Positions 1-64,000 of a stretch of DNA of 64,000 nt are shown here, piece by piece. Positions within the stretch are counted from its first letter, which is position 1; every line of letters starts with the position of its first letter. Below the pieces are notes generated by a model, which was not told the origin of the DNA, did not search any database, and saw only the letters and a list, made by a program, of their open reading frames with translations. The translations under genes and the position numbers were made by a program. This stretch comes from an uncultured Acidobacteriota bacterium (GTDB taxonomy: Bacteria > Acidobacteriota > Vicinamibacteria > Vicinamibacterales > Fen-181): positions 448,073 through 512,072 of the forward strand of contig CAVUJA010000002.1 of the NCBI GenBank assembly GCA_963741715.1, written 5' to 3'.

Positions 1-1000
1 CGTGCAGCCACGGGAGCATCGCCAGCCCGCCTCCCAGCAGCAGCCACCGGCCTCGGCCCCACAACGCGATCGCGGGTCCCGGGCCACCGGTGCCGTCCGC
101 CTCGCAGGCGACCAACGCGGCGACGGCCATCATGATGAGCGTCGCGCCGGGCGCGTCCGGGTAGACGGTGAACGACTGGATGAAGAACGGCACGGACACG
201 GCGACGGTGGCCCACCCGAACCATGCCGCCCCCGCGCTCCGCGTCACGCGATAACCCGTCCGCCAGACGAGCCACGTGCCCAGCGCAGACAACAGCGCGA
301 GGAACGCCATGACACCGCGGTAGCCGGCGACGGCGAACGCCGGCAGGATCAACGCCGGCAGGCCGGGCGCGTGGATCGAGTAGATCTGCTGGTTCTTGCC
401 CCGGCGGAGGAAGTCGGGCTTGATCTCGTCCGGGAAGTAGGCGAGGTAGTCGCGCTGCCTGTGGTTGTTCTCGATCTGCAGGTCGCGATCCTCGAGCAGG
501 CTCTGGGTGATCACCAGGTAGTGCGGCTCATCACCCCGGGGGAGCACGCCGGACACCAGCCATGCGCCGGAACAGAAGAGGAAGAATGCCAGGACCAGCG
601 CGGTGAGCGCCCCGGTGCGGGCGTCGCACACCCAGCGGGCGACCCGCGTGCCGGACCACCGAGGCCAGGCGACGACGAGGGCGGCGAGCGCCGTGATGCC
701 CCACACCCACTGCACGACGTGGTTCGTCCAGGCGAGGGCGGCCGCCGGGACGGGAATCGGGAGCCACGGCAGGAGCAGGACGCCCGGAACCAGGAGGACG
801 AGGAGCGTGGAACGGCGGGCGCGCCAGAGTGCGACGAACAACACCGGCGCCAGCACCGCAGGAGCCCATCGCGACGGGAGGATGCCCAGGCGGTGCGGCC
901 ACGATCCCGCGTCGCCGACGGCAAGCGCTCCGCGCGACACCCACGCGGCGAGCGCCAGCACGCACGTCGTGAGAAGGAGTAGGAACCGCCCCGGCCTCAT
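1..1000 (-). CDS. Polytopic membrane protein, probable GT-C-fold glycosyltransferase (3' end runs off the window)
   Basis: Manual translation from the ATG at 1000 gives hydrophobic helices, then in-frame VLPRGDEPHYLVITQSLLEDRDLQIENNH (DE motif typical of GT-C enzymes). Not in the ORF track because it is open-ended. Confidence 0.65.
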   Translation of the reverse strand, partial: MRPGRFLLLLTTCVLALAAWVSRGALAVGDAGSWPHRLGILPSRWAPAVLAPVLFVALWRARRSTLLVLLVPGVLLLPWLPIPVPAAALAWTNHVVQWVWGITALAALVVAWPRWSGTRVARWVCDARTGALTALVLAFFLFCSGAWLVSGVLPRGDEPHYLVITQSLLEDRDLQIENNHRQRDYLAYFPDEIKPDFLRRGKNQQIYSIHAPGLPALILPAFAVAGYRGVMAFLALLSALGTWLVWRTGYRVTRSAGAAWFGWATVAVSVPFFIQSFTVYPDAPGATLIMMAVAALVACEADGTGGPGPAIALWGRGRWLLLGGGLAMLPWLH

Positions 1001-1061
1001 GGACCTTGCATCCTACCACAGCGAAAGGCCCGCGGCAGGGCCCCAGCCGCGGCGCGCCGGG

Positions 1062-3356
1062 CTACTTCTGCTTCGCCTTCTTCGGCGGCGCGGGCTTGGC
1101 CGGCTTCTTCGGCGTGCTGTCCGTGCGGGCGGACGGTTGGGAGGCGGGGGCGGCGTCACCGTAGAGCCGCCGGTAGTCCTCGGCGGTTCCGAGGATTCGG
1201 CGGACGTACGTCTGTGTTTCGGGGAACGGGATGTCGTCGATGTACTCGTCGAGCTCGAAGCCCGGCCGCTCGACGTTCCACGACTGCACCCGGCTCTCGC
1301 CCGCGTTGTAGCACGCCAGGGCGAACGGGATGCCGCCCACGCGGCGCACCAGGTCCGCGAAGTAGCGCGTCCCCAGCTGGATGTTCACCTCGGGACGCGT
1401 CAGAGACGCGGTCGAATAGCGGCGGATCCCTGCCTTCCTCGCATACTGCCTGCCGACCGACGGCAACAGCTGCATCAGCCCGATGGCGTTGGCCGCCGAC
1501 CTGACCCCGGCATCGAAGGCCGACTCCTGGTTGATCAGCGCCGCGACCAGGTACGGGTCGAGGCCGTGCGCGGCCGCGTTCTTCTGGATCAACGCCCAGT
1601 AGTCCAGGGGAAAGACCACTCGCCGCATCTCGATCGGCAGCCGGGCGCCCTCGTCCGACATGTACTGCGGATAGGCGCGCTTCATGTAGATGATGCCGCG
1701 GCGCATGTCGCCCTCGCGATTGAGGACCCACCCGAGGGTGGCGTTGGTCACGGGGTTCTCGCCCCACGTGCGCAGCGCGTACAGCAGTTCATCACGTGCC
1801 GGCTCGTACAACTCCAGGGAGAGGAGCAGCCGGATGATGTCCCCGTTGGGCGGCGGCACCGCCGCCGGCCCGGCATCGGCCGCCGTCCGCCCGGCGCCAT
1901 CGGCGGCGGTTGCGGAGGCCAGGCGCACGCCGGCGGCCTGCAGCCGCTTCTCGGCGAGCCGGCCGTAGTAGGTGTTCAGATAGTCGGCGGCCACGATGCG
2001 ATAGACCGACGCGGACCCCTGGACGTCGCCGGCTTGCGCGCGGGCGCGGGCGGCCCAATACAGGTACCCGGGCCGATAATCGGACCGCGGGAAGTTGCCG
2101 GCGGCGCTCTCGAAGAACGACACCGCGTCGTCGTAGCGGGCGTTCCGATAGGCGTACCACCCGGCCTTCCACGCCGCGCGCTCCGCGCGCGGGCCCTGCG
2201 GGAACTTCGCGTACAGCTCGCGGAACGCCGCATCCGCCTGCTCGTCGTCGTCGACGATGATGAAGTGGCTGGCGAGGTTGTTGAGGGTCTCCTCCGCCCA
2301 GGAACTGTCCGGGAAGGCGGCGACCAGCGCGCGGCTCAGGCGCACGAACTCGTCGTGATCGCCGAGCTCGCGCGTCGCCGTCAGGTAGAAGAACTGCGCT
2401 TCCGCTTTCCGGGAAGCATGCTCCCGGAAGTGGGCAAGCTGCTCGCGCGCCTGGCGGTAGCGGCGCAGGTAGTGATCGCACTCCGCGACCCGCATCGCCG
2501 CCAGCTCCGCATCGTCGCCCGTGGCGATGGGCAGGAGCGCTCCGAACGCGTCGCGCGCGGCGTCGTAGCGCTTCGACGCGAACAGCCGCTCGGCGCGGCC
2601 GAGGTCCAGCTTGAAGCGGGCCGGCGCTTCGCGCGGCGAGCGGAGATCGGCGAGGTCGTCGAGCGCGGCGGCCGCGACGCCGGAAAGGTCGCTCAGCGGA
2701 AACTCGTAGTAGAGCAGGGCCAGCGACTCGGCGGCGTGCCCCCGGTCGCCGGCCGCCTGCTGCGCCCGTCCCAACGCGAGCAGCACCGCGTCGGGTGCCG
2801 CGGTCCTGCGGGCGGTCAGCTCTCGGTAGAGGCTCACCGCGGCGGCGTAGTCGCCCTGCAGGCCGGCGGCCTCCGCCTCGCGCACGATGACGGCCTCGGA
2901 GAGAAAGCCCGAGAGCGGCGTGGCATGAAGCTTCGCGAAGACGGTCCGCGCCTCGGCCGCCTGCGAGAGGTTGAGATGGCAGAGGCCGGCGTAGAAGGCG
3001 GCGTACGCGCCGAGCGGCGTGGCGGCGACTGCCGGCAAGTCGAAGAGGGGCAGCGCCGCGGCGTACTTCGCCTGCGCGAACAGCTTCATGGCGTTCGCGA
3101 ACTCCGAGAGCGGCTTCGAAACGGGCGCCCCGGCCCGGTCGGGAACGAGCCACGCCTGGGAGAGGTCCGCGGGGAGGCGGGGGCGCGGGGTGGAGGTGAG
3201 GGCTGCCGGCACGGACTGGGGCGCCGCGGGGCTGTCGCTGCTCCGCTGCGCCCGCGTCCCGGGCACGCGGCTTTCGGCCGCGTGCGCCGCCAACAGCATG
3301 CTCAACAGAAGGCCGGCCGTCCGGCGCGTGGCTCTCGCGGTGTGAATCGCCCTCAC
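1062..3356 (-). CDS. Soluble lytic murein transglycosylase (Slt70-like) with TPR repeats
   Basis: Signal peptide, TPR-like helical region, SLT motifs INQES, AIGLMQL, YNAG, IPFPETQTYV. Confidence 0.9.
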   Translation of the reverse strand: MRAIHTARATRRTAGLLLSMLLAAHAAESRVPGTRAQRSSDSPAAPQSVPAALTSTPRPRLPADLSQAWLVPDRAGAPVSKPLSEFANAMKLFAQAKYAAALPLFDLPAVAATPLGAYAAFYAGLCHLNLSQAAEARTVFAKLHATPLSGFLSEAVIVREAEAAGLQGDYAAAVSLYRELTARRTAAPDAVLLALGRAQQAAGDRGHAAESLALLYYEFPLSDLSGVAAAALDDLADLRSPREAPARFKLDLGRAERLFASKRYDAARDAFGALLPIATGDDAELAAMRVAECDHYLRRYRQAREQLAHFREHASRKAEAQFFYLTATRELGDHDEFVRLSRALVAAFPDSSWAEETLNNLASHFIIVDDDEQADAAFRELYAKFPQGPRAERAAWKAGWYAYRNARYDDAVSFFESAAGNFPRSDYRPGYLYWAARARAQAGDVQGSASVYRIVAADYLNTYYGRLAEKRLQAAGVRLASATAADGAGRTAADAGPAAVPPPNGDIIRLLLSLELYEPARDELLYALRTWGENPVTNATLGWVLNREGDMRRGIIYMKRAYPQYMSDEGARLPIEMRRVVFPLDYWALIQKNAAAHGLDPYLVAALINQESAFDAGVRSAANAIGLMQLLPSVGRQYARKAGIRRYSTASLTRPEVNIQLGTRYFADLVRRVGGIPFALACYNAGESRVQSWNVERPGFELDEYIDDIPFPETQTYVRRILGTAEDYRRLYGDAAPASQPSARTDSTPKKPAKPAPPKKAKQK

Positions 3357-5212
3357 GTCTGCCCCAGCAAGCCGGGGTCGCCGCCCGCGAGCGTCCGCAC
3401 GACCTCGAGGTCGAAGCAGTTGACGCGCTGCCTGACGGCGTCCGGAATCTTTTCCTCGTACAGCCGGCGGGCGCGCTCGATATCCGTGCCGAGCCGCCTC
3501 AGCAGGTCGCCGTGCTGGCGGCCCTGCTCCACCGCTGATTCGTTGTACAGCTTGATCTCGGAAATCAGCAAGCGCGCGTAACGGCGCGCCGAGTCCTCCT
3601 CGCGTCGTTCGTCGGCCTGCGGTGAGCGGTCACGCTCCTCGTCCGGCCGCCCGGCACCGCGGTCGCTGTGTTGCACACGCCCTGCCAGCGCGGCGGCATG
3701 CGAAACTGTCAGCACTTCCAGCCGGTGCCCAGCGTGGCGTGCCAGGATCTCGGCGATCTCGGGCCAGTTGCTCGGGATCACCGGCACCGTGCCCAGACCG
3801 TCATCGGCGTACAGGATCGCGACCACCCGCCCACCGACGGTGATCGGGACGGCAAGACCCGCGCGGTCGGCCGGCAGTGCGAGAATCCCGGCGAGGCCGC
3901 CGCGATTGAAGCTGAGCGGGGCTTCTGCGGTCGACACCGGCAGCCCGCTGTCGATCGCGAGGCCGAAGACGCTGCCGGGCTCCACGGGCACGTCGACGGC
4001 GGCTGCGTCGGCGGCCAGTCCCCGGACCTGCCACGCGCGAAGCCGCGAACCGGTCACGGTCAGGACGGCGACGCGGCTGATTTCGGCGGCCGCCTGCTCG
4101 GCGAGCACGGTCAAGACGCCGGTGAGCGTGCGGGCGTCGTCCAGGCGCCGGAAGGCCGCGAGCGTGCGGTCGCTGCAGGCGAGGTCCTGCTGCCGGTCGG
4201 CCTCGTGGACGAGCGCCGCGGCGCGGGCCTGCTCGAGCGCCCGCTCGTCGGCCTGCACGAGCCGCGCTTCGGCGTCCTGCGCCTCACGCTCGGCCTCGCG
4301 CAACCGGGCCTGGGCGTCCTGCAGCTCCTGGGCGACGTCGCGGCTCCGCTGCTCGGCGTCGGCCGCCGCCGCTTCCGCAGCGGATTTGGCCTCCTGGAGG
4401 GCCGATGCCTCGTGCTGCGAGAACTCGTCGCGGACCGCCTGAACGGCCGCCTCGCGCTCTACCGACGCCCGGGCCTCGAGCGCTTCCAGCTCCGACCGGT
4501 GCGCGCGCGCCGCTTCGTCGCCGGCGGCCTGGAGGGCCGTCTTCAGGGCCGACTCGTGGTTCCTGGTGAGGTCGTCGCGGAGCGCCGCCAGGGCGGTGTC
4601 GCGCTCGCGTTCGATGTCGGCCCCGGCCGCGGCGAGCGCCGCCTCGTGCTCCTGCTGAAGCTGCTGGCGCAGGGCGGCGACCTCCGCCTCGTGCTCCTGC
4701 AGCAATTGCCCGCGCACGGCGGCGAGACTCGCGTCGCGGTCCTGCTCGAGTTGCTGGCACAGGGCCATCGCGGCGTCGCGGTCCTCTTCGAGCTGCTTCT
4801 GGAGGGCGGCGATGGCCGCGTGGTGCTCCTGAGCCAGCGAATCGCGCAGGGCGGCCAACGCGGCCGCCTGGTCGCGCGCGGACGACTCGCGGAAGGCCGC
4901 GACGGCGGCGGCGTGCTCCCGGTCCAGTTCCTCGCGGAGGGCGGCAAGGCTCGCGTCCAGATCGCGGTCGAACTGGCGCCGAAGCGCCTCGACGTCCACG
5001 CGGTCGCGGTCGTGCTCCTCGCGGAGAGCGGCGATCGCCAGCTGGTGCGAGGCGGAGGCCTCTGCGACCGCGGACCGCACCGCCTGGTCGCGCTCGGCCG
5101 CAGCCACGTTCATGAACTCGGCCAGTAGCCGGTGCAGCGCGGCCTCGATGGGACCGCGGGCCTCGTGGATGATGGTCTCGGACAACTGGCGAATGCGTTC
5201 GTCGATCGACAT
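3353..5212 (-). CDS. Coiled-coil protein with C-terminal GAF-like domain
   Basis: Long Ala/Glu/Arg heptad region, then AVPITVGGRVVAILYAD (GAF-like). Stop overlaps the start of the transglycosylase gene. Confidence 0.7.
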   Translation of the reverse strand: MSIDERIRQLSETIIHEARGPIEAALHRLLAEFMNVAAAERDQAVRSAVAEASASHQLAIAALREEHDRDRVDVEALRRQFDRDLDASLAALREELDREHAAAVAAFRESSARDQAAALAALRDSLAQEHHAAIAALQKQLEEDRDAAMALCQQLEQDRDASLAAVRGQLLQEHEAEVAALRQQLQQEHEAALAAAGADIERERDTALAALRDDLTRNHESALKTALQAAGDEAARAHRSELEALEARASVEREAAVQAVRDEFSQHEASALQEAKSAAEAAAADAEQRSRDVAQELQDAQARLREAEREAQDAEARLVQADERALEQARAAALVHEADRQQDLACSDRTLAAFRRLDDARTLTGVLTVLAEQAAAEISRVAVLTVTGSRLRAWQVRGLAADAAAVDVPVEPGSVFGLAIDSGLPVSTAEAPLSFNRGGLAGILALPADRAGLAVPITVGGRVVAILYADDGLGTVPVIPSNWPEIAEILARHAGHRLEVLTVSHAAALAGRVQHSDRGAGRPDEERDRSPQADERREEDSARRYARLLISEIKLYNESAVEQGRQHGDLLRRLGTDIERARRLYEEKIPDAVRQRVNCFDLEVVRTLAGGDPGLLGQT

Positions 5213-5507
5213 AAGGCAGCCGTTCAAATCGGATGGAGACACCGGGGGACGTCATCTCCGGTATCGGCCGATCGCGGCGGCAACTTCACCAAGTCCTCGC
5301 AACCGGCGGGCCCAGGGCGCGGGGCCCTGCCGCCCCGCCGAGAAACCTTTTTCGCGCGATCTGATTCTATAGGGTAGAGTCCCCGACTGGCAGCCGCAAG
5401 CGGGGCGCTGTTCGCCTGGCCGCGGGCGGGTGCTCTCGGTCGGTCCGGCGGCGGCCGGGCGCGTGATTCGAGTCCGGTTTCCCCCTGAGAATACTGGAGA
5501 CACTGCA

Positions 5508-5912
5508 ATGGACATGATTGTGACCTTCCCCGGCGGCGCGCGCGTGGACGCGCAGGTTGGCCGCCATACGATTCGCACCGACCAGCCGGCTCGCGGCGGC
5601 GGCGAAGACTCGGCTCCCGCCCCCTTCACGGTGTTCCTGGCCTCGATCGCGACATGCGCGGGCATCTACGTGCTGGGGTTCTGCAAGCAGCGCGGTTTGC
5701 CGACCGACGGCATCAGGCTGGTCCAGCGGGTGGAGGTGGATCCCCGGACGGCCATGGTGGGCAAGATCGGCATCGACATCGAGGTGCCGCCGGGCTTTCC
5801 CGAGAAGTACCATGACGCGCTCATCCGCGCGGCCAGCCAGTGCGCGGTGAAGAAGCACCTCGAGAACCCGCCAGCGTTCGAGGTGCGGACGGTCGTGAAC
5901 GTCGGGGCGTAG
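5508..5912 (+). CDS. OsmC/Ohr-family protein
   Basis: TDQP..GG...APAPF..FLASIATCAG and ASQCAVKKHL motifs; GGAGA RBS. Confidence 0.85.
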   Translation: MDMIVTFPGGARVDAQVGRHTIRTDQPARGGGEDSAPAPFTVFLASIATCAGIYVLGFCKQRGLPTDGIRLVQRVEVDPRTAMVGKIGIDIEVPPGFPEKYHDALIRAASQCAVKKHLENPPAFEVRTVVNVGA

Positions 5913-6090
5913 TCCGGCTGGCGGCTCGCGACCCGCGGCGGGCGGCGGGGCGAGCCGCACCTCCCGTACCCTGAGTTCGTTTGCGTTGAACGTCTATTGG
6001 GCGGGGTCGCCCGTGCGGTCTGTAGCCGAACCGGTCCCGCCGATCCTCCCCGCAAACGAGTCGGATGGTAAGTGGCTGATTATAAACAAC

Positions 6091-6119
6091 TTGACAGCAG
6101 TAGCCGACTCCTGTAAACT
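6091..6119 (+). promoter_or_regulatory. sigma70-type promoter of ssrA
   Basis: TTGACA (6091-6096), 17 bp, TAAACT (6114-6119). Confidence 0.8.
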
Positions 6120-6167
6120 CAAGGAATCGGCCGGTTCTCCCGAAACCGGGCCACGCACTCCGCACGT

Positions 6168-6520
6168 GGGGGCGACTTGGCTTCGACGGGGGTATAGGGC
6201 CGTGGGATGCATGCCGAGCCCCATCGACTCGTAAATCCGGTGGAAACAACCTAACTGCGGATTCGCAGCTCGCTCTCGCTGCTTAACTAACAGCGACGTC
6301 CACCTCCAAGTTGCCTGCGCGCGGGGGCTGGATGTCAAACAGGCAGGCTGGCTGCTCGAGGTCGTTCCGGGCCTTGGGCGGCGAGACGCTACCGGGACTA
6401 GCGGCTGGCGGTTTTCGCCTCTTCCCCAGGCCGGCTGCGAATAAACAGAAGGGGACACGCATGTAGAGTCCTGCGGTGACGTGCTCTCGGACGCGGGTTC
6501 AACTCCCGCCGCCTCCACCA
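6168..6520 (+). ncRNA. ssrA: tmRNA; tag reading frame (A)ADSQLALAA* at 6257-6286
   Basis: 5' GGGGGCGA pairs with 3' CGCCTCC-ACCA; T-arm GCGGGTTCAACTCCCGC; about 353 nt; tag ends in LAA-stop. Confidence 0.97.
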
Positions 6521-8170
6521 TCGCAAAGCACTCGAACCGGTTTCCGAACGGTCGGAAACCGGATCAGCTTCAATCAACGCCAACACATCCAAGTTCGTGG
6601 TTGCCCGGTAGTAGCGGCGGCCGACCTCCGGCGTGACCGGTTCCAGCTTGATCTGCCCCAGCAGCTTCCTGAGCAGAAGCGCCGCCGGCGCCGTGCGCCG
6701 CTCCAGGACCTCCTGGAGGCGGACGATGCGCTCCTCGAGCCATTCGAGCGGGGGTGGGGCCAGCAGGGCCTCCTGGCTGCGGTGAAGCACTTCCAGCTCG
6801 GATCGAAGGTCGTCGACCTTCTTTTCGGTGGCGACCAGCGCCGCCCCGAGCGCCTTGCTCCCCCGACCGTCCGCCACGAAGTCGATGAAGTTCGCCAGCC
6901 GCCGCTCCTCCTGCTCGAGTTCGCCCTGCTTCAGCTTGACCGTTTCCGGCGTCTGCGAGGTCGCCCGGGCGAGCGCCTCCTTCACCCCTTCCAGGACGTA
7001 GGCGAGGTTCTCGCGGGACGCCAGGCGGTCGCGCACGGCAGCCAGGATCACGCGCTCGGCGAGCGTCCTCCGCACGAGCAGCTTGTTTTCGCAGGCGCTT
7101 TTCGCGGCCCCGAGGCAGCCATAGTAGCCACCGTTCTTGCCGCTCGCTTTGACGATGCTGCCGCCGCACCGACCACAGACCATGGCGCCAGAGAGCAGCT
7201 CCTCCGGATAGTGACGGACTCGGCCGCCCCGCGGTCCTTCGAATCCGCGCTTCCCTACCCCGCCGGGCCAAGTCTTGCGCACGGCCGCCAGGCGCTCCTG
7301 CACGCGCCGCCACAACTCGGGCGGCACGATGCGCAGCGCCTCATCGTCGGTCACGATCCAGTCCGATTCCGGCTTCGGAAACTGGCGGCGCCGACCGCTT
7401 CGGGGATCCCGGCGGGTCTCGCTCTTGTTCCACACCCAGCGGCCCGCGTACTTCTCGTTACGCAGCATCCGATGGACGGTCGCGGGCGACCATCCGCTGT
7501 GCGTCTTCCGCCGGCCTGCCACGCCCTCGCTGTTCAACTCGCGAACGATGCTCGACTCCGATCGACCGTCGGCGAACGCACTGAAGATGCGGAGGATGAT
7601 CGCCGCCTCGCGCGGGTCGATCGTCATCCTGTAGCCGTCGGGCCGGGGCCGACCCTTCTTGTCGATGCGGATCGTCCCGACTGGCACCGAGCGGAAGCCG
7701 TACGTTGCCTCACCAACCGTGAAGCCGCGCTCCTTCTGCCCGATCTGCCCGCGCAGCGTCTTCTTCCTGAGGTCCTGAAGCTGGAGTTCGTTGAAGACGC
7801 CCCGGACCTGGATGCCGATCGTGGCCTCGCGGTCGTCGCTGTCCAGGCCGTCGGCCACCGACACGACGCGAACGCCGTTGAAGCGGAATTCCTCGAGGGT
7901 GGACAGGAGCAGGAGGGTGTTTCGGGCCAGGCGGGAAAGGTCGTCGACGAGGACCACGTCGAAGACGTCGTGAGGGACCGCCGCGCGGAGGGCGTTCAGC
8001 CCGGGCCGGTCCTCTCGGGCGCCGGATGCGGCGCGGTCTGCGTAGACGTGGTCTTCGACGAGGAGATAGCCGCGCTCGGCGGCCAGTTTCCGGCAGGACG
8101 CGATCTGGTCTTCGATGCTCTCGGGCCGCTGGTTCTCGCTGGAATAGCGGGCGTAGATCGCCGCGCGCAT
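6398..8170 (-). CDS. Large serine recombinase (integrase); last 38 codons are antisense to ssrA
   Basis: AIYARYSS catalytic Ser, DDLSRLAR, recombinase domain, Zn-ribbon CGRCG...YYGC...C, coiled coil. Confidence 0.95.
   Translation of the reverse strand: MRAAIYARYSSENQRPESIEDQIASCRKLAAERGYLLVEDHVYADRAASGAREDRPGLNALRAAVPHDVFDVVLVDDLSRLARNTLLLLSTLEEFRFNGVRVVSVADGLDSDDREATIGIQVRGVFNELQLQDLRKKTLRGQIGQKERGFTVGEATYGFRSVPVGTIRIDKKGRPRPDGYRMTIDPREAAIILRIFSAFADGRSESSIVRELNSEGVAGRRKTHSGWSPATVHRMLRNEKYAGRWVWNKSETRRDPRSGRRRQFPKPESDWIVTDDEALRIVPPELWRRVQERLAAVRKTWPGGVGKRGFEGPRGGRVRHYPEELLSGAMVCGRCGGSIVKASGKNGGYYGCLGAAKSACENKLLVRRTLAERVILAAVRDRLASRENLAYVLEGVKEALARATSQTPETVKLKQGELEQEERRLANFIDFVADGRGSKALGAALVATEKKVDDLRSELEVLHRSQEALLAPPPLEWLEERIVRLQEVLERRTAPAALLLRKLLGQIKLEPVTPEVGRRYYRATTNLDVLALIEADPVSDRSETGSSALRWWRRRELNPRPRARHRRTLHACPLLFIRSRPGEEAKTASR
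6514..6538. mobile_element. attL of the serine-recombinase element (crossover TC at 6514-6515, CACCA, arm TCGCAAAGCACTCGAACC)
   Basis: The reverse complement of the arm matches 50980-50997 and 45545-45562 at 15/18 each. Confidence 0.8.
6537..6562 (+). terminator. Hairpin downstream of ssrA, inside the recombinase coding sequence
   Basis: Perfect 11-bp stem CCGGTTTCCGA-acgg-TCGGAAACCGG; no U-tract. Confidence 0.5.
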
Positions 8171-8171
8171 G

Positions 8172-8354
8172 TCAGTCCTCCGCGCCTTTCGACGCCTCCC
8201 TGTCTTCCCTCATGAGGTGCAGGTACTCGCTGGCGAGTTCTTCGGCGACCAGGTCGAGAAGGTCACGCACCTCCGGTTGGAGCAAGGCGGCTGCGCGCTT
8301 TCGCACGGCCGTCCGCTTGACCGCCCGATCTCCAGTTCTTTCGTTGCGTGACAC
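8172..8354 (-). CDS. Small helical protein directly upstream of the recombinase
   Basis: 60 aa; stop is 1 nt before the recombinase ATG. Confidence 0.55.
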   Translation of the reverse strand: MSRNERTGDRAVKRTAVRKRAAALLQPEVRDLLDLVAEELASEYLHLMREDREASKGAED

Positions 8355-8419
8355 CTCTAATGATATACGATGTCTATCATTAACGCAATCGAGAACCGAG
8401 CACTTCGCCGAAGCAGGCC

Positions 8420-9031
8420 TTACACTTCGAGTTCCAAATCCCTCGCAATTTGCCCGATGTTGATGTCGAGGCGGACGTACTTGCTGCCCTCTGGGCCATT
8501 GAAGCCGGCGGAGTCTCCTCCGGTGATGGTCCTTGGAACTGCCTTCAGCTGAGAGACCAGAGTGGAGGCCTTCCTGCTCATCGCCCCGTTGAGTTCGATG
8601 CCGCCAAGCAACCGGCCGCCTTCTCCCTTCCGCTTGAGCAAGAAGAACAGCCGTTCCCCGTCGGCGACAATCGCGCGAAGGTCGATACCGGACGGACGCC
8701 GCAGCGCGGTGGCCAGGTCGAACTCCGGCATCTCCGCCGCGACCTTCTGCTCGAACGCGCGAAGCGTGTAGACGATGGCCGCGATCATTCCGACGGGTAG
8801 GCCGAGGGTCCTGAGCTTGAGGGCGATGGCGAACTCAAGCAGGTTCCGCGCCGAGAAGCGCCTACTGCTCCCCCGCCCGCTCGCGTCGGCGAAGTCCGGA
8901 ACGACAACCAGCTTCTCGCACAGGTAGATCAACCGGTGCTGCGGCTCATGGAGCAGTCGCGCGGCCTGTGCCAGCGTCCAAACGGACCGGTTCTGCATCA
9001 CGCAGAGTATCCTCCATCCATTCGACGTCAT
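8420..9031 (-). CDS. MerR-like HTH DNA-binding protein
   Basis: WTLAQAARLL...GRGSSRRFSARNLLEFAIALKLRTLGL. Confidence 0.7.
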   Translation of the reverse strand: MTSNGWRILCVMQNRSVWTLAQAARLLHEPQHRLIYLCEKLVVVPDFADASGRGSSRRFSARNLLEFAIALKLRTLGLPVGMIAAIVYTLRAFEQKVAAEMPEFDLATALRRPSGIDLRAIVADGERLFFLLKRKGEGGRLLGGIELNGAMSRKASTLVSQLKAVPRTITGGDSAGFNGPEGSKYVRLDINIGQIARDLELEV

Positions 9032-9194
9032 TCAATAGCGCACCAGGTTCATGCGCAGCAGGTTCATGTCCAACCGCGGCGGGTCCGCCGAACCTCGGCG
9101 AGTGCGTCGAGACTCGCGCGCGATGTAGATGGTCTCTGGTTGCGTCGTTCCGGCGCCTGCCTTGGGCGATCAGAACTCCCCTAAGCCATTACAA

Positions 9195-9557
9195 TCACGC
9201 CGGTTGACGGTGCCGCTCGGCAATTGATACGACTTCCGCTGGCCGTCGCTCGCCGAGGCCGAGGTTGACCGCATCCATCGCGGCGACGAGGTCCCGCTGC
9301 TGCAGGTGGATGTAGTACTTCATGGTGACGTCTGGCGAGGAATGTCCCATGATCTTCTGAAGCACCGCCACCGGCATGTTGGCGAGAGCGCACCCGGTGC
9401 CGAAGGTCCGCCGGAGGTCGTGAACAGTGAGGTGGGCGATGCTCTTACGACGTGCCGCACGCTGCAGCACTATTCGCACGCCACTCGGGTCCTTCGGGAA
9501 ATACGGTTGGTCGGTCGTACATCCCTCTTTGGCCTGACTCTCGAGCGCGTCGGCCAC
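9195..9557 (-). pseudogene. C-terminal fragment of a tyrosine recombinase
   Basis: HDLRRTFG...LQKIMGHSSPDVTMKYY (H-x-x-R, GH, Y); N-terminal part absent. Confidence 0.8.
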
Positions 9558-10221
9558 CTCCTGTCGAAGCGGAATATCCCTTGTTCTCCCACCCTTCGCG
9601 AGCGATGACGGTGCTTGCGATCGGCGTCTCGCACTGTCCCCTCCCGCAGGCAGACGTCCGGCGTGTCTGCCCTCATCCGGACAGATGACCCGACGACGGT
9701 GGGTTGTTCCGAAAGACCTGTTGGCTGACGCGCCGGGGGAGGGTGGTCGCGCTCAGAACTCCGAGTCGAGGCGGTGGTCACGATCGCGTTCACTACCACC
9801 GACGAATAAGGAGCCTACAGATAGATTCTTCGGATGCAAATAGCTAGTTTTGCTGTCAGAACTGACACTTTCCAAGACTGACACTCTGGGCGGAACTGAT
9901 GCCTTGGCCGCGGGAAAGGAGCCGTCCATAGCGCGAATGCGTCGGGGGGCCGACGAATCTGAGAACGCCAGCAACCTACTGTCCGAACGGTGGTTCTCAG
10001 TTCTTGCCATCCCATACTTTCTGCTGCGAACGGGCCTTTTGCTCGAGCCTCCCGCCTCGTTCACGGAGTTGGCGTCCGAACAGCGTCGGGCTGAATGGAT
10101 CGAGTGACCCCGAGCTGCCTTCGGCCCTGTTCGGCCTCCCTCGACAGGAATTCCTGTAAACGTGGCTCTCCGGAAATTGGCTCGAGACGAACCGCGTCCT
10201 GCCAGAGCCACTAAGGCGCTG

Positions 10222-10253
10222 TGACCTCGCCTGTCACGGCCCCCTGGAATACT
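10222..10253 (+). promoter_or_regulatory. Putative WYL box plus -10
   Basis: TGACCTCGCCTGTCA-N11-AATACT. Confidence 0.65.
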
Positions 10254-10272
10254 GGCATCAGGAGAACCGAGA

Positions 10273-10503
10273 ATGCTCAGCGCCCTTTTCCGGAACACGG
10301 AAGCCACCCAATGCGTTACCTGCCGCTTTTTGCAGCCCGAAGACGACCAGGAGGACGTCGTAGTGGGCGAATGCCGCGTTCACCCTCCAGCGCATAATCC
10401 GCTGGCTGGCCAAACGGACGAACTCGACACCGCAGTTGGACTCCCACGTCGCCCGTGGCCGCGAACGGAAAGCCGCGATTGGTGCGGGGCGTGGAAACGG
10501 TAG
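10273..10503 (+). CDS. Small Cys-rich metal-binding protein
   Basis: CxxC...GECRVHPP...WP...DWCG; GGAGA RBS. Confidence 0.65.
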   Translation: MLSALFRNTEATQCVTCRFLQPEDDQEDVVVGECRVHPPAHNPLAGQTDELDTAVGLPRRPWPRTESRDWCGAWKR

Positions 10504-10529
10504 AATCGGCGTCACGACGGGAGGCGCAG

Positions 10530-11243
10530 ATGGGAAGACGCGGCAACGGCTACGGGAGCGAAGACCATTTCTGGACGTATCGGACGGAGTCGAAGGACCC
10601 GCTCGACCGTTGCCTCCTGGCAGCGACCGGTTTGCGGGGCGTCCCAGCGTGGGTCTACCCGGACCCGGCACGTCCAGACATAGAGGAACCAAAGGGCATG
10701 GGTTTCTGCTCAGACCCGGCGCTTCAAGAGGAATGGGAGAAGTTCTGGCCTCAAACTGGTAACCAACAGCGTTGGGACGGCGTTGCGATGGTTGATAGGG
10801 AGTGGCTCCTAATTGAGGCGAAGGCCAATCACCCAGAATTCGTCGGTGGCCCCTGCGGTGCCTCGTTCGGGAAACGCGTTGAGCCGGGAACGCTCTCGAG
10901 TCGCCAGATGATCGAGGACGCTCTGAACCGAACGAAGGAGGCGCTAGGTGTCCATCAGGACTTCTCATGGCTCGGGAGCTACTATCAATACGCCAATCGC
11001 CTCGCGGCCCTGCATTTTCTGACTCGCCGCGGCACCGCTGCCCGCCTTGTGTTCGTTCACTTCTGTGGCGACTCATTCCCGGATGGGCGCTACTGCCCGA
11101 GCAGCGAACGAAACTGGATTCCACTGATCGAGTCGCGGCGAATCACATTGGGCCTGCCCGCCCGCCATCCTCTGTCGGATCGGGTCCATGATGTATTCCT
11201 GGATGTGCCGGTTCGGCTTCAACCAGATGCCCGTTCTGACTAG
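10530..11243 (+). CDS. Putative PD-(D/E)XK nuclease-fold protein
   Basis: WDGVA...LLIEAKAN...YYQYANRL; GGAGG RBS before the ATG at 10530. Confidence 0.65.
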   Translation: MGRRGNGYGSEDHFWTYRTESKDPLDRCLLAATGLRGVPAWVYPDPARPDIEEPKGMGFCSDPALQEEWEKFWPQTGNQQRWDGVAMVDREWLLIEAKANHPEFVGGPCGASFGKRVEPGTLSSRQMIEDALNRTKEALGVHQDFSWLGSYYQYANRLAALHFLTRRGTAARLVFVHFCGDSFPDGRYCPSSERNWIPLIESRRITLGLPARHPLSDRVHDVFLDVPVRLQPDARSD

Positions 11244-11338
11244 GTGGCTCGGACCACAAGAGCCGATGCCATTGCTGCCCGCGGTAGAACGAGCGGGCGG
11301 TCCCGGCCCTAATTCCCTCTTTCCACCGGAGCGCTGTC

Positions 11339-12808
11339 GTGACGCGTTATAACCCGAACCGCAAGCCGTTTCCACGCGAGAGCTTCATCCAGAAGGCTGC
11401 CTTGCACGAGAAGATCCATCCCTTCCAGCGCCAGGCTCACCAGTGCTACTTCAAGGAGAAGAACCCCAAGGGGTACCAGCACGACCTCGGCGCTCAGGAT
11501 GTCTTCCTCGACAACTTCGGGATGTTCTGCGACGAGCAATTCGACGGCAACGAGCCGGTGAAGGGGCAGTACTTTCGGGCAGTCCGGGTCCTCATGGAGC
11601 GATGGATGGCGCTCGGGTACTCCGTGCTGCAGCGCAAACCCTGGTGGGGAACCTACTTCAACGACGAGAGCCGGCAGGCGAACACTGGAGAGCCGCGCAG
11701 TCTGGTCCGTCTTCTCGGCGACCATGACTGGTCGCACGTTCGTCATGAGGACCTGTGGCCGCTGACTGGCTTGGGGCCGAATGAAGTGGCGCTTCGCGAG
11801 GGTGACCTCTGGGATGGACGCCGGCTTCTTCGACTACGCGACTATATCAGCCGACTGGCCGGTGACGCCGTCTCGCCGTCCGAACTTGTGACCTTGCTAA
11901 CAAGATACGACGATTGGGACGAGCGCCTTCTCTTCCCCGAGAGAGAGGACCAACCGAGCGCCACAGAAGGCCGCGTAACGCGTCGTCCTGGGGGGCTTCC
12001 GCTCCCGATCGATCACCCAAAGACCGTTCCGTCGCTCCGGGTTCTTCATCCACGAGAGTCGACTCCTGACCTCCACATGCGTGTGGGGGCTAGGGCGGAA
12101 GACCGGCAAGCGTACAGGCGCATCGTCAGGGACCAGGGTATCCTGCCCACTTGCACTGCCAATGCCTTTGCGATGGCGCTGGATCTCGCCGCCTGGAGAC
12201 GTTACGGCAGAATTCCTCGATTCAGCTCGGCTTGGCTCCACTGTGCTTCGGGCGAGCAGCGTGGCACTGGAAGGTCCTTGAGGGCTTGCATCGACATTGT
12301 CAGCCGGTCCCTGCCCTGCACCGAACGGTCCTTTAGGTATCCCCAACTCGAAGAGCAACTGGCATGGATGGCCAGAAATGACGAGTGGAGGACGGCTGCG
12401 CGTGTCAAAGACAGCGAAACTCAGCGGGACCAGCGTGGGCTGCCCTGCACGGTCCAACTCAGGCCTGACGCCATTTCCGACATCAAGACGAGATTGGCCG
12501 CCGGTTGGTCCGTGATCGTCGGCACTTCGCTGACGGAAGAGATGATCGGGGTCAACTTCGACAAGTTCGGCATGGCGCTGTCTCCTCTAATCGGGCAAAC
12601 GCGTCTCGATACAGGCCACGCTTGGTTGCTGGTCGGCTACGACCATACGGACGGGACGAAGGGGTGGAAGTACCAGGGGAGTTTCTATGCTCTCAACTCT
12701 TGGGGAGCGACGTTTCCGGCGAGCGGTGCGTTCGGCGAGGGAGTCTGCGCGATACCGTTCGCTACTCTGCTTACGGAGGGAGTCGAAGCGTACGCCCTGC
12801 GGTTCTGA
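11339..12808 (+). CDS. Papain-like (C1) cysteine peptidase with unrecognised N-terminal domain
   Basis: DQG..TCTANA (Cys), GHAWLLVGYD (His), NSWG (Asn); no signal peptide. Confidence 0.85.
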   Translation: MTRYNPNRKPFPRESFIQKAALHEKIHPFQRQAHQCYFKEKNPKGYQHDLGAQDVFLDNFGMFCDEQFDGNEPVKGQYFRAVRVLMERWMALGYSVLQRKPWWGTYFNDESRQANTGEPRSLVRLLGDHDWSHVRHEDLWPLTGLGPNEVALREGDLWDGRRLLRLRDYISRLAGDAVSPSELVTLLTRYDDWDERLLFPEREDQPSATEGRVTRRPGGLPLPIDHPKTVPSLRVLHPRESTPDLHMRVGARAEDRQAYRRIVRDQGILPTCTANAFAMALDLAAWRRYGRIPRFSSAWLHCASGEQRGTGRSLRACIDIVSRSLPCTERSFRYPQLEEQLAWMARNDEWRTAARVKDSETQRDQRGLPCTVQLRPDAISDIKTRLAAGWSVIVGTSLTEEMIGVNFDKFGMALSPLIGQTRLDTGHAWLLVGYDHTDGTKGWKYQGSFYALNSWGATFPASGAFGEGVCAIPFATLLTEGVEAYALRF

Positions 12809-12928
12809 TGCGTAGCGTCTACCAGGCCGGAGGTCGCGGCACCGCACCGAGGCTGCCCGATAACCCGCAACGTCGTCGTGCTACGATGAGCGCCGACGAC
12901 CAGCGGCGTTGAGGGAGGCGGGACTTCT

Positions 12929-13221
12929 ATGGCGAAAGCAGGCAAGCCAAAGGGAGAGGCAGCGCAGTACCTCCCGCTCGAGAATTGGCTGCGTACCAAG
13001 GGTGAATGCACAGAGACTTGGCGCGTCGGGCAAAAGCCAAACATCAAGATCAAGGTCCCTGGGAAATACGCTCGCACCCCAGACGTAGTCGGCGTCAGGC
13101 AGACGGCGAGCGGCTGGGATGTCCTGCTCGTGGAGGCGAAGAACCCGAAAGGTGGCCATGCACTGAACGTGGGAATCGCCCAACTTGAGGCCCTCCGCCC
13201 CTGGGCCGACTTCCTGATACT
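12929..13221 (+). pseudogene. PD-(D/E)XK nuclease truncated by IS3
   Basis: TPDVVG...LLVEAK...GIAQL; the frame runs into the IS left end. Confidence 0.65.
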
Positions 13222-13275
13222 TGGCCTTGATCCGATTCCGTAGACACTTCCCGAAAGGTGGCTACGATGGGATCG

Positions 13276-13587
13276 ATGGCGAAAGAGAAACCACGACAGC
13301 GCGTCCGGCGGAGCTTCACGGATGAGTACAAAGCCGGCGCGGTCCGGCTGGTGATCGACGAGGGCAAGAGCGTGGGCCAGGCGGCCCGCGAGTTGGACCT
13401 CACCGAGTCGGCGTTACGGAGTTGGGTGGAGCGAGCCCGCGCCGATGGCGGCACGGGGAAGCCCGGCGTGCTCACGACGGCGGAGCGCGAGGAGCTGGGG
13501 CGGCTGCGGAAGGAGAATCGCACGCTCCGGATGGAGCGCGACATCCTAAAACAAGCGGCGGCCTTCTTCGCGAAAGAGAATGCGTGA
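13276..13587 (+). CDS. IS3 transposase OrfA
   Basis: RRSFTDEYKAGAV...HTH...LRMERDILKQAAAFFAKE. Confidence 0.92.
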   Translation: MAKEKPRQRVRRSFTDEYKAGAVRLVIDEGKSVGQAARELDLTESALRSWVERARADGGTGKPGVLTTAEREELGRLRKENRTLRMERDILKQAAAFFAKENA

Positions 13588-14441
13588 AGTTCGCATTCAT
13601 CGACGCCAAGAAGGCCGCGTTTCCCATCAGCGCCTTGTGCCGGTGTCTCCGGGTGTCCCGCAGCGGCTTCTACGCGTTCCGCCACCGGCCGGAGTCGACG
13701 CACGCGCGCACGGACCGACGGCTGCGCGTCGCAGTCCGCGCCTCGTTTGACGCGAGTCGCCGACGCTACGGCAGTCCGCGGGTCCATGCCGACCTGGCGG
13801 ACCAGGACGTGCGTGTCAGTCGGAAGCGGGTGGCGCGGGTCATGCGAGAGGAGGGCCTGAAAGCCCGCCCGCGGAAGCGCTTCAAGTGCACGACGATGAG
13901 CGACCACGACCAGCCGGTGGCCGCGAATCTGCTCAATCGAGACTTCACCGCCGAGGCGCCCAATCAGCGCTGGGTCGGCGACACGTCGGAGTTTCTGGTC
14001 GGAGACGGCGGGAAGCTCTATCTCGCCGTCGTCCTCGACTTGTTCTCGCGCTTCGTGGTCGGCTGGGCCGTGAGCGCGGTGAACGATCGTCACCTGACGA
14101 TGAAAGCGCTCGGGATGGCGATCAAACGGCGCTGTCCCGAGGCCGGCCTGTTGCACCATTCGGATCAAGGCTGCACGTACGCCAGCGAGGATTACCAGGC
14201 CATCCTCGAGACGTTCGGCATCACGTGCAGCATGAGCCGCCGGGGCGACTGCTACGACAATGCCGTCATGGAGAGCTTCTTCTCGACGGTGAAAGCGGAG
14301 TTGGGCGAGCACTTCGAAAGCTACGGGCTGGCGAAGGCGGAGCTGTTCGACTACATCGAGGTGTTCTACAACCAGCAGCGGCGGCATTCGACGCTCGGGC
14401 TCATCAGTCCGGCGGCTTTCGAGCGCCGCGCGGCCGCGTAG
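13584..14441 (+). CDS. IS3 transposase OrfB (DDE/rve)
   Basis: WVGDTS, HHSDQG, DNAVMESFF; GTG start overlaps the OrfA stop. Confidence 0.92.
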   Translation: MKFAFIDAKKAAFPISALCRCLRVSRSGFYAFRHRPESTHARTDRRLRVAVRASFDASRRRYGSPRVHADLADQDVRVSRKRVARVMREEGLKARPRKRFKCTTMSDHDQPVAANLLNRDFTAEAPNQRWVGDTSEFLVGDGGKLYLAVVLDLFSRFVVGWAVSAVNDRHLTMKALGMAIKRRCPEAGLLHHSDQGCTYASEDYQAILETFGITCSMSRRGDCYDNAVMESFFSTVKAELGEHFESYGLAKAELFDYIEVFYNQQRRHSTLGLISPAAFERRAAA

Positions 14442-14726
14442 GGTGTGGACGCTGCCATCCCGGTGGACGCACAGAACGCGCCCACCGTGATTTGGAAATC
14501 TCGCAGAGAACGCGAGATTCCCACAGCGCCCACGACCCGATGTACAGTTCATGAAGGGAGACGACAGAACAGACCTCAGCTAGCGTTACTCACCTGTCTA
14601 CCAAATCGGATCACGGTCAGCCACAGCTCGAGCGCGAACACCACCCGGCCCAGCGGATCGCGCCTGCGCTTGGCCGGCGCCTGCGGCACAAATCCTCCTC
14701 GTGCATGGTTTCCGGCGACTGGCGTC

Positions 14727-14758
14727 AGGATAAGCGACAGGCATGACAGGGCGGGTCA
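14727..14758 (-). promoter_or_regulatory. Putative WYL box plus -10, upstream of a gene cut by IS3
   Basis: TGACCCGCCCTGTCA-N11-TATCCT; downstream GAGGAGGA RBS and GTG give MPQAPAKRRRDPLGRVVFALELW, which abuts the IS end. Confidence 0.65.
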
Positions 14759-15379
14759 CTTCCCGCCGTCCGGCCTCAGAAGCCACACGGTGGGCGGCTG
14801 CCCTCTCCGGAACCAATCGGACGCGACACCGACAGCATGTCCGCGACGGACGACGGCAAACGCCGGACCGCCCCAGAGAGTGAAGCCCAGCGAACAACCG
14901 CCGTGGGCCTGTTCGTCGACCAACACGCCGTCCACGTAGATGCGCACCAGCTTGTACCAGAGGCCGGGGCCGCCTCCGGTGCCAGTCGCCCAGTCGATGT
15001 GAATCGTCCGCGTGCCAATCGTTGTCGACGCGTGCAGGTGGCGACGACCGGATAGGAGACCTTCGCCGCCAGCGAGCAGAGTGGCGTCGCCGGGTCCGAC
15101 AGTCCACTCCACGGGCAGCGGCGTAGCGGGCGTCCACGAGAGACGGCGCCGGCGGGCGCGAAGGACCGCTGTGCGTTCCTCGGGGGTGAGGTGGATACCG
15201 CCGGATGCGCAGCGCATGAAGACGTAGATCTTCCACGCTGCCCAGCGCGTGCCCAACGGACAGGGCGCGGGATCAGAAGCAGACGGACTGGAGAGGCTAG
15301 GATCGGTCACGATGTCCATCCTATCGAAGGACATCCAGAGGCCGAGGTCGACTCGGCCGTCTGCGGGGTCATCCCGCAA
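14756..15379 (-). CDS. Hypothetical protein
   Basis: ORF directly downstream of the box at 15402-15416; no recognisable motif. Confidence 0.4.
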   Translation of the reverse strand: MRDDPADGRVDLGLWMSFDRMDIVTDPSLSSPSASDPAPCPLGTRWAAWKIYVFMRCASGGIHLTPEERTAVLRARRRRLSWTPATPLPVEWTVGPGDATLLAGGEGLLSGRRHLHASTTIGTRTIHIDWATGTGGGPGLWYKLVRIYVDGVLVDEQAHGGCSLGFTLWGGPAFAVVRRGHAVGVASDWFRRGQPPTVWLLRPDGGK

Positions 15380-15384
15380 GAGAG

Positions 15385-15416
15385 ATCATCTCACGCGGGT
15401 GTGACAGGGTAGGTCA
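15385..15416 (-). promoter_or_regulatory. Putative WYL box (weak -10)
   Basis: TGACCTACCCTGTCA-N11-GATGAT. Confidence 0.55.
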
Positions 15417-15571
15417 TAGGCCGAGTACCGGAATCCCGCCGTGTCTGTCACCTCGCTCCGATGTACACTTCGCCGCGCCTGAACGCCCGCACGGTCGGCG
15501 CCGAGCGACGGGGCTCTCAAATGCCTGTTCTTTTCGATGAAGCGTCGGAGCCCGGGGAACCGACGTGGCTA

Positions 15572-15603
15572 TGACCCACCCTGTCACACCCAGGTGCTAC
15601 AAC
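15572..15603 (+). promoter_or_regulatory. Putative WYL box plus -10
   Basis: TGACCCACCCTGTCA-N11-TACAAC; ATG follows after 6 nt. Confidence 0.6.
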
Positions 15604-15609
15604 CAATGC

Positions 15610-16336
15610 ATGCACACCCGCTACAGCCCTGCCCGGGTGAACCTCGTCCTGCTGATCCTCGGGCTGGCGTGCTTCGTGAGCCAATTACCGGCAGGTGCCC
15701 AGGGCAAGGGCACCTTCACAGGCATCATCACTCACGTGGCAGATGGCGACACGCTCAGCGTCACGGCGAACGGGAGAACGGAAGTCATCCGCCTCGATGG
15801 CATCGACGCCCCGGAGGCCGGGCAGGCCTTCGGTGGTCAGGCGCGGCAGCGCCTGCGCGTGCTGGCGTTCTCCCAGCCGGCGACGGTTCACGTCCGCGAC
15901 CGCGACCGCTACGGTCGCCTGGTGGCGCGCGTGATTGTCGGTGGGCGCGATCTGAGCGAGGAGATGGTCAGGGCAGGATTCGCGTGGCAGTACACTCAGG
16001 TACTCTGCCGACGGCCAGCTCGCCGCACTCGAACAACAGGCGAGACAACAGCACGTCGGGCTGTGGGCCGATCGAACCGCCGTAGCGCCGTGGCAGTATC
16101 GCAAGGAGCATTCCCGGGGCGCCCCGGGGCCGCATGTGCCCGGAGTGCCGCCAGTTGTCTCTCCGGCAAGCGGCCCGTTCCACGGAAATATCTCGAGCCA
16201 CGTCTATCACGCACCCAGTTGCCGGGACTACAACTGCCGCAACTGCACGTGGGTGTTTACCACTCGTCAGGAAGCCGAGGCAGCGGGCTATCGGCCGCAC
16301 GACGCGTGCGTTCATGCCGCTAAAGGTCCGCGGTGA
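15610..16336 (+). CDS. Secreted thermonuclease (SNase) with C-terminal Ada-like Zn-binding domain; frameshifted near 16000
   Basis: VADGDT, IRLDGIDAPE, DRYGRLVA; second frame gives GNISSHVYHAPSC...C..C...EAEAAGYRP. Confidence 0.85.
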
Positions 16337-16401
16337 TGGGACCGGGGGACTGACCATTCCGTGAGCGCGACCCGAGTACCGCGCTCGGCACAGGGAGCGA
16401 A

Positions 16402-16662
16402 GTGATGCTGACGATCGATGAGAAGACACTGAACCAGATGGAGGAGCAGCATCCGGGCGTCCGGGAGACCATCGTCTACTTCGAGGAGGCCGCCGTATCG
16501 GCCTGCACCCGCTGCGGGTCAAGTGACACGGCAACGGTGGGGTGCGGCCTCGTCGGGCGCACGATCTATATCGCCACCGCCACCACGAAGTTCAAGTTGA
16601 TCCCGAACGGTCCGGCGCCAGGGAAGTACTTCTGCCACACATGCAGCGGGTTCTTTGGTTAA
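16402..16662 (+). CDS. Small Zn-ribbon protein
   Basis: CTRCGS and FCHTCS pairs; GGGAG RBS. Confidence 0.6.
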   Translation: MMLTIDEKTLNQMEEQHPGVRETIVYFEEAAVSACTRCGSSDTATVGCGLVGRTIYIATATTKFKLIPNGPAPGKYFCHTCSGFFG

Positions 16663-16688
16663 GGTGAAAGACCAACGCCGCGGCACCT

Positions 16689-18383
16689 CTACTGTTTCAG
16701 CGCCGGTCGCAATCCCAGCCTGTCGATAGTCCCCGCGCTGGCCACCACGGCGAGGTGCAGCCGGGCTCGACTGAGCCCGACGTAGAGCAGCGCGTTCTCT
16801 TCGTCCGGCGCAAGGTGGTCGATGCCGGTCAGGATGACCACCGGCCGCTCGAGCCCTTTGAACCGACGGACCGAATCGAGCAGCACCTTCCGCGGCTCGG
16901 CGGCCTGGTCGGTCGTCGTCCAGAAGGTGCCGATCCTCTCGCCACGCTTCAGCGGGCCGTTCGCCGACGAGCCGTAGAGCACGGCGATGTCGCGCTCGGG
17001 GACCCCCTCCTCTCGCACCAGCCGGTGCAGCACGCGTTGGATCTCACGAACTGCGACGGCCGGTGTTTCGGCGGAAATGCACTCCACGTCCCGCCCTTCC
17101 GGTCCCTTGGCGCGTAGCGGCTGACCGCGATAGAACTTCGTCGTCACCGCATGGATACGTTGGGTATTGCGCAGGTTGTCGCGCAGGACGCACTCGTTCA
17201 GCCCCGTCGGGAACGAGCTGACTCGCCGGTACACCTGCTGGTTGTCGTCGTGGAAGACGTACAGGATGCCGTCCTTTTGGTCCGCCAGGCACAGCTCGAG
17301 CGGTGGCCACCAGCTCTCGCGGAAGTCCTGACCCTCGTCGACGACGATGGCGTCGAAGCGTCGGTCTGGGAAGCGACCGAGCGCCGTGAACAGCGCGTCC
17401 GGCAGCGTCGTGTCGAAGAAGCTGGACGACAACTCGCTGTTCGGCTCCGGCAGCGGCAGGCCGGCGTCCTTCGCCATCCTCCAGCAGAAGTCGTGGAAAT
17501 TGGCGATCTCCAGGCGCTCGACGTGGCCCGAGGACCGGCGGAGGAACTCTGCAAGCGGCTTATTGAAGCAGGTGAACAGGACCCGGCACCCTTCCGCCGC
17601 GAGTCGCCTCGCCTTCTCGAGCGCGAGCACGGTCTTCCCGGTCCCGGCCCCGCCCGACACGGCCACCCGCCGCTGGCGCGACAGCATGTCGAGCACGTCG
17701 AACTGGTCCTCGGTGAGGCGGAGCAGCTCGCGGTCTTCATCCGCCAGCACGTCCCCGAGCGGCTGGCGCAGGTTGAAGCTCGGGGCGAGCAGATCCTTCA
17801 ACGTGCTCACGAGCAGCGGTGTGGGCCGGAGGCTGCCGCCCATCGCGCCATTCCAGTAGTCGAACATCCGCGCGATGCGGTCGGCCACGTGCGCCATGTC
17901 CTCGGCGAAGACGGTGATATCCCGCGGGCCGTCGGGCGTCAGCGGGCGGTGAGGGTCGTGCGAGGCGGGCAGCACCACGCCGTGACCGAGGGCCACCCAG
18001 GCCCGGCCAATCGCCGGGTGCTCCGCCAGCTTCTGCAGCAGTGCGTGCTTCGAGACACGAACCTGCTCGTAGGGGTCCTGGATGTCGTGCTCGTGGTGCG
18101 AGCGGTCGATGCTGATCCACCGCCCCGAGGCGCCGTCGCGGCACACCTGACCGCCCTTCACCTCGAGCAGGAGGATCCCCTTCTGGGGATTGGCGATCAC
18201 GAAGTCCACTTCCCCATCGCGCGCGCCCTCGCCCTTGGACTTCGCCAGCCATGCGACGCTGTAGAACACCAGGTGCCCCTCGTCCAACTGGGCCTGCAGC
18301 GCGGGGTAGACGTCCCGTTCAGCCTCGCGCGCGGGATTGCGGATCACCGTCTCCGGCAGCGGCGTCGGAAACATCGTCGGCAT
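16689..18383 (-). CDS. NERD nuclease fused to an SF1/UvrD-like helicase
   Basis: GEVDFV...LLEVKGG (NERD); GGAGTGKT, VDEGQDF, NLRN, FKGLE, YVGLSRA. Confidence 0.9.
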   Translation of the reverse strand: MPTMFPTPLPETVIRNPAREAERDVYPALQAQLDEGHLVFYSVAWLAKSKGEGARDGEVDFVIANPQKGILLLEVKGGQVCRDGASGRWISIDRSHHEHDIQDPYEQVRVSKHALLQKLAEHPAIGRAWVALGHGVVLPASHDPHRPLTPDGPRDITVFAEDMAHVADRIARMFDYWNGAMGGSLRPTPLLVSTLKDLLAPSFNLRQPLGDVLADEDRELLRLTEDQFDVLDMLSRQRRVAVSGGAGTGKTVLALEKARRLAAEGCRVLFTCFNKPLAEFLRRSSGHVERLEIANFHDFCWRMAKDAGLPLPEPNSELSSSFFDTTLPDALFTALGRFPDRRFDAIVVDEGQDFRESWWPPLELCLADQKDGILYVFHDDNQQVYRRVSSFPTGLNECVLRDNLRNTQRIHAVTTKFYRGQPLRAKGPEGRDVECISAETPAVAVREIQRVLHRLVREEGVPERDIAVLYGSSANGPLKRGERIGTFWTTTDQAAEPRKVLLDSVRRFKGLERPVVILTGIDHLAPDEENALLYVGLSRARLHLAVVASAGTIDRLGLRPALKQ

Positions 18384-18415
18384 GATGGCAGGATCATAGC
18401 CGAAGAGGCACGTGC

Positions 18416-18829
18416 TTACTCTGACGGCACGTTCGAAGCCTCCGTCCCCTGGGAACATGCTCGTTCCCAACCCGGCAGCCAGTAGTCGACGAGTTCGAAA
18501 ACCGGGTCGTCTTTGTCCTTGGCCCGCTCCCGCACAATCGCGATCACCTGGCGGCGGAAATCAGGATGCACGTAGTCGGCCTCCAGCACGTGCCATACGA
18601 AGTGATCCAGCAGCGTCAGCGCGGCTTCCCAGGACTCCACCGGGCCGATGACGCGCACAGACGGCCGGTCCGACGACGCTGACGGCGGCCGCTCATCGTT
18701 GACGACGAAGAAGGCAGTCCATCCTGTCGGTCTGCGCACGGCCGCCAGGATGAGCGACCCTCCTTCACTCACCATACGAACAATCGTCTCGCCGGCCAGG
18801 GTTGCGGGTGGTGCTGGGTGTTGCGCCAA
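18416..18829 (-). CDS. Hypothetical protein (paralogue of 29380-29781)
   Basis: Shared EGGSL and GPV..WE.AL.LLD...W...VH..F pattern. Confidence 0.65.
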   Translation of the reverse strand: MAQHPAPPATLAGETIVRMVSEGGSLILAAVRRPTGWTAFFVVNDERPPSASSDRPSVRVIGPVESWEAALTLLDHFVWHVLEADYVHPDFRRQVIAIVRERAKDKDDPVFELVDYWLPGWERACSQGTEASNVPSE

Positions 18830-18832
18830 GAC

Positions 18833-19732
18833 TCATCCTCCTTGAACCGCCGCCGCAATCGTCAGCCGGTGCAACTTCACCAGCTCCGACTGGTCGAGAC
18901 GACCGCCGGTGTAGCCGCCGGCCAGGGTGAACGCCACGCCGACGCGGTTCCGCCGCGCCCACTCGAATACCACTCGTTCACGCGCTGCAATCATAGCGGT
19001 AGTAATCCCTGCGAGACCACCGATGGCCGAGTCTTCGTGCGGATCCATGCCGGCGTTGTAGATGAGCAGGTCGAACGGCTCATCCGCCAGCGCGTCGAGC
19101 CGCGCGGCCAGCGTGGGCAGGTAGTCCTCCGCCCGGGCGATGATCTCGAGCGTAGAGCGGCTTCCTGAGTCCGCCTGATAGAAGTCGGTCCTGCACACCG
19201 AGATGTCCGCCTGGACGACACCCGGAACATCGCGGACGAGACTGTATGTGCCGCCGCCGCAGTGTGCGTCGAGGTCGAGAATGAGGATGCGCCTCGGACG
19301 CTGGCATTGAAGCGCCGTCACGGCGCGTACCGCGAGCGCGATCCCGTTGAACGTACAGAACCCGCAGCCACTGGCGCGACGCGCGTGGTGCAGGCCCGAC
19401 GAGAGCGCGCCCGCGTGCGAGCCGGTCTTGAGGCCGTGGAGCGCCGCTTCGACGACTCCGCCATTCGACGCGCAGACCGCCGTCCAGAGGCCCTCGTCCC
19501 AGCGGAAGCCGTTGGACTCGGCGAGGGAGCGCGGCTCACCTGTCCGCACGGCTCGGACGTAGTCGGGCGCGTGCACGGCCTCGAGCTGCGCCGGAACGAG
19601 CGGCGCAGGCTCCACCAGTTCAGTGCCGGCGATCGCGCGGGCACCGAGCGACTCGGCGATCCAAGCGGCCTTTCGGGTCGTGTCGAATTCTTCCCCGGCC
19701 GCCACAAAGGCATTGGAATAGAAGACCCTCAT
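18833..19732 (-). CDS. Histone deacetylase-family (Zn-dependent) hydrolase
   Basis: GLHHA, GFCTFN, DLDAHCGGGT, NAGMD, GGY. Confidence 0.9.
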   Translation of the reverse strand: MRVFYSNAFVAAGEEFDTTRKAAWIAESLGARAIAGTELVEPAPLVPAQLEAVHAPDYVRAVRTGEPRSLAESNGFRWDEGLWTAVCASNGGVVEAALHGLKTGSHAGALSSGLHHARRASGCGFCTFNGIALAVRAVTALQCQRPRRILILDLDAHCGGGTYSLVRDVPGVVQADISVCRTDFYQADSGSRSTLEIIARAEDYLPTLAARLDALADEPFDLLIYNAGMDPHEDSAIGGLAGITTAMIAARERVVFEWARRNRVGVAFTLAGGYTGGRLDQSELVKLHRLTIAAAVQGG

Positions 19733-19741
19733 ATGTGACCC

Positions 19742-19773
19742 ATGGTAGGCGCCCGGTATGACAGGGCGGGTCA
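19742..19773 (-). promoter_or_regulatory. Putative WYL box plus -10
   Basis: TGACCCGCCCTGTCA-N11-TACCAT. Confidence 0.7.
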
Positions 19774-19837
19774 CGCCCGGATGGCGACGCTGGACCGCGA
19801 TTCGGCTACCGGCGGGACGGAGACTGAGTTCGAGGCC

Positions 19838-20446
19838 CTATTTGTGTGGCGGATTGTCCAGGATCCGGACAACGCTCGGCCACAGCCGCGCGAAGTAGTC
19901 GCCTGACGGCGCAATCCGGCGGTCCGTCTCCTGATAGAGCCGTTCCGCAAACCGGACCATCGCGCGCGCCTCGGGACGCCGCAGACGGGCGGGATCAAGG
20001 TCACGAAGGCGCACCCGGTCCAGGCCGTCGGCGTCCTTCAGCAAGGCGGTCAGTTGCCAGGACGGATCGGCTGGCAGCGGTTCGCCGGCCGAGTGAAGGG
20101 TCACCGCCGACTGAATGGCCGGGTAGTCCTCGTCGCACACGCCTCCGCGTGCAAACAGCGCCCGAACGTCCGGCAGATCGGCCAGGCGTGCCCAGGCGTC
20201 GGCCCCATGGCGCGCACTTCTCCCGTCGTGGCGGCGAGCGATGTCGTGCAGGTAGACCGCCGCCCAGAGACGCGGCATCTCGTGGACGAACCCCGTGGCT
20301 TCGACGAGCCGGAAGGCGTGCACGAGCACGCGCGACACGTGGGCCTGGCCATGGAGCAGGCTCAAGTGCCAGAACAGCTCCGGCGGAGGAACCAGTTCCT
20401 CGTCCGGCACGGTGACCAGGGACCTGACGTCTTCGAGGCTCATCAC
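19838..20446 (-). CDS. HD-domain phosphohydrolase
   Basis: HGQAHVSRV, LHDIAR, DADGLDR. Confidence 0.85.
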   Translation of the reverse strand: MMSLEDVRSLVTVPDEELVPPPELFWHLSLLHGQAHVSRVLVHAFRLVEATGFVHEMPRLWAAVYLHDIARRHDGRSARHGADAWARLADLPDVRALFARGGVCDEDYPAIQSAVTLHSAGEPLPADPSWQLTALLKDADGLDRVRLRDLDPARLRRPEARAMVRFAERLYQETDRRIAPSGDYFARLWPSVVRILDNPPHK

Positions 20447-23400
20447 TCACTTGCTCCAGATCGTCCGCATCGTCCGCACCGCCACGAGCCCGGTCGAGCC
20501 GACCTTGCCGCCGCTGACGCGCTCCCAGGCCGACCCGTATTGGGCAAGCTGGACACCATACCGGTCCAGCAGGACGCCCTCGTCTGCCGCAGCCTGGTCG
20601 GTCTTGTAATCCAGGATGCGCCAGCCGTCGCCGGCGCGATAGACGAGGTCGATGACGCCGTGGAGGATGGTGGCCGGCCCGTCACTGGCCGGGGCGACGC
20701 GCACGGCAAACGGGACTTCGACATGCACGTCGGCACCGGCGCGGGCCTCCTGCCAGAACGGCGCCTTCGAGACGGCCTCGACCAGGTCGAGCGCCTCGGG
20801 AATGAACGGTCGCAGGTCGGGCGTCTCCACGGTGAGCCAGCGAGCGAGGCGATCGAGGTCCGCGCGCGTGGCGCCGTCGTGCCGCATGGCGTGCTCCAGC
20901 AGGCCATGCACGAACGAGCCCCAGGCGACGCCGGCGTCCGCGCGATGACTCGGCGTGTCGGTCGCGTCCGCGACGGCTTCCGCCGGCACCTTCCTGCGAG
21001 GCCTCCCTCGCCCGCTCCGCCGCGGCCAACCGCGCCTTCTCCCCCGTCACCGAGGTGACCGCCCACGAAGGCTCGCGCACCTGGTCGTGACGCCGGACGC
21101 GCACGGCGGCGGCGGCGGCACGCGCCTTCGCGGACAGGTCTGCCTTGACCTTCTTCACCACCGTGGTCGGCGCGGGCACGACCATTTCGGGGACGCCGGC
21201 AAGGAATCCATCGAACGCGCCCCACGCCTCGTTGTCCGCAGCCTTGGCGGACCGGCAGACAATCATCAGTTCCTTCGCCCGAGTGGCAGCGACGTAGAGC
21301 AGGCGCAGCCGCTCGGCGTCCCGATACCTCGTCTCCTCCTCCTCGTGCGCCTCCCAGCCGGCCGGCTGCCCGAGCGTCGTGTTCAGCCAGGGCTTGTCGC
21401 CTTTGCGCACGATCCTGAGGTGGCCGCGCGCGATGCCGCCATCGCGGGTGATCCGCACTTCCACCGGGAACTCGAATGCGTGAGTGGCATCCGCCAGGAA
21501 CACCACGGGCGCCTCGAGGCCCTTGGCCTTGTGGAGATTCATCAGGCGCACGACGTCGCGCCGGCCAGGCTCGAGGGGCATCGCCTCGGACTCGCTCGAC
21601 TCGTCTTCTTCATTGAGGGCCTCGGCCGCTTCGGCCAGGCCGCCGCCCGCCTCCACCACCTCCCGCACGCGGTCGATGGCCTGCAGCAGGTGTCCGGCGC
21701 GCGCGCCCCCGGGCGTGGTCGCCGCCAGGGCGAGCCAGCCGGTCTCCTCGAGGATGCGCGCGACGGCCGCCGCCAGCGGCAACGTGCGGGTGCTGCGCCA
21801 CATGGCCCGCAGCTGCGCATCGCCGCCAAGGCGGGACCGAACTGCTCGTCGAGCGCGGCCGCCTGGACGTCGTCTGTCCGCCTCGGTGAGCGGCGCGGAC
21901 AGCTCGAAGCGGCCGCCGGCCTGGCGGTAACGGAACAACTCGGGATCGCTGAGGCCGAAGAGCGGCCCGCGCAGCACGCCGACCAGCGAGACCGAGTCGA
22001 GCGGGTCTGCCAGCGACGTCGAGGAGCAGCGGCCAACGCGCGGACCTCGGCCGACTTGCAGAACAGCCCGGCGCCGCTGACGTCAACGGGAATCTCCAGC
22101 TCGTCGAATGCCTCCGCGAAGATCTTGAGGCGAGGCTTCTGCCGCGTCAGCACCAGGAAGTCGCCGAACGTGCGGCGGCCGCTCGCCACCTCGGCCTGGA
22201 CGTAGGCCGCGATGCGCCTGGCCTCCGCTTCCGCAGGCTCGGTCACCCTTGGCGGCCTCCGGCATCGTGAGCTTCGCCACGCGCGGGCCGGCCGGACACG
22301 TCGGATTCGGCACGCACCGGGATCGAGCTTCTCGAAGCGCGGCGAGTACGGAGACGGCGAACCCGCAAAGAGCGGCGGGAAGACGTCGTTCGCGAGTTCG
22401 CACACTTTCGGCAGCGACCGGAAATTGGCCGTCAGCGCGAGGACCTCGCCGCCGGTCGCCTTGATGCGCTGGGCCACGCGGTTGTAGATGTCGATGTCGG
22501 CCCGGCGGAAGCGGAAGATGGACTGCTTGGGATCGCCGACGACGAACAGCGCGCCGGGACGCAGAGGGACGGCGAACGGGTCGCACGCAGGGCCTAGGCC
22601 TGCGCCACCGCAGTGGTCTGGGCCACGACGGGTCCTGCGCTGCAGCAACTGCTTCGTCCGCCGCGAGCATCAGGAAGATCTCCGCCTGGATGGGATCGGT
22701 GTCCTGGAACTCGTCGATGAAGAGGCGCCGGTACTTCTTCTGGAGCGCGCGGCGAACGACCGGCCGCGAGCGCAGCATGTCGGCCGTCACCCTCAGCAGG
22801 TCCACGTAGTTGACGACGTTGTCGCGACGGCGGGTCCGCGCGTAGAAGTCTCGCGCCTCGACCAGCACCGCCATCGCCAGCCGGTGGATGTAGGCTCGCC
22901 ATGTCAGGCCGGAACGGCTCGACGACCTCTGCCTGGAACTCGGCCACGAGCTGCGCGACCTGCTTGCCAATCGCCGGGTCCCGGCCGACCTCCTTGCCCC
23001 AGAACTTCTGGGTAACCTTCGGATTCCCCCACGCGCCTGGAGAAGCCTGCGAGCGACGCCAGCTGCTCCCGGCGCGCCATGCGAAGCCGGCCTTCGAACT
23101 CGTCGAACCGCTGCTGGACGGGACAGGTCGTGGCCTCGTGGAACTCGGTCGGCTCGCAGCGCACGCAGCTCGTCCCAGAACTTGTCAACGGCCTTCCAGA
23201 TCGGCTTCGGGTCCGGCGCGTCGCCGGACCCCATGTCGAACTCGACGTCCTCGTGCTCGCAGACGGTGGCGAACGGGCCGTAGAGATCCTGCGGCTTGAT
23301 GCCGGCGTCGAGCAGGTCGAGCATCGGCTGCAGACCCCGGGCCCGCGCCTCGGCGACGAAGTCGCGCCAGGCCCGTCGCTGCCGCTGGAGGTTGTCGATG

Positions 23401-23804
23401 TCGCTCAGTTCCTCGAAGCCCGGCGCCACTCGCGCGTCCACGGGCCGCTCGCGGAGGAGGTGCGCGCAGAAGGCGTGAATGGTCCCGGCGAACAGCCGCT
23501 CCATTCCCGCGAGCGCCGTCTCGAGCCGCTCGCGCTCCTCGGCCGCCGGCTTCCTGCTCAGCCGCTCTTCGACCGCCAGCTGGAACCGTCCGCGCAGCTC
23601 CGCCGCCGCCTTGCGCGTGAAGGTGACGACGGCCAGGTGCTCCACGGTGTAGGTGCCGGCCGCGATGCCGGCCGCCATGCGCGTGGCGAGGCTATAGGTC
23701 TTGCCCGACCCGGCACCAGCCTCGACCAGGAAGTTCGTGCCGAAGTCGGACACGAGGCGGTCGCGCACCGGCTGATCGAGCGGGATCTTGCGCGGCTTAC
23801 TCAT
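20447..23804 (-). CDS. AddA/UvrD-like helicase with C-terminal PD-(D/E)XK nuclease (several frameshifts)
   Basis: AGAGSGKT, IDEFQDTD, VGDPKQSIFRFRRAD, HKAKGLE, LYVAATRA, GVIDLV...DYKT...QLAQY spread over four ORF-track segments. Confidence 0.85.
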
Positions 23805-26800
23805 GGTGGCCTCTCAGGCGGCGGTAGGACTCGAGCGCCGCGCCGGTGTCCCCTTCGATCTTGCGCGACGGCGCGACTCACGTCCTCCGCGTGACAGGCG
23901 GCCGCGAAGTCGACACCACTTGCACTGCTCCTCGGCGTCGGCCGAGACAAATGCGCCGCTGCCGATGACATCCGCCAGGTCGCGCAGCACGCTCGGCGAG
24001 CTTCGTCTTCGACGGCGCAGTGAATCACCTTCCTGCGCCGATGGCCCTTCACTGCGGGAAACAGGTAGACGCCCCGAACGACCCGCGCCTTCGGGTCGCG
24101 GGACTTCAACAGCTCCGCCGCCGCCACGCCGTAGATGGCGTGCTGCAGGCGTGTGCCTCCCGCGAACTGCCCCTTCCAGTTGTCCGGCCAGTAGCCGCCC
24201 GTCTTGTAGTCGACGACTTCGTACTCTGCCGGGCCGACCCGGTTGATGCGGTCGATCCGGCCGTGCAGCGCCATCCGCCGCTTGTCGCCCAGATCGATCA
24301 CGGTCGGCTCGGCGCTGGCGAGCGGTTCCTCTTCGTCGTCTTCCAGCGGGAATCCGAACGAGACCTCGAAGCCGAGCGGCGCCGCCCATGGAGCCCTTCG
24401 CACTCGGCGTCGATGAAGGCGTCGAGATCGTCGAGGAACTCGCGCGACTCGCGCGCGAAGACCTCGTCGGAAGGCGGCGGCATCTCGGCGCGAAGCTCGT
24501 CGAGCCGTTCCTGGCCCCATCGTGCGCAACCGCCGGCGGTCCACGGCCAGGCTGGGCTTCCGCTTCTCCGCGCGGATGGCCCGCATGACGCGCGCGAACA
24601 GCGCGTGCAGTTCGGTGCCCTTCGTGGCCGCGTCGAGCCACGCGTCATCGTCGGGCTGCCCTTCCTCGATGACTCTTCACCCCGAGCCCGTGCTCCATGA
24701 AATACCGCAGCGGGCACTTCGCCGCCTTCTCGAGCGTCGTCGCCGACATGGGACGTCCCGTGCGGCTGGGGTCGAGGACCGGGCCGGCGACGGCGACGTA
24801 GCCGTCGAACTCGGTGAAGGCGTTCGATTGCCGCTGCACTCTCGGCATAGATGCCGCGTGCGAGGGCCGGGTAGGCCCGCAGGATCGCGTCGCGCGCCGT
24901 GCTCGTAGCCTTCGTGTGCGCCAGCCACCAGCCCGAGTCGCTCACTGCAGCCGGCGGTGACGCCGGGACCGCGGACACCGGCTCGCCGAGCCACGTCCCG
25001 AGGTCCTCGTAGTTGAGCCTCCGGTCCCCCTTCATCAGCCGGAACGCTTGCAGGACGATCCACGAGGGAAACGTCTCGCGGAAGTCGCGCGTGTCGCGGC
25101 ACGAGAAGCTGAGGCAGACACGCTCGGCCGACGCGCCGATCGCGGCCAGGCGGGAGAGCGCCGCGAAGACCGCCTCGTCCTGACGCTGCGGGGACGTGCG
25201 CAGCAAGGGGTCGATGGCCGTGCGCTCCTCGTCGAGAAGGACGGCGTCCTCGACCGCCGCGGGAAACACGCCGCCCTCCTGGAGACCGACGATGAAGACC
25301 AGGCGGCGACCGTCGAATCCGGCGTCGCCGAGCGCGGAGACATGCAGGCGACCCGGGCGCGGCCGGTCGAGGCCTACCGTGAGCGAGGTGACGCGCTCGC
25401 GCAGGAATCTCAGGCCGGTGGTCAGGTCGCAACGATGGCCGGCCAGCGCCCGAAGGTCGGCGAGTGCATCTCCGACCGCGACATACGCGATCGCGTCGAG
25501 CGCATTCGATCTCCCGGCGTTGGCTTCAACAAAAGCCGCGGCGCTCTCGACAAGCGCGGCCAGCGGCACCACGCTGGCGGCCGTGGCGTCGGGCTCCGGC
25601 ACACTGGACAGCACGCCCTCGATCCACTGACGCAGCGTGGCGGTCTGCTCGGCCTTCCGCACGTTCCACGCGCGGTCGTCATCGCCCAGCTCCGTGTCCG
25701 TCGCGCGGCGGTCGTAGTTCTGCGCGAGGCGTGTCAGCGCTGGCGCGTAGGTCTCGCGGCCCCAGGTCGCCTCCGCCTTCAGCAGCAACCGCGCCGCCTG
25801 GCCCGCGGAGAGGCCGTTCTCTGTCTCTCCGAAGGCCTGCGGCGCGCAATCGCCCGACTGCAGAAGGCGACGCAAGTCGCTCGCCGAGAACTCGTTGGCG
25901 ACCCAGTCACAGAAGCGAAGAAGCAGGCGACCCGGGCGGGTCATCGTGGCGGGGACGCCGGCAGACAGCGTGACGGCCCAATCCAGGAGGGTCGCCTTCT
26001 CCCGGACCAGCAGCGAGTAGGCGTCGGACGCGCACACGACCTCGACCTGGTCGAGGGGAGAGCCGCTCGCGAGGATCCGACGGAATACTTCGTCCACCTC
26101 CGCATCTGGGCCGCCCGCATGGAAGAGGTCCAGCGTCCCATCGCCTTTGGCCTGGCTGGCGGTGCCTGGCGACTGCAGATGGCCCAGCCGACCGGCATCG
26201 GTCGTCGAGTGAGTATCGACGCGCTCGACCGGCGCGGCCAGCGCGACGGCCCTGGATGGAATCGGAACGTCACGCAGAGCCAGAGCGCGCGCCAGCACCC
26301 GCTGGCCGGGCAGCGAATCGAAGGAACCGGCGGACGAGGGGCGACCAGAACGTGTCAGGAAGCTCGATGGTGAAGTCGGTCGGCGAAATCGGGCACCAAT
26401 CCTGGTGCCTCGCGGCCTCTTCGAGCACCATCGGCATGTCGGCGACGCGGTTCGCCTCGAGATGGCGCTCGTAGGCGGCCAGCAGCGCGGTCAACTCCGC
26501 CTGCTTCTCGGAAGACTCGCTGAACGACCGTGTGGCGAGGTCCTTCGCGCGCACCCCGGCGTAGCGCAGCTCACGCACCGTCCGCCAGAGCGCGTCGGCC
26601 ATCGACGTGTGCTCGGCCATCGGCCGGAAGTAGGCGTGAGCGTCAGGCAGGTCGAGCAGCAGGCGCATCAGCAGCGCAGGCCCGAGGGGCTCTTCCGAGG
26701 GATCGATCCCCCGCTCGAGCAGGAACGGCGCCGCCATGCGGATGGCGATGTCGAGCGGGGTCGTGAAGCGCAGGTTCGCCCAATCGCACCGCTCGCGGGC

Positions 26801-26917
26801 AAGGCGGTCGCCGAGCGTCAGGCCAATCGCGTGCGAAGGCACGAACACCCACTTCGAACGGGTTGGCTCAGTGCGGCACAGCCCGGCGAGTTGGGTCACG
26901 AACGGGTCGGCATTCAT
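23801..26917 (-). CDS. AddB-like inactive helicase plus PD-(D/E)XK nuclease with Fe-S cysteines (several frameshifts)
   Basis: SATTLE...CPLRYF, GRIDRI...VVDYKTG...LQHAIY, CKWC; collinear fragments. Confidence 0.8.
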
Positions 26918-27116
26918 GCGACCTCCCGCATACGGCTGAACGGGCCGTCAGGGCCCTTGGAGACTCCGTCTCCGAACGCGGCGATGATACACCCCGCCGG
27001 AACCCTGAACTCGGCACGCCTGGGCCAGGAGTGGTATCGAAGCCCTACCTACCGCTCTTCGGGTCCTGTCGGCGAGCAGCCCCACCCGTCCGTGGTCCTC
27101 TCCTTGCCTGGCGCCG

Positions 27117-28030
27117 TCAGCACGCGTAGGCCAGCAGGTGCACCAGTTGCTGGTCCACCGCCAGCGCCGCGCCCGCGATCCGCGGCGCGCGGAGTCGCAG
27201 GTCTTCGCCAAGACCCACGGCCGGGAAGGTCTCGACAGCGGCGGCGCTCACCGACGCGAGGAAACGCTTCGGGTCGCGCCGCGCGCGCCCCTTCTTCTCT
27301 TCGCGCCGGTCCAGGGCATCGAGACCATAGCTCTCGACGATCTTCCGCATCGACTTGCGCCATGTCGCGGCACTGTCGAACAGCTCCAGGCCGACGATCG
27401 CCCCGTTGATGGCGAACACCGCACCGACCTGCCGCGGCACGGCCTCGAGCCTTGCCTGGAAAGCGTCGAGGTCGGCACGGGCCTTGTCGTACATGGCCGC
27501 CGCGGCTCGCGTGGGCGAGGGCGCGGCCATGCGCTCCGACTTGGCGTCGATATCCGCCCAGATGGCGCCCTGGTCTGCGTGGCGTTCGCCGTGCATTTGA
27601 AGCGAACAACTTACCTGCTGCACCTTCATCGCGCGACCCGACGCGTAGTGCGTCCGGCCCGCGGCAGCGAACGCGCGGGAGCGGTGCTGCCAGCGATGCG
27701 GCCTCGACGCACGAGACGGGAGCGGGAGCTTCGTGTGCGCCGGCACGAGGATCGAGAGATTGACGATGCGATTCTGCTTGGCGCCGACCAGTTCCTCGCC
27801 GTCGAGGACGAGGACCGGCACGGCTCCGTTGTTGACGATGGTGAGCTCCGGCACGTGGCCGGCGTCGGACACCTCGGTGCACGGTCACGAATCCGGCCGC
27901 CAGCGCTTCGTCGAGCGTGGCGTAGCCGGCCGGGGTCTCGATCCCCGTGCAGCAGCGGGTACATCGTCAGGTTGGCCACACCGATGGCCGGGGCGAATTC
28001 GAGTGCGTCAGCGATGGTGTGTAGGTTCAT
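27117..28030 (-). CDS. ARPP-1 (DUF6569)-like protein (frameshifted)
   Basis: VPEL...LDGEELVGAKQNRIVNLSILV, DQGAIW, GLELFD, VESYGLDA; N-terminus MNLHTIA..NLTMYPL in another frame. Confidence 0.8.
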
Positions 28031-28036
28031 GCCGAC

Positions 28037-28068
28037 ACTGTAGACGGCAGGTCTGACAGGTGGGGTCC
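28037..28068 (-). promoter_or_regulatory. Putative WYL box plus -10 in the divergent ARPP-1/WYL intergenic region
   Basis: GGACCCCACCTGTCA-N11-TACAGT; ATG follows after 6 nt. Confidence 0.65.
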
Positions 28069-29235
28069 ACGGTGCCGGGAAATCGTGTACCCTGTCCTCG
28101 CACACCAACCTGGAGGCACGCTACGGTCGAACGCAACGCCGAGATCATCCGCCAGTGGAAGATCCTGATCGACATCGCCACGGCGGCCGACTGCACGATT
28201 GCGTCGCTGGCGGCCAAATACGATGTGGGTGAGCGCACCATCCGCCGCGATCTCGTCGCGCTGGAGACGGCCGGCTTCACGCTCTACCCGCAGCGTGTGG
28301 ACCGCCGGAACTGCTGGCGCCTCAGCGGCAAGCCCTTGAAGGCGATCACGGAGACGACCTTCAACCTGCCCGAACTCTGCGCCTTCTACATGAACCGGAC
28401 CCAACTGGCCGCCGTGGGCGGCTCACCCATCCACGCGGATCTCCGGTCGGCCATGGCCAAGGTGAGCAAGGCGCTCGGGCCGCAGATGAAGGCGTACCTG
28501 GACAAGCTGACGATGGTGCTCGCCTGGAAGCCAGACCCGCCGCAGCGCGCCGATGTGACGGGCCACCCGGTCCCGGTGGAGTGCCTGGTGAGAGCCACCA
28601 TGGACCACAAGCGGATCGAGATGGACTACCACTCGTTCGCGGGCGGGAAGATCAAGGCGTACTCGGTGGAGCCGTATCGCCTGACGTTCGGCAACGGCGG
28701 CCTGTACCTCTTCGCGTACGTCCCCGCCTATGGCCAGATGCGCACGTTCGCCGTGCAGCGGATCAAAACCCTGAGGGTCACCGAGAGCACGTTCAGCCCG
28801 GTGCAGGAGGTGTCGTCAACGCCGTATGGCAACTCGATCGGCATGTACGCCGGCGGCAAAGCGGAACCGGTGGAGATCGAGTTTGCGCCCAGGCTGGCGC
28901 CCTACATCGAAGAGCGGGAGTGGCACCCGTCGCAGGCGATCGTCAAGCGGGCCGACGGCTCCCTCCTGTTGAAGATGACGATTGCCATCGACGTCCCGCT
29001 CCGGAGCTGGATCCTCGGATTCGGACACCAGGCGCGCGTGCTGAAACCGTCAGCGCTGGCGGAGACGATTCTGGAGGAACTCGAGGAAGCACGCGAACAG
29101 TACGCGCCGCGGATGCACTTCGAGATGCCGCCGCCCATCTACGACGACGGCCGTCAGCCCGCACTGCCCTTCCGTCCGTCGCGCCGGCCCCGAACGACCG
29201 GCCGGCGCAGGTCGTCGGCCGGGTCCAGGGCCTGA
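28060..29235 (+). CDS. WYL-domain transcriptional regulator (wHTH-WYL-WCX); true start uncertain
   Basis: VGERTIRRDLVALE HTH; VEPYRL...LYLFAY...RTFAVQRI; WHPSQ; SWILGFG...VLKP. Confidence 0.93.
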   Translation: MGSTVPGNRVPCPRTPTWRHATVERNAEIIRQWKILIDIATAADCTIASLAAKYDVGERTIRRDLVALETAGFTLYPQRVDRRNCWRLSGKPLKAITETTFNLPELCAFYMNRTQLAAVGGSPIHADLRSAMAKVSKALGPQMKAYLDKLTMVLAWKPDPPQRADVTGHPVPVECLVRATMDHKRIEMDYHSFAGGKIKAYSVEPYRLTFGNGGLYLFAYVPAYGQMRTFAVQRIKTLRVTESTFSPVQEVSSTPYGNSIGMYAGGKAEPVEIEFAPRLAPYIEEREWHPSQAIVKRADGSLLLKMTIAIDVPLRSWILGFGHQARVLKPSALAETILEELEEAREQYAPRMHFEMPPPIYDDGRQPALPFRPSRRPRTTGRRRSSAGSRA

Positions 29236-29379
29236 AGGGACCGCCGCGAGCCCAGGCTTTCACCCGGCCGGCATGGCCGGCAATTCGGACATCTCGGCAG
29301 CGGCCGGCGCCCTACTGCTCGCCGCGACTCTCTGCCGTGGCTTTGCCGAAGGCAGCCAGGGCCGTCAATCCGGCTTCAG

Positions 29380-29781
29380 CTAGCAGGTTCCCTGCCCTTC
29401 CTCCTGCGGGAAGCACAGACGACGCCACCGGTCCGTGCTTATCGGCCACGCCCCGGCGAACGTCTTGGGGCCGTTCCCCCGCTCCACCACGGCGGCCCAG
29501 ACTGCCGTCTGGAATTCCTCGTGGACCACGAGCGGATACAACTCTACCCACGGATGGCGGTCAAGAAGGATAAGCGCTTCCTCCCAGGTCGCGACGGGAC
29601 CCAGTTCAGAGAGTCCGTCCCCGAAATTGCCACGGTCTTCGTCAGACAGGAGATCGAGCAGAGTACCCTCGTCTGTGGTCACAAAGAACTGCCATTCCCC
29701 CTCCCTCGAGCGCGCCCTGGTGAGCGTCAGCGACCCGCCCTCCGCACCCACCTTCACGACCGTTTCTGACGTCTGCTTCAT
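29380..29781 (-). CDS. Hypothetical protein (paralogue of 18416-18829)
   Basis: GGAGG RBS; motifs shared with 18416-18829. Confidence 0.65.
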   Translation of the reverse strand: MKQTSETVVKVGAEGGSLTLTRARSREGEWQFFVTTDEGTLLDLLSDEDRGNFGDGLSELGPVATWEEALILLDRHPWVELYPLVVHEEFQTAVWAAVVERGNGPKTFAGAWPISTDRWRRLCFPQEEGQGTC

Positions 29782-30223
29782 AGCGCCTCCATTACTTCGG
29801 CGTGGACGGTGTCGCAGGTCCGTGAACAACGACAATTTGCCAGTGGCGTGTGACTGCCCTCATGCCCCGGCGCGCATGTCGAAACGCCAATGTATAGCTC
29901 TCGCGCACGGTGGGCAACCTCGAAGATGGCACAGTCGATCGGAATGAGCCAAGGCGCAGCGAGGCGCGCGCTAGCAGCGCGGCGCCGTGTGCGGCCGGGC
30001 ACGCCGAAGCTGCCGTTGACGCGACTCCGACAAGCACCGCCTCTCCAGATCTTCCTGAGCCTCCTCGCGATCCGCTAGAGAGAACATGCACCCTGGGAAG
30101 CTGTCCGAACCGCCACGAGCGCTGAGAGACTTCTTTGACCCGCCTTGAGGCCGCTGGAACCAGGTCCCACGGAGCCACAGTGGATTCGCGGGCGCGAGTT
30201 GACGTGGCCGACGACACGGCGGA

Positions 30224-30493
30224 ATGATCATGATCATGCAGAAGTCCGACCAGCTGGCGTTGCCCTTGCGCATCGACACGGACGCCTTCGTCGTCACGAA
30301 CACCGGGATTGTCCTCGACGCCAACAACGAACTCGTCGCCGAGTACCAGACGATCGACGAAGCCGAGGTGTTCGTGGCAAGGGTGAACGGCGTGAGCGTG
30401 GCCGAACTGCGCAGGCAGACAGATGAGTCTGTCCGGATGCGGCATGGGTACCTCCGAGCGCTGAGGCGGGGTGACAAACCGGCTGGGACGTGA
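30224..30493 (+). CDS. Hypothetical protein
   Basis: Protein-like composition, GC-rich third codon positions. Confidence 0.5.
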   Translation: MIMIMQKSDQLALPLRIDTDAFVVTNTGIVLDANNELVAEYQTIDEAEVFVARVNGVSVAELRRQTDESVRMRHGYLRALRRGDKPAGT

Positions 30494-30747
30494 GCCGCGG
30501 GGTGCCCGCCAGTGGGCCCGCCTGCGAGTTGGCCCCCCGCTACGGAGGAGGGCTACACACCATTGGGGATCCCCAACAGTCGTTGGGAGACAGGTGCCGT
30601 CCGCATCGTCGGACCGCCGAATGCGGCTGTCGAACACCGCAACCCGCTCTCGCGGCGAACAGTCGAGCGGTTCGTGGCTGGCGGCAGCCAGTTCCAACGG
30701 GCGGAACCCATCCAGGGCCGGGCCGGGAGGGCTTCGCTGGTTCTGTT

Positions 30748-31389
30748 TCAAATGTCGCCGTCGATAAAGTGGCCTCCCAGGCCAGCCGCCTGCAGCCAGT
30801 GACGCACGTAGAACTTGGTGAACAGGTGCGCGACGAACTCCTCGGCGAGTTCCTGACGGTCGATGAAGTGGACCGGGATGCCCCATCGCTCCTGGATGGC
30901 GAGATAGCTACCGACCACCGCGTTCGGATGCGCCTGCGACTCGGTGAACGCCTCGTAACTCGAACGCATGGCGGCATACGAGGCTTCGACCACGATGGCT
31001 TTGCGCTCATACCGGGCCAGTCGTTGGCAGCGCTCGAGGAAGGTTGCGCGAAGGGGCGGCATCACCGAGCTCACGGCGTCGGCCGAGGATTTTCGCTCGA
31101 TCGTAACGACCTGCTCGAGTCCCTTGACGGAGTAGTCACCATCCCTCAGGCGGCGCTGCTCGGTACCGGCAATCCACCTCGAAAACCTGGCGAACGTGTA
31201 GCCGCAGCGGCTCTCGCCCGAGTCGATGACCAGGACTGGCTTGGGAATCCGGACCACATGTCCATCGCGACGGGCGCGGATGATGTCTCGCGGCGGTGGA
31301 ATGTCAGACCAGTCGAGGTGGACCGTGTCGAGGTCGTCAGATGCGTCCTCGGCCGGTATCCGGCGCGTTGTCTTGCGAGCAGTCTTCAT
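30748..31389 (-). CDS. ERCC4/XPF-type nuclease
   Basis: VIDSGE...GDYS...IERKS. Confidence 0.85.
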   Translation of the reverse strand: MKTARKTTRRIPAEDASDDLDTVHLDWSDIPPPRDIIRARRDGHVVRIPKPVLVIDSGESRCGYTFARFSRWIAGTEQRRLRDGDYSVKGLEQVVTIERKSSADAVSSVMPPLRATFLERCQRLARYERKAIVVEASYAAMRSSYEAFTESQAHPNAVVGSYLAIQERWGIPVHFIDRQELAEEFVAHLFTKFYVRHWLQAAGLGGHFIDGDI

Positions 31390-32663
31390 GGCAGGCGGAC
31401 CTTTCGCCGCGCCTTGCCGTCCGCCGACCGGCTCTCCAAGGCGGCATACGACGCGAAATGCGCTGCCTTCCGCGCCATCGGGCTCATGTCCTCGCCGAAT
31501 TGGGCGGCGTCGGCGCGCAGCCGGCGGACGATGCCCGCCAGTTCACCGTCGCGGCCGGCGTACCGCGCGATGCGCGCCGCAGTCGCCTCGAGGAGCGCGC
31601 GCGCCTTCCCGAACTCGCCTGCCCGGTTGAGGGCCACGGCCTCATGCCGCGCCCGGGCGGCATAGAGCGCCGCCACGGCCCGGTCCACCGTGCGGTCGCG
31701 ACGCGCGCCGTGAATGCCTGCCTCGTCCGCGCCGGTCCAGGTCGCGCCCTGCGGCGGCGACGCCAGCACGCCGTCGCGGTCGGCCAGCGTGATGCGCACG
31801 CCCGCGGCCTGGCCGAGGGGTATGGCCGGGACGTCCACGCGGATGACCACCTCGAGCTCCTGCCCGGAGACGGGATCGCCCAGGCCGATGCGGATCCCGC
31901 CGTCGGTCGCGCACGAGTCTAGGCGTGTGAGCGGCGCGGCTCGCATGCCGGCCGGAAGCTGCACCGCCAGGTTCGCGTCGCGCGCGACGACCTCGAGGGC
32001 CTCGCCCAGCTCGCTCGTCAGCAGGTCGGGGATCTGGGCCGGCGACTCGATGAGGTAGAAGTGCCCGCCGCTCTGCTCGGCCAGCTGCTGCAGCAGGTCC
32101 TCGTCGAAGTCCGCGCCCACGCCGAACGTGGACGTCACGATGTGCCGGGGGCGGAGCGACGCGGCCCGTGCCGCCAACGCCGCGGCGTCCGTGACGCCGA
32201 CGTTGGCGAGGCCGTCGGTAAGCAGCAAACACCGCCCTGCCGGCTCCTCTGCCAGGTGCGGCGCCACCTGTTCGCAGCCGGCCATCCAGCCACCCGCCAG
32301 GTCCGTGGAGCCACGCGCGTCGATCTCCTCCAGGCTTCGGACCGCGTGACGCCTGGCTTCTGCCGACGCGCTCGTGGACTCGACGACGACGTCCACGCGG
32401 TCGTCGTATGCGACCAGCGCGAACCGGTCGTCCGAACGGAGCATCCCGAGGGCCTGCGTCACGGCCTCGCGGGCCAGCCTGATCTTGCTGCCGCCCATCG
32501 ACCCCGAGCGGTCAAGGGCGAACGCGACGTGAATCGACGGCCGACCCGCCGTCCGCGGCGCGTCGGGAGCGGTCAGTGTCAGCAGGAGGTGTCGGGTCGC
32601 CGGCGAGCCGGCGCGAACTACAGAGACGTCGGTGCGAAGTGAGAGCGGCGTTAGGTGGTCCAT
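31386..32663 (-). CDS. vWA-domain protein
   Basis: MIDAS DRSGSM, GSTDL..G, LLTDGLAN, FGVG; stop overlaps the ERCC4 start. Confidence 0.9.
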   Translation of the reverse strand: MDHLTPLSLRTDVSVVRAGSPATRHLLLTLTAPDAPRTAGRPSIHVAFALDRSGSMGGSKIRLAREAVTQALGMLRSDDRFALVAYDDRVDVVVESTSASAEARRHAVRSLEEIDARGSTDLAGGWMAGCEQVAPHLAEEPAGRCLLLTDGLANVGVTDAAALAARAASLRPRHIVTSTFGVGADFDEDLLQQLAEQSGGHFYLIESPAQIPDLLTSELGEALEVVARDANLAVQLPAGMRAAPLTRLDSCATDGGIRIGLGDPVSGQELEVVIRVDVPAIPLGQAAGVRITLADRDGVLASPPQGATWTGADEAGIHGARRDRTVDRAVAALYAARARHEAVALNRAGEFGKARALLEATAARIARYAGRDGELAGIVRRLRADAAQFGEDMSPMARKAAHFASYAALESRSADGKARRKVRLP

Positions 32664-32669
32664 GCCGAC

Positions 32670-32701
32670 AGCGTAAACGGGCGCTGTGACAGGGCAGGTC
32701 A
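32670..32701 (-). promoter_or_regulatory. Putative WYL box plus -10
   Basis: TGACCTGCCCTGTCA-N11-TACGCT; ATG follows after 6 nt. Confidence 0.7.
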
Positions 32702-33008
32702 CACGCGGGAGACCGCATGGCGTGGATCTCAGGGTCACGCCCGAGCCCAACGACGGAACCGGATCGACGGAGAGGAGTCGACGCAGATGCCGGGCGCTGT
32801 CGGACCCCACTCCAGTAGATATCCGGTCCTCGCAATCACGACAGTGACCGGATGACTTCGCCCGGACGTTGGCCCTCGTTGAGATTGGACCTCTCCTGTC
32901 ATAGCCACCACAGACAATCGGCGTTGTCGCGCTCCCGTCCGGCGCACCTCGCCGTTCAGGGCTGCGGTCACCGCGTCTCGTGCAACCGCTCATTCAAGAA
33001 AGGTCGTC

Positions 33009-33981
33009 ATGTCAAAACACATCGGCGCATTCCTACTCTTGCTGGTTCTCGCCGCTTGCGGCGGCGGGAACGGCACGGCCACCTCGCCGTCGCCGACCCC
33101 AACTCCCACGACGCCAACCGTGACGACATTCTCCCTGACCGGTCAGGTGACCGATGGCGCGACCTCGGCCGCGATCTCGGGCGCCACGGTCTCGATTGGT
33201 GACGGGGTGAACTCCGGAAAGTCGACGACTACCAGTCCGGCGGGGACGTACGCCTTCTCCGCATTGCAGCAGGCAGGCTTCACCCTCACCGTCTCGGCAA
33301 CCGACTATGTCTCGACCTCCAAGGGCGTGACCCTCACGTCCAACCAGACGGTGTCCTTCCAGTTGGTGCGGGCAGGCCCGCGCACGACCTTCGGAGCGGG
33401 TCAGTATCTCGTGGGGACCGACATCGCGGCCGGCCGCTACTTCAGCGCCCCGTCCAATGGGTGTTACTGGGAACGGCAGTCCGGTCTCGGCGGAACGCTA
33501 GGCGAGATCATCGCCAACGACTTTATCGGCTTCAACGCCGCCCAGTGGATCGTGGACATCCGTTCCTCCGACCGCGCCTTCAAGACGGATGCCGACTGCG
33601 GCACGTGGTACAACACGCCTCGGCAAGGGGCGCAGGCGTCCATCCCTCCGGGAGTCTGGCTCGTTGGATCTCAGAATCACGCCGGGCACCTACCGCGCGA
33701 CTGTCGAATCCGGCTGCTACTGGGAGCGGCTGCGGGACTTCACCGGGACGCTGTCAGGAATCATCGCCAACGACTTCATCTCGTCGGCGGGTTCGCAGCT
33801 GGTATCCATCTCCGCTGGCGACGTGGGCTTCTCCAACGACGCCGACTGCGGAACCTGGACGCGGGTGAGCGGCCTGACGGCAAATGAGATACCAGTTGTC
33901 TCGGGCACTCCCGTCGAGGGCAACTGGCTTCAGAGCCGGGCGCGCAAGGCCGGGGCGATCGGCGGAGCGAGGCTTCGGTAG
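33009..33981 (+). CDS. Lipoprotein with carboxypeptidase-regulatory-like domain and duplicated GCYWER repeat (frameshift near 33675)
   Basis: Lipobox LAAC; two repeats of G.Y...GCYWER......IIANDF...DADCGTW. Confidence 0.75.
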
Positions 33982-34199
33982 GTCGGGGCCGCATCCAACA
34001 GGGTGTTGCGAGAGTGGGACCGGGTCTACGACCGCGCGCCGTAGGCTCGGCCCTCCCGAGGTCAGGGCCCGGGTCCTGGGTGCCCGCTGCGAGAGGAACA
34101 TGCGAATCCCGGAGCGCCCTCCGTTCCAGCGGGATCCCCTCGATCCCCGGCCGCCTCGTCGGCGGCGCGCTCGGAGAAGATCGCGCGGGCGTTGCGGCG

Positions 34200-35447
34200 T
34201 CAAGCGAGGCCCGCGCGAATGTCGTTGACTATGGAGGCCCTGACAACCTCGTCGGTGACACCCGCACCGCGGTTTGAGTAGTGCATCACTCTGTGCGGCC
34301 GTGGACCCGCGGGAATCAGATTCCGACGTTGCAGGATCGTCACCAGGTCAGTTGAAGCACTTCCAACCGTGAAGATGGTCCTCGGCGACACCTGGTGGAT
34401 CTCCCAAGCGAGGACATCGGCCCATGCGACGGCCAACTCCTTCTTGTCGCGGGTGTTGAAGTCTCCCACCACGTCCGCTTCTTTGATGACGTTGGTGATA
34501 TAGCACCGCCAGCCACCCGACTCCAGAGGAGCCGTTGTCTTGAGGCCCAGTTCGCACAGGGCCGGTCGGAACCGCTTCACGCAGTTGCTCGCCACGCCCC
34601 CGCACCATTGATCCTCTATCGTCGGTGCCGCTCCGCTGATCGTGCGCACGTGGGCCTTCTCGACGCCAGCCAGGCTCGGGTTCTCGCAGATGAACATGAC
34701 GTCGGACGGCACTTGTCCGAGCGCACCATAGAGCCACGGGAACTCACTGATCTGGCGCTGTGCGTGTTTCGCCCCCATCTCCACAAGCCGCGCGTTGATC
34801 TTGCTCCGCAGGACATCGAAATGCGTCAATTGCAGACCGTCGGGTACGAACGGTGGCGTGCTTACGCTGCCCGGCGCTGACCTGGTCTCAACATGCTCAA
34901 CTGGAGTTTGATAAGGACGCTCGCCCGTCCGGGCTGTCACGATAGGCCCAGCGCCGGGCGCAGCGCTTCCAACCGGTTGACCGGCCCGGTCGTACCCGAC
35001 GCAAGATTCGGCAGGTGCGTCTGCCTGATGACGACCGGCGTTGTAATCCCTCCGGGTGGAGGCAATGTAGTCGTGGTGCAGCGCATAGTCAGACCTTGAA
35101 TTGGGAATCTCAACGGTCCACAGGACGCACAGCGTGCCGTCCGTGAAGTGCCAATGCCGGTTCTGCTCGTAGAGCCAGTTCTGGTAGATGGCAATCGGGA
35201 GGCCGGTGAAGTCTCCGAACTTCCAACTGGTGCTCTCCAGCCAAGACTTGACCTTCAGAGCGGCTGTCCGAGCGATTGGAATGGCTCGTCGGATCTGTTG
35301 CGGTGATGACAGGTCCAGGTGGTTCACCGCGAGCCCTGCCGCACGTATCGCCTCAAGCCCCCCGCTCGCTGCAAAGGGTATCGACATGACTCCCCTCCCT
35401 GCCGTGTGGCGCCCCAGAATTTTCGATGTGCTACCGCTCCTGACCAC
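34200..35447 (-). CDS. Protein with C-terminal uracil-DNA-glycosylase-like domain
   Basis: VMFICENPS, YITNVIKE, EI..VSP..IFTVG, MHYS. Confidence 0.6.
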   Translation of the reverse strand: MVRSGSTSKILGRHTAGRGVMSIPFAASGGLEAIRAAGLAVNHLDLSSPQQIRRAIPIARTAALKVKSWLESTSWKFGDFTGLPIAIYQNWLYEQNRHWHFTDGTLCVLWTVEIPNSRSDYALHHDYIASTRRDYNAGRHQADAPAESCVGYDRAGQPVGSAAPGAGPIVTARTGERPYQTPVEHVETRSAPGSVSTPPFVPDGLQLTHFDVLRSKINARLVEMGAKHAQRQISEFPWLYGALGQVPSDVMFICENPSLAGVEKAHVRTISGAAPTIEDQWCGGVASNCVKRFRPALCELGLKTTAPLESGGWRCYITNVIKEADVVGDFNTRDKKELAVAWADVLAWEIHQVSPRTIFTVGSASTDLVTILQRRNLIPAGPRPHRVMHYSNRGAGVTDEVVRASIVNDIRAGLA

Positions 35448-35484
35448 CCGTGAAAGGTGGCGCAGTCGTAGAACGCTAGTTCTG

Positions 35485-35760
35485 CTATGTCACTGCCACG
35501 CTCCGGCTGCATCGCAGTACCGAGACAAACCGTGCGAAGAACTCCCGAAGTACCTCAACGTCTTCAGGATGTTCTTGCAGCGAGTGCACCCAGCCGTGGA
35601 CGGACATCGGGTCCGCAGCGATTGCCACCACAGACTGCCGCGGCGCGCCCTGAATTGTCATGATTCCGTGCGCATAGCGATTCAGTGCCCCGTTGTGGCG
35701 CGTGCAGAACGCGATGTCCTCGGAGACTCGCGAACCGTAGATCAACTCAATCGCTTGCAC
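35485..35760 (-). CDS. Hypothetical protein
   Basis: GGGAGGG RBS; downstream of the box at 35884. Confidence 0.4.
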   Translation of the reverse strand: MQAIELIYGSRVSEDIAFCTRHNGALNRYAHGIMTIQGAPRQSVVAIAADPMSVHGWVHSLQEHPEDVEVLREFFARFVSVLRCSRSVAVT

Positions 35761-35866
35761 TGAAATGCCCTCCCTGTTCCCAGACCTGGCGGCGCAACCA
35801 CGATCGACAGGCTCGTGCGGGGACCGCCAACGTCGGCGCGGCCGCGATCCCGCAGATTCTACCTGA

Positions 35867-35898
35867 AGGATACCGGCCAGGCATGACGGGTGAGGTCA
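35867..35898 (-). promoter_or_regulatory. Putative WYL box plus -10
   Basis: TGACCTCACCCGTCA-N11-TATCCT. Confidence 0.65.
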
Positions 35899-35929
35899 AG
35901 CTGCCGCACCCGAACGTGCGACGTCTAGC

Positions 35930-37165
35930 TCAGAGCGTCGACTCCCGTTCTGCAGGGGATCGCCAGCCCGCAAACTGGCGAAGCGCATCGGTTCCACCGA
36001 GCATCTCGCGAGCGACCTCGAGTCTCGTCATCACGCGGTTCCGCTCCTCGTCATCGAGGCGCGTGGCTCGCGCATCCGCGTCGCCGAAGAAATCCTCCAC
36101 ACGCCGGGCAAGGGCCCATCGCTCGATGATCGCCATCAGTTCTTCCCGGCTGGCCCTGACCGCTTCAGCCCGACGCCGCTCCAGTTCGCGTTTCTCCCTC
36201 TCGAGCGATTCCGCGATCCAGCGCTGTCGTTGCGCCTCCGCTGCCCGTTCCGCCTCTTCGAGCGTCGCCTGAATCGTCGGCGTGGCGTCGCGGAGCTCCC
36301 TACGGACCGTTCGGAAGCGATGGCAAAGCTCGCCTGGATTGGTCTCCCGCCATTCCTTCCGCCACGTCACCTGGCCGTAGGGAGCAAAGGCCCGCAGCAC
36401 GAGACGACCGGTCGGCATGTAGGCGTGGGTTGTCCAATCCGGCAGGCGGCGCCCCTTCAGCTTGATGGCCTCGGTCAGTCGCACGTACGTTCCGTTGAGG
36501 GACATGACCTCGACGCGCTCGCTCGCTTCGAACAGCGTCAGGCCAAAGGCGAGCTTGCCGACGAAGGTAACCGTCAGTCGGCACGGCCGCCAGGTGTCGC
36601 GATAGTCGTCCGGCCAACGAGGTGTGCCCTCGAGGAGAACGTGCGGGCGGTGTCCGAAGGCGTTATCCAGCCTGACCGGACAGTGGTGGGCTTCGAGGAA
36701 CACGAACAAGGCGCTGGCGGTGTCGATCGCTCGGGACAGCATCGGGCTGGAGACGACGATGTCTGGGAGGACGCGTTTCGCCGGCCGCAGGTAGCCGGTG
36801 TGGGTGACCTTGCCGCCTTCGTAGAGTTCAGCGACGGCTCGCAGCAGCGGGTGGTGAAGCGGGCGTGGTCCCGCTTCCGTCGCGTCTCGCTCAGCGACGT
36901 CACTCTTGCGAACGGGGAGTTGGCCAGCGACCGTGTCGCCCTTCGTCCACGCGCCGGGCAGGCCCGGATGCGCAGGGAGAAGTCGAGGAACAGCTGGGTC
37001 TTGCCCAGCGGCGACCTTCGCCCAATAGCCGCGCGGTGGACACGGGATCGCCAACGCGTCACATACGCGTTTCAGGTAGTTGGACGACACCTCGTACTTC
37101 CGGGCTACCGTCGTCATCGGCTCGGCCCAGATTTCCTGATGAAGGTCATTGCGGGAAACGGTCAT
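35930..37165 (-). CDS. Island-type hypothetical protein with N-terminal HTH-like region
   Basis: SRNDLHQEIWAEPMTTVARKYEVSSNYLKRVC...PPRGYWAK. Confidence 0.75.
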   Translation of the reverse strand: MTVSRNDLHQEIWAEPMTTVARKYEVSSNYLKRVCDALAIPCPPRGYWAKVAAGQDPAVPRLLPAHPGLPGAWTKGDTVAGQLPVRKSDVAERDATEAGPRPLHHPLLRAVAELYEGGKVTHTGYLRPAKRVLPDIVVSSPMLSRAIDTASALFVFLEAHHCPVRLDNAFGHRPHVLLEGTPRWPDDYRDTWRPCRLTVTFVGKLAFGLTLFEASERVEVMSLNGTYVRLTEAIKLKGRRLPDWTTHAYMPTGRLVLRAFAPYGQVTWRKEWRETNPGELCHRFRTVRRELRDATPTIQATLEEAERAAEAQRQRWIAESLEREKRELERRRAEAVRASREELMAIIERWALARRVEDFFGDADARATRLDDEERNRVMTRLEVAREMLGGTDALRQFAGWRSPAERESTL

Positions 37166-37228
37166 GCGCGGATGGTAGCTCGCCTTGAAGGCTGCGAGAC
37201 ACGTGCCTTAAGTTGTGCTATTCTGTAT

Positions 37229-37247
37229 TTGCGAATCGCGAATACTG
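37229..37247. promoter_or_regulatory. Inverted-repeat operator upstream of antitoxin-like gene
   Basis: TATTTGCGA-A-TCGCGAATA, approximate coordinates. Confidence 0.45.
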
Positions 37248-37248
37248 A

Positions 37249-37812
37249 ATGCCCCAACCCACTCTCCGTCCGCAGGACGTCCTGGTTCTCGCGAAATTGC
37301 TGAGCTACCGCGGGCCTCGCCCGCCGATGGCCCAGATGGGCATCGACCTGTCGATCAGCTCCTCCGAAGTTCATGCCGCTCTGAAGCGCCTCGTGCTGTC
37401 GCGTCTCGTGTCGAGTGGTGACACCGGCAACCGACCGCTGCTCGAGCCCGTCCAGGAGTTCCTCGTCCATGGCCTGAGATACGCGTTTCCCGCGAAGCGA
37501 GGAGAAGTGACGCGCGGCGTGGCCACCTCATATGCGGCACCGCCGCTGAACAAACAGATCCAGGCCGGCTCCGACTTGCCGCCCGTCTGGCCGTTTCCCG
37601 AGGGGCAGCATCGAGGCGTCACGCTCGAACCACTGTACCGAACGGTTCCCGCTGCAGCGCTCCGCGATCCGTTCCTGTACGAGCTGTTGTCTCTCATCGA
37701 TGCGCTTCGAGACGGTCGCGCTCGGGAACGAAAGCTCGCTGAACGCGAACTGGTCCACCGGCTTCGAGACCATGAACAACCCGAACCTGAGTCTGCTCGA
37801 AGCCGCGGTTAG
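37249..37812 (+). CDS. wHTH protein, probable antitoxin
   Basis: LRPQDVLVL..L, LSISSSEVHAALKRL; overlaps the downstream NTase gene. Confidence 0.7.
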   Translation: MPQPTLRPQDVLVLAKLLSYRGPRPPMAQMGIDLSISSSEVHAALKRLVLSRLVSSGDTGNRPLLEPVQEFLVHGLRYAFPAKRGEVTRGVATSYAAPPLNKQIQAGSDLPPVWPFPEGQHRGVTLEPLYRTVPAAALRDPFLYELLSLIDALRDGRARERKLAERELVHRLRDHEQPEPESARSRG

Positions 37813-38470
37813 GCTCCTCGAGCCGCTCCTTGACGACCTAGTGTTCGTCGGCGGCTGTGCTACGGGACTCCTCATCACCGATCCGGCAGCGGAGGGCGTT
37901 CGGCCCACGACCGATGTGGACACCATCGTCGAGGTCACGTCGTATGGCGAGTACGTCACCTTGTCAGAACGGTTGCGCGCCTTGAAGCTGCGCGAAGATC
38001 ACAGCGAGAACGCGCCGACCTGCCGGTGGCGACATGGAGACCTGGCGATCGATGTGATGCCGACGGATGAGCGCATTCTCGGCTTCAGCAATCGCTTCTA
38101 CAAACCCGCAATTGCGTCGGCACAGCGCATCCAGATCGCGGGCCTGCGGATTCGGCTCATTACGCCGGTCTACTTTGTTGCGACAAAACTGGATGCCTTC
38201 AGGGGTCGCGGCAACGACGACTACAGCGGCAGCCACGATCTGGAAGACGTGATTGCGGTTATCGACGGCCGTCCCGAGATCGTCGAGGACGTTCACACGG
38301 CCCCGTTTGACGTCCGCGACTATGTTGCGTCCGAAATCCGGCAGTTACTGGCCACGGGTCGCTTTATCGGCGCCCTCCCTGGATTCCTCCTGCCCGATCC
38401 TGCCACTCAGCAACGGCTGCCTCTTCTGCTGGGTCGACTGGCGGCCCTTGCCGGGCTGGGCCCTTCATAA
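37772..38470 (+). CDS. Nucleotidyltransferase (AbiEii-like) toxin candidate
   Basis: FVGGCA...RPTTDVD, TKLDAF..RG, SHDLED. Confidence 0.75.
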   Translation: MNNPNLSLLEAAVRLLEPLLDDLVFVGGCATGLLITDPAAEGVRPTTDVDTIVEVTSYGEYVTLSERLRALKLREDHSENAPTCRWRHGDLAIDVMPTDERILGFSNRFYKPAIASAQRIQIAGLRIRLITPVYFVATKLDAFRGRGNDDYSGSHDLEDVIAVIDGRPEIVEDVHTAPFDVRDYVASEIRQLLATGRFIGALPGFLLPDPATQQRLPLLLGRLAALAGLGPS

Positions 38471-38703
38471 CAGACGAACGCGCGTCCCGCCGTCCGTGCG
38501 GGCGACCCAGCGCGGGCTCCCCGCGGTGAATCCACGCCTTGAGCACCAGCAGGCCTTCTTTGGTTCACGCAGCTTCGACCAGTCAATCTAGTCGTGCCAT
38601 ACTACGACACACAATCGCTCACAACAGCCGCGCCCCGACCCGGCACACAGCAAACTCCTGCGCGCATCCTGCGGTTAGACGGAAGACCGCGACACCATCA
38701 TTA

Positions 38704-38732
38704 TTGCACGATAACATGCGTCATGTTACTGT
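38704..38732 (+). promoter_or_regulatory. Promoter with overlapping palindromic operator
   Basis: TTGCAC-N17-TACTGT; TAACATG-cgt-CATGTTA at 38712-38728. Confidence 0.55.
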
Positions 38733-38759
38733 GTATGAGACGTGTTACAACGATCAACT

Positions 38760-39755
38760 ATGAACGCCGGAATGGAAGCTGCCGTGCAGCGGTACCTCCA
38801 CGACATCTTGGGCGTGCTTCCCAACCTGCGGCCCTGGCCCGGCCAGCGCAAACTGCCCTACTTCCTGCAGGAAGCGTACGACCTTCGTGAGTTGCGGTTA
38901 TGGGACCGCCCGCTCCTGCTCGCCATCGACCGCCAGAAGGGCAAGCCCGGCCTCGCGAACGCACGCGGCCACTTGGACAAGATCCGGGCGATTGCGGGGC
39001 ACCCAGTCGTTTACGTCACCGAAGTGCTGGCTTCCTACGAGAGGCGGCATCTGATCGCCAAGAAGGTGCCGTTTATCGTGCCCGGCAACCAACTGTTCCT
39101 GCCGGAACTCGGCGTCGACCTGAGAGAGTACTTTCGAGGACGAGCACCAACGGCTGACGCTCTCTTGAGTCCAGCAACACAGGCCATACTCATCGCCACC
39201 CTGCTGCGAGTCCCGTGGCAAGTGGACTGGCAACCGGCGGCAGTCGTCGCTGAACTGGCCTATACGCCGATGACGCTCTCGCGCGTGGTGAGGGAACTCG
39301 TGTCGGCCGGCTTGGCGACGGTGCAGAACGAAGGCAAGGCGCGGTGGATCCGAATGGCGCACTCCGCTGCCGACACGTGGGAACGAGCAAGGCCTCTGCT
39401 GCGCAGCCCCATGAAGCGACTCGTATGGGTGCCGACTTCTCCGACGGTACTGCTGCCTGGAGTTCGTTTGGCGGGTCTGAGCGCATTGGCTCATCTGTCG
39501 ATGCTCGCTGACCCACCATGGCCCACGTACGCACTGAGCCCGTCGCAGTGGACGGCCGTGAGACAAGCGCGCGTTGAGACGTTGCGCGTGCAGATGCCGG
39601 GTGCGTGCGAGTGGCAGTTGTGGCACTACAATCCGGCGCTTGTGTCGAACAGCGAGACCGTTGACCCGCTGTCCCTGACGCTCAGCCTGCAGGATGAGGC
39701 CGATGAGCGTGTGCAGAAGGCGCTCGGCGAGCTACGAGGGACGTTCCCATGGTGA
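38760..39755 (+). CDS. Antitoxin-like protein with wHTH
   Basis: VPFIVPGNQLFLP, YTPMTLSR, AGLSAL..LSML, VDPLSL. Confidence 0.7.
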   Translation: MNAGMEAAVQRYLHDILGVLPNLRPWPGQRKLPYFLQEAYDLRELRLWDRPLLLAIDRQKGKPGLANARGHLDKIRAIAGHPVVYVTEVLASYERRHLIAKKVPFIVPGNQLFLPELGVDLREYFRGRAPTADALLSPATQAILIATLLRVPWQVDWQPAAVVAELAYTPMTLSRVVRELVSAGLATVQNEGKARWIRMAHSAADTWERARPLLRSPMKRLVWVPTSPTVLLPGVRLAGLSALAHLSMLADPPWPTYALSPSQWTAVRQARVETLRVQMPGACEWQLWHYNPALVSNSETVDPLSLTLSLQDEADERVQKALGELRGTFPW

Positions 39756-40513
39756 AGGGCCTCGATGTGTTCCGGCAGCATTTCGCTGGCTGCGCCGACC
39801 AATACGTGCTAATCGGCGGAACGGCCGCGACTCTCGCGATGGAAGATGCCGGGCTCGATTTCCGCGCCACGAAAGACCTCGACATTGTGCTTCACATCGA
39901 GGCGCTGAACGCCGCGTTCGGCACCGCCTTTTGGGCATTCGTTGAGCAGGGGCGCTACGCGATCCGACAGGCAAGCGATACCGGCAGGCCGGTGCACTAC
40001 CGGTTCAGCAAGCCCGAGGATGATCGCTTTCCGGCGATGTTGGAGTTGTTCTGCCGGGCACCGCATGACATCGCCTTACGCGACGGCAGCCACCTGACGC
40101 CGATTCCGACCAACGAGGCGGTCGCCAGCCTTTCCGCGATCTTGCTCGACGATGAGTACTACGAGTTCATCATGTCCGGTCGCCGAGAATCCGAAGGCCT
40201 GTCATGGGTCGGAGAGGACCGACTGATTGCGCTGAAGGCCAGCGCCTGGCTGGACCTCACTGCTCGGCAGGCCAGAGGCGAGGCGGTAGACAACAAGGAC
40301 GTTCGCAAGCACGCGAACGACGTGATCCGGCTGTCGCAGTTGTTGACGCCGGACCTTCGGGTGCCGCGTGCGGCAAAAATCGCAGACGATCTGAATCGGT
40401 TTCTCGATGGCCTCGCAGCTGATCGCTCCTTCGATCCGCAATCACTGAAGATCGCGAGCACCATCGAAGTAATCATCGAACGGATTGCCTTGGCCTACGA
40501 CCTGAAGCGATGA
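39749..40513 (+). CDS. Nucleotidyltransferase (AbiEii-like) toxin candidate
   Basis: VLIGGTA...RATKDLD, LKA.AWLDL, KH.ND. Confidence 0.75.
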   Translation: MVKGLDVFRQHFAGCADQYVLIGGTAATLAMEDAGLDFRATKDLDIVLHIEALNAAFGTAFWAFVEQGRYAIRQASDTGRPVHYRFSKPEDDRFPAMLELFCRAPHDIALRDGSHLTPIPTNEAVASLSAILLDDEYYEFIMSGRRESEGLSWVGEDRLIALKASAWLDLTARQARGEAVDNKDVRKHANDVIRLSQLLTPDLRVPRAAKIADDLNRFLDGLAADRSFDPQSLKIASTIEVIIERIALAYDLKR

Positions 40514-40790
40514 CACACCTGAGTGCGGGTGGTATTCGCCATGCCCTGGCTGCAACTGGACGCAGGCCATCCGTTCCCCTTCATCTCGAGGCGGCGGGAT
40601 AGAAGGTGAATGCCCGTATTCATTGGCCAGAATCGTCGTCTTCGGCCCCATGGGCCAGAGTGCGTCTCGACACCCTGACGGCTAACGTGAGGACTGGGTT
40701 TGAAGTTTGGGCCAGTGTTTACGGGGGTGAGTCGTTGGTGCGCGTTTGAAACTTGGAGACATCGTCGGGGCGACCTCGGTCAGTCCGCCG

Positions 40791-40968
40791 CCGTCTCCAC
40801 AATGTCTCCACAACGGAGGTCGATTCCAGAGGCCGTCAGAGGACGCCGGTGGACGCCGAGACGGGCGGGAAGTCGCTGTCTAACAAGCACTTAGAACCAG
40901 AAGTCGCACGCCATCAATGGGTTACCGGAAACGTGCTCCTTAGATTTCGACTCCCGCCGCCTCCACCA
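40791..40968 (+). repeat. attR-like site: GTCTCCAC arm repeats plus a copy of the ssrA 3' end (40946-40968)
   Basis: TTCGACTCCCGCCGCCTCCACCA matches 6498-6520 at 22/23; upstream part resembles 47800-47976. Confidence 0.85.
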
Positions 40969-41160
40969 CAACTCTCTTACTGCCAGTGGTTTAGCGATCC
41001 GTCCTCCGACTGAAAAGAACCTGAACCAGATTCCGAACGGCGGGCTCAAAGCAACGGGGGCTCGGACCAGCGCCAAGCTCGGCGGTCACGCCCGCCGAAA
41101 AGCTGACACGAATCTCACAAATAAGCGTTAAGCTTGTATCGCTTACTTATCAAGACTCCT

Positions 41161-41177
41161 AGTAAGCAATGCTTACT
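41161..41177. promoter_or_regulatory. Palindromic operator upstream of Fic gene
   Basis: AGTAAGCA-A-TGCTTACT. Confidence 0.5.
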
Positions 41178-41189
41178 TGTGAGGTCCTC

Positions 41190-42353
41190 ATGCGTACGAC
41201 GGGGGAATACGTCGACGTCTCGACCGCCGGCGCGACCGCGCGGGCTTTTGTCCCGGCCGCTTTGCCTCCGGTTCCTGCTCTGTCGATCGACGCTCACCTC
41301 CGGTCTCGGCTGGACCGCTCCCTTCTCGAACTAGGTCGGTTGGACAGTATCTCGGCGCTCCTCCCAAATCCGGACCTGTTCTTGTACAGCTACGTCCGGA
41401 AGGAGGCCGTCGTGTCCTCGCAGATCGAGGGAACGCAGTCCTCGCTCTCTGACCTTCTGCTGTTTGAAGTGTCTGCCGCACCGGGCGTGCCTTTCGATGA
41501 CGTGGTAGAGGTCTCGAACTACGTCGCGGCGCTTGAGCACGGACTCGCTCGCTTGAAGGAGGGGTTTCCCCTGTCGAACCGCCTGATCCGCGAATTGCAC
41601 GAGGTCCTGATGCGGCGCGGTCGTGGCGCGGAGAAGCGGCCCGGGGAATTCCGCACCAGCCAGAACTGGCTTGGCGGCGCCACACCGGCTCAGGCCGCGT
41701 TCGTGCCGCCGCCCGCCAATCGCGTACCTGACTGCATGGCCGCACTCGAGCGCTTCCTGCACGACATCCCAACATCGACACCCGCCGTCATCAAGGCCGC
41801 CCTCGCGCACGTCCAGTTTGAGACGATTCACCCGTTCCTCGACGGGAACGGCCGACTGGGACGTCTCCTCGTGCCGCTGGTCCTGCACGTGGACGGCGTG
41901 CTCGATCGCCCGCTGCTCTATCTGAGCCTCTACTTCAAGCAACGGCGCGAGGAGTACTACGCGCGGCTCGGACGGGTACGAACGGACGGCGACTGGGAGG
42001 GATGGCTCGCGTTCTTCGTGGATGGCGTCATTGAAGTGGCAGAGAACGCGGTCACAACGGCCCGCCGACTGGCCGACATGGTGCAGCACCACCGCGAACA
42101 GGTGCGCGCCATCGGCCGCGGCGCGCCGACCGCCCTTCAGGTGCACGAGGCGCTTCAACGAGAGCCCGTTACCACGATTCCTCGTATGGTGGCCTCCACG
42201 AGACTGTCGGTGCCCGGCGCGACCGCCGCGCTGGAGCGTCTCGTCGAGCTCGGTCTGGTGCGCGAGGTCACCGGACGTCAGCGCGGGCGTGTCTATAGTT
42301 ACGCGCCCTACGTGCATCTCCTCAGCGAAGGCACGGAACCCCTCGCGAAGTAA
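41190..42353 (+). CDS. Fic-family protein with C-terminal wHTH
   Basis: SSQIEGT, HPFLDGNGRLGR. Confidence 0.93.
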   Translation: MRTTGEYVDVSTAGATARAFVPAALPPVPALSIDAHLRSRLDRSLLELGRLDSISALLPNPDLFLYSYVRKEAVVSSQIEGTQSSLSDLLLFEVSAAPGVPFDDVVEVSNYVAALEHGLARLKEGFPLSNRLIRELHEVLMRRGRGAEKRPGEFRTSQNWLGGATPAQAAFVPPPANRVPDCMAALERFLHDIPTSTPAVIKAALAHVQFETIHPFLDGNGRLGRLLVPLVLHVDGVLDRPLLYLSLYFKQRREEYYARLGRVRTDGDWEGWLAFFVDGVIEVAENAVTTARRLADMVQHHREQVRAIGRGAPTALQVHEALQREPVTTIPRMVASTRLSVPGATAALERLVELGLVREVTGRQRGRVYSYAPYVHLLSEGTEPLAK

Positions 42354-42416
42354 GCGAGCCGACTCCACCCATTCGCCCACCCTGGCCGCTCGCGAGCGAG
42401 GGCGAGGCGCAAGCGC

Positions 42417-45272
42417 TCACCTCGCACTCCCCGTTGCGGTCGTCAGGGCGTTGACCGTGGACAACAGGTGGCGATGTCCTCCCAGCGATCTCAAGATCGC
42501 ATCGAGCACCATGTCGAGATCCCTTCCAACGTCTTCAGCGAGGAAACGCAATACCAAGTAACCATTCTCCTGCAGCAGCTGGTCCTTGCGACGATCGCGA
42601 CGGTACGCGATCGGGTCCCCGAGATGCTGGGCTCCGTCCAGTTCGACCGCGACACGGCAATCGGCGCACAGGAGGTCGACTTCCAGCTTGCCCAGACCGT
42701 CGAACGCGATCGGCAAGTCCCTGTTGATGCTGAACCGGCCCTTCGTTTCCGACAAGGTCTCGAGGCGCCGATACAGGAACGACTCCGTGGCGCTCCGCGA
42801 CCTGGCCGCGCCTTCTGCGTCCGGGGGCACGACTCGAGCGACGTGGACGAACAGGTTCGCCAGCGGTGTGTCGACGCCGTCCCGGACGAGTCTTCGGACG
42901 CTGCCTGAGTAGTCGCGCTTCCAGACCGGGTCCGACGGCAAGACCACATCCGCCGGCCAACCGGGGATTGCGCTCGCCGGCAGGAGGATTGTGTAGCCGA
43001 TAGCCTCGTAGCCGCGACAGCGCCGGTCGAACATGCGCGCCAGCATCGGCACGTCCAGGTCCGCGTAGTCGTACACTCGGACCTCCCGCTTGCCGTCGTA
43101 AAGGCGGTGCAGGCGGCCGGAGTACTGGGCGATCGTGCCGCGCCACGAGACCGGCAAGGTCAGAAACAGCGTGTCCAGGCGGGGATCATCGAATCCCTCC
43201 CCCACGTACTTGCCGGTTGCGAGGATGACGCGGGCGTCCTCGCGCGGAATGGCCTCCAATCGGCCCGCGAGAGCCTGCCGCTGCTTCTTGCCCATCCCCG
43301 CGCGTAGGACCACCAAGTGCCTCACCTTCCCCACGAGTTCGCTCTCGAGGCGGTCGAGATGGTCGTTCCGCTCCGTCAGCACGAGGGGCGACCGGCCGCT
43401 GTCCACCGACTCGACGATGTCGTCGCAGATGCGACGGTTGCGAGACTCGTTATCGACCAATTCCTGATAGAGCGCCTGGAACTCCACACGCCTGTCGGGA
43501 TCGGGGCTCCTGCTCGACAGGAACGCCGTCGGCTGCACGAGAACGAGATGTTCAAAGGGGCGGGCCGCCGCTTGGGCTCTGGCGTTGTCGCGATAGCGAA
43601 CTGGTCCGCACTGCATGAAGATGATCGGATGGTGGCCGTCCTTGCGCGCCACTGTCGCCGACAGGCCTGCGAAGAAACGCGCCTTGGCTTGCCGCGCCAC
43701 CTGTTCGAAGCTGTGCGCAGAAAGGTGATGACACTCGTCGACGATCACCTGCCCGTAGTCGGCCACACAGTCATCGACGACGCTCTTCCGGACGAGACTC
43801 TGGATAACGGCGACGTCGAGCAACCCGGTGGGTCGGCTTCGTCCGCCGCCGATGCGACCGATCGACTTCTGGGGCACGCCGAGGAACGCCGACAGCCGTT
43901 CGATCCACTGGTCCAGCAGTTGGCGCCGATGCACGAGCACGAGCGTGTTCACGCCACGCTGAGCGATCAGCCAGGCGCCGACGACCGTCTTGCCAAACGC
44001 CGTCGTAGCGGCCAAGACGCCGGTCTCATGCGCCAACATCGCACGCGCTGCTGTCAATTGCTCGGTTCGGAGTTCACCCTGAAAGCTCACATCCAACGGT
44101 CGACCAGCGAAGCGCTCGTCGCGAAGGACCGGACGAACGCCGAGGTCGGTCAGAGTCTGACGAACCTCGTCGAGGCACCCTCGCGGTAAGCCGATGTGGT
44201 GCGGATGGTCCTCTGCGCAGGCGATGACGCGCGGTTTGTCGTAGGTCGACAGGCGCATCGCCTGGGCTCTGTAGAACTCAGGATTCTGAAACGCCGCGAG
44301 ACGCAGCAGTCGGTTTCGCAGGGCCGGGTGCAGACCGTCCTTGGCGATGTAGATCTGATTTCCCAGAACCAACTCCAAGGTCCGCGGGAGTTCGCCGGGG
44401 ATCGGCGGTTCCTTGCGGTGCTGCGAAGGACGCGCCGTCCACGGCTCCGCTTCTTCGTCGTCCTGTGGCGGCAGCCGCACGCCGAGAATGCGACCGCGCC
44501 GTTCAGCCTCCTGAACGATCCCCTCGATCTGGAAGCGAGCCAACTTCCGCACGCCTGCGAGAAGAGCCCACTGATCGGCCCATGGCACGAGCGAGTCATC
44601 GAGGAAGACGCTGTTGCCCTGCTCGCGGGGTCGTTTCTGAAGGGGCAATGCGATCAGGTTGCCGAATCCTCCCTGCGGCATCGTGTCCTGGTTCGGCAAG
44701 AGACGGTCATACGAATCCAGTCCGATGTCGGGCCGGCGTTCCATGGTCTCGGTCAAGAGATGCGAGCCAAGCCGGCGGGCCAGCGCAGCGGGAACGGCGT
44801 CCTCGAAGAAAAGCCACACGTGTCCGCCTCGTCCTGACCGAGACCGTTCGAGTTCGGCGGGCACATCCAGCCGACGGCACGTGTCGAGGAACGCCGCGGC
44901 ATCCTCGGACCAACTGCCCTTGTCGAAGTCGAGGGCAAGGAAGCAGCAGGTCTCATCTAGCAGGAGTGGGTAGACGCCCGCGACGAAAGGCTGCCCGTCG
45001 TCATCCTGGCCAGACAGATGCCAGCGGACGACCTCGTCGGTCACCGGAAGGAAGCGACGATGAGGGCATTCGGCGCACTTGATGCGGGGCTTCTCGCAGA
45101 CGCCGCGCACCCACTCTGTCGCGCACGCGGGCGCATACCCGGCCTTGCCCGTCTTCCGGCTCTCGAATCGACGGGGGTACACGTCTTCGCGCCCGCGGAA
45201 CAGCGACCGGAAGAGGCCGATCTTCGCCGCCGAGGAAGATCGCCGGTCGACCGGTTGATGGTCATCGCTCAC
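42417..45272 (-). CDS. TOTE-like AEP primase + SF2 helicase + DUF559-type endonuclease fusion
   Basis: LFRGREDVY, ALDFD, ERSRSG.GGHVW, DRLLPNQD; AFGKT, VDECHH, SAT, GEGFD, QYSGRLHR; VELDG..H...RD..KD. Confidence 0.88.
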   Translation of the reverse strand: MSDDHQPVDRRSSSAAKIGLFRSLFRGREDVYPRRFESRKTGKAGYAPACATEWVRGVCEKPRIKCAECPHRRFLPVTDEVVRWHLSGQDDDGQPFVAGVYPLLLDETCCFLALDFDKGSWSEDAAAFLDTCRRLDVPAELERSRSGRGGHVWLFFEDAVPAALARRLGSHLLTETMERRPDIGLDSYDRLLPNQDTMPQGGFGNLIALPLQKRPREQGNSVFLDDSLVPWADQWALLAGVRKLARFQIEGIVQEAERRGRILGVRLPPQDDEEAEPWTARPSQHRKEPPIPGELPRTLELVLGNQIYIAKDGLHPALRNRLLRLAAFQNPEFYRAQAMRLSTYDKPRVIACAEDHPHHIGLPRGCLDEVRQTLTDLGVRPVLRDERFAGRPLDVSFQGELRTEQLTAARAMLAHETGVLAATTAFGKTVVGAWLIAQRGVNTLVLVHRRQLLDQWIERLSAFLGVPQKSIGRIGGGRSRPTGLLDVAVIQSLVRKSVVDDCVADYGQVIVDECHHLSAHSFEQVARQAKARFFAGLSATVARKDGHHPIIFMQCGPVRYRDNARAQAAARPFEHLVLVQPTAFLSSRSPDPDRRVEFQALYQELVDNESRNRRICDDIVESVDSGRSPLVLTERNDHLDRLESELVGKVRHLVVLRAGMGKKQRQALAGRLEAIPREDARVILATGKYVGEGFDDPRLDTLFLTLPVSWRGTIAQYSGRLHRLYDGKREVRVYDYADLDVPMLARMFDRRCRGYEAIGYTILLPASAIPGWPADVVLPSDPVWKRDYSGSVRRLVRDGVDTPLANLFVHVARVVPPDAEGAARSRSATESFLYRRLETLSETKGRFSINRDLPIAFDGLGKLEVDLLCADCRVAVELDGAQHLGDPIAYRRDRRKDQLLQENGYLVLRFLAEDVGRDLDMVLDAILRSLGGHRHLLSTVNALTTATGSAR

Positions 45273-45324
45273 GCAGCATCCAGTCAACACAATCGCAGCG
45301 ACGACGACATGCACCATCGTTCAC

Positions 45325-45360
45325 GACAGGCGCGGCCCCGGCCCGCCGGGGCCTGCCGTC
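45325..45360 (-). terminator. GC-rich hairpin after the orphan HTH segment
   Basis: GGCCCCGGC-cc-GCCGGGGCC core. Confidence 0.45.
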
Positions 45361-45568
45361 AGTTGGCGCCAAGCTCCCACTTTACCGCCTGGGCCACCGT
45401 CTTGTCCGTGACGCCCAACGCGCGCGCGATCTGCACGTTGCTCAACCCCAAGCGGCTCAACTGCCTGGCGCGGGCCGCGATGCGCTGGTAGGGCGGAGGC
45501 GGCGCGGTCTCCAGCAGCGCCGCCTCCACGGGCAGCTGCCACGCGGTTCGAATATTTTGCGAACGCGT
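45359..45568 (-). other. Start-less 69-codon HTH module (candidate recombinase C-terminus, copy 1)
   Basis: TRSQNIRTAWQLPVEAALLETAPPPPYQRIAARARQLSRLGLSNVQIARALGVTDKTVAQAVKWELGAN*. Confidence 0.75.
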
Positions 45569-45569
45569 C
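45545..45569. mobile_element. Serine-recombinase attR-like half-site (copy 1)
   Basis: GGTTCGAATATTTTGCGA-ACGCG-TC, followed by CATAA rather than CACCA. Confidence 0.7.
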
Positions 45570-45777
45570 CATAACCTATTGTGCCACAGTGATTTAGCTC
45601 GTCTTCACCATGCCGGGCGGCGGGAACCCCTCCCGCCGTCTTCAGCTTCACACCCGTAAGTCTTCTGTCTGCAGAGAGTTAGGACCGTACCTGTCTGCGG
45701 GAGGATTCCCGCCGCCCAGCCGCACGTAAGCCCTTCCTTTCCAATGACTTGGCTCCGAGAATGGGCCGGGTTCCAAG

Positions 45778-45894
45778 CCGTCTCCACAATGATGTCTCCA
45801 CGACCGGGGTCGATTCCGGAGGACCAGAGCAGCTGGACCGCCATGTCGATCATTAGCCCATCATTAGCCCCACCTCGTGCGGCGACGGCTAATG
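45778..45894 (+). repeat. Truncated third GTCTCCAC arm block plus CATTAGCCC direct/inverted repeats
   Basis: CCGTCTCCACAATGATGTCTCCAC...GGTCGATTCCGGAGGAC; CATTAGCCC twice and GGCTAATG. Confidence 0.55.
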
Positions 45895-45987
45895 TGAAGC
45901 GGTTTGATGTGCCGTCCCTGGTAGTAGAATACTACCGTGGGGTTGCATATTACTACCCACAGAAGTTGCCCAAGTGAGGATTCTACT

Positions 45988-46689
45988 GTGGCAGTCGAGG
46001 CCAAAAGGGCTAACCGGTCTAAGCGGGTCGACAGTGTTCGCGCTTCCAGAGACGGCCACCAATTCCACGAGGCGTGGGTGGCCCGCTGCGCGCTTGGTCT
46101 CCTCCTGCCTCCATTCGATCTTTACGGGATCGCCGTCGAGGGCCTCTCTGAAGAGGACGAAGAAGGCGCCCCGGCTTCTGCGGTCGAGATCGCCGACGCC
46201 ACGTTCTACTACGGTAACGGCAAATCCTTCGAATCCTGCGCACGCATGGAGGTTGCGCAGTTCAAGTACTCGATCGGCAAAGCGGACACGCCGCTGCGAA
46301 TTGCTGATCTGCGCAAGACGTTAGCTAAGTTCGCCGCTACCGAGAGGGAGTTCCTCGCTAAACACGGTGCCGAGGCAGTAGCGCAGAAGGTCACCTATTC
46401 CATCAACAGCAACCGGCCTTTTGCGTCGGAGCTGCTCGAGGCGTTCCGCTCGGCCTCTACCGGGATGCCGGCGGCTTCCGTTGACGCCGACGCTCAGCTC
46501 TCTCAGTTGCGCTCCGCGGTGAAACAGTCGGACGATGATCTGAGACGGTTCGCCGACCGCGTTCTCCTCGTCGGTCGGATGGACTCACTGGAAGCAGTTG
46601 AGCGTGGGAGTGGCAGCCTGCGGTGGCGGCCGAAATCAGCGCTGGCAATCCTGGTGTTCTGGCCCTCGGTGATCTTGCGAGCGACCTGA
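45988..46689 (+). pseudogene. N-terminal fragment of a large defence-type protein (nuclease-like N-terminus)
   Basis: ASRDGHQFHEAW...EIAD...QFKYS; similarity appears to break near 46610. Confidence 0.5.
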
Positions 46690-46997
46690 CCGGCGAGGGC
46701 TATCTGAGCTCCCACAGGCTATTGCGACACATGGGTACGCACCGTTTCGTCGTGCTTCACGACATGTTGCCGCACACTCCGCGGTTGAGCCCATTCATCG
46801 AGCATCATCGCCAATGCGACTTTGAGCGGACGACGGTGACGACGCTCCAGATGTGCCGAGCGGCGCTGACCTATGCACGCGAAATGGTTTTATGGCGCGA
46901 GCAGCGGTCAACTGCAGAGGGCAAGCTTCGCGAGCCGATGTACGTGCCGCCGCACCACGAAATGCGCGGCTTGAAGCCACGAATGCGAAAACGATAA
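46623..46997 (+). pseudogene. C-terminal fragment of an LA2681-like HEPN domain
   Basis: NPGVLALGDLASDL...LRHMGTHRFVVLH (R-x4-H). Confidence 0.55.
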
Positions 46998-47024
46998 CGC
47001 AAGTGTATCAACTGGAGGTGTTTT

Positions 47025-47435
47025 GTGGGCATGCCCGTCAAGCTTTCTGACGAACTGGTCGAGTCTGCGCGCGAGGAGGCGGCCAACACAGATCGCTCGA
47101 TTACCGGTCAGATTGAGCATTGGGCGAAAATCGGTCGTTCAGTAGAGACGGTGCTCCGGCACCAGGAGGTTCAGACACTGAAGCGGTCGCCGTCAAGTGC
47201 TCGACTGACAACCGGGGCACGGCACGCCATCCAAGCGGCACTCGAGCGCGTCGTCGCGGAAGGCGACCGGCGTTCGCTTGCGCGCAGTCTACAGACCGGC
47301 CGGACCGTCTATCAGAGCGATCCTGCAGGATCAGGACTGACCGAACGGATTGAGCCGGACGGAAGCCGTACGCTCGGGCGGTTTGTTGACCGACGGTTCG
47401 TTGCCGCCCGTCGCACTCGTGTGGGACGTCGCTGA
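47025..47435 (+). CDS. ParD-like (RHH) antitoxin
   Basis: MGMPVKLSDELV...RSITGQIEHWAKIGR; GGAGG RBS. Confidence 0.8.
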   Translation: MGMPVKLSDELVESAREEAANTDRSITGQIEHWAKIGRSVETVLRHQEVQTLKRSPSSARLTTGARHAIQAALERVVAEGDRRSLARSLQTGRTVYQSDPAGSGLTERIEPDGSRTLGRFVDRRFVAARRTRVGRR

Positions 47436-47624
47436 TGGCCGCGTCCGACGGAAAGCGAAGCCGCGCCGAGGAACGACTTCTAGTAGTTTGTAGACAAGGC
47501 GCTGCTGTTCGACAACAGTTCATCAGATCATCCCTTTCGTTTTGTCGCGGCGTTCATTAACGGCAACCGGCAGCGCCAAGAGGGTTATTCGCCCGGATGG
47601 GCTGGGTTCCTGGGTGACACGTGA
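47435..47624 (+). pseudogene. Internally deleted zeta-toxin-like kinase
   Basis: N-terminus ...RLLVV joined out of frame to VDKALLFDNS...PFRFVA; Walker A missing. Confidence 0.5.
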
Positions 47625-47799
47625 CGAGAATGCGTCTCGCTGGTCCGGGTCGTGTCGGGGAACGTGACCGCCAAGTAGTACACCGGGTCGCCCGGGAATG
47701 TCGAGGGTAGCTTGAGCGGTGTGTCGTCCGGTCGTCTTCGCTTCAGACCGCTTCCTTGTGGCGCGCGGATGTCTGAAAACCGCAGCAGATGCCGCCCGG

Positions 47800-47976
47800 C
47801 CGTCTCCACAATGTCTGCACAACCCGGGTCGATTTCGGAGGACGCGGGAGGACGGGAGTGAACAATCAGGCGACTCGCAAGCCCCACGCTGTGAAGCAGT
47901 TAGAACCAGAAGCGCCTCGCCCTCAACAAGTTACGGGGACCTCGCCTTTAGAGTTCAACTCCCGCCGCCTCCACCA
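47800..47976 (+). repeat. attR-like site: arm repeats plus exact 24-bp copy of the ssrA 3' end (47953-47976)
   Basis: GTTCAACTCCCGCCGCCTCCACCA is identical to 6497-6520. Confidence 0.88.
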
Positions 47977-48181
47977 GCCTTCGCTCACCTGCGGGTGCCT
48001 GACGCCCGTCCTCGGCGAGCTGCGGCTCGGTCGACCACCCACACGCGAATATCGACGGTGCCCATTTGCAGGCCACGGGAAGGCTGGTGCCGCGCCGTAG
48101 CTGCCGGAGGAAAGGCGTCGAGCCGAACGGCAAGCGGCGGCGGGCATTCCTTGCGGCGCCACAGTCCACTGTTCCGGCACC

Positions 48182-48465
48182 GTGACGTCCGAAGGCTACG
48201 ACCTGATTGGCGTGAGCATCGGATGCACGATGGCGGGCGATCTCACCGGCGTCCTGCTGGACGAGAATCCACGGCTCTTCCCGCTTGCGGACAACGGTGG
48301 CCCGACACTGACCCACGCGCTGCGCCCGGCCAGCCCGGCGATCGACTCCGGCGACACGGCGCGTCGGGCCGGGCGTTCGACCAGTGCGGCGTCGCGAGGC
48401 CTCAGGCCAAGCGACCTCGTCTGCCGGCGATTACCAACATGGGCGCGTTCGAGTTCGTGCGGTAG
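48182..48465 (+). pseudogene. Choice-of-anchor-Q-type C-terminal fragment
   Basis: LADNGGPTLTHALRPASPAIDSG...GAFE, frameshifted. Confidence 0.6.
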
Positions 48466-48579
48466 TCGGGCCGGTTCGGCGCAGGGGAAGGAGCGGCGTC
48501 GGAACAGTCTCGAGGCGTCTTGTCACCCGCGAAGGCGGCGCGTTACCGCCGCCAGCGCGGGTGACACGGCTGCTTGTTC

Positions 48580-49947
48580 CTATCTGGCCGGGTTGGGCGT
48601 GGTCGCCCGCGCCGGAGTCTTCGGGCGGCTCTGTTTTGCGAGCCACGCGAAGATGGTCTCTCCGGCGTCATCCGCGACCAGGTTGTTGTAGATGTAGTTC
48701 CAAGCGTCGTGCGCGCCGAAGTAGTTGGTGCCGTCGAAGACAGGGCCCTCCGGATACAGCTTCAGCTTGGCCGCAACACCTGCCGCCTGCAGGTTCTGCA
48801 AGGAGGCCGGGAGGTTGGTGGCGGCGCGATCCGAGGCGCTGCCCACCAGATACACGGGAAAGCCCTTGCCTGCGATGACCTGCGCCCGTGCCGCGTCGAT
48901 GTTGCCGCCGGAACAGAGAATCGCCGCGGCGTACGCAATCTGGTTCCCGGTCGTCGACGTGATCAGGGGCGTGGTCATGCCCGTTCCCATCGACAGGCCA
49001 CCCACGTAGATTCGTGCTGCATCGACGTGGTTCTTCGCCACCACCTCGGCGATCAGCGCTTCCATGTCGGCCAGTCGGTTCGGGCTCCATCCGGCCGTGG
49101 TCGACTGCGGCGCCAGGACGTAACTGCCGCCAAGCGCCTTCTGGAAGGGCTCGTCCGCAAACGACAGCGCCCGATTGCCGATCAGATTGCCACCGGGGTT
49201 GGCGCCGTGGTGCCGTTCGCCGGTGCCGTGGAACCACACCAGGATCGGCCGCTTGTTCTTGGCGCTGGCGTTCGGCGGCGCATAGAGGGCGTACGTGCCG
49301 CCACCAGGCGCATCCGCGATCGTGAACAGGCGGAAGATCGGGTCGTGCAGCGTCTCGCCCTGAACGTACGTCGCCCCCTCGATGCCGGGGATCGCCTTCT
49401 CCTGCGTCAGCACGAGTTCCACCTTCGCGAAGGCGATGAAGGACGCTCCCGGGCCGGAGGACGCCGTATACCACGCCGCGCGGGTGGCCGGCACGTCGAA
49501 CCGCTCCGCACTGCTCGCACCGCTGGCCACCGTTCTGGTGGCCCACTCGATGTCGATCTTCACGTACTGACCGGCAGCAACCCGCTTCCCCTTCTCGTCA
49601 GCCACATACGCGTCCAGGATGTTCCATCGGGCCCAGCCCTCACCGAGCGCGTAGCTCTCCTTCTGCGGATCCCAGCCGAAGTTCCCGAACGCGCCCTGCA
49701 CCTTGCCATCGTGTTCGGTCACCCTGGCTTTGGCGCGGAAGGTGTCCTTCTTCACATCGCCGGCGCGCAGCTTCACCCCCATCTGGATCAAGGCGCCAGA
49801 GAAGTAGTAGCCAGGGTTGCTGGCCGTTCTCACGGCGCTGTACCGAATCACGCGGTTGCCCTGCGGACTGGACTCGGCTGTCCCCGGCACGGCACACACA
49901 GACAACACGACGAAGACGATGGCGCAGGACAGGAATGTCTTCACGGT
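48580..49947 (-). CDS. Secreted alpha/beta-hydrolase (predicted peptidase/esterase)
   Basis: Signal peptide; VWFHGTGE, VLAPQ, GLSMG, H.AW. Confidence 0.85.
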   Translation of the reverse strand, partial: TVKTFLSCAIVFVVLSVCAVPGTAESSPQGNRVIRYSAVRTASNPGYYFSGALIQMGVKLRAGDVKKDTFRAKARVTEHDGKVQGAFGNFGWDPQKESYALGEGWARWNILDAYVADEKGKRVAAGQYVKIDIEWATRTVASGASSAERFDVPATRAAWYTASSGPGASFIAFAKVELVLTQEKAIPGIEGATYVQGETLHDPIFRLFTIADAPGGGTYALYAPPNASAKNKRPILVWFHGTGERHHGANPGGNLIGNRALSFADEPFQKALGGSYVLAPQSTTAGWSPNRLADMEALIAEVVAKNHVDAARIYVGGLSMGTGMTTPLITSTTGNQIAYAAAILCSGGNIDAARAQVIAGKGFPVYLVGSASDRAATNLPASLQNLQAAGVAAKLKLYPEGPVFDGTNYFGAHDAWNYIYNNLVADDAGETIFAWLAKQSRPKTPARATTPNPAR

Positions 49948-50395
49948 GGTTCCTTCGCAGAAGAGCCCGGTCTCGGGAACGTGTGTTGATGGCCGGCGCG
50001 GGGCGAGCGCCAGCGTCGGCATTACGACGGCGGCGATTATAGCAGGGGATTGGCCAGGTCACCGGCGAACCCGGTCGCGGGACCAGACCTGATCGATGTC
50101 AGCGCCTTCGCCGACCTTCTCGCCGGAATGCGAGCCGGACGTAGCTGGCCCCTTGCGCGGAACGCGGACAAGGTCCGTGCACTCGCCCGGGTGGCCACGG
50201 GTCCGCGGTTCGTCCGGGTGATCCTCGCCTCGCTCCCCTTCGGGTTCCGCAGCCAGGAGCAGGAGGATGCGGCCCTCGCTACATTGAGGGAGGTCCTGGC
50301 GGCGCGAGGCGGCCAGGGACTCCCCACTCGTCGCTGAGAACCTGAACCGGCCCCCCTGAGTGGCGATGGAGTGGAGGCCCAGTCGGTCGCTCCTG

Positions 50396-50537
50396 TACCC
50401 GGCCTTGCCCGTCTTCCGGCTCTCGAATCGACGCGGGTACACGTCTTCGCGCCCGCGGAACAGCGACCGGAAGAGGCCGATCTTCGCCGCCGATGAAGAT
50501 CGCCGGTCGACCGGTTGATGGTCATCGCTCACGCAGC
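50396..50537 (-). pseudogene. Near-identical copy of the 5' end of the TOTE-like gene (45136-45277)
   Basis: MSDDHQPVDRRSSSAAKIGLFRSLFRGREDVYPRRFESRKTGKAGY, then diverges. Confidence 0.85.
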
Positions 50538-50778
50538 GTCATCCTTCGCATTCCTCAGGATGGAATCATCGGGCGGAATCGTGCCGTGAGCACCGGCGGG
50601 CGTCCCTGGATTTCGCAGCGTCGACCGGTCGGCATCGTCGTAGTCATACTACGATACGCACAGCCGCTCAGCACGGCCGCGTGAGCCTCAGATCGATTTC
50701 GACGCCATCGTCGACTGGCGGCTTGCCGCGCCGGGTCGCCCCTTGACGCATGGCTGCACGGCTGGTTCGAATCCTGGT

Positions 50779-51003
50779 TCAGGCTCTGAGCGTAGAAGCG
50801 ACACCAGGTGCCCACTTCACCGCCTTGGCCACCGTCTTGTCCGTAACGGCCAGGGCGCGCGCGAACTGCACGTTGCTCATCCCCAAGCGGTTTAACTGCT
50901 TGGCGCGGGCCGCGATCCGCTGGTAGGCCGGCGGCGGCGCGGTCTCGAGCAGCGCCGTCTCCACCGGCAGGTAGCACGCGGTTCGGTTGCTATGCGAACG
51001 CGT
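50779..51003 (-). other. 74-codon HTH module (candidate recombinase C-terminus, copy 2)
   Basis: TRSHSNRTACYLPVETALLETAPPPAYQRIAARAKQLNRLGMSNVQFARALAVTDKTVAKAVKWAPGVASTLRA*. Confidence 0.8.
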
Positions 51004-51009
51004 CCACCA
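50980..51009. mobile_element. attR of the serine-recombinase element
   Basis: GGTTCGGTTGCTATGCGA-ACGCG-TC-CACCA; TCCACCA equals the last 7 nt of ssrA. Confidence 0.8.
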
Positions 51010-51170
51010 TGACGAGTTCATTATCAAACATCGTTCCGGATTCAGCGCAGGCGCCACTCTAGCGTGACAGGGCCCGAACCACGAAGCAGGTCGTCCCGGC
51101 CCCCGGGGGCGCCGTCTTGAACCGGCCGTTCGCAAACACTGAGGCTCAGAATGTCCCTGTTTGATTACGT

Positions 51171-51827
51171 ATGGAGTATATTAGCTGGGACATGGTGAAC
51201 GACAGAGACCGTCCGTCACGGACAGAGAAGCTCCAGCGGCTCTTCGAACTGGCGGCCGGTCAGGCGGGCCATTTCACGGCAGCTCAGGCCCGCGAACTGG
51301 GCTACAGCGCCCGCAGCCTGGTACACCACGTCAATGCCGGACATGTCGAACGCGTGAGCCGGGGCTTCTACCGGCTCGTGGGCGTGCCCGTCGGTCCGCA
51401 CGAGGACATCGTCGCGGCGTGGCTACCTCTCGCTCCTCGCGGCGCCGTGGTGTCTCATGACACCGCACTGGCCCTGTACGACCTGGCGCCCTCCCGCTCC
51501 CGCGAGATTCACCTGACGCTGCCGCGGGACAGCCGTCCCCGCGCGCCGCGGACCATCTCCGCGGTGGCGCTGCACACCACAACGGCTCCGCTGCGGCGCG
51601 ACGAAGTGACGAACCGTTTCGGTGTGCGGTTGACGTCCCCCGCCAGAACCCTCGCTGACGTCGCCGACATCGGCGCCGACCCGAGCGTCGTCATCGAAGC
51701 AACGGGACGCGCTGTCGCGACGGGACTCGTCTCTCCCAAGGAGTTGCGCAGTGCACTGAAGCGCCGCTCGGCTCGGGTCCGGCAGATTGTTGAACGAGCG
51801 CTCGAGGCGGTGCGCCTGCGTGCGTGA
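51171..51827 (+). CDS. Type IV TA antitoxin (AbiEi-like)
   Basis: QAGHFTAAQA, RVSRGFY, VSHDTAL, TSPARTLAD. Confidence 0.85.
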   Translation: MEYISWDMVNDRDRPSRTEKLQRLFELAAGQAGHFTAAQARELGYSARSLVHHVNAGHVERVSRGFYRLVGVPVGPHEDIVAAWLPLAPRGAVVSHDTALALYDLAPSRSREIHLTLPRDSRPRAPRTISAVALHTTTAPLRRDEVTNRFGVRLTSPARTLADVADIGADPSVVIEATGRAVATGLVSPKELRSALKRRSARVRQIVERALEAVRLRA

Positions 51828-52119
51828 CTACGCCACGCCAGCCGCCTTCCGAGCCGCTGTAGAGGTCCGGCTGCGCGAGCGGGCCCGTCGGCTGTCGGCT
51901 CCCGCGTACATGGTGCGTCGCCAGGCCGCCCTCGAACGTCTCCTGGCACGATTGGCGGCGGTCGCACCTAACCGATGGGCCCTCAAGGGCGGGATGGGGC
52001 TCGACGCCAGACTCGGCGATCGTGCACGTGTCTCGATCGACCTGGACGCGGACCACGTACACGGTGCCGAGGCCGCCCGGGCCGACCTTTCGGACGCGCT
52101 CTCGCCGAGCGGACCATGA
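51820..52119 (+). pseudogene. Truncated AbiEii-like nucleotidyltransferase toxin
   Basis: YATPAAFRAA...ERLLARL...WALKGG...SIDLD; only about 100 codons. Confidence 0.8.
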
Positions 52120-52223
52120 ACGGGCTCTGGGAAAGCCCAGTCGGCCCGCAGAGGCCTGAAGGCGGCGGCCCGCTTGGACATCAGGGCGATCTGGCGCGGC
52201 CGGGCTGGCAGCGAACACGGGCG

Positions 52224-52886
52224 TCAGCGTCCGCTGTCGCCTCCCCCTCGGCGCCTGGCGTCGGCGATGCGCGTCAGGTGGTACTGCAGGTAGATGAATG
52301 TGAAGAAGAACGTCATCACGCCGTTGATCGAGACGTTCATCGGTTCCACGTGCGTGAAATGGTGCTCGATGGAGCCGCGCATCCTGAACGCCGCCAGGAC
52401 CAGGAAGACGCCGGCGGTCAACGTGCCGAGCAACTCCACGCGGGCGGCGGTTTGCTGGTCGCCGGCGCCGGCCATGGCCGAGAGGTATCCGCCGGTCACC
52501 GCGGTGAGCAGGCCGACGAACAAAAGCAGCGTGGCGCGGCTGCCGGGATCGAACTTCCGCACCCAGGCGGCCTGCAAGAACATCCAGAACCAGCCGAAGA
52601 TCCCGAGCGTCAGCGCCGACAGCGCCAGCACGACGAACCAGTGCAGCGATGGCGGCATCGGCGCCACGGGCCCGGGCCGGCGAGCGGTCGAGACTGCCTT
52701 CGCGGGATCCGGCACGGGCTCGTCGTCCACGTGGTCGAACACGTTCACCACGAGCTGCCAGCCCGGCATGGCCTCCGTCCAGCACAGGTCGGAGTCGAGG
52801 ACGCGGCCTTCGGCGCGAAGGCGCTCGATGGCGTCCGCGGAGTAGGGCCCATGCCGGTGCCCGTCGCGGCTGATCAGGTATTCCAT
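52224..52886 (-). CDS. GYF_2 (DUF4339)-domain membrane protein
   Basis: GPYS...DLCWTEAMPGW plus TM helices. Confidence 0.8.
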   Translation of the reverse strand: MEYLISRDGHRHGPYSADAIERLRAEGRVLDSDLCWTEAMPGWQLVVNVFDHVDDEPVPDPAKAVSTARRPGPVAPMPPSLHWFVVLALSALTLGIFGWFWMFLQAAWVRKFDPGSRATLLLFVGLLTAVTGGYLSAMAGAGDQQTAARVELLGTLTAGVFLVLAAFRMRGSIEHHFTHVEPMNVSINGVMTFFFTFIYLQYHLTRIADARRRGGGDSGR

Positions 52887-53299
52887 CGCTCATACTGTCG
52901 CACGGTCTTCGGCCGAGCGGTGACCGAGAACCGACAGCCGGGAAGCGAACGGAAGCGGGCGGAAGCCGGCGTCCCCACTGCTCCCGAAGCGCACCACCGG
53001 GCCAGACCGCGGACGCGGAAGCCCTGTTGCCGACCATGCTGGTCGGCCGCATCTCGCGCATCGAATCAGCTCTGATTCGTTGCGCGACAGGCACCTTGGG
53101 ATGTCCGCCCAGATTGCCGGGTCCGCCGGTGCGTGCGGCATATTCGCGCCGCGCTGAGCACCGGACGGACCGCTCCGGATGTCAGAAATCACGTGTCCGC
53201 GGGTGGGGACGATACCGCGAACACGTGAACAACGCGGGCACGAGCGATGCCAACGGCAGCGCTCTCGAAGGTTGGCAACTGCCTCGCGGACTTCTTCCG

Positions 53300-53517
53300 T
53301 CGTGGCGGCGAGCGATGTCGTGCAGGTAGACGGCCGCCCAGAGGCGCGGCATCTCGCTGCTGAGTCCCGTGGCTCCAACAAGGCGGAACGCGTGCACGAG
53401 CACCCGCGAAACGTGGGCCTGGCCATGGAGCGGGCTCGAGTGCCAGAACAGTTCGGGCGGCGGGACCAGTTCGTCGTCTGACACCGTTACATGGGCCCTG
53501 ACGTCTTCGAGACTCAT
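53300..53517 (-). pseudogene. 5' relic of a second HD-domain gene (paralogue of 19838-20446)
   Basis: MSLEDVR...LHGQAHVSRV...LHDIARRHDGRS, then diverges. Confidence 0.85.
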
Positions 53518-53546
53518 CGTTCACCTGCTTCAGAATCTGCCTGAGC

Positions 53547-53780
53547 TCAACACGCGTAGGCTAGCAGGTGCACCAGTCGCTGGTCCACCGCCAGCGCCGC
53601 ACCCGCGGTCCCCGGCGCGCAAGCCGCAGGTCTTCGCCCAGCCCCACGGCCGGGAACATCTCGACGGCGGTGGCGCTCACCGACGCCAGGAAGCGCCTCG
53701 GGTCGCGCCGCGCGCGACCACCTTTCTCACCGCGCCGGTCCAGGGCGTCGAGCCCGTAGCTCTCGACGATCTTGCGGACC
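53547..53780 (-). pseudogene. 3' relic of a second ARPP-1-like gene
   Basis: RKIVESYGLDALDRR...FPAVGLGEDLRL...LLAYAC*. Confidence 0.85.
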
Positions 53781-54097
53781 TCGCCAGAATCGAGCAGATT
53801 CAAGCGGTGTCCCAGGTCGGCGGGCGTGCCGACAACAATGTGTTTACGGGACATCGCGATCGCGGGCCGTGTGCTGGAGGCGAGAGCCCTCGAGCGGCGT
53901 TCGGCGCAACTGCACGCATAACGAAGAAGCGGTCGGGCCTGGTGCAGCGGCTCTACACGTCTGGCGTTACCGAGAAGGTGAACGTTCGACCGGCCGGCCC
54001 GTGCCAACACGCCTGCGCCAATTGCGTATGGCTCTGCCGGCCCAAGTGCTAGAATCCGGTCGTCTGCGCCGTCGTCCAAATCGGGCCGGAGGTTTCC

Positions 54098-54200
54098 ATG
54101 TCCCTTCGCTCGGCAACGCGCCTTGGGCCGTACGAGATCCAGTCCGCGATCGGCGCCGCAGAGGTTTCGCGAGAAGTTCAGTCTGCCCGGGGATATCGGA
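54098..54200 (+). pseudogene. Decayed 5' remnant of a Hanks-type Ser/Thr kinase
   Basis: GGAGG RBS, MSLRSATRLGPYEIQSAIGA. Confidence 0.55.
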
Positions 54201-54216
54201 TTGAGGGGGGTGCACA

Positions 54217-55371
54217 GTGAGAATCTCGAGGAGAACGATTGTTCAGGCAGCGACGGCGGCCGCCGGCTCGATCCTGGCCAACCGCGGAGCGCTGGCCCAG
54301 AACGTCAACTTGGCCGGCGAAGCGCAGCAGCGGCCGCGGACGGCGCAGCCGCATCCGGAAGGCTTTCCTCCCAACAACACGCGATCAACCGTTTCGGTGA
54401 TCAAGGGCGACAGCCGGCGGAAGAACGTCACCGAGTCTCTGGTGGCGATCGACGAGCAGATCCTGCCGGTGCTCAAGACCAAGAAATACGTCATCATCAA
54501 GCCGAACGCGCTGGGGACGACCCACGTCGACGCGCTGCGCGGAATCCTGGACTACCTGGCTCCGCGGTTCAAGGGGCCGGTCGTTGTCGCCGAGTCTTCG
54601 ACCGGCGACACGACGCAGTGGATGGAAAAAGCCGGTTTCCCTGAGCTCCTCAAGGAGTACAACAATCACAGCAAACTGAAGGTCAGCCTGGTCGACCTCA
54701 ACGAAGAGGCCAAGTACGTGGTGCAGTCGCTGCTCGATTACAACCTGCACGTGGTGCCGGCTCGGCTGGCGGCGCGCTTATTCGATCCCGACGCCTATAT
54801 CATCGGGTCGGCCTGCTTCAAGGTCCACAATATCGCGGTGGTGACGCTGTCGATCAAGAACATGGTGCTGGGCGCCCCACTGCACCAGACGCGGGCTGAA
54901 GCGAAATCGGGCAGTACGTGGCTCGACAAGCGGCGCTATCACGCGGGGATCCGCCAGAGCCTCTACAACATCTACGTGACGGCGGCGCGCATGCGGCCGT
55001 TCTGGGGCGCTACGGTCATCGACGGCTACGAGGGCCGGGAAAACAGCGGTTTCGTGCAATCCAAGGTTGCGATCGCTTCGACCGACTACGTGGCGGCCGA
55101 CCGGGTGGGCTCGGAAGCCATGGGTGTCAACCACGAATGGCTCGGCTGGCTGAAGTACTGCGGCGAATCGGGCGTTGGGCAGTGGGACCTGGCAAAGATC
55201 GACATCCGTGGCAACAAACTGGAAGAGGTCCGGAAAGTGTACCGCCTGCATCCCGATATCGAGCTGCAGTTGAGGTGGATGGGTCCGATGGAGGAACTGC
55301 CGCCGACGCTAGGGTGGCTGACGCCCCTCAAGCCAAAGGACGTCGACGCCTATGTAAACGGCACCGCCTGA
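54217..55371 (+). CDS. Tat-exported DUF362-family protein
   Basis: SRRTIV twin-Arg; IIKPN, TLSIKNMVLG, D.VAAD. Confidence 0.85.
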   Translation: MRISRRTIVQAATAAAGSILANRGALAQNVNLAGEAQQRPRTAQPHPEGFPPNNTRSTVSVIKGDSRRKNVTESLVAIDEQILPVLKTKKYVIIKPNALGTTHVDALRGILDYLAPRFKGPVVVAESSTGDTTQWMEKAGFPELLKEYNNHSKLKVSLVDLNEEAKYVVQSLLDYNLHVVPARLAARLFDPDAYIIGSACFKVHNIAVVTLSIKNMVLGAPLHQTRAEAKSGSTWLDKRRYHAGIRQSLYNIYVTAARMRPFWGATVIDGYEGRENSGFVQSKVAIASTDYVAADRVGSEAMGVNHEWLGWLKYCGESGVGQWDLAKIDIRGNKLEEVRKVYRLHPDIELQLRWMGPMEELPPTLGWLTPLKPKDVDAYVNGTA

Positions 55372-55567
55372 GCGGGAGATCGTTTGTGTCTCGGCGGTCT
55401 CGGGCTCGCGTCTGGTTGGCCGACCGATGCCCCTGCTAGTCGTAGGCCTTAGTACTTCGACTCGCAAATACGGCCACGATCGGCTGAGGCGCGCGTGGCC
55501 GGCTGGGCTCGCTCAGCACTAAGTCCTGAGGGCACAAATACGTTGCCGTATTTGTGCATCGAAGGAC

Positions 55568-56788
55568 TTAGAGACTGCGCGCATCCGAATCCCGAACGAG
55601 CAAACCGAAACTCGCCGCCCCAGCCACGCACGCCAGGCTGGCGGCCAGAAACGCGAAGGCGTAGCGCCCCGTGTAACCCACAATCCAGCCTGTGACAATC
55701 GGGCTCACAATTCCTGCAATGTTCCCGAGGGCGTTCTGGAATCCGGTCCAGCGCGCGGCGGCCATCGGCCCCGCCAGCGTCTGCGTCAGCGGCCAAAGGT
55801 TCGACGCATACACGCCCATTGAGAGGCAACTCAGGACCAGGCCGGCCAGCGCCCATTCGATACGAGGCAGCAGAACGGTGGGCAGGAACACAGCGGTCAT
55901 GAGCAGGCCCACCACCAGGAATCCTCTCCGCACGCGGACGGGGGAGGCCCCTCGCGCAATCCAGCGGTCCGACAGGAGGCCGCCGCCGATCGACGTGAGG
56001 GCCATCAGGAAGAACGGCAGAGCGCCTCCCAACGACAGCGAATTCATGGAGAACTGGCGCTCCTTCACCAGGTAGGAAGGCAGCCAGCTCAATAGGAAGT
56101 ACCACGCGTAGTTCGCGCAACCCAGCCCGCCGCTGGTCCCCCACACGTCCCGCCGCCGGAGCAACTCCCGCCAGCCCGGACCGGCCCCACCCGCCCCCGC
56201 CGCGATCGGCGTGAGGACGCGTGGCGCGCGCGCCAGCCAGGGGATCAGCCAAATCAGACCGGCGCCGCCCGTGATGAGAAACAATCCGCGCCAGCCCAGC
56301 TTGTCGACAAACTGCGCCCCCAGCAGTATGCCGAGCGCCGGACCGAGCCTCGCGCCCAGGTCGATCACCGAGTTCGCCAGCCCGCGGCGGTGCTCCGGAA
56401 CCACCGCAGCCACGGCGCGGGAACTCGCCGGGTACGCGACCGCCTCTCCGACACCGAGCAGCAGCCGCATGCAAAGCAGCGCCGAGAACGTCGAAACCGC
56501 CGCCGTGGACAACGTTGCCAGAGACCAGAGCAGGAAACCGGCCGCGTAAGCCCACCGGACTTCGATGCGGTCGACCACCCAGGCTGCCCCGAGCTGTCCG
56601 GCGGCGTAGGTCCAGAAGAACGCGGAGAGCAGCACCCCCAACGCGAACGGCGAAAGGCCCAGTTCCGGAGCCAGCAGCGGGGCGGCCACGGCCAGGTTGC
56701 CCCGGTCGAAAAAGCTGATCCACATCGCGAAGAACAGCAGGATCACCAAGCCCCAGGGAACCCGTTGCGTCTTCGCAGCCGTCGTCAT
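55568..56788 (-). CDS. MFS transporter (ACS/sugar-acid type)
   Basis: FDRGNLAVAAP, RLLLGVGEA, about 12 TM helices. Confidence 0.9.
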   Translation of the reverse strand: MTTAAKTQRVPWGLVILLFFAMWISFFDRGNLAVAAPLLAPELGLSPFALGVLLSAFFWTYAAGQLGAAWVVDRIEVRWAYAAGFLLWSLATLSTAAVSTFSALLCMRLLLGVGEAVAYPASSRAVAAVVPEHRRGLANSVIDLGARLGPALGILLGAQFVDKLGWRGLFLITGGAGLIWLIPWLARAPRVLTPIAAGAGGAGPGWRELLRRRDVWGTSGGLGCANYAWYFLLSWLPSYLVKERQFSMNSLSLGGALPFFLMALTSIGGGLLSDRWIARGASPVRVRRGFLVVGLLMTAVFLPTVLLPRIEWALAGLVLSCLSMGVYASNLWPLTQTLAGPMAAARWTGFQNALGNIAGIVSPIVTGWIVGYTGRYAFAFLAASLACVAGAASFGLLVRDSDARSL

Positions 56789-56797
56789 GGTCCTGGC

Positions 56798-57262
56798 TCA
56801 CCCGGCTCGGCCCGCGCGATCCAGATCGTCGAGTTTCGCCACCCGCCGGCGGATGTCCGGATCGGTGCTGAACGTGGCATCGAGGAAGGCGCGCAGGCAA
56901 TCCTCGGCAACCTTCATCCCAATCACCAACGCCCCGATGCAGGCCACATTCACGTCGTCGTGCTCCACGCATTGATGCGCGCAGTAGATGTCGTGGATGA
57001 GCGAGGCGCGGATGCCCGGGATCTTGTTCGCGGCGATGGCGGCCCCGACCCCGCTTCCGCACACCAGCACCCCCCGCTCCGCGTGCCCGTCGCGCACCCG
57101 GTCGCAGACGGTCTTGCTCACGTCCGGAAAGTCCACCGGAGCCGGATCGAAGGATCCGCAATCCTCAACCGTGTGCCCCAGCCCGCGCAGGAACTGAATG
57201 ACCGGCCCCTTCATCGCGAAGCCGGCATGATCGCCACCGACTGCCAACCGAAAAGTCGCCAT
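56798..57262 (-). CDS. rpiB: RpiB/LacA/LacB-family sugar-phosphate isomerase
   Basis: GGDHAG, CGSGVG, ANKIPGIRA. Confidence 0.85.
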   Translation of the reverse strand: MATFRLAVGGDHAGFAMKGPVIQFLRGLGHTVEDCGSFDPAPVDFPDVSKTVCDRVRDGHAERGVLVCGSGVGAAIAANKIPGIRASLIHDIYCAHQCVEHDDVNVACIGALVIGMKVAEDCLRAFLDATFSTDPDIRRRVAKLDDLDRAGRAG

Positions 57263-57440
57263 CGATTTCGCCCTCAATCCAAACCCGCCCTGGTCCTTCG
57301 AGCGTGTGAATATGTTCCTTGCGTGTGGGGCAGACCATCGCTATTGGTGGTCTGCCAAGCTGTGCAAACCGCTATGCCAGTCCACGCAGGCGACAAGAAA
57401 CGATCGCCTGCGCCACGAGCACGCATGGGTATTCTGCACA

Positions 57441-59291
57441 CTAGTTGTTGCGGCCGGCCGGCCTCTCCACTGGTATCACCGGCCCCATGTACGTGAGGCG
57501 CAATCCCCAATCGGCGTCCCCCGGGAAATCCGGCAGGTTGATGATCCCGATTCTGCTCGACGGCAGCGTGCCGCTCCCTACGTCCTGCCAAGTCCCGTTG
57601 CGCGGATCGAACCACTGCGCGCGGTAGGTGCTGTTCAGCTTGGCGCCGCGAATCTGGCTGCGCAGACAGCCTTTTTCGAAGTAAGCCATGAACAGCTCCT
57701 TGTCCGGCGTGCGCGCGCAGTAAGCCCAGCCTTCGTACCCGCGGATCACCTGAGTCTTGTTCGGGTACACCAGATCGGCGATGGGCTCGAGCTCCCGATA
57801 CCGATTGCCGGCCGAAAGAGCGAACGTCCGCAGATACTGCATCTGGCTTCCCGATTTCCACTGGAAGGCGTCCCACATCTTGGTGGGAGCGGCGTCCTCG
57901 ATATCCGCGCCCCAAATCCCTTCCGCTCCATAGACGTGACCGGCAAATCCGCCGGAAAGAAAGCTCCCGTACATGGCAGAGCGGACAAACTGATCGTCCT
58001 TCTCGGTCCCTCCGGGCGCGCCGAACTTGTAGCCGCCGCCCAGCCCGCGCGCATCCGTGTAGCCCGCATAGTAAGGCTCGCCGTTCAGCCCAGGCCGCGG
58101 ATGGGGCGCGTTGAAGATCTCCGTCAAGAACCAGTAGGTGTAGTGCTCGCGCATGTTGCCGATTTGATGCAGGGTGATGTGGGAATCCTCGCCCCAGTTC
58201 ACGAGCGTGGACGGATTGGCATTTCCCGAAAGCAGGGTGCCGAAAGGCGGCGGCCCGAACTTCCGGAACACCGAGCGAATGGCATCCATGTAGTCCTCCG
58301 GACTCACCGACTCGGCAATGATGTCCAGGTGGATGGGGCTCAGGACGGTGTTGTTGGCCTGATAGCGGGAGAAGATGTATTGCATGAACCGCGCGTAGGA
58401 GTCGGGCCAGGAGTAATACTTCTTCCAGGCCAGGCTCGCGTCCCTCCGCGATACCTCGATGAACGGCACGAACCCCTGCTCGTTGAGGTAGTCGATCTTG
58501 CGGTCCACGTATCGGAAGTAGGCGGGGTTGATGCGATCCATGTCCGGGAACATGTCCTCGTAGCCGGGCACTTTGCCGGGGAAGACAAACGGTCGCCCGC
58601 CTTCGTTGTCCATGTTCTTGGCGCTGTTGGCGCCGAACTCCAGCCAGGCCGAACGAATCGTGGTCCTCTCGGGGTCGTTCATCACCACGTTCCAGGGCTT
58701 TCCGTCGGTGATCCAATTGGGAAATGCCGCGATGATGCCGATCCAGTTGTAGCCTTGTGCCTTGCGGTAGCGAACGTAGTCCTTGAAGCCCGCTGTCGGA
58801 CCCATGGGACGCTCCTGGTTGTCGTCGTACCAACGCAGCCGGTTGGTTCCGGCCGACCACCAGGTGTCGCCGATCACGAAGAACGGCGTGCCGTCGGCCT
58901 GCTCCAGGGCGTGCCCGTTGGGCGTCGCGCGGAGGAAACCGCGCCGCAAGGGGTTCTGCTGTTTCTCCTGCTCGGTCCAGGGGATCGCGGTGAAGGCGCC
59001 GGTCTTTCCGCCGAGGCCCGCATCCGCCGGCGTCGATCCGCTTCGCCAGCTCCACTCTCCGGCCTCGGTCGCCAGAACGCGCACCCGGAAGTTCTTCTCG
59101 CCGTCCCAGAAGCCGTAAACCCGCTTCCGGAAATTGGGCCCGGTGAGGTCCACCCACACCACCACTTCCGTGTAAGGGTTCGCGTACGACCCGCTGCACG
59201 TGAAGCTCAGTTCCTGCTTCTCCCATACGTGTACCGGCGCCGCCAGCGCCGCGGGCGCCAGCAAAAGAACCAGCGAAAGCAATGTGAGCAT
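57441..59291 (-). CDS. Secreted DUF5060/DUF4038 (apiosidase-like) glycoside hydrolase
   Basis: Signal peptide, GFWDG, DGTPFF.IGDTWW, NGEPYY, WFDPRNG. Confidence 0.85.
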   Translation of the reverse strand: MLTLLSLVLLLAPAALAAPVHVWEKQELSFTCSGSYANPYTEVVVWVDLTGPNFRKRVYGFWDGEKNFRVRVLATEAGEWSWRSGSTPADAGLGGKTGAFTAIPWTEQEKQQNPLRRGFLRATPNGHALEQADGTPFFVIGDTWWSAGTNRLRWYDDNQERPMGPTAGFKDYVRYRKAQGYNWIGIIAAFPNWITDGKPWNVVMNDPERTTIRSAWLEFGANSAKNMDNEGGRPFVFPGKVPGYEDMFPDMDRINPAYFRYVDRKIDYLNEQGFVPFIEVSRRDASLAWKKYYSWPDSYARFMQYIFSRYQANNTVLSPIHLDIIAESVSPEDYMDAIRSVFRKFGPPPFGTLLSGNANPSTLVNWGEDSHITLHQIGNMREHYTYWFLTEIFNAPHPRPGLNGEPYYAGYTDARGLGGGYKFGAPGGTEKDDQFVRSAMYGSFLSGGFAGHVYGAEGIWGADIEDAAPTKMWDAFQWKSGSQMQYLRTFALSAGNRYRELEPIADLVYPNKTQVIRGYEGWAYCARTPDKELFMAYFEKGCLRSQIRGAKLNSTYRAQWFDPRNGTWQDVGSGTLPSSRIGIINLPDFPGDADWGLRLTYMGPVIPVERPAGRNN

Positions 59292-59734
59292 GGTCGTCTC
59301 CCCGTATTCCTACGCCTGGCGCGTGGCGAACATCAGCCGGACCGGCGCCGTCAGCAACTCGTCCTGCCGCGCGACAAACGCCTCGAGATGCGGCGATGCG
59401 AGGTGCGCATCGAGGTGAGTGCAGCGGGCGGAGCCACGCTGGGGACGGGGCATAGTAGCAGAACCGGGGTGGCCGTTGGAGGGTGTCCCGCCGAGACCCG
59501 GGTTCGCGACGCCGGCACCCCGTGTGAAACGGGCGCCGTGCGAACCCTTGCGCTACCCCTAGACATCTTCCAGGGGCCAGATCGTGACGAATGAAGCAAG
59601 TTTCTGCGCCACGCTTCCGCCCCTGGAAGATGTTGATGACGACGCCGGAGGCGTCGTCCAGAAACACAGCAGGCTAGCGAAGCGAGCCTCGGCGGTGTGA
59701 GGCGAAGCTTCGCTAGCCTCCCTCGGGAACGTTG

Positions 59735-59909
59735 ATGAGCATTCCTTACTGGGGCTCGAGGGTCGAGTTGATCAAAAGTGATTGCCATGGCGCGCGACGG
59801 CAGGACCCACGCGGAGACGACAGAGTCTCCACCGATGGAAGCCGTCGAAGTCTATGCGCGATTGAAGGCGGGACAGATCACCGGTCGCGCCGTGCTGATA
59901 CCTGCGTAG
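59735..59909 (+). pseudogene. C-terminal remnant of a Zn-dependent alcohol dehydrogenase
   Basis: SIPYWGSRVEL...AVEVYARLKAGQITGRAVLIP*, frameshifted. Confidence 0.6.
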
Positions 59910-59938
59910 GCAGTACTTCCTGACGACCGACATCCTCG

Positions 59939-60583
59939 TCACGAGGAAACCGGCAGCCTGGCTGGCGGCAGGTTCCACCCGCGTCGAATCGCGAGGAGAC
60001 GTATCCCGAAGCACAGAAGCGCACCCGTAATCGTCGTCGCCGTCGGCGGCCAGTGCAGGAGGTGCCCGCCGACGACGACCCCGGCACCGGCGAGCGCCGC
60101 GAGCGCGTAGAAGTCGGCTCGCAGCACGACTGGGATCTCGTTGACGAGAAGGTCGCGCAGGACGCCGCCTCCGATACCGGTCAGCATGCCCAGCAGCGCC
60201 GACGCCAACGGGTTGACCCCGAATGCCAGCGCCTTCTGCGTGCCGGCCACCGCGAACAGCCCGAGGCCCGCCGCGTCGAGCAGCAGTACGATCGGACCGA
60301 GCCGTCGAACGCCCGGGTACCACGCGAACGTCACGGCAGCCGCCAGCAGCGAGACGGCAACGTAACGCCAGTCGTTGATCGCGGCTGGGGGAACTGCCCC
60401 AATGAGCAAGTCTCGGGTCACGCCGCCGGCGTTGCCGGCAACGAACGCCAGGACGGCCAGGCCAAACACGTCCAGCTTGCTCTTCACGCCAGAGGCTGCA
60501 CCGCTGAGGGCGAACACGAAGGTGCCGATCAGATCGAGTGCGAGGAGCAGCGTGGCCGTGGACAGCACGAGCGGAGGCGTCAT
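59939..60583 (-). CDS. Trimeric intracellular cation channel (UPF0126/YadS) family membrane protein
   Basis: DLIGTFVFALSGA, GGVTRD, DAAGLGLF, GGGVLRD. Confidence 0.9.
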   Translation of the reverse strand: MTPPLVLSTATLLLALDLIGTFVFALSGAASGVKSKLDVFGLAVLAFVAGNAGGVTRDLLIGAVPPAAINDWRYVAVSLLAAAVTFAWYPGVRRLGPIVLLLDAAGLGLFAVAGTQKALAFGVNPLASALLGMLTGIGGGVLRDLLVNEIPVVLRADFYALAALAGAGVVVGGHLLHWPPTATTITGALLCFGIRLLAIRRGWNLPPARLPVSS

Positions 60584-60593
60584 GTCGGACCAC

Positions 60594-61850
60594 CTAGGTG
60601 CCGAGCCAGGCAAGAGGCGCCACGACCAGCGCCTCGACGCCGGCTTCGAGCGTCGGGTGCAGAATGGGCGCGAACCGAGAGTTGTGGTTCGTCGGGAGCT
60701 CGCCAAGCCGTCCCGACCGCTTGGCTTCGGCGTAGAGCTCGGGATCGGTGCCGCCCACGAACCAGAACACCGAAGGCGCGTGCCACTGCGCGCCGAAGCA
60801 TCCGAAGTCCTCGCTGGCGGACGTGGGGCCGGTTTCGTGAACTCGATCGGCCGGAAACGAGGACCGGAACGCATCGAGCACGCGCCGCGTTGCGTCGGCG
60901 TCATTCGTCACCGGTGAGTACCGGTCGATCGGCGTGATCTCCGGTGGCTTGGGCGCCCCGGAGGCCGCGGCTTCGGCGTTGACAATCCGCTCGATCGCCG
61001 CCAGCACGCGACCACGCACGGCTTCGTCGAACGTCCGGACATTCAGCTTGATGACGGCTTCGTCCGGGATCACGTTCTCCTTGGTGCCGGCCTGCAGCGA
61101 CCCGATCGTGACGACGGCGGCATCACTGGGCGCCAGCTCACGCGACACGATCGCTTGCAGACGGAGCACCGTGGCTGCCGCCATCACCACCGGGTCCACG
61201 GAGGCCTGTGGCATCGAGCCGTGCGCGCCGCGCCCGAACATCCGAATCTGGAGACTGTCGGCCGCCGACGTGATCACCCCGGCGCGGCCACCGACCGCCC
61301 CGGCGGGTCCGACCATCACGTGCTGGCCGAGCACCACCTCCGGCACTGGGAACCGCGTCAGCAGCCCATCTGCGATCATCGCCTGGGCGCCAGTGCCGGT
61401 CTCCTCCGCCGGCTGGAACACCGCCATCAGTGTGCCTCTCCACGTGGCCCGCGCCTCCGCGAGAACCGTCGTCGCGCCGATCAGCCATGCGACGTGCATG
61501 TCGTGTCCGCACGCGTGCATGACCGGCACGCGCTGCCCCGTGGCGTCGGTCGCCGTCTCGGCGCTCGCGTAGGGGAGCCCGGTCGCTTCGAGCACCGGCA
61601 AGGCGTCCATGTCCGCCCGCAGCATGACCGTCGGCCCGTTGCCGTTGCGCAGCAGGCCCACCACGCCGGTCGTCCCGACGCCTGGCGTGACGTCGAAGCC
61701 GGCGGCACCGAGCCGACCGGCGGCGATGCCGGCCGTCCGCCTTTCCTGCATGGACAGCTCGGGGTGCGCGTGAAGGTCGGTGTAGACGCTCGCCAGGTCG
61801 GGCAGCAGGTCGCGGATTCGCGGCTCGAACGCGCGCAGGAGCGCCTCCAT
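60594..61850 (-). CDS. M20D-family amidohydrolase
   Basis: HAHPELS, RADMDALP, HACGHD, QPAEE, SEDF. Confidence 0.92.
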   Translation of the reverse strand: MEALLRAFEPRIRDLLPDLASVYTDLHAHPELSMQERRTAGIAAGRLGAAGFDVTPGVGTTGVVGLLRNGNGPTVMLRADMDALPVLEATGLPYASAETATDATGQRVPVMHACGHDMHVAWLIGATTVLAEARATWRGTLMAVFQPAEETGTGAQAMIADGLLTRFPVPEVVLGQHVMVGPAGAVGGRAGVITSAADSLQIRMFGRGAHGSMPQASVDPVVMAAATVLRLQAIVSRELAPSDAAVVTIGSLQAGTKENVIPDEAVIKLNVRTFDEAVRGRVLAAIERIVNAEAAASGAPKPPEITPIDRYSPVTNDADATRRVLDAFRSSFPADRVHETGPTSASEDFGCFGAQWHAPSVFWFVGGTDPELYAEAKRSGRLGELPTNHNSRFAPILHPTLEAGVEALVVAPLAWLGT

Positions 61851-61957
61851 GTGAAACCTCCGGAGATGCCGAAAACGAGGCGCGCGCCCGCGCACGCCAA
61901 ACCGTGAGGCCCGGCGAGCGATAGCCCGTCCGCCGGGACCGTGACAGGGTCGAAGGC

Positions 61958-62389
61958 TCAGAGCACGCCGATTTGCCGCAGGAACCCCACCTGGTCGTAG
62001 AAGAGGTTCTCTTCGACGATCTCGCCGTCCTTCCAGCGCGCGACCGTGCAGAACTCGAGCTCGAACGTCTTGCCCGTCGCCTCGTGCACCTTGCCGTCGA
62101 GCCCCGTCCACGGGCCGATCATCTTCCCTCTCCACTTGGCAATCGTGCAGGTCCAGTCGCCCGAGCCGAACATCACGCGATACGGGTTGTTGTCGAGGTG
62201 GTTCTCGATCGACTTGAAGAACGCCTCGGACTCCATGTGGTGCGCGTCTCGGCCCCGCGTCGGATCGGGCTGGCCCGGCCAGTACACCTTCGTGTCCGCC
62301 GAGTGGCGCTTCCGAAACACACTCCAGTCCTGCGCGTTCCAGGCGTCGTCCAGGGTCTTCATCCGCTGCAGGTTCTCTTCAGCGCTCAT
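61958..62389 (-). CDS. SnoaL-like/ester cyclase family protein
   Basis: DDAWNAQDW, TGKTF...WKDGEIVEE...YD. Confidence 0.85.
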   Translation of the reverse strand: MSAEENLQRMKTLDDAWNAQDWSVFRKRHSADTKVYWPGQPDPTRGRDAHHMESEAFFKSIENHLDNNPYRVMFGSGDWTCTIAKWRGKMIGPWTGLDGKVHEATGKTFELEFCTVARWKDGEIVEENLFYDQVGFLRQIGVL

Positions 62390-62646
62390 CTGTCACCTCG
62401 CTTCCATCCGATCAGGCACGCGCCCGCACACGACGAGGCGCGGACGTGCGTCCGAGGACGACAATGGTTGACGACGGTGAAAACCCGATACTCTTGATTC
62501 TAGAGCGAAGGTGTGGCGCGCGCGGTGGGGAATCGGCGAAGCCATCCGGCCGGCTGAGCTGGCGTGAGCCGCGCCTGCTCGGCGAGTTTCGGCTCGGCAG
62601 GCGGTCCAGCTGCCCGAGCTTCTCTCTGCTTACCCCCGGCGGGCTT

Positions 62647-63054
62647 TCACGCGGCAAACGGATTGCGAATCGTGAGGCGGCCGCCGATGACCTGTCCGGA
62701 TTGCATATCCTCCGAGTAGAGCGTGCTGCAGGCGGCTTCGAGGGCAGTCGCGACAATGAGAGCGTCGTAGATGTGAAACCCATGATGCGCTGCCAGTCGG
62801 AGCGCTGCGTCATGCGTCTCTACTGTCATTGGGACCACGGATGGGCACAGGATCCTCAACGCCTGCAGCGCGCGAGTCGTGTCCTGCCAGGACATTTTGA
62901 GCTTGCGATGCGCAACCGAAGCCAGCTCATTCAAGACCTGGACGCTGACAATGCCTCCCTGCTGGACCAGTGCCTCAGCGACGGGAGTCCGCACATCGTC
63001 CTGCCCGATGGTGTACAGGAGAATGTTGGTATCGAGGAAGACCCTGTCGCTCAT
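62647..63054 (-). CDS. vapC: PIN-domain toxin
   Basis: FLDTNIL, QVLNE, YDALIVA, YSED. Confidence 0.9.
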   Translation of the reverse strand: MSDRVFLDTNILLYTIGQDDVRTPVAEALVQQGGIVSVQVLNELASVAHRKLKMSWQDTTRALQALRILCPSVVPMTVETHDAALRLAAHHGFHIYDALIVATALEAACSTLYSEDMQSGQVIGGRLTIRNPFAA

Positions 63055-63281
63055 CGTGCGTTCGCCGATTCACGGTCGAACGTGAATCCCTCTGGGAGCG
63101 AACGGCGTAGTCGCCGGAGGCGTTCAATGGCCCTTGCCGCCCGCCGGTCCCGGCTCACACCGAAGGCCCGATCGCCGGCAACCACGATCTCGATCTGATC
63201 GCCCTCCTTCAGTTCCAACGCCTCAACGACCGCCGCGGGCAGCCGTATTGCGAGACTGTTCCCCCACTTCGCAACCTGCAT
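63051..63281 (-). CDS. vapB: AbrB/MazE-type antitoxin
   Basis: MQVAKWGNSLAIRLP; ATGA overlap with the toxin gene. Confidence 0.9.
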   Translation of the reverse strand: MQVAKWGNSLAIRLPAAVVEALELKEGDQIEIVVAGDRAFGVSRDRRAARAIERLRRLRRSLPEGFTFDRESANAR

Positions 63282-64000
63282 GAGACACCCTCCCCTGGCG
63301 GATATACACTCAGTTGAGTATATCATGATGGCGCTGACCGCGGACCTCGGGTTCGGCGCGTCAAGAGGGCGCCACGTCCCCACTTCAGAGTCTTCAGCTG
63401 GAGGCGTTGCGAAGGAGGACCTCTGCTTGCCAGCGAACGAGCTACGGCTTGGCAGCCAGCCCAGTCCACCGTGCATGGGCTGGTGAGATGACCTGCCAAT
63501 TCGTGTGGCGAAACCTGCGCACTCCCCCGCTTGCCGACCACGGTTGGCTCTGTTCGAGACCGTTGGCTCCACATGCAGGCTGTCTTCCGCCGGGGAAGCG
63601 AAGCTTGCAGGAGCCGCGGCCATGCTTCCCCGCCGTTTCGTCAACGTCCTCGCGAGGCGGAAAGGGCATAATCAGCCCTGTGGCCGCGCTGGTGTCAGGC
63701 CACGGGGCACCTCGCGAGAGCCGATGCGGCGTGGCTCATCTTGAACATTGGGAATCGAGACCACAGCGGTGGTGCCGACAGCGGCATCGGTGAGCCATGG
63801 CGGTAGCGAAGCAGTATTGGATATCGTGGGCCCTGTGCGCGGCGATGCTGGGGAGCAGCCAGCCGACGCGCATCGCGACCCAGACCACCCCTCGGAATTG
63901 GGGCCTCGATCGCCTCGATCAACGCGCCTTGCCGCTCGATGGCCGTTACCACGCTGGCGCGACCGCGGATACCGCTCCGGTGAGTATCTACATCATCGAC

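What the first reader, a model, noticed from the sequence alone, without database searches (positions are those of the whole stretch)
10222..35898. Island-wide WYL regulon: eight TGACC-N3-CC-TGTCA boxes at fixed spacing from -10 elements
Seen, in transcription orientation: 10222(+) TGACCTCGCCTGTCA/AATACT; 14744(-) TGACCCGCCCTGTCA/TATCCT; 15402(-) TGACCTACCCTGTCA/GATGAT; 15572(+) TGACCCACCCTGTCA/TACAAC; 19759(-) TGACCCGCCCTGTCA/TACCAT; 28054(-) GGACCCCACCTGTCA/TACAGT; 32687(-) TGACCTGCCCTGTCA/TACGCT; 35884(-) TGACCTCACCCGTCA/TATCCT. Each is 11 bp from the hexamer and points at a gene start; five hexamers fit TAnnnT. Established: PafBC promoters have a TGTCGG-N10-TA-N3-T layout, DriD binds a CGAC-N7-GTCG palindrome, and both WYL proteins are activated by single-stranded nucleic acid. 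Inference: the WYL protein at 28060-29235 activates about 20 island genes as a portable, LexA-independent DNA-damage or phage response.
Basis: partly seen in the sequence, partly recalled or inferred. Interest (0 to 1): 0.87.

Follow-up and report, generated by a model that had tools for sequence, protein, structure and literature searches.

The report
Acidobacterial WYL-activated defence promoter box
A 15-base DNA box sits 11 bases before the promoter core of nine genes or operons on a mobile island, and before CRISPR, restriction-type and recA genes across a whole order of acidobacteria; it is likely the landing site of a WYL protein that is predicted to switch these defences on when single-stranded DNA appears.

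Summary
All eight boxes are at the stated coordinates, and a ninth lies at 32887. The genome has exactly 12 strong box+(-10) sites: 9 in a 34-kb tmRNA-integrated element, and 3 elsewhere (before type I-C cas3, an SNF2 defence helicase and a small conserved gene).

The box is not private to the island. It occurs across the host's order (Acidobacteriota) and is nearly absent from the rest of the phylum. It tracks one WYL clade and often sits right upstream of that gene, pointing away. The layout matches Caulobacter DriD (xGAC-N7-GTCx, 11 bp before the -10), and the two base-reading arginines are conserved.

Best reading: a DriD/DdaA-type activator regulon of defence genes plus a few repair genes. 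It would run parallel to LexA and be served in this genome by two paralogues, one on the island and one chromosomal.

Binding, activation and the ssDNA signal are inferred. Several island targets are frameshifted, and eight relatives carry boxes with no WYL found. The WYL gene likely starts at a conserved ACG at 28123, not at 28060. This is a new variant of a known kind.

The parts
6168..6520 (+). tmRNA gene; its 3' end (6496-6519) is the left attachment site
6398..8170 (-). large serine recombinase (integrase)
   Evidence: Pfam Resolvase, Recombinase, Zn ribbon; CcrB/XisF-like
10222..10253 (+). box 1 + -10 (AATACT); heads a 76-aa CxxC ORF 10273-10500 and three unknown ORFs to about 13243
   Evidence: a 60% identical ORF is also box-headed in L068
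13228..14613 (+). IS3-type element with terminal inverted repeats; interrupts the ORF at 12929 and the region behind box 2
14727..14758 (-). box 2 + -10 (TATCCT); target cut by the IS
15385..15416 (-). box 3 + -10 (GATGAT); heads unknown 207-aa ORF 14756-15379
15572..15603 (+). box 4 + hexamer TACAAC; leaderless ATG at +6 of a staphylococcal-nuclease-family gene 15610-16323
16689..19732 (-). operon under box 5: HDAC-family deacetylase 19732-18833, NERD nuclease-UvrD helicase 18470-16689
19742..19773 (-). box 5 + -10 (TACCAT)
19838..28030 (-). operon under box 6: ARPP-1 (28030-27117), AddB-like PD-(D/E)XK protein (26917-23803), AddA-like helicase-nuclease (23804-20453), weak HD-domain ORF (20443-19838); the first three are frameshifted
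28037..28068 (-). box 6 + -10 (TACAGT), leaderless ATG at +6; divergent from the WYL gene
28123..29235 (+). wHTH-3HB-WYL-WCX regulator; likely start ACG at 28123 behind a GGAGG site
30748..32663 (-). operon under box 7: VWA protein (leaderless ATG at +6) and ERCC4 nuclease; unknown ORFs follow to 29380
32670..32701 (-). box 7 + -10 (TACGCT)
35867..35898 (-). box 9 + -10 (TATCCT); heads a weak 91-aa ORF and UDG-superfamily gene 35447-34200
40950..40968 (+). 19-bp repeat of the tmRNA 3' end: right end of element 1, which holds all nine boxes
47953..47976 (+). 24-bp repeat of the tmRNA 3' end: right end of a second, box-free 7-kb element (SoFic, TOTE primase-helicase)

Best explanation
The box TGACC-N3-CCTGTCA sits 11 bp before a -10 hexamer and is likely the operator of an order-wide, DriD/DdaA-type WYL activator that would recruit RNA polymerase to these -35-less promoters when it binds single-stranded nucleic acid. 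Shown: the box, its spacing and one-way orientation, leaderless starts 6-7 nt behind the hexamer, its link to one WYL clade, and the identity of the genes behind it. Inferred steps: (1) a WYL dimer reads the two GAC/GTC half-sites with Arg34 and Arg38 (DriD Arg37 and Arg41); (2) it covers the -35 position and recruits the housekeeping holoenzyme as DriD does; (3) ssDNA from damage or invading DNA is the trigger (about 0.6); (4) in this genome the island copy and the recQ-linked chromosomal paralogue both serve all 12 sites. The output is mainly defence and conflict genes (CRISPR-Cas, SNF2 restriction-like systems, ARPP-1/TY-chaperone/phosphatase/deacetylase/VWA modules, an AddAB-like pair), a small Arg-rich protein, and in some families recA and ssb, parallel to LexA.
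For: Twelve sites are sharply separated from background. Box + A...T at 11 bp occurs in 31 of 41 genomes (this one and 40 relatives); the reversed control gives 1 hit. It occurs in 14 of 28 order genomes against 3 of 273 others in the phylum. Of 102 exact boxes outside G000 found without using the -10, 69 carry A and T at the two -10 positions (my tally; chance about 2.4%). ATG lies 6-7 nt behind the hexamer at 29 of 101 sites and at no more than 4 at any other offset. Among 19 genomes of other families, 12 of 13 with the WYL have the site and 0 of 6 without it do (Fisher p 2.6e-4; kin are not independent). A site of 17 bits or more lies within 1.5 kb at 18 of 40 WYL loci against 0 of 19 control loci; 14 lie just upstream and point away, like driD's bidirectional promoter (PMC13004042). 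DriD is the best PDB match by profile (E 3e-24) and by fold. In two DriD promoters printed in PMC13004042 the 15-bp core ends 11 bp before an NAnnnT hexamer (counted by eye). Motifs: DriD CGAC-N7-GTCG, DdaA CGWCA-N5-TGWCG. recA in G039 and G040 has an upstream LexA-box promoter plus a downstream box promoter.
Against: No binding, start-site or expression data. Seven genomes of the own family (83-100% complete) and G226 carry boxes but no clade WYL was found; G015, G095 and G287 have the WYL and no strict site. In 16 further order genomes the strict pattern hit only 5 of 10 WYL-positive genomes against 1 of 6 negative (p 0.31); the matrix then found 20-28-bit sites beside the WYL in 4 of the other 5, but the negatives could not be scanned the same way. 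The ssDNA pocket lacks DriD Arg207 (Ala, invariant) and Arg178 (Tyr). The spacer is GC-rich where DriD's is AT-rich. The chromosomal paralogue has no box beside it (9.3 bits), and G000 recA has no box. About ten frameshifts break ARPP-1 and the AddAB-like pair here.
Confidence: 0.72

Rival explanations
1. Island-private regulon: only the island's WYL reads the box, and it is a portable self-contained switch.
For: 9 of 12 sites lie in a 34-kb element that carries its own WYL, facing box 6. The island copy falls in a subclade apart from the recQ-linked copy.
Against: There are three equal sites elsewhere, one at a conserved chromosomal locus. The paralogue has the same helix VGERTIRRDL. The box is order-wide.
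Confidence: 0.07
2. The WYL binds the box as a repressor that is released by a ligand such as ADP-ribose or an RNA fragment, as proposed for WYL genes beside ARPP and ARG systems (PMC9503650) and as BrxR and CapW act on defence operons.
For: Targets include ARPP-1, TY-chaperone/YbjN and cysteine-phosphatase genes of those systems (PMC9503650 passages). The box covers the -35 position. The ssDNA pocket is altered.
Against: No TTGACA-like element at the -35 position (column counts), so there is little basal promoter to repress. A fixed 11-bp, one-way spacing is what an activator needs. The protein matches DriD and PafBC far better than BrxR or CapW (E 1e-21 to 1e-24 against 1e-4 to 1e-6). DdaA has an Arg-to-Ala change in this motif and is an activator.
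Confidence: 0.1
3. Another factor reads the box: an alternative sigma factor, or a MerR-type activator (a MerR-like gene lies at 8420-9031).
For: Boxes occur in eight genomes where no clade WYL was found. TGACC resembles part of a -35 element set 21 bp from the -10.
Against: Boxes sit beside WYL genes in many families. They are absent from the six WYL-less genomes of other families. The base before TGAC is T in only 18% of sites. The dyad fits the RTxRRD helix.
Confidence: 0.07
4. The regulon is real in the order, but this island is decaying and its boxes are remnants.
For: Many single-base frameshifts in island genes against 1 of 27 non-island genes with a frame change over 8,930 aligned residues. 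An IS3 insertion and a broken tyrosine integrase. cas3, the SNF2 helicase and the small gene outside the island also look broken.
Against: All nine boxes keep their spacing. The WYL, HDAC, VWA, nuclease and recombinase frames are open. The breaks may be assembly errors in a low-coverage part; this could not be told apart.
Confidence: 0.2

Closest known systems
DriD (Caulobacter crescentus)
   Same: wHTH-3HB-WYL-WCX layout; best PDB match; xGAC-N7-GTCx core; core ends 11 bp before the -10 in two printed promoters; no -35; gene divergent from a target; Arg37/Arg41, Tyr168, Tyr192 and Arg204 equivalents kept; coexists with LexA.
   Different: About 20% identity; T/A outer bases and a GC-rich, asymmetric spacer; Arg207 to Ala, Arg178 to Tyr, Glu40 to Arg; targets are mostly defence genes; an island-borne paralogue.
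DdaA (Moraxellaceae)
   Same: WYL activator of both defence (CRISPR, restriction) and repair genes (recA, ssb); related dyad CGWCA-N5-TGWCG; an Arg-to-Ala change in the ligand motif.
   Different: The DdaA site is reported about 50 bp upstream of the start, against -38 to -24 here. DdaA replaces LexA, whereas a LexA domain is found in 40 of 41 genomes here. No DdaA sequence was on hand to align.
PafBC and SiwR (actinobacteria)
   Same: The downstream TGTC half-site lies in the register of the -26 element (tTGTCRgtg-8nt-TannnT, PMC5656591); recA has two promoters, one LexA-controlled and one not.
   Different: PafBC is a heterodimer that reads one half-site; here a full dyad suggests a homodimer. 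SiwR controls one operon.
BrxR / CapW island WYL regulators
   Same: WYL gene inside a defence island.
   Different: They are repressors of one adjacent operon; the match is much weaker.
ARG/ARPP/TY-chaperone counter-ADP-ribosylation neighbourhoods (PMC9503650)
   Same: The ARPP-WYL gene pair; TY-chaperone and cysteine-phosphatase genes among the targets.
   Different: Predicted there as repressed and ADP-ribose-sensing, with no operator in the passages read. No ARG gene was among the first genes scanned here.

Membership tests
Class A WYL transcription factors | N-terminal wHTH, WYL and WCX domains | tested here: met
   Pfam HTH_DeoR, WYL, WCX; model with pLDDT 77 matches DriD, E 2e-15
DriD-type activator | xGAC-N7-GTCx operator read by two helix-3 arginines | tested here: met
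   Motif form; R34/R38 align with R37/R41 and are nearly or fully invariant; binding itself untested
DriD-type activator | Operator over the -35 position at a fixed distance from the -10 | tested here: met
   11 bp here; 11 bp in two DriD promoters counted by eye
DriD-type activator | ssDNA pocket Y168, S172, R178, Y192, R204, W206, R207, Y240 | tested here: inconclusive
   Y165, Y191, R203, F205 kept; R207 is Ala and R178 is Tyr
DriD-type activator | ssDNA-dependent binding and RNA polymerase recruitment | not testable with these tools
   needs biochemistry
DriD orthologues | CGAC-N7-GTCG site with AT-rich centre and Glu40 | tested here: not met
   TGAC/GTCA ends, C-rich centre, Arg at the Glu40 place
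DdaA clade | Falls in the DdaA cluster of the WYL tree | not tested
   No DdaA sequence among PDB hits
DdaA clade | First ligand-motif arginine replaced by alanine | tested here: met
   RTFA, A206 invariant in 22 of 22; the position is matched through DriD and PafB numbering, not by direct alignment
DdaA clade | [quoted passage not shown] | tested here: not met
   Site spans about -38 to -24 by the leaderless starts
PafBC | Adjacent pafB-pafC pair, heterodimer | tested here: not met
   Single genes at two distant loci
BrxR/CapW repressors | Sequence clade and single adjacent operator | tested here: not met
   Weak match; 12 dispersed sites
LexA (SOS) regulon | LexA box at the promoter | tested here: not met
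   Matrix from 13 sites: best scores 2.6-9.3 at the 12 promoters, background 95th percentile 9.5, lexA itself 18.4

The most novel reading that the evidence does not exclude
Across a whole order of acidobacteria, unrelated mobile defence cassettes (CRISPR I-C and I-G, SNF2 restriction-like systems, a methylase, an E1-E2 system, counter-ADP-ribosylation modules) each carry the same 32-bp promoter and so plug into one ssDNA-sensing WYL activator. An island can bring a spare copy, a conserved ACG start keeps the activator scarce, and its oldest target is an unstudied small Arg-rich protein that may halt growth as DidA and AciT do.
Probability: 0.35. Interest if true: 0.75.

Novelty: new variant of a known kind. 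Interest (0 to 1): 0.56.

Why it matters
It predicts, with exact sites, a LexA-parallel stress and anti-phage regulon in a largely uncultured acidobacterial order; I found no such report in the searches listed. The box is specific enough to serve as a probe for unknown defence genes: the first gene had no Pfam match at many sites. It turns the ARPP-WYL pairing into a testable claim (activation, with a named operator) that contradicts the published guess of repression. It shows how an activator, not a repressor, could run a whole island. The concept itself is known from DdaA and DriD, which limits the surprise.

Tried and rejected
RNA evidence: no RNA holder listed, which says nothing either way. 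Contigs of 4 of the 16 listed runs cover only pieces from relatives; they lack the extra bases at 27879 and 27941 but cannot show whether this genome's breaks are real. A read check of the WYL start region was not obtained.

NCBIfam gave no named family for either WYL. The small Arg-rich target has no Pfam match; the Atlas gives only unnamed Acidobacteriota clusters with a low recognition value. Window 19838-20443 is not a DSP phosphatase.

A clamp-binding reading of QLDL or LPF motifs in the small proteins and the WYL tail was not tested. No complex job was sent: the tool does not take DNA.

Earlier findings: three look-ups returned nothing relevant. The order's name could not be confirmed; records of close relatives say only Acidobacteria or Acidobacteriota. 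One search's spacer counts were not used as a test, because those loci were chosen with the -10 pattern.
Full report
Observation. The eight boxes, hexamers and 11-bp spacers are as described. Allowing one mismatch gives 9 matches in the window against 0.24 expected; the extra one is 32887(+). In the whole genome (5.67 Mb, 69% GC), a matrix built from the nine island sites scores 12 positions at 25.6 bits or more and the next at 18.0. The three outside sites, which did not train the matrix, all have TAnnnT at 11 bp.

The island. A tmRNA gene at 6168-6520 is followed by a large serine recombinase. Its 3' end recurs at 40950-40968 and 47953-47976, so two elements lie in tandem. All nine boxes are in the first (34 kb, 66% GC against 72% on the left flank); the second has none. 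Behind the boxes lie a nuclease of the staphylococcal family, an HDAC-family deacetylase with a NERD-UvrD gene, ARPP-1 with an AddB/AddA-like pair, VWA with an ERCC4 nuclease, an Ig-fold lipoprotein, a UDG-like gene and unknown ORFs. That is about 20 genes by my count. ARPP-1 and the AddAB-like genes are whole in L068 but carry about ten single-base frameshifts here, while only 1 of 27 non-island genes compared showed a frame change. Decay and assembly error were not told apart.

Outside the island. One site heads a type I-C CRISPR-Cas operon with an array of at least 36 repeats. One heads an SNF2 helicase most like PADLOC HmaA/DrmD. One heads a small gene whose neighbourhood is shared with a relative. 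A second WYL gene lies divergent from recQ, 59% identical, with the same helix VGERTIRRDL. In a tree of 28 rows the two copies fall in sister subclades within the genus (the bootstrap had not settled), so the island copy is a home-grown paralogue.

Range. Records of close relatives are titled Acidobacteria or Acidobacteriota; Vicinamibacterales is my guess from GC content and recall. Box plus A...T at 11 bp is found in 31 of 41 genomes (this one and 40 relatives), with one hit for the reversed control. It is found in 14 of 28 order genomes against 3 of 273 others. Searching the box alone gives 112 hits (control 15); outside this genome 69 of 102 have the two -10 bases (my tally). At 29 of 101 sites an ATG follows the hexamer by 6-7 nt, the mark of leaderless transcripts and independent support for the -10.

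Link to the WYL clade. Among 19 genomes of other families, 12 of 13 with the WYL have the site and none of 6 without. In 16 further order genomes the strict pattern hit 5 of 10 and 1 of 6, which is not significant; the matrix found strong variants beside the WYL gene in 4 of the 5 misses. A site lies within 1.5 kb at 18 of 40 WYL loci and 0 of 19 controls, and 14 lie just upstream pointing away. Against this: seven own-family genomes and G226 have boxes but no clade WYL was found (two of them rated 100% complete), and G015, G095 and G287 have the WYL and no strict site.

Targets across the order. My sorting of the first genes at the 101 sites: about 19 small Arg-rich proteins ending in RRRAQIAAR or AHRxRMLxHL; about 9 ARPP-1; 8 YbjN/TY-chaperone; 6 HDAC; 5 SNF2 defence helicases; 4 cas operons; 4 VWA; 3 nucleases; 3 AddB-like; 2 cysteine phosphatases; about 7 secreted or Ig-fold proteins; one each of a type II methylase, an E1-E2 gene, a Ppl-like gene, sbcD, ssb, clpS-clpA and a DEAD-box helicase; recA twice; the rest unknown. 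A LexA domain is found in 40 of 41 genomes, and its box can be read from lexA promoters. None of the 12 promoters here scores above background for it. In G039 and G040, recA has a LexA-box promoter upstream and a WYL-box promoter downstream, like the two recA promoters of mycobacteria (PMC5656591).

Mechanism. The protein models as wHTH, three-helix bundle, WYL and WCX, and matches DriD best. Arg34 and Arg38 align with DriD Arg37 and Arg41, which read the guanines of GAC/GTC. In two DriD promoters printed in PMC13004042 the core ends 11 bp before an NAnnnT hexamer (by eye; the third, bapE, I could not place). That paper shows DriD covering the -35 position and recruiting polymerase through beta and alpha-CTD. 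I infer the same here. The ligand pocket keeps Tyr165, Tyr191, Arg203 and Phe205 but has Ala for Arg207 and Tyr for Arg178. DdaA also has an Arg-to-Ala change, and still needs two pocket tyrosines for its damage response. So ssDNA is likely but not certain.

Start codon. In 8 of 9 WYL genes of the genus, both copies here included, ACG stands behind a ribosome-binding motif at the place where other families have ATG or GTG; 5 of 40 loci gave no anchor. The upstream extensions called in databases are unrelated to each other. A conserved weak start at 28123 is the likely reading; it is untested.

Comparison. It works like DriD in geometry and like DdaA in output, but fails the strict tests for DriD orthologue, PafBC and BrxR/CapW; membership of the DdaA clade was not tested. 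PMC9503650 noted the ARPP-WYL pair and predicted repression.

Papers seen: PMC13004042 (abstract, sections 6, 13, 14, 18); PMC12392091 (passages, sections 26, 28, 30; a supplement search for Acidobacteri, Vicinamibacter and Luteitalea found nothing); PMC13010146 (passages, section 28); PMC10693628 (passages, section 12); PMC10853764, PMC9186387, PMC11804915, PMC9503650 and PMC5656591 (passages only). Searches (listings) showed no report of this box, regulon or start codon. Subscription papers, bioRxiv supplements and regulon databases were not searchable.

Verdict. A real and specific promoter element. It is best read as an order-wide WYL-activated defence regulon that this island uses heavily, not a switch private to the island. 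New variant of a known kind, interest 0.56.

Noticed in passing
window 28112-28125; L009-L011, L013, L015, L016, L034: Conserved ACG behind a GGAG(G) motif at the expected start of the WYL gene in 8 of 9 genes of the genus; other families have ATG or GTG there.
   Followed up: partly
L003:7211-7491(-), L092-L094, L108, L110, L111, L113, L122-L124: Unstudied family of 60-190-aa Arg-rich proteins (RRRAQIAAR tail, some with CxxC...CxxC, some with QLDL): the commonest first gene behind the box, often divergent from the WYL gene; frameshifted in this genome.
   Followed up: partly
window 40969-47976: Second element at the same tmRNA site with SoFic, a TOTE primase-helicase and an Avs3a-like fragment; no boxes.
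   Followed up: partly
window 37249-40513: Two gene pairs without boxes: one with a PADLOC PDC-M21B match, one with a weak AbiEii-type nucleotidyltransferase match.
   Followed up: no
L134-L145 and G000:C1 near 761700: Conserved LexA-box-like direct repeat (TTC-N7-TTTG type) between TTGAC and the -10 of lexA across the order.
   Followed up: partly
L037, L127: recA with two promoters in tandem: LexA-box type upstream, WYL-box type downstream.
   Followed up: partly
window 53285-53773: Short second copy of sequence like the ARPP-1 and AddA gene ends, outside both elements.
   Followed up: no
L078-L079: Another cluster of five boxes within about 20 kb in a genome of the same family (phosphatases, HDAC, YbjN), far from its WYL gene.
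   Followed up: partly
L072 near 11900: A 30%-identical WYL from another bacterium has a TGACA-N5-TGTCC dyad 11 bp before TATACT nearby, hinting that the geometry is general.
   Followed up: no
window 29190-29210 (WYL C-terminus): A QxxLPF-like tail recurs in many clade members; its resemblance to clamp-binding motifs is recalled, not tested.
   Followed up: no
L146 upstream of recA: Repeated 25-30-bp units and a hairpin upstream of this genome's recA, with neither a WYL box nor a clear LexA box.
   Followed up: no
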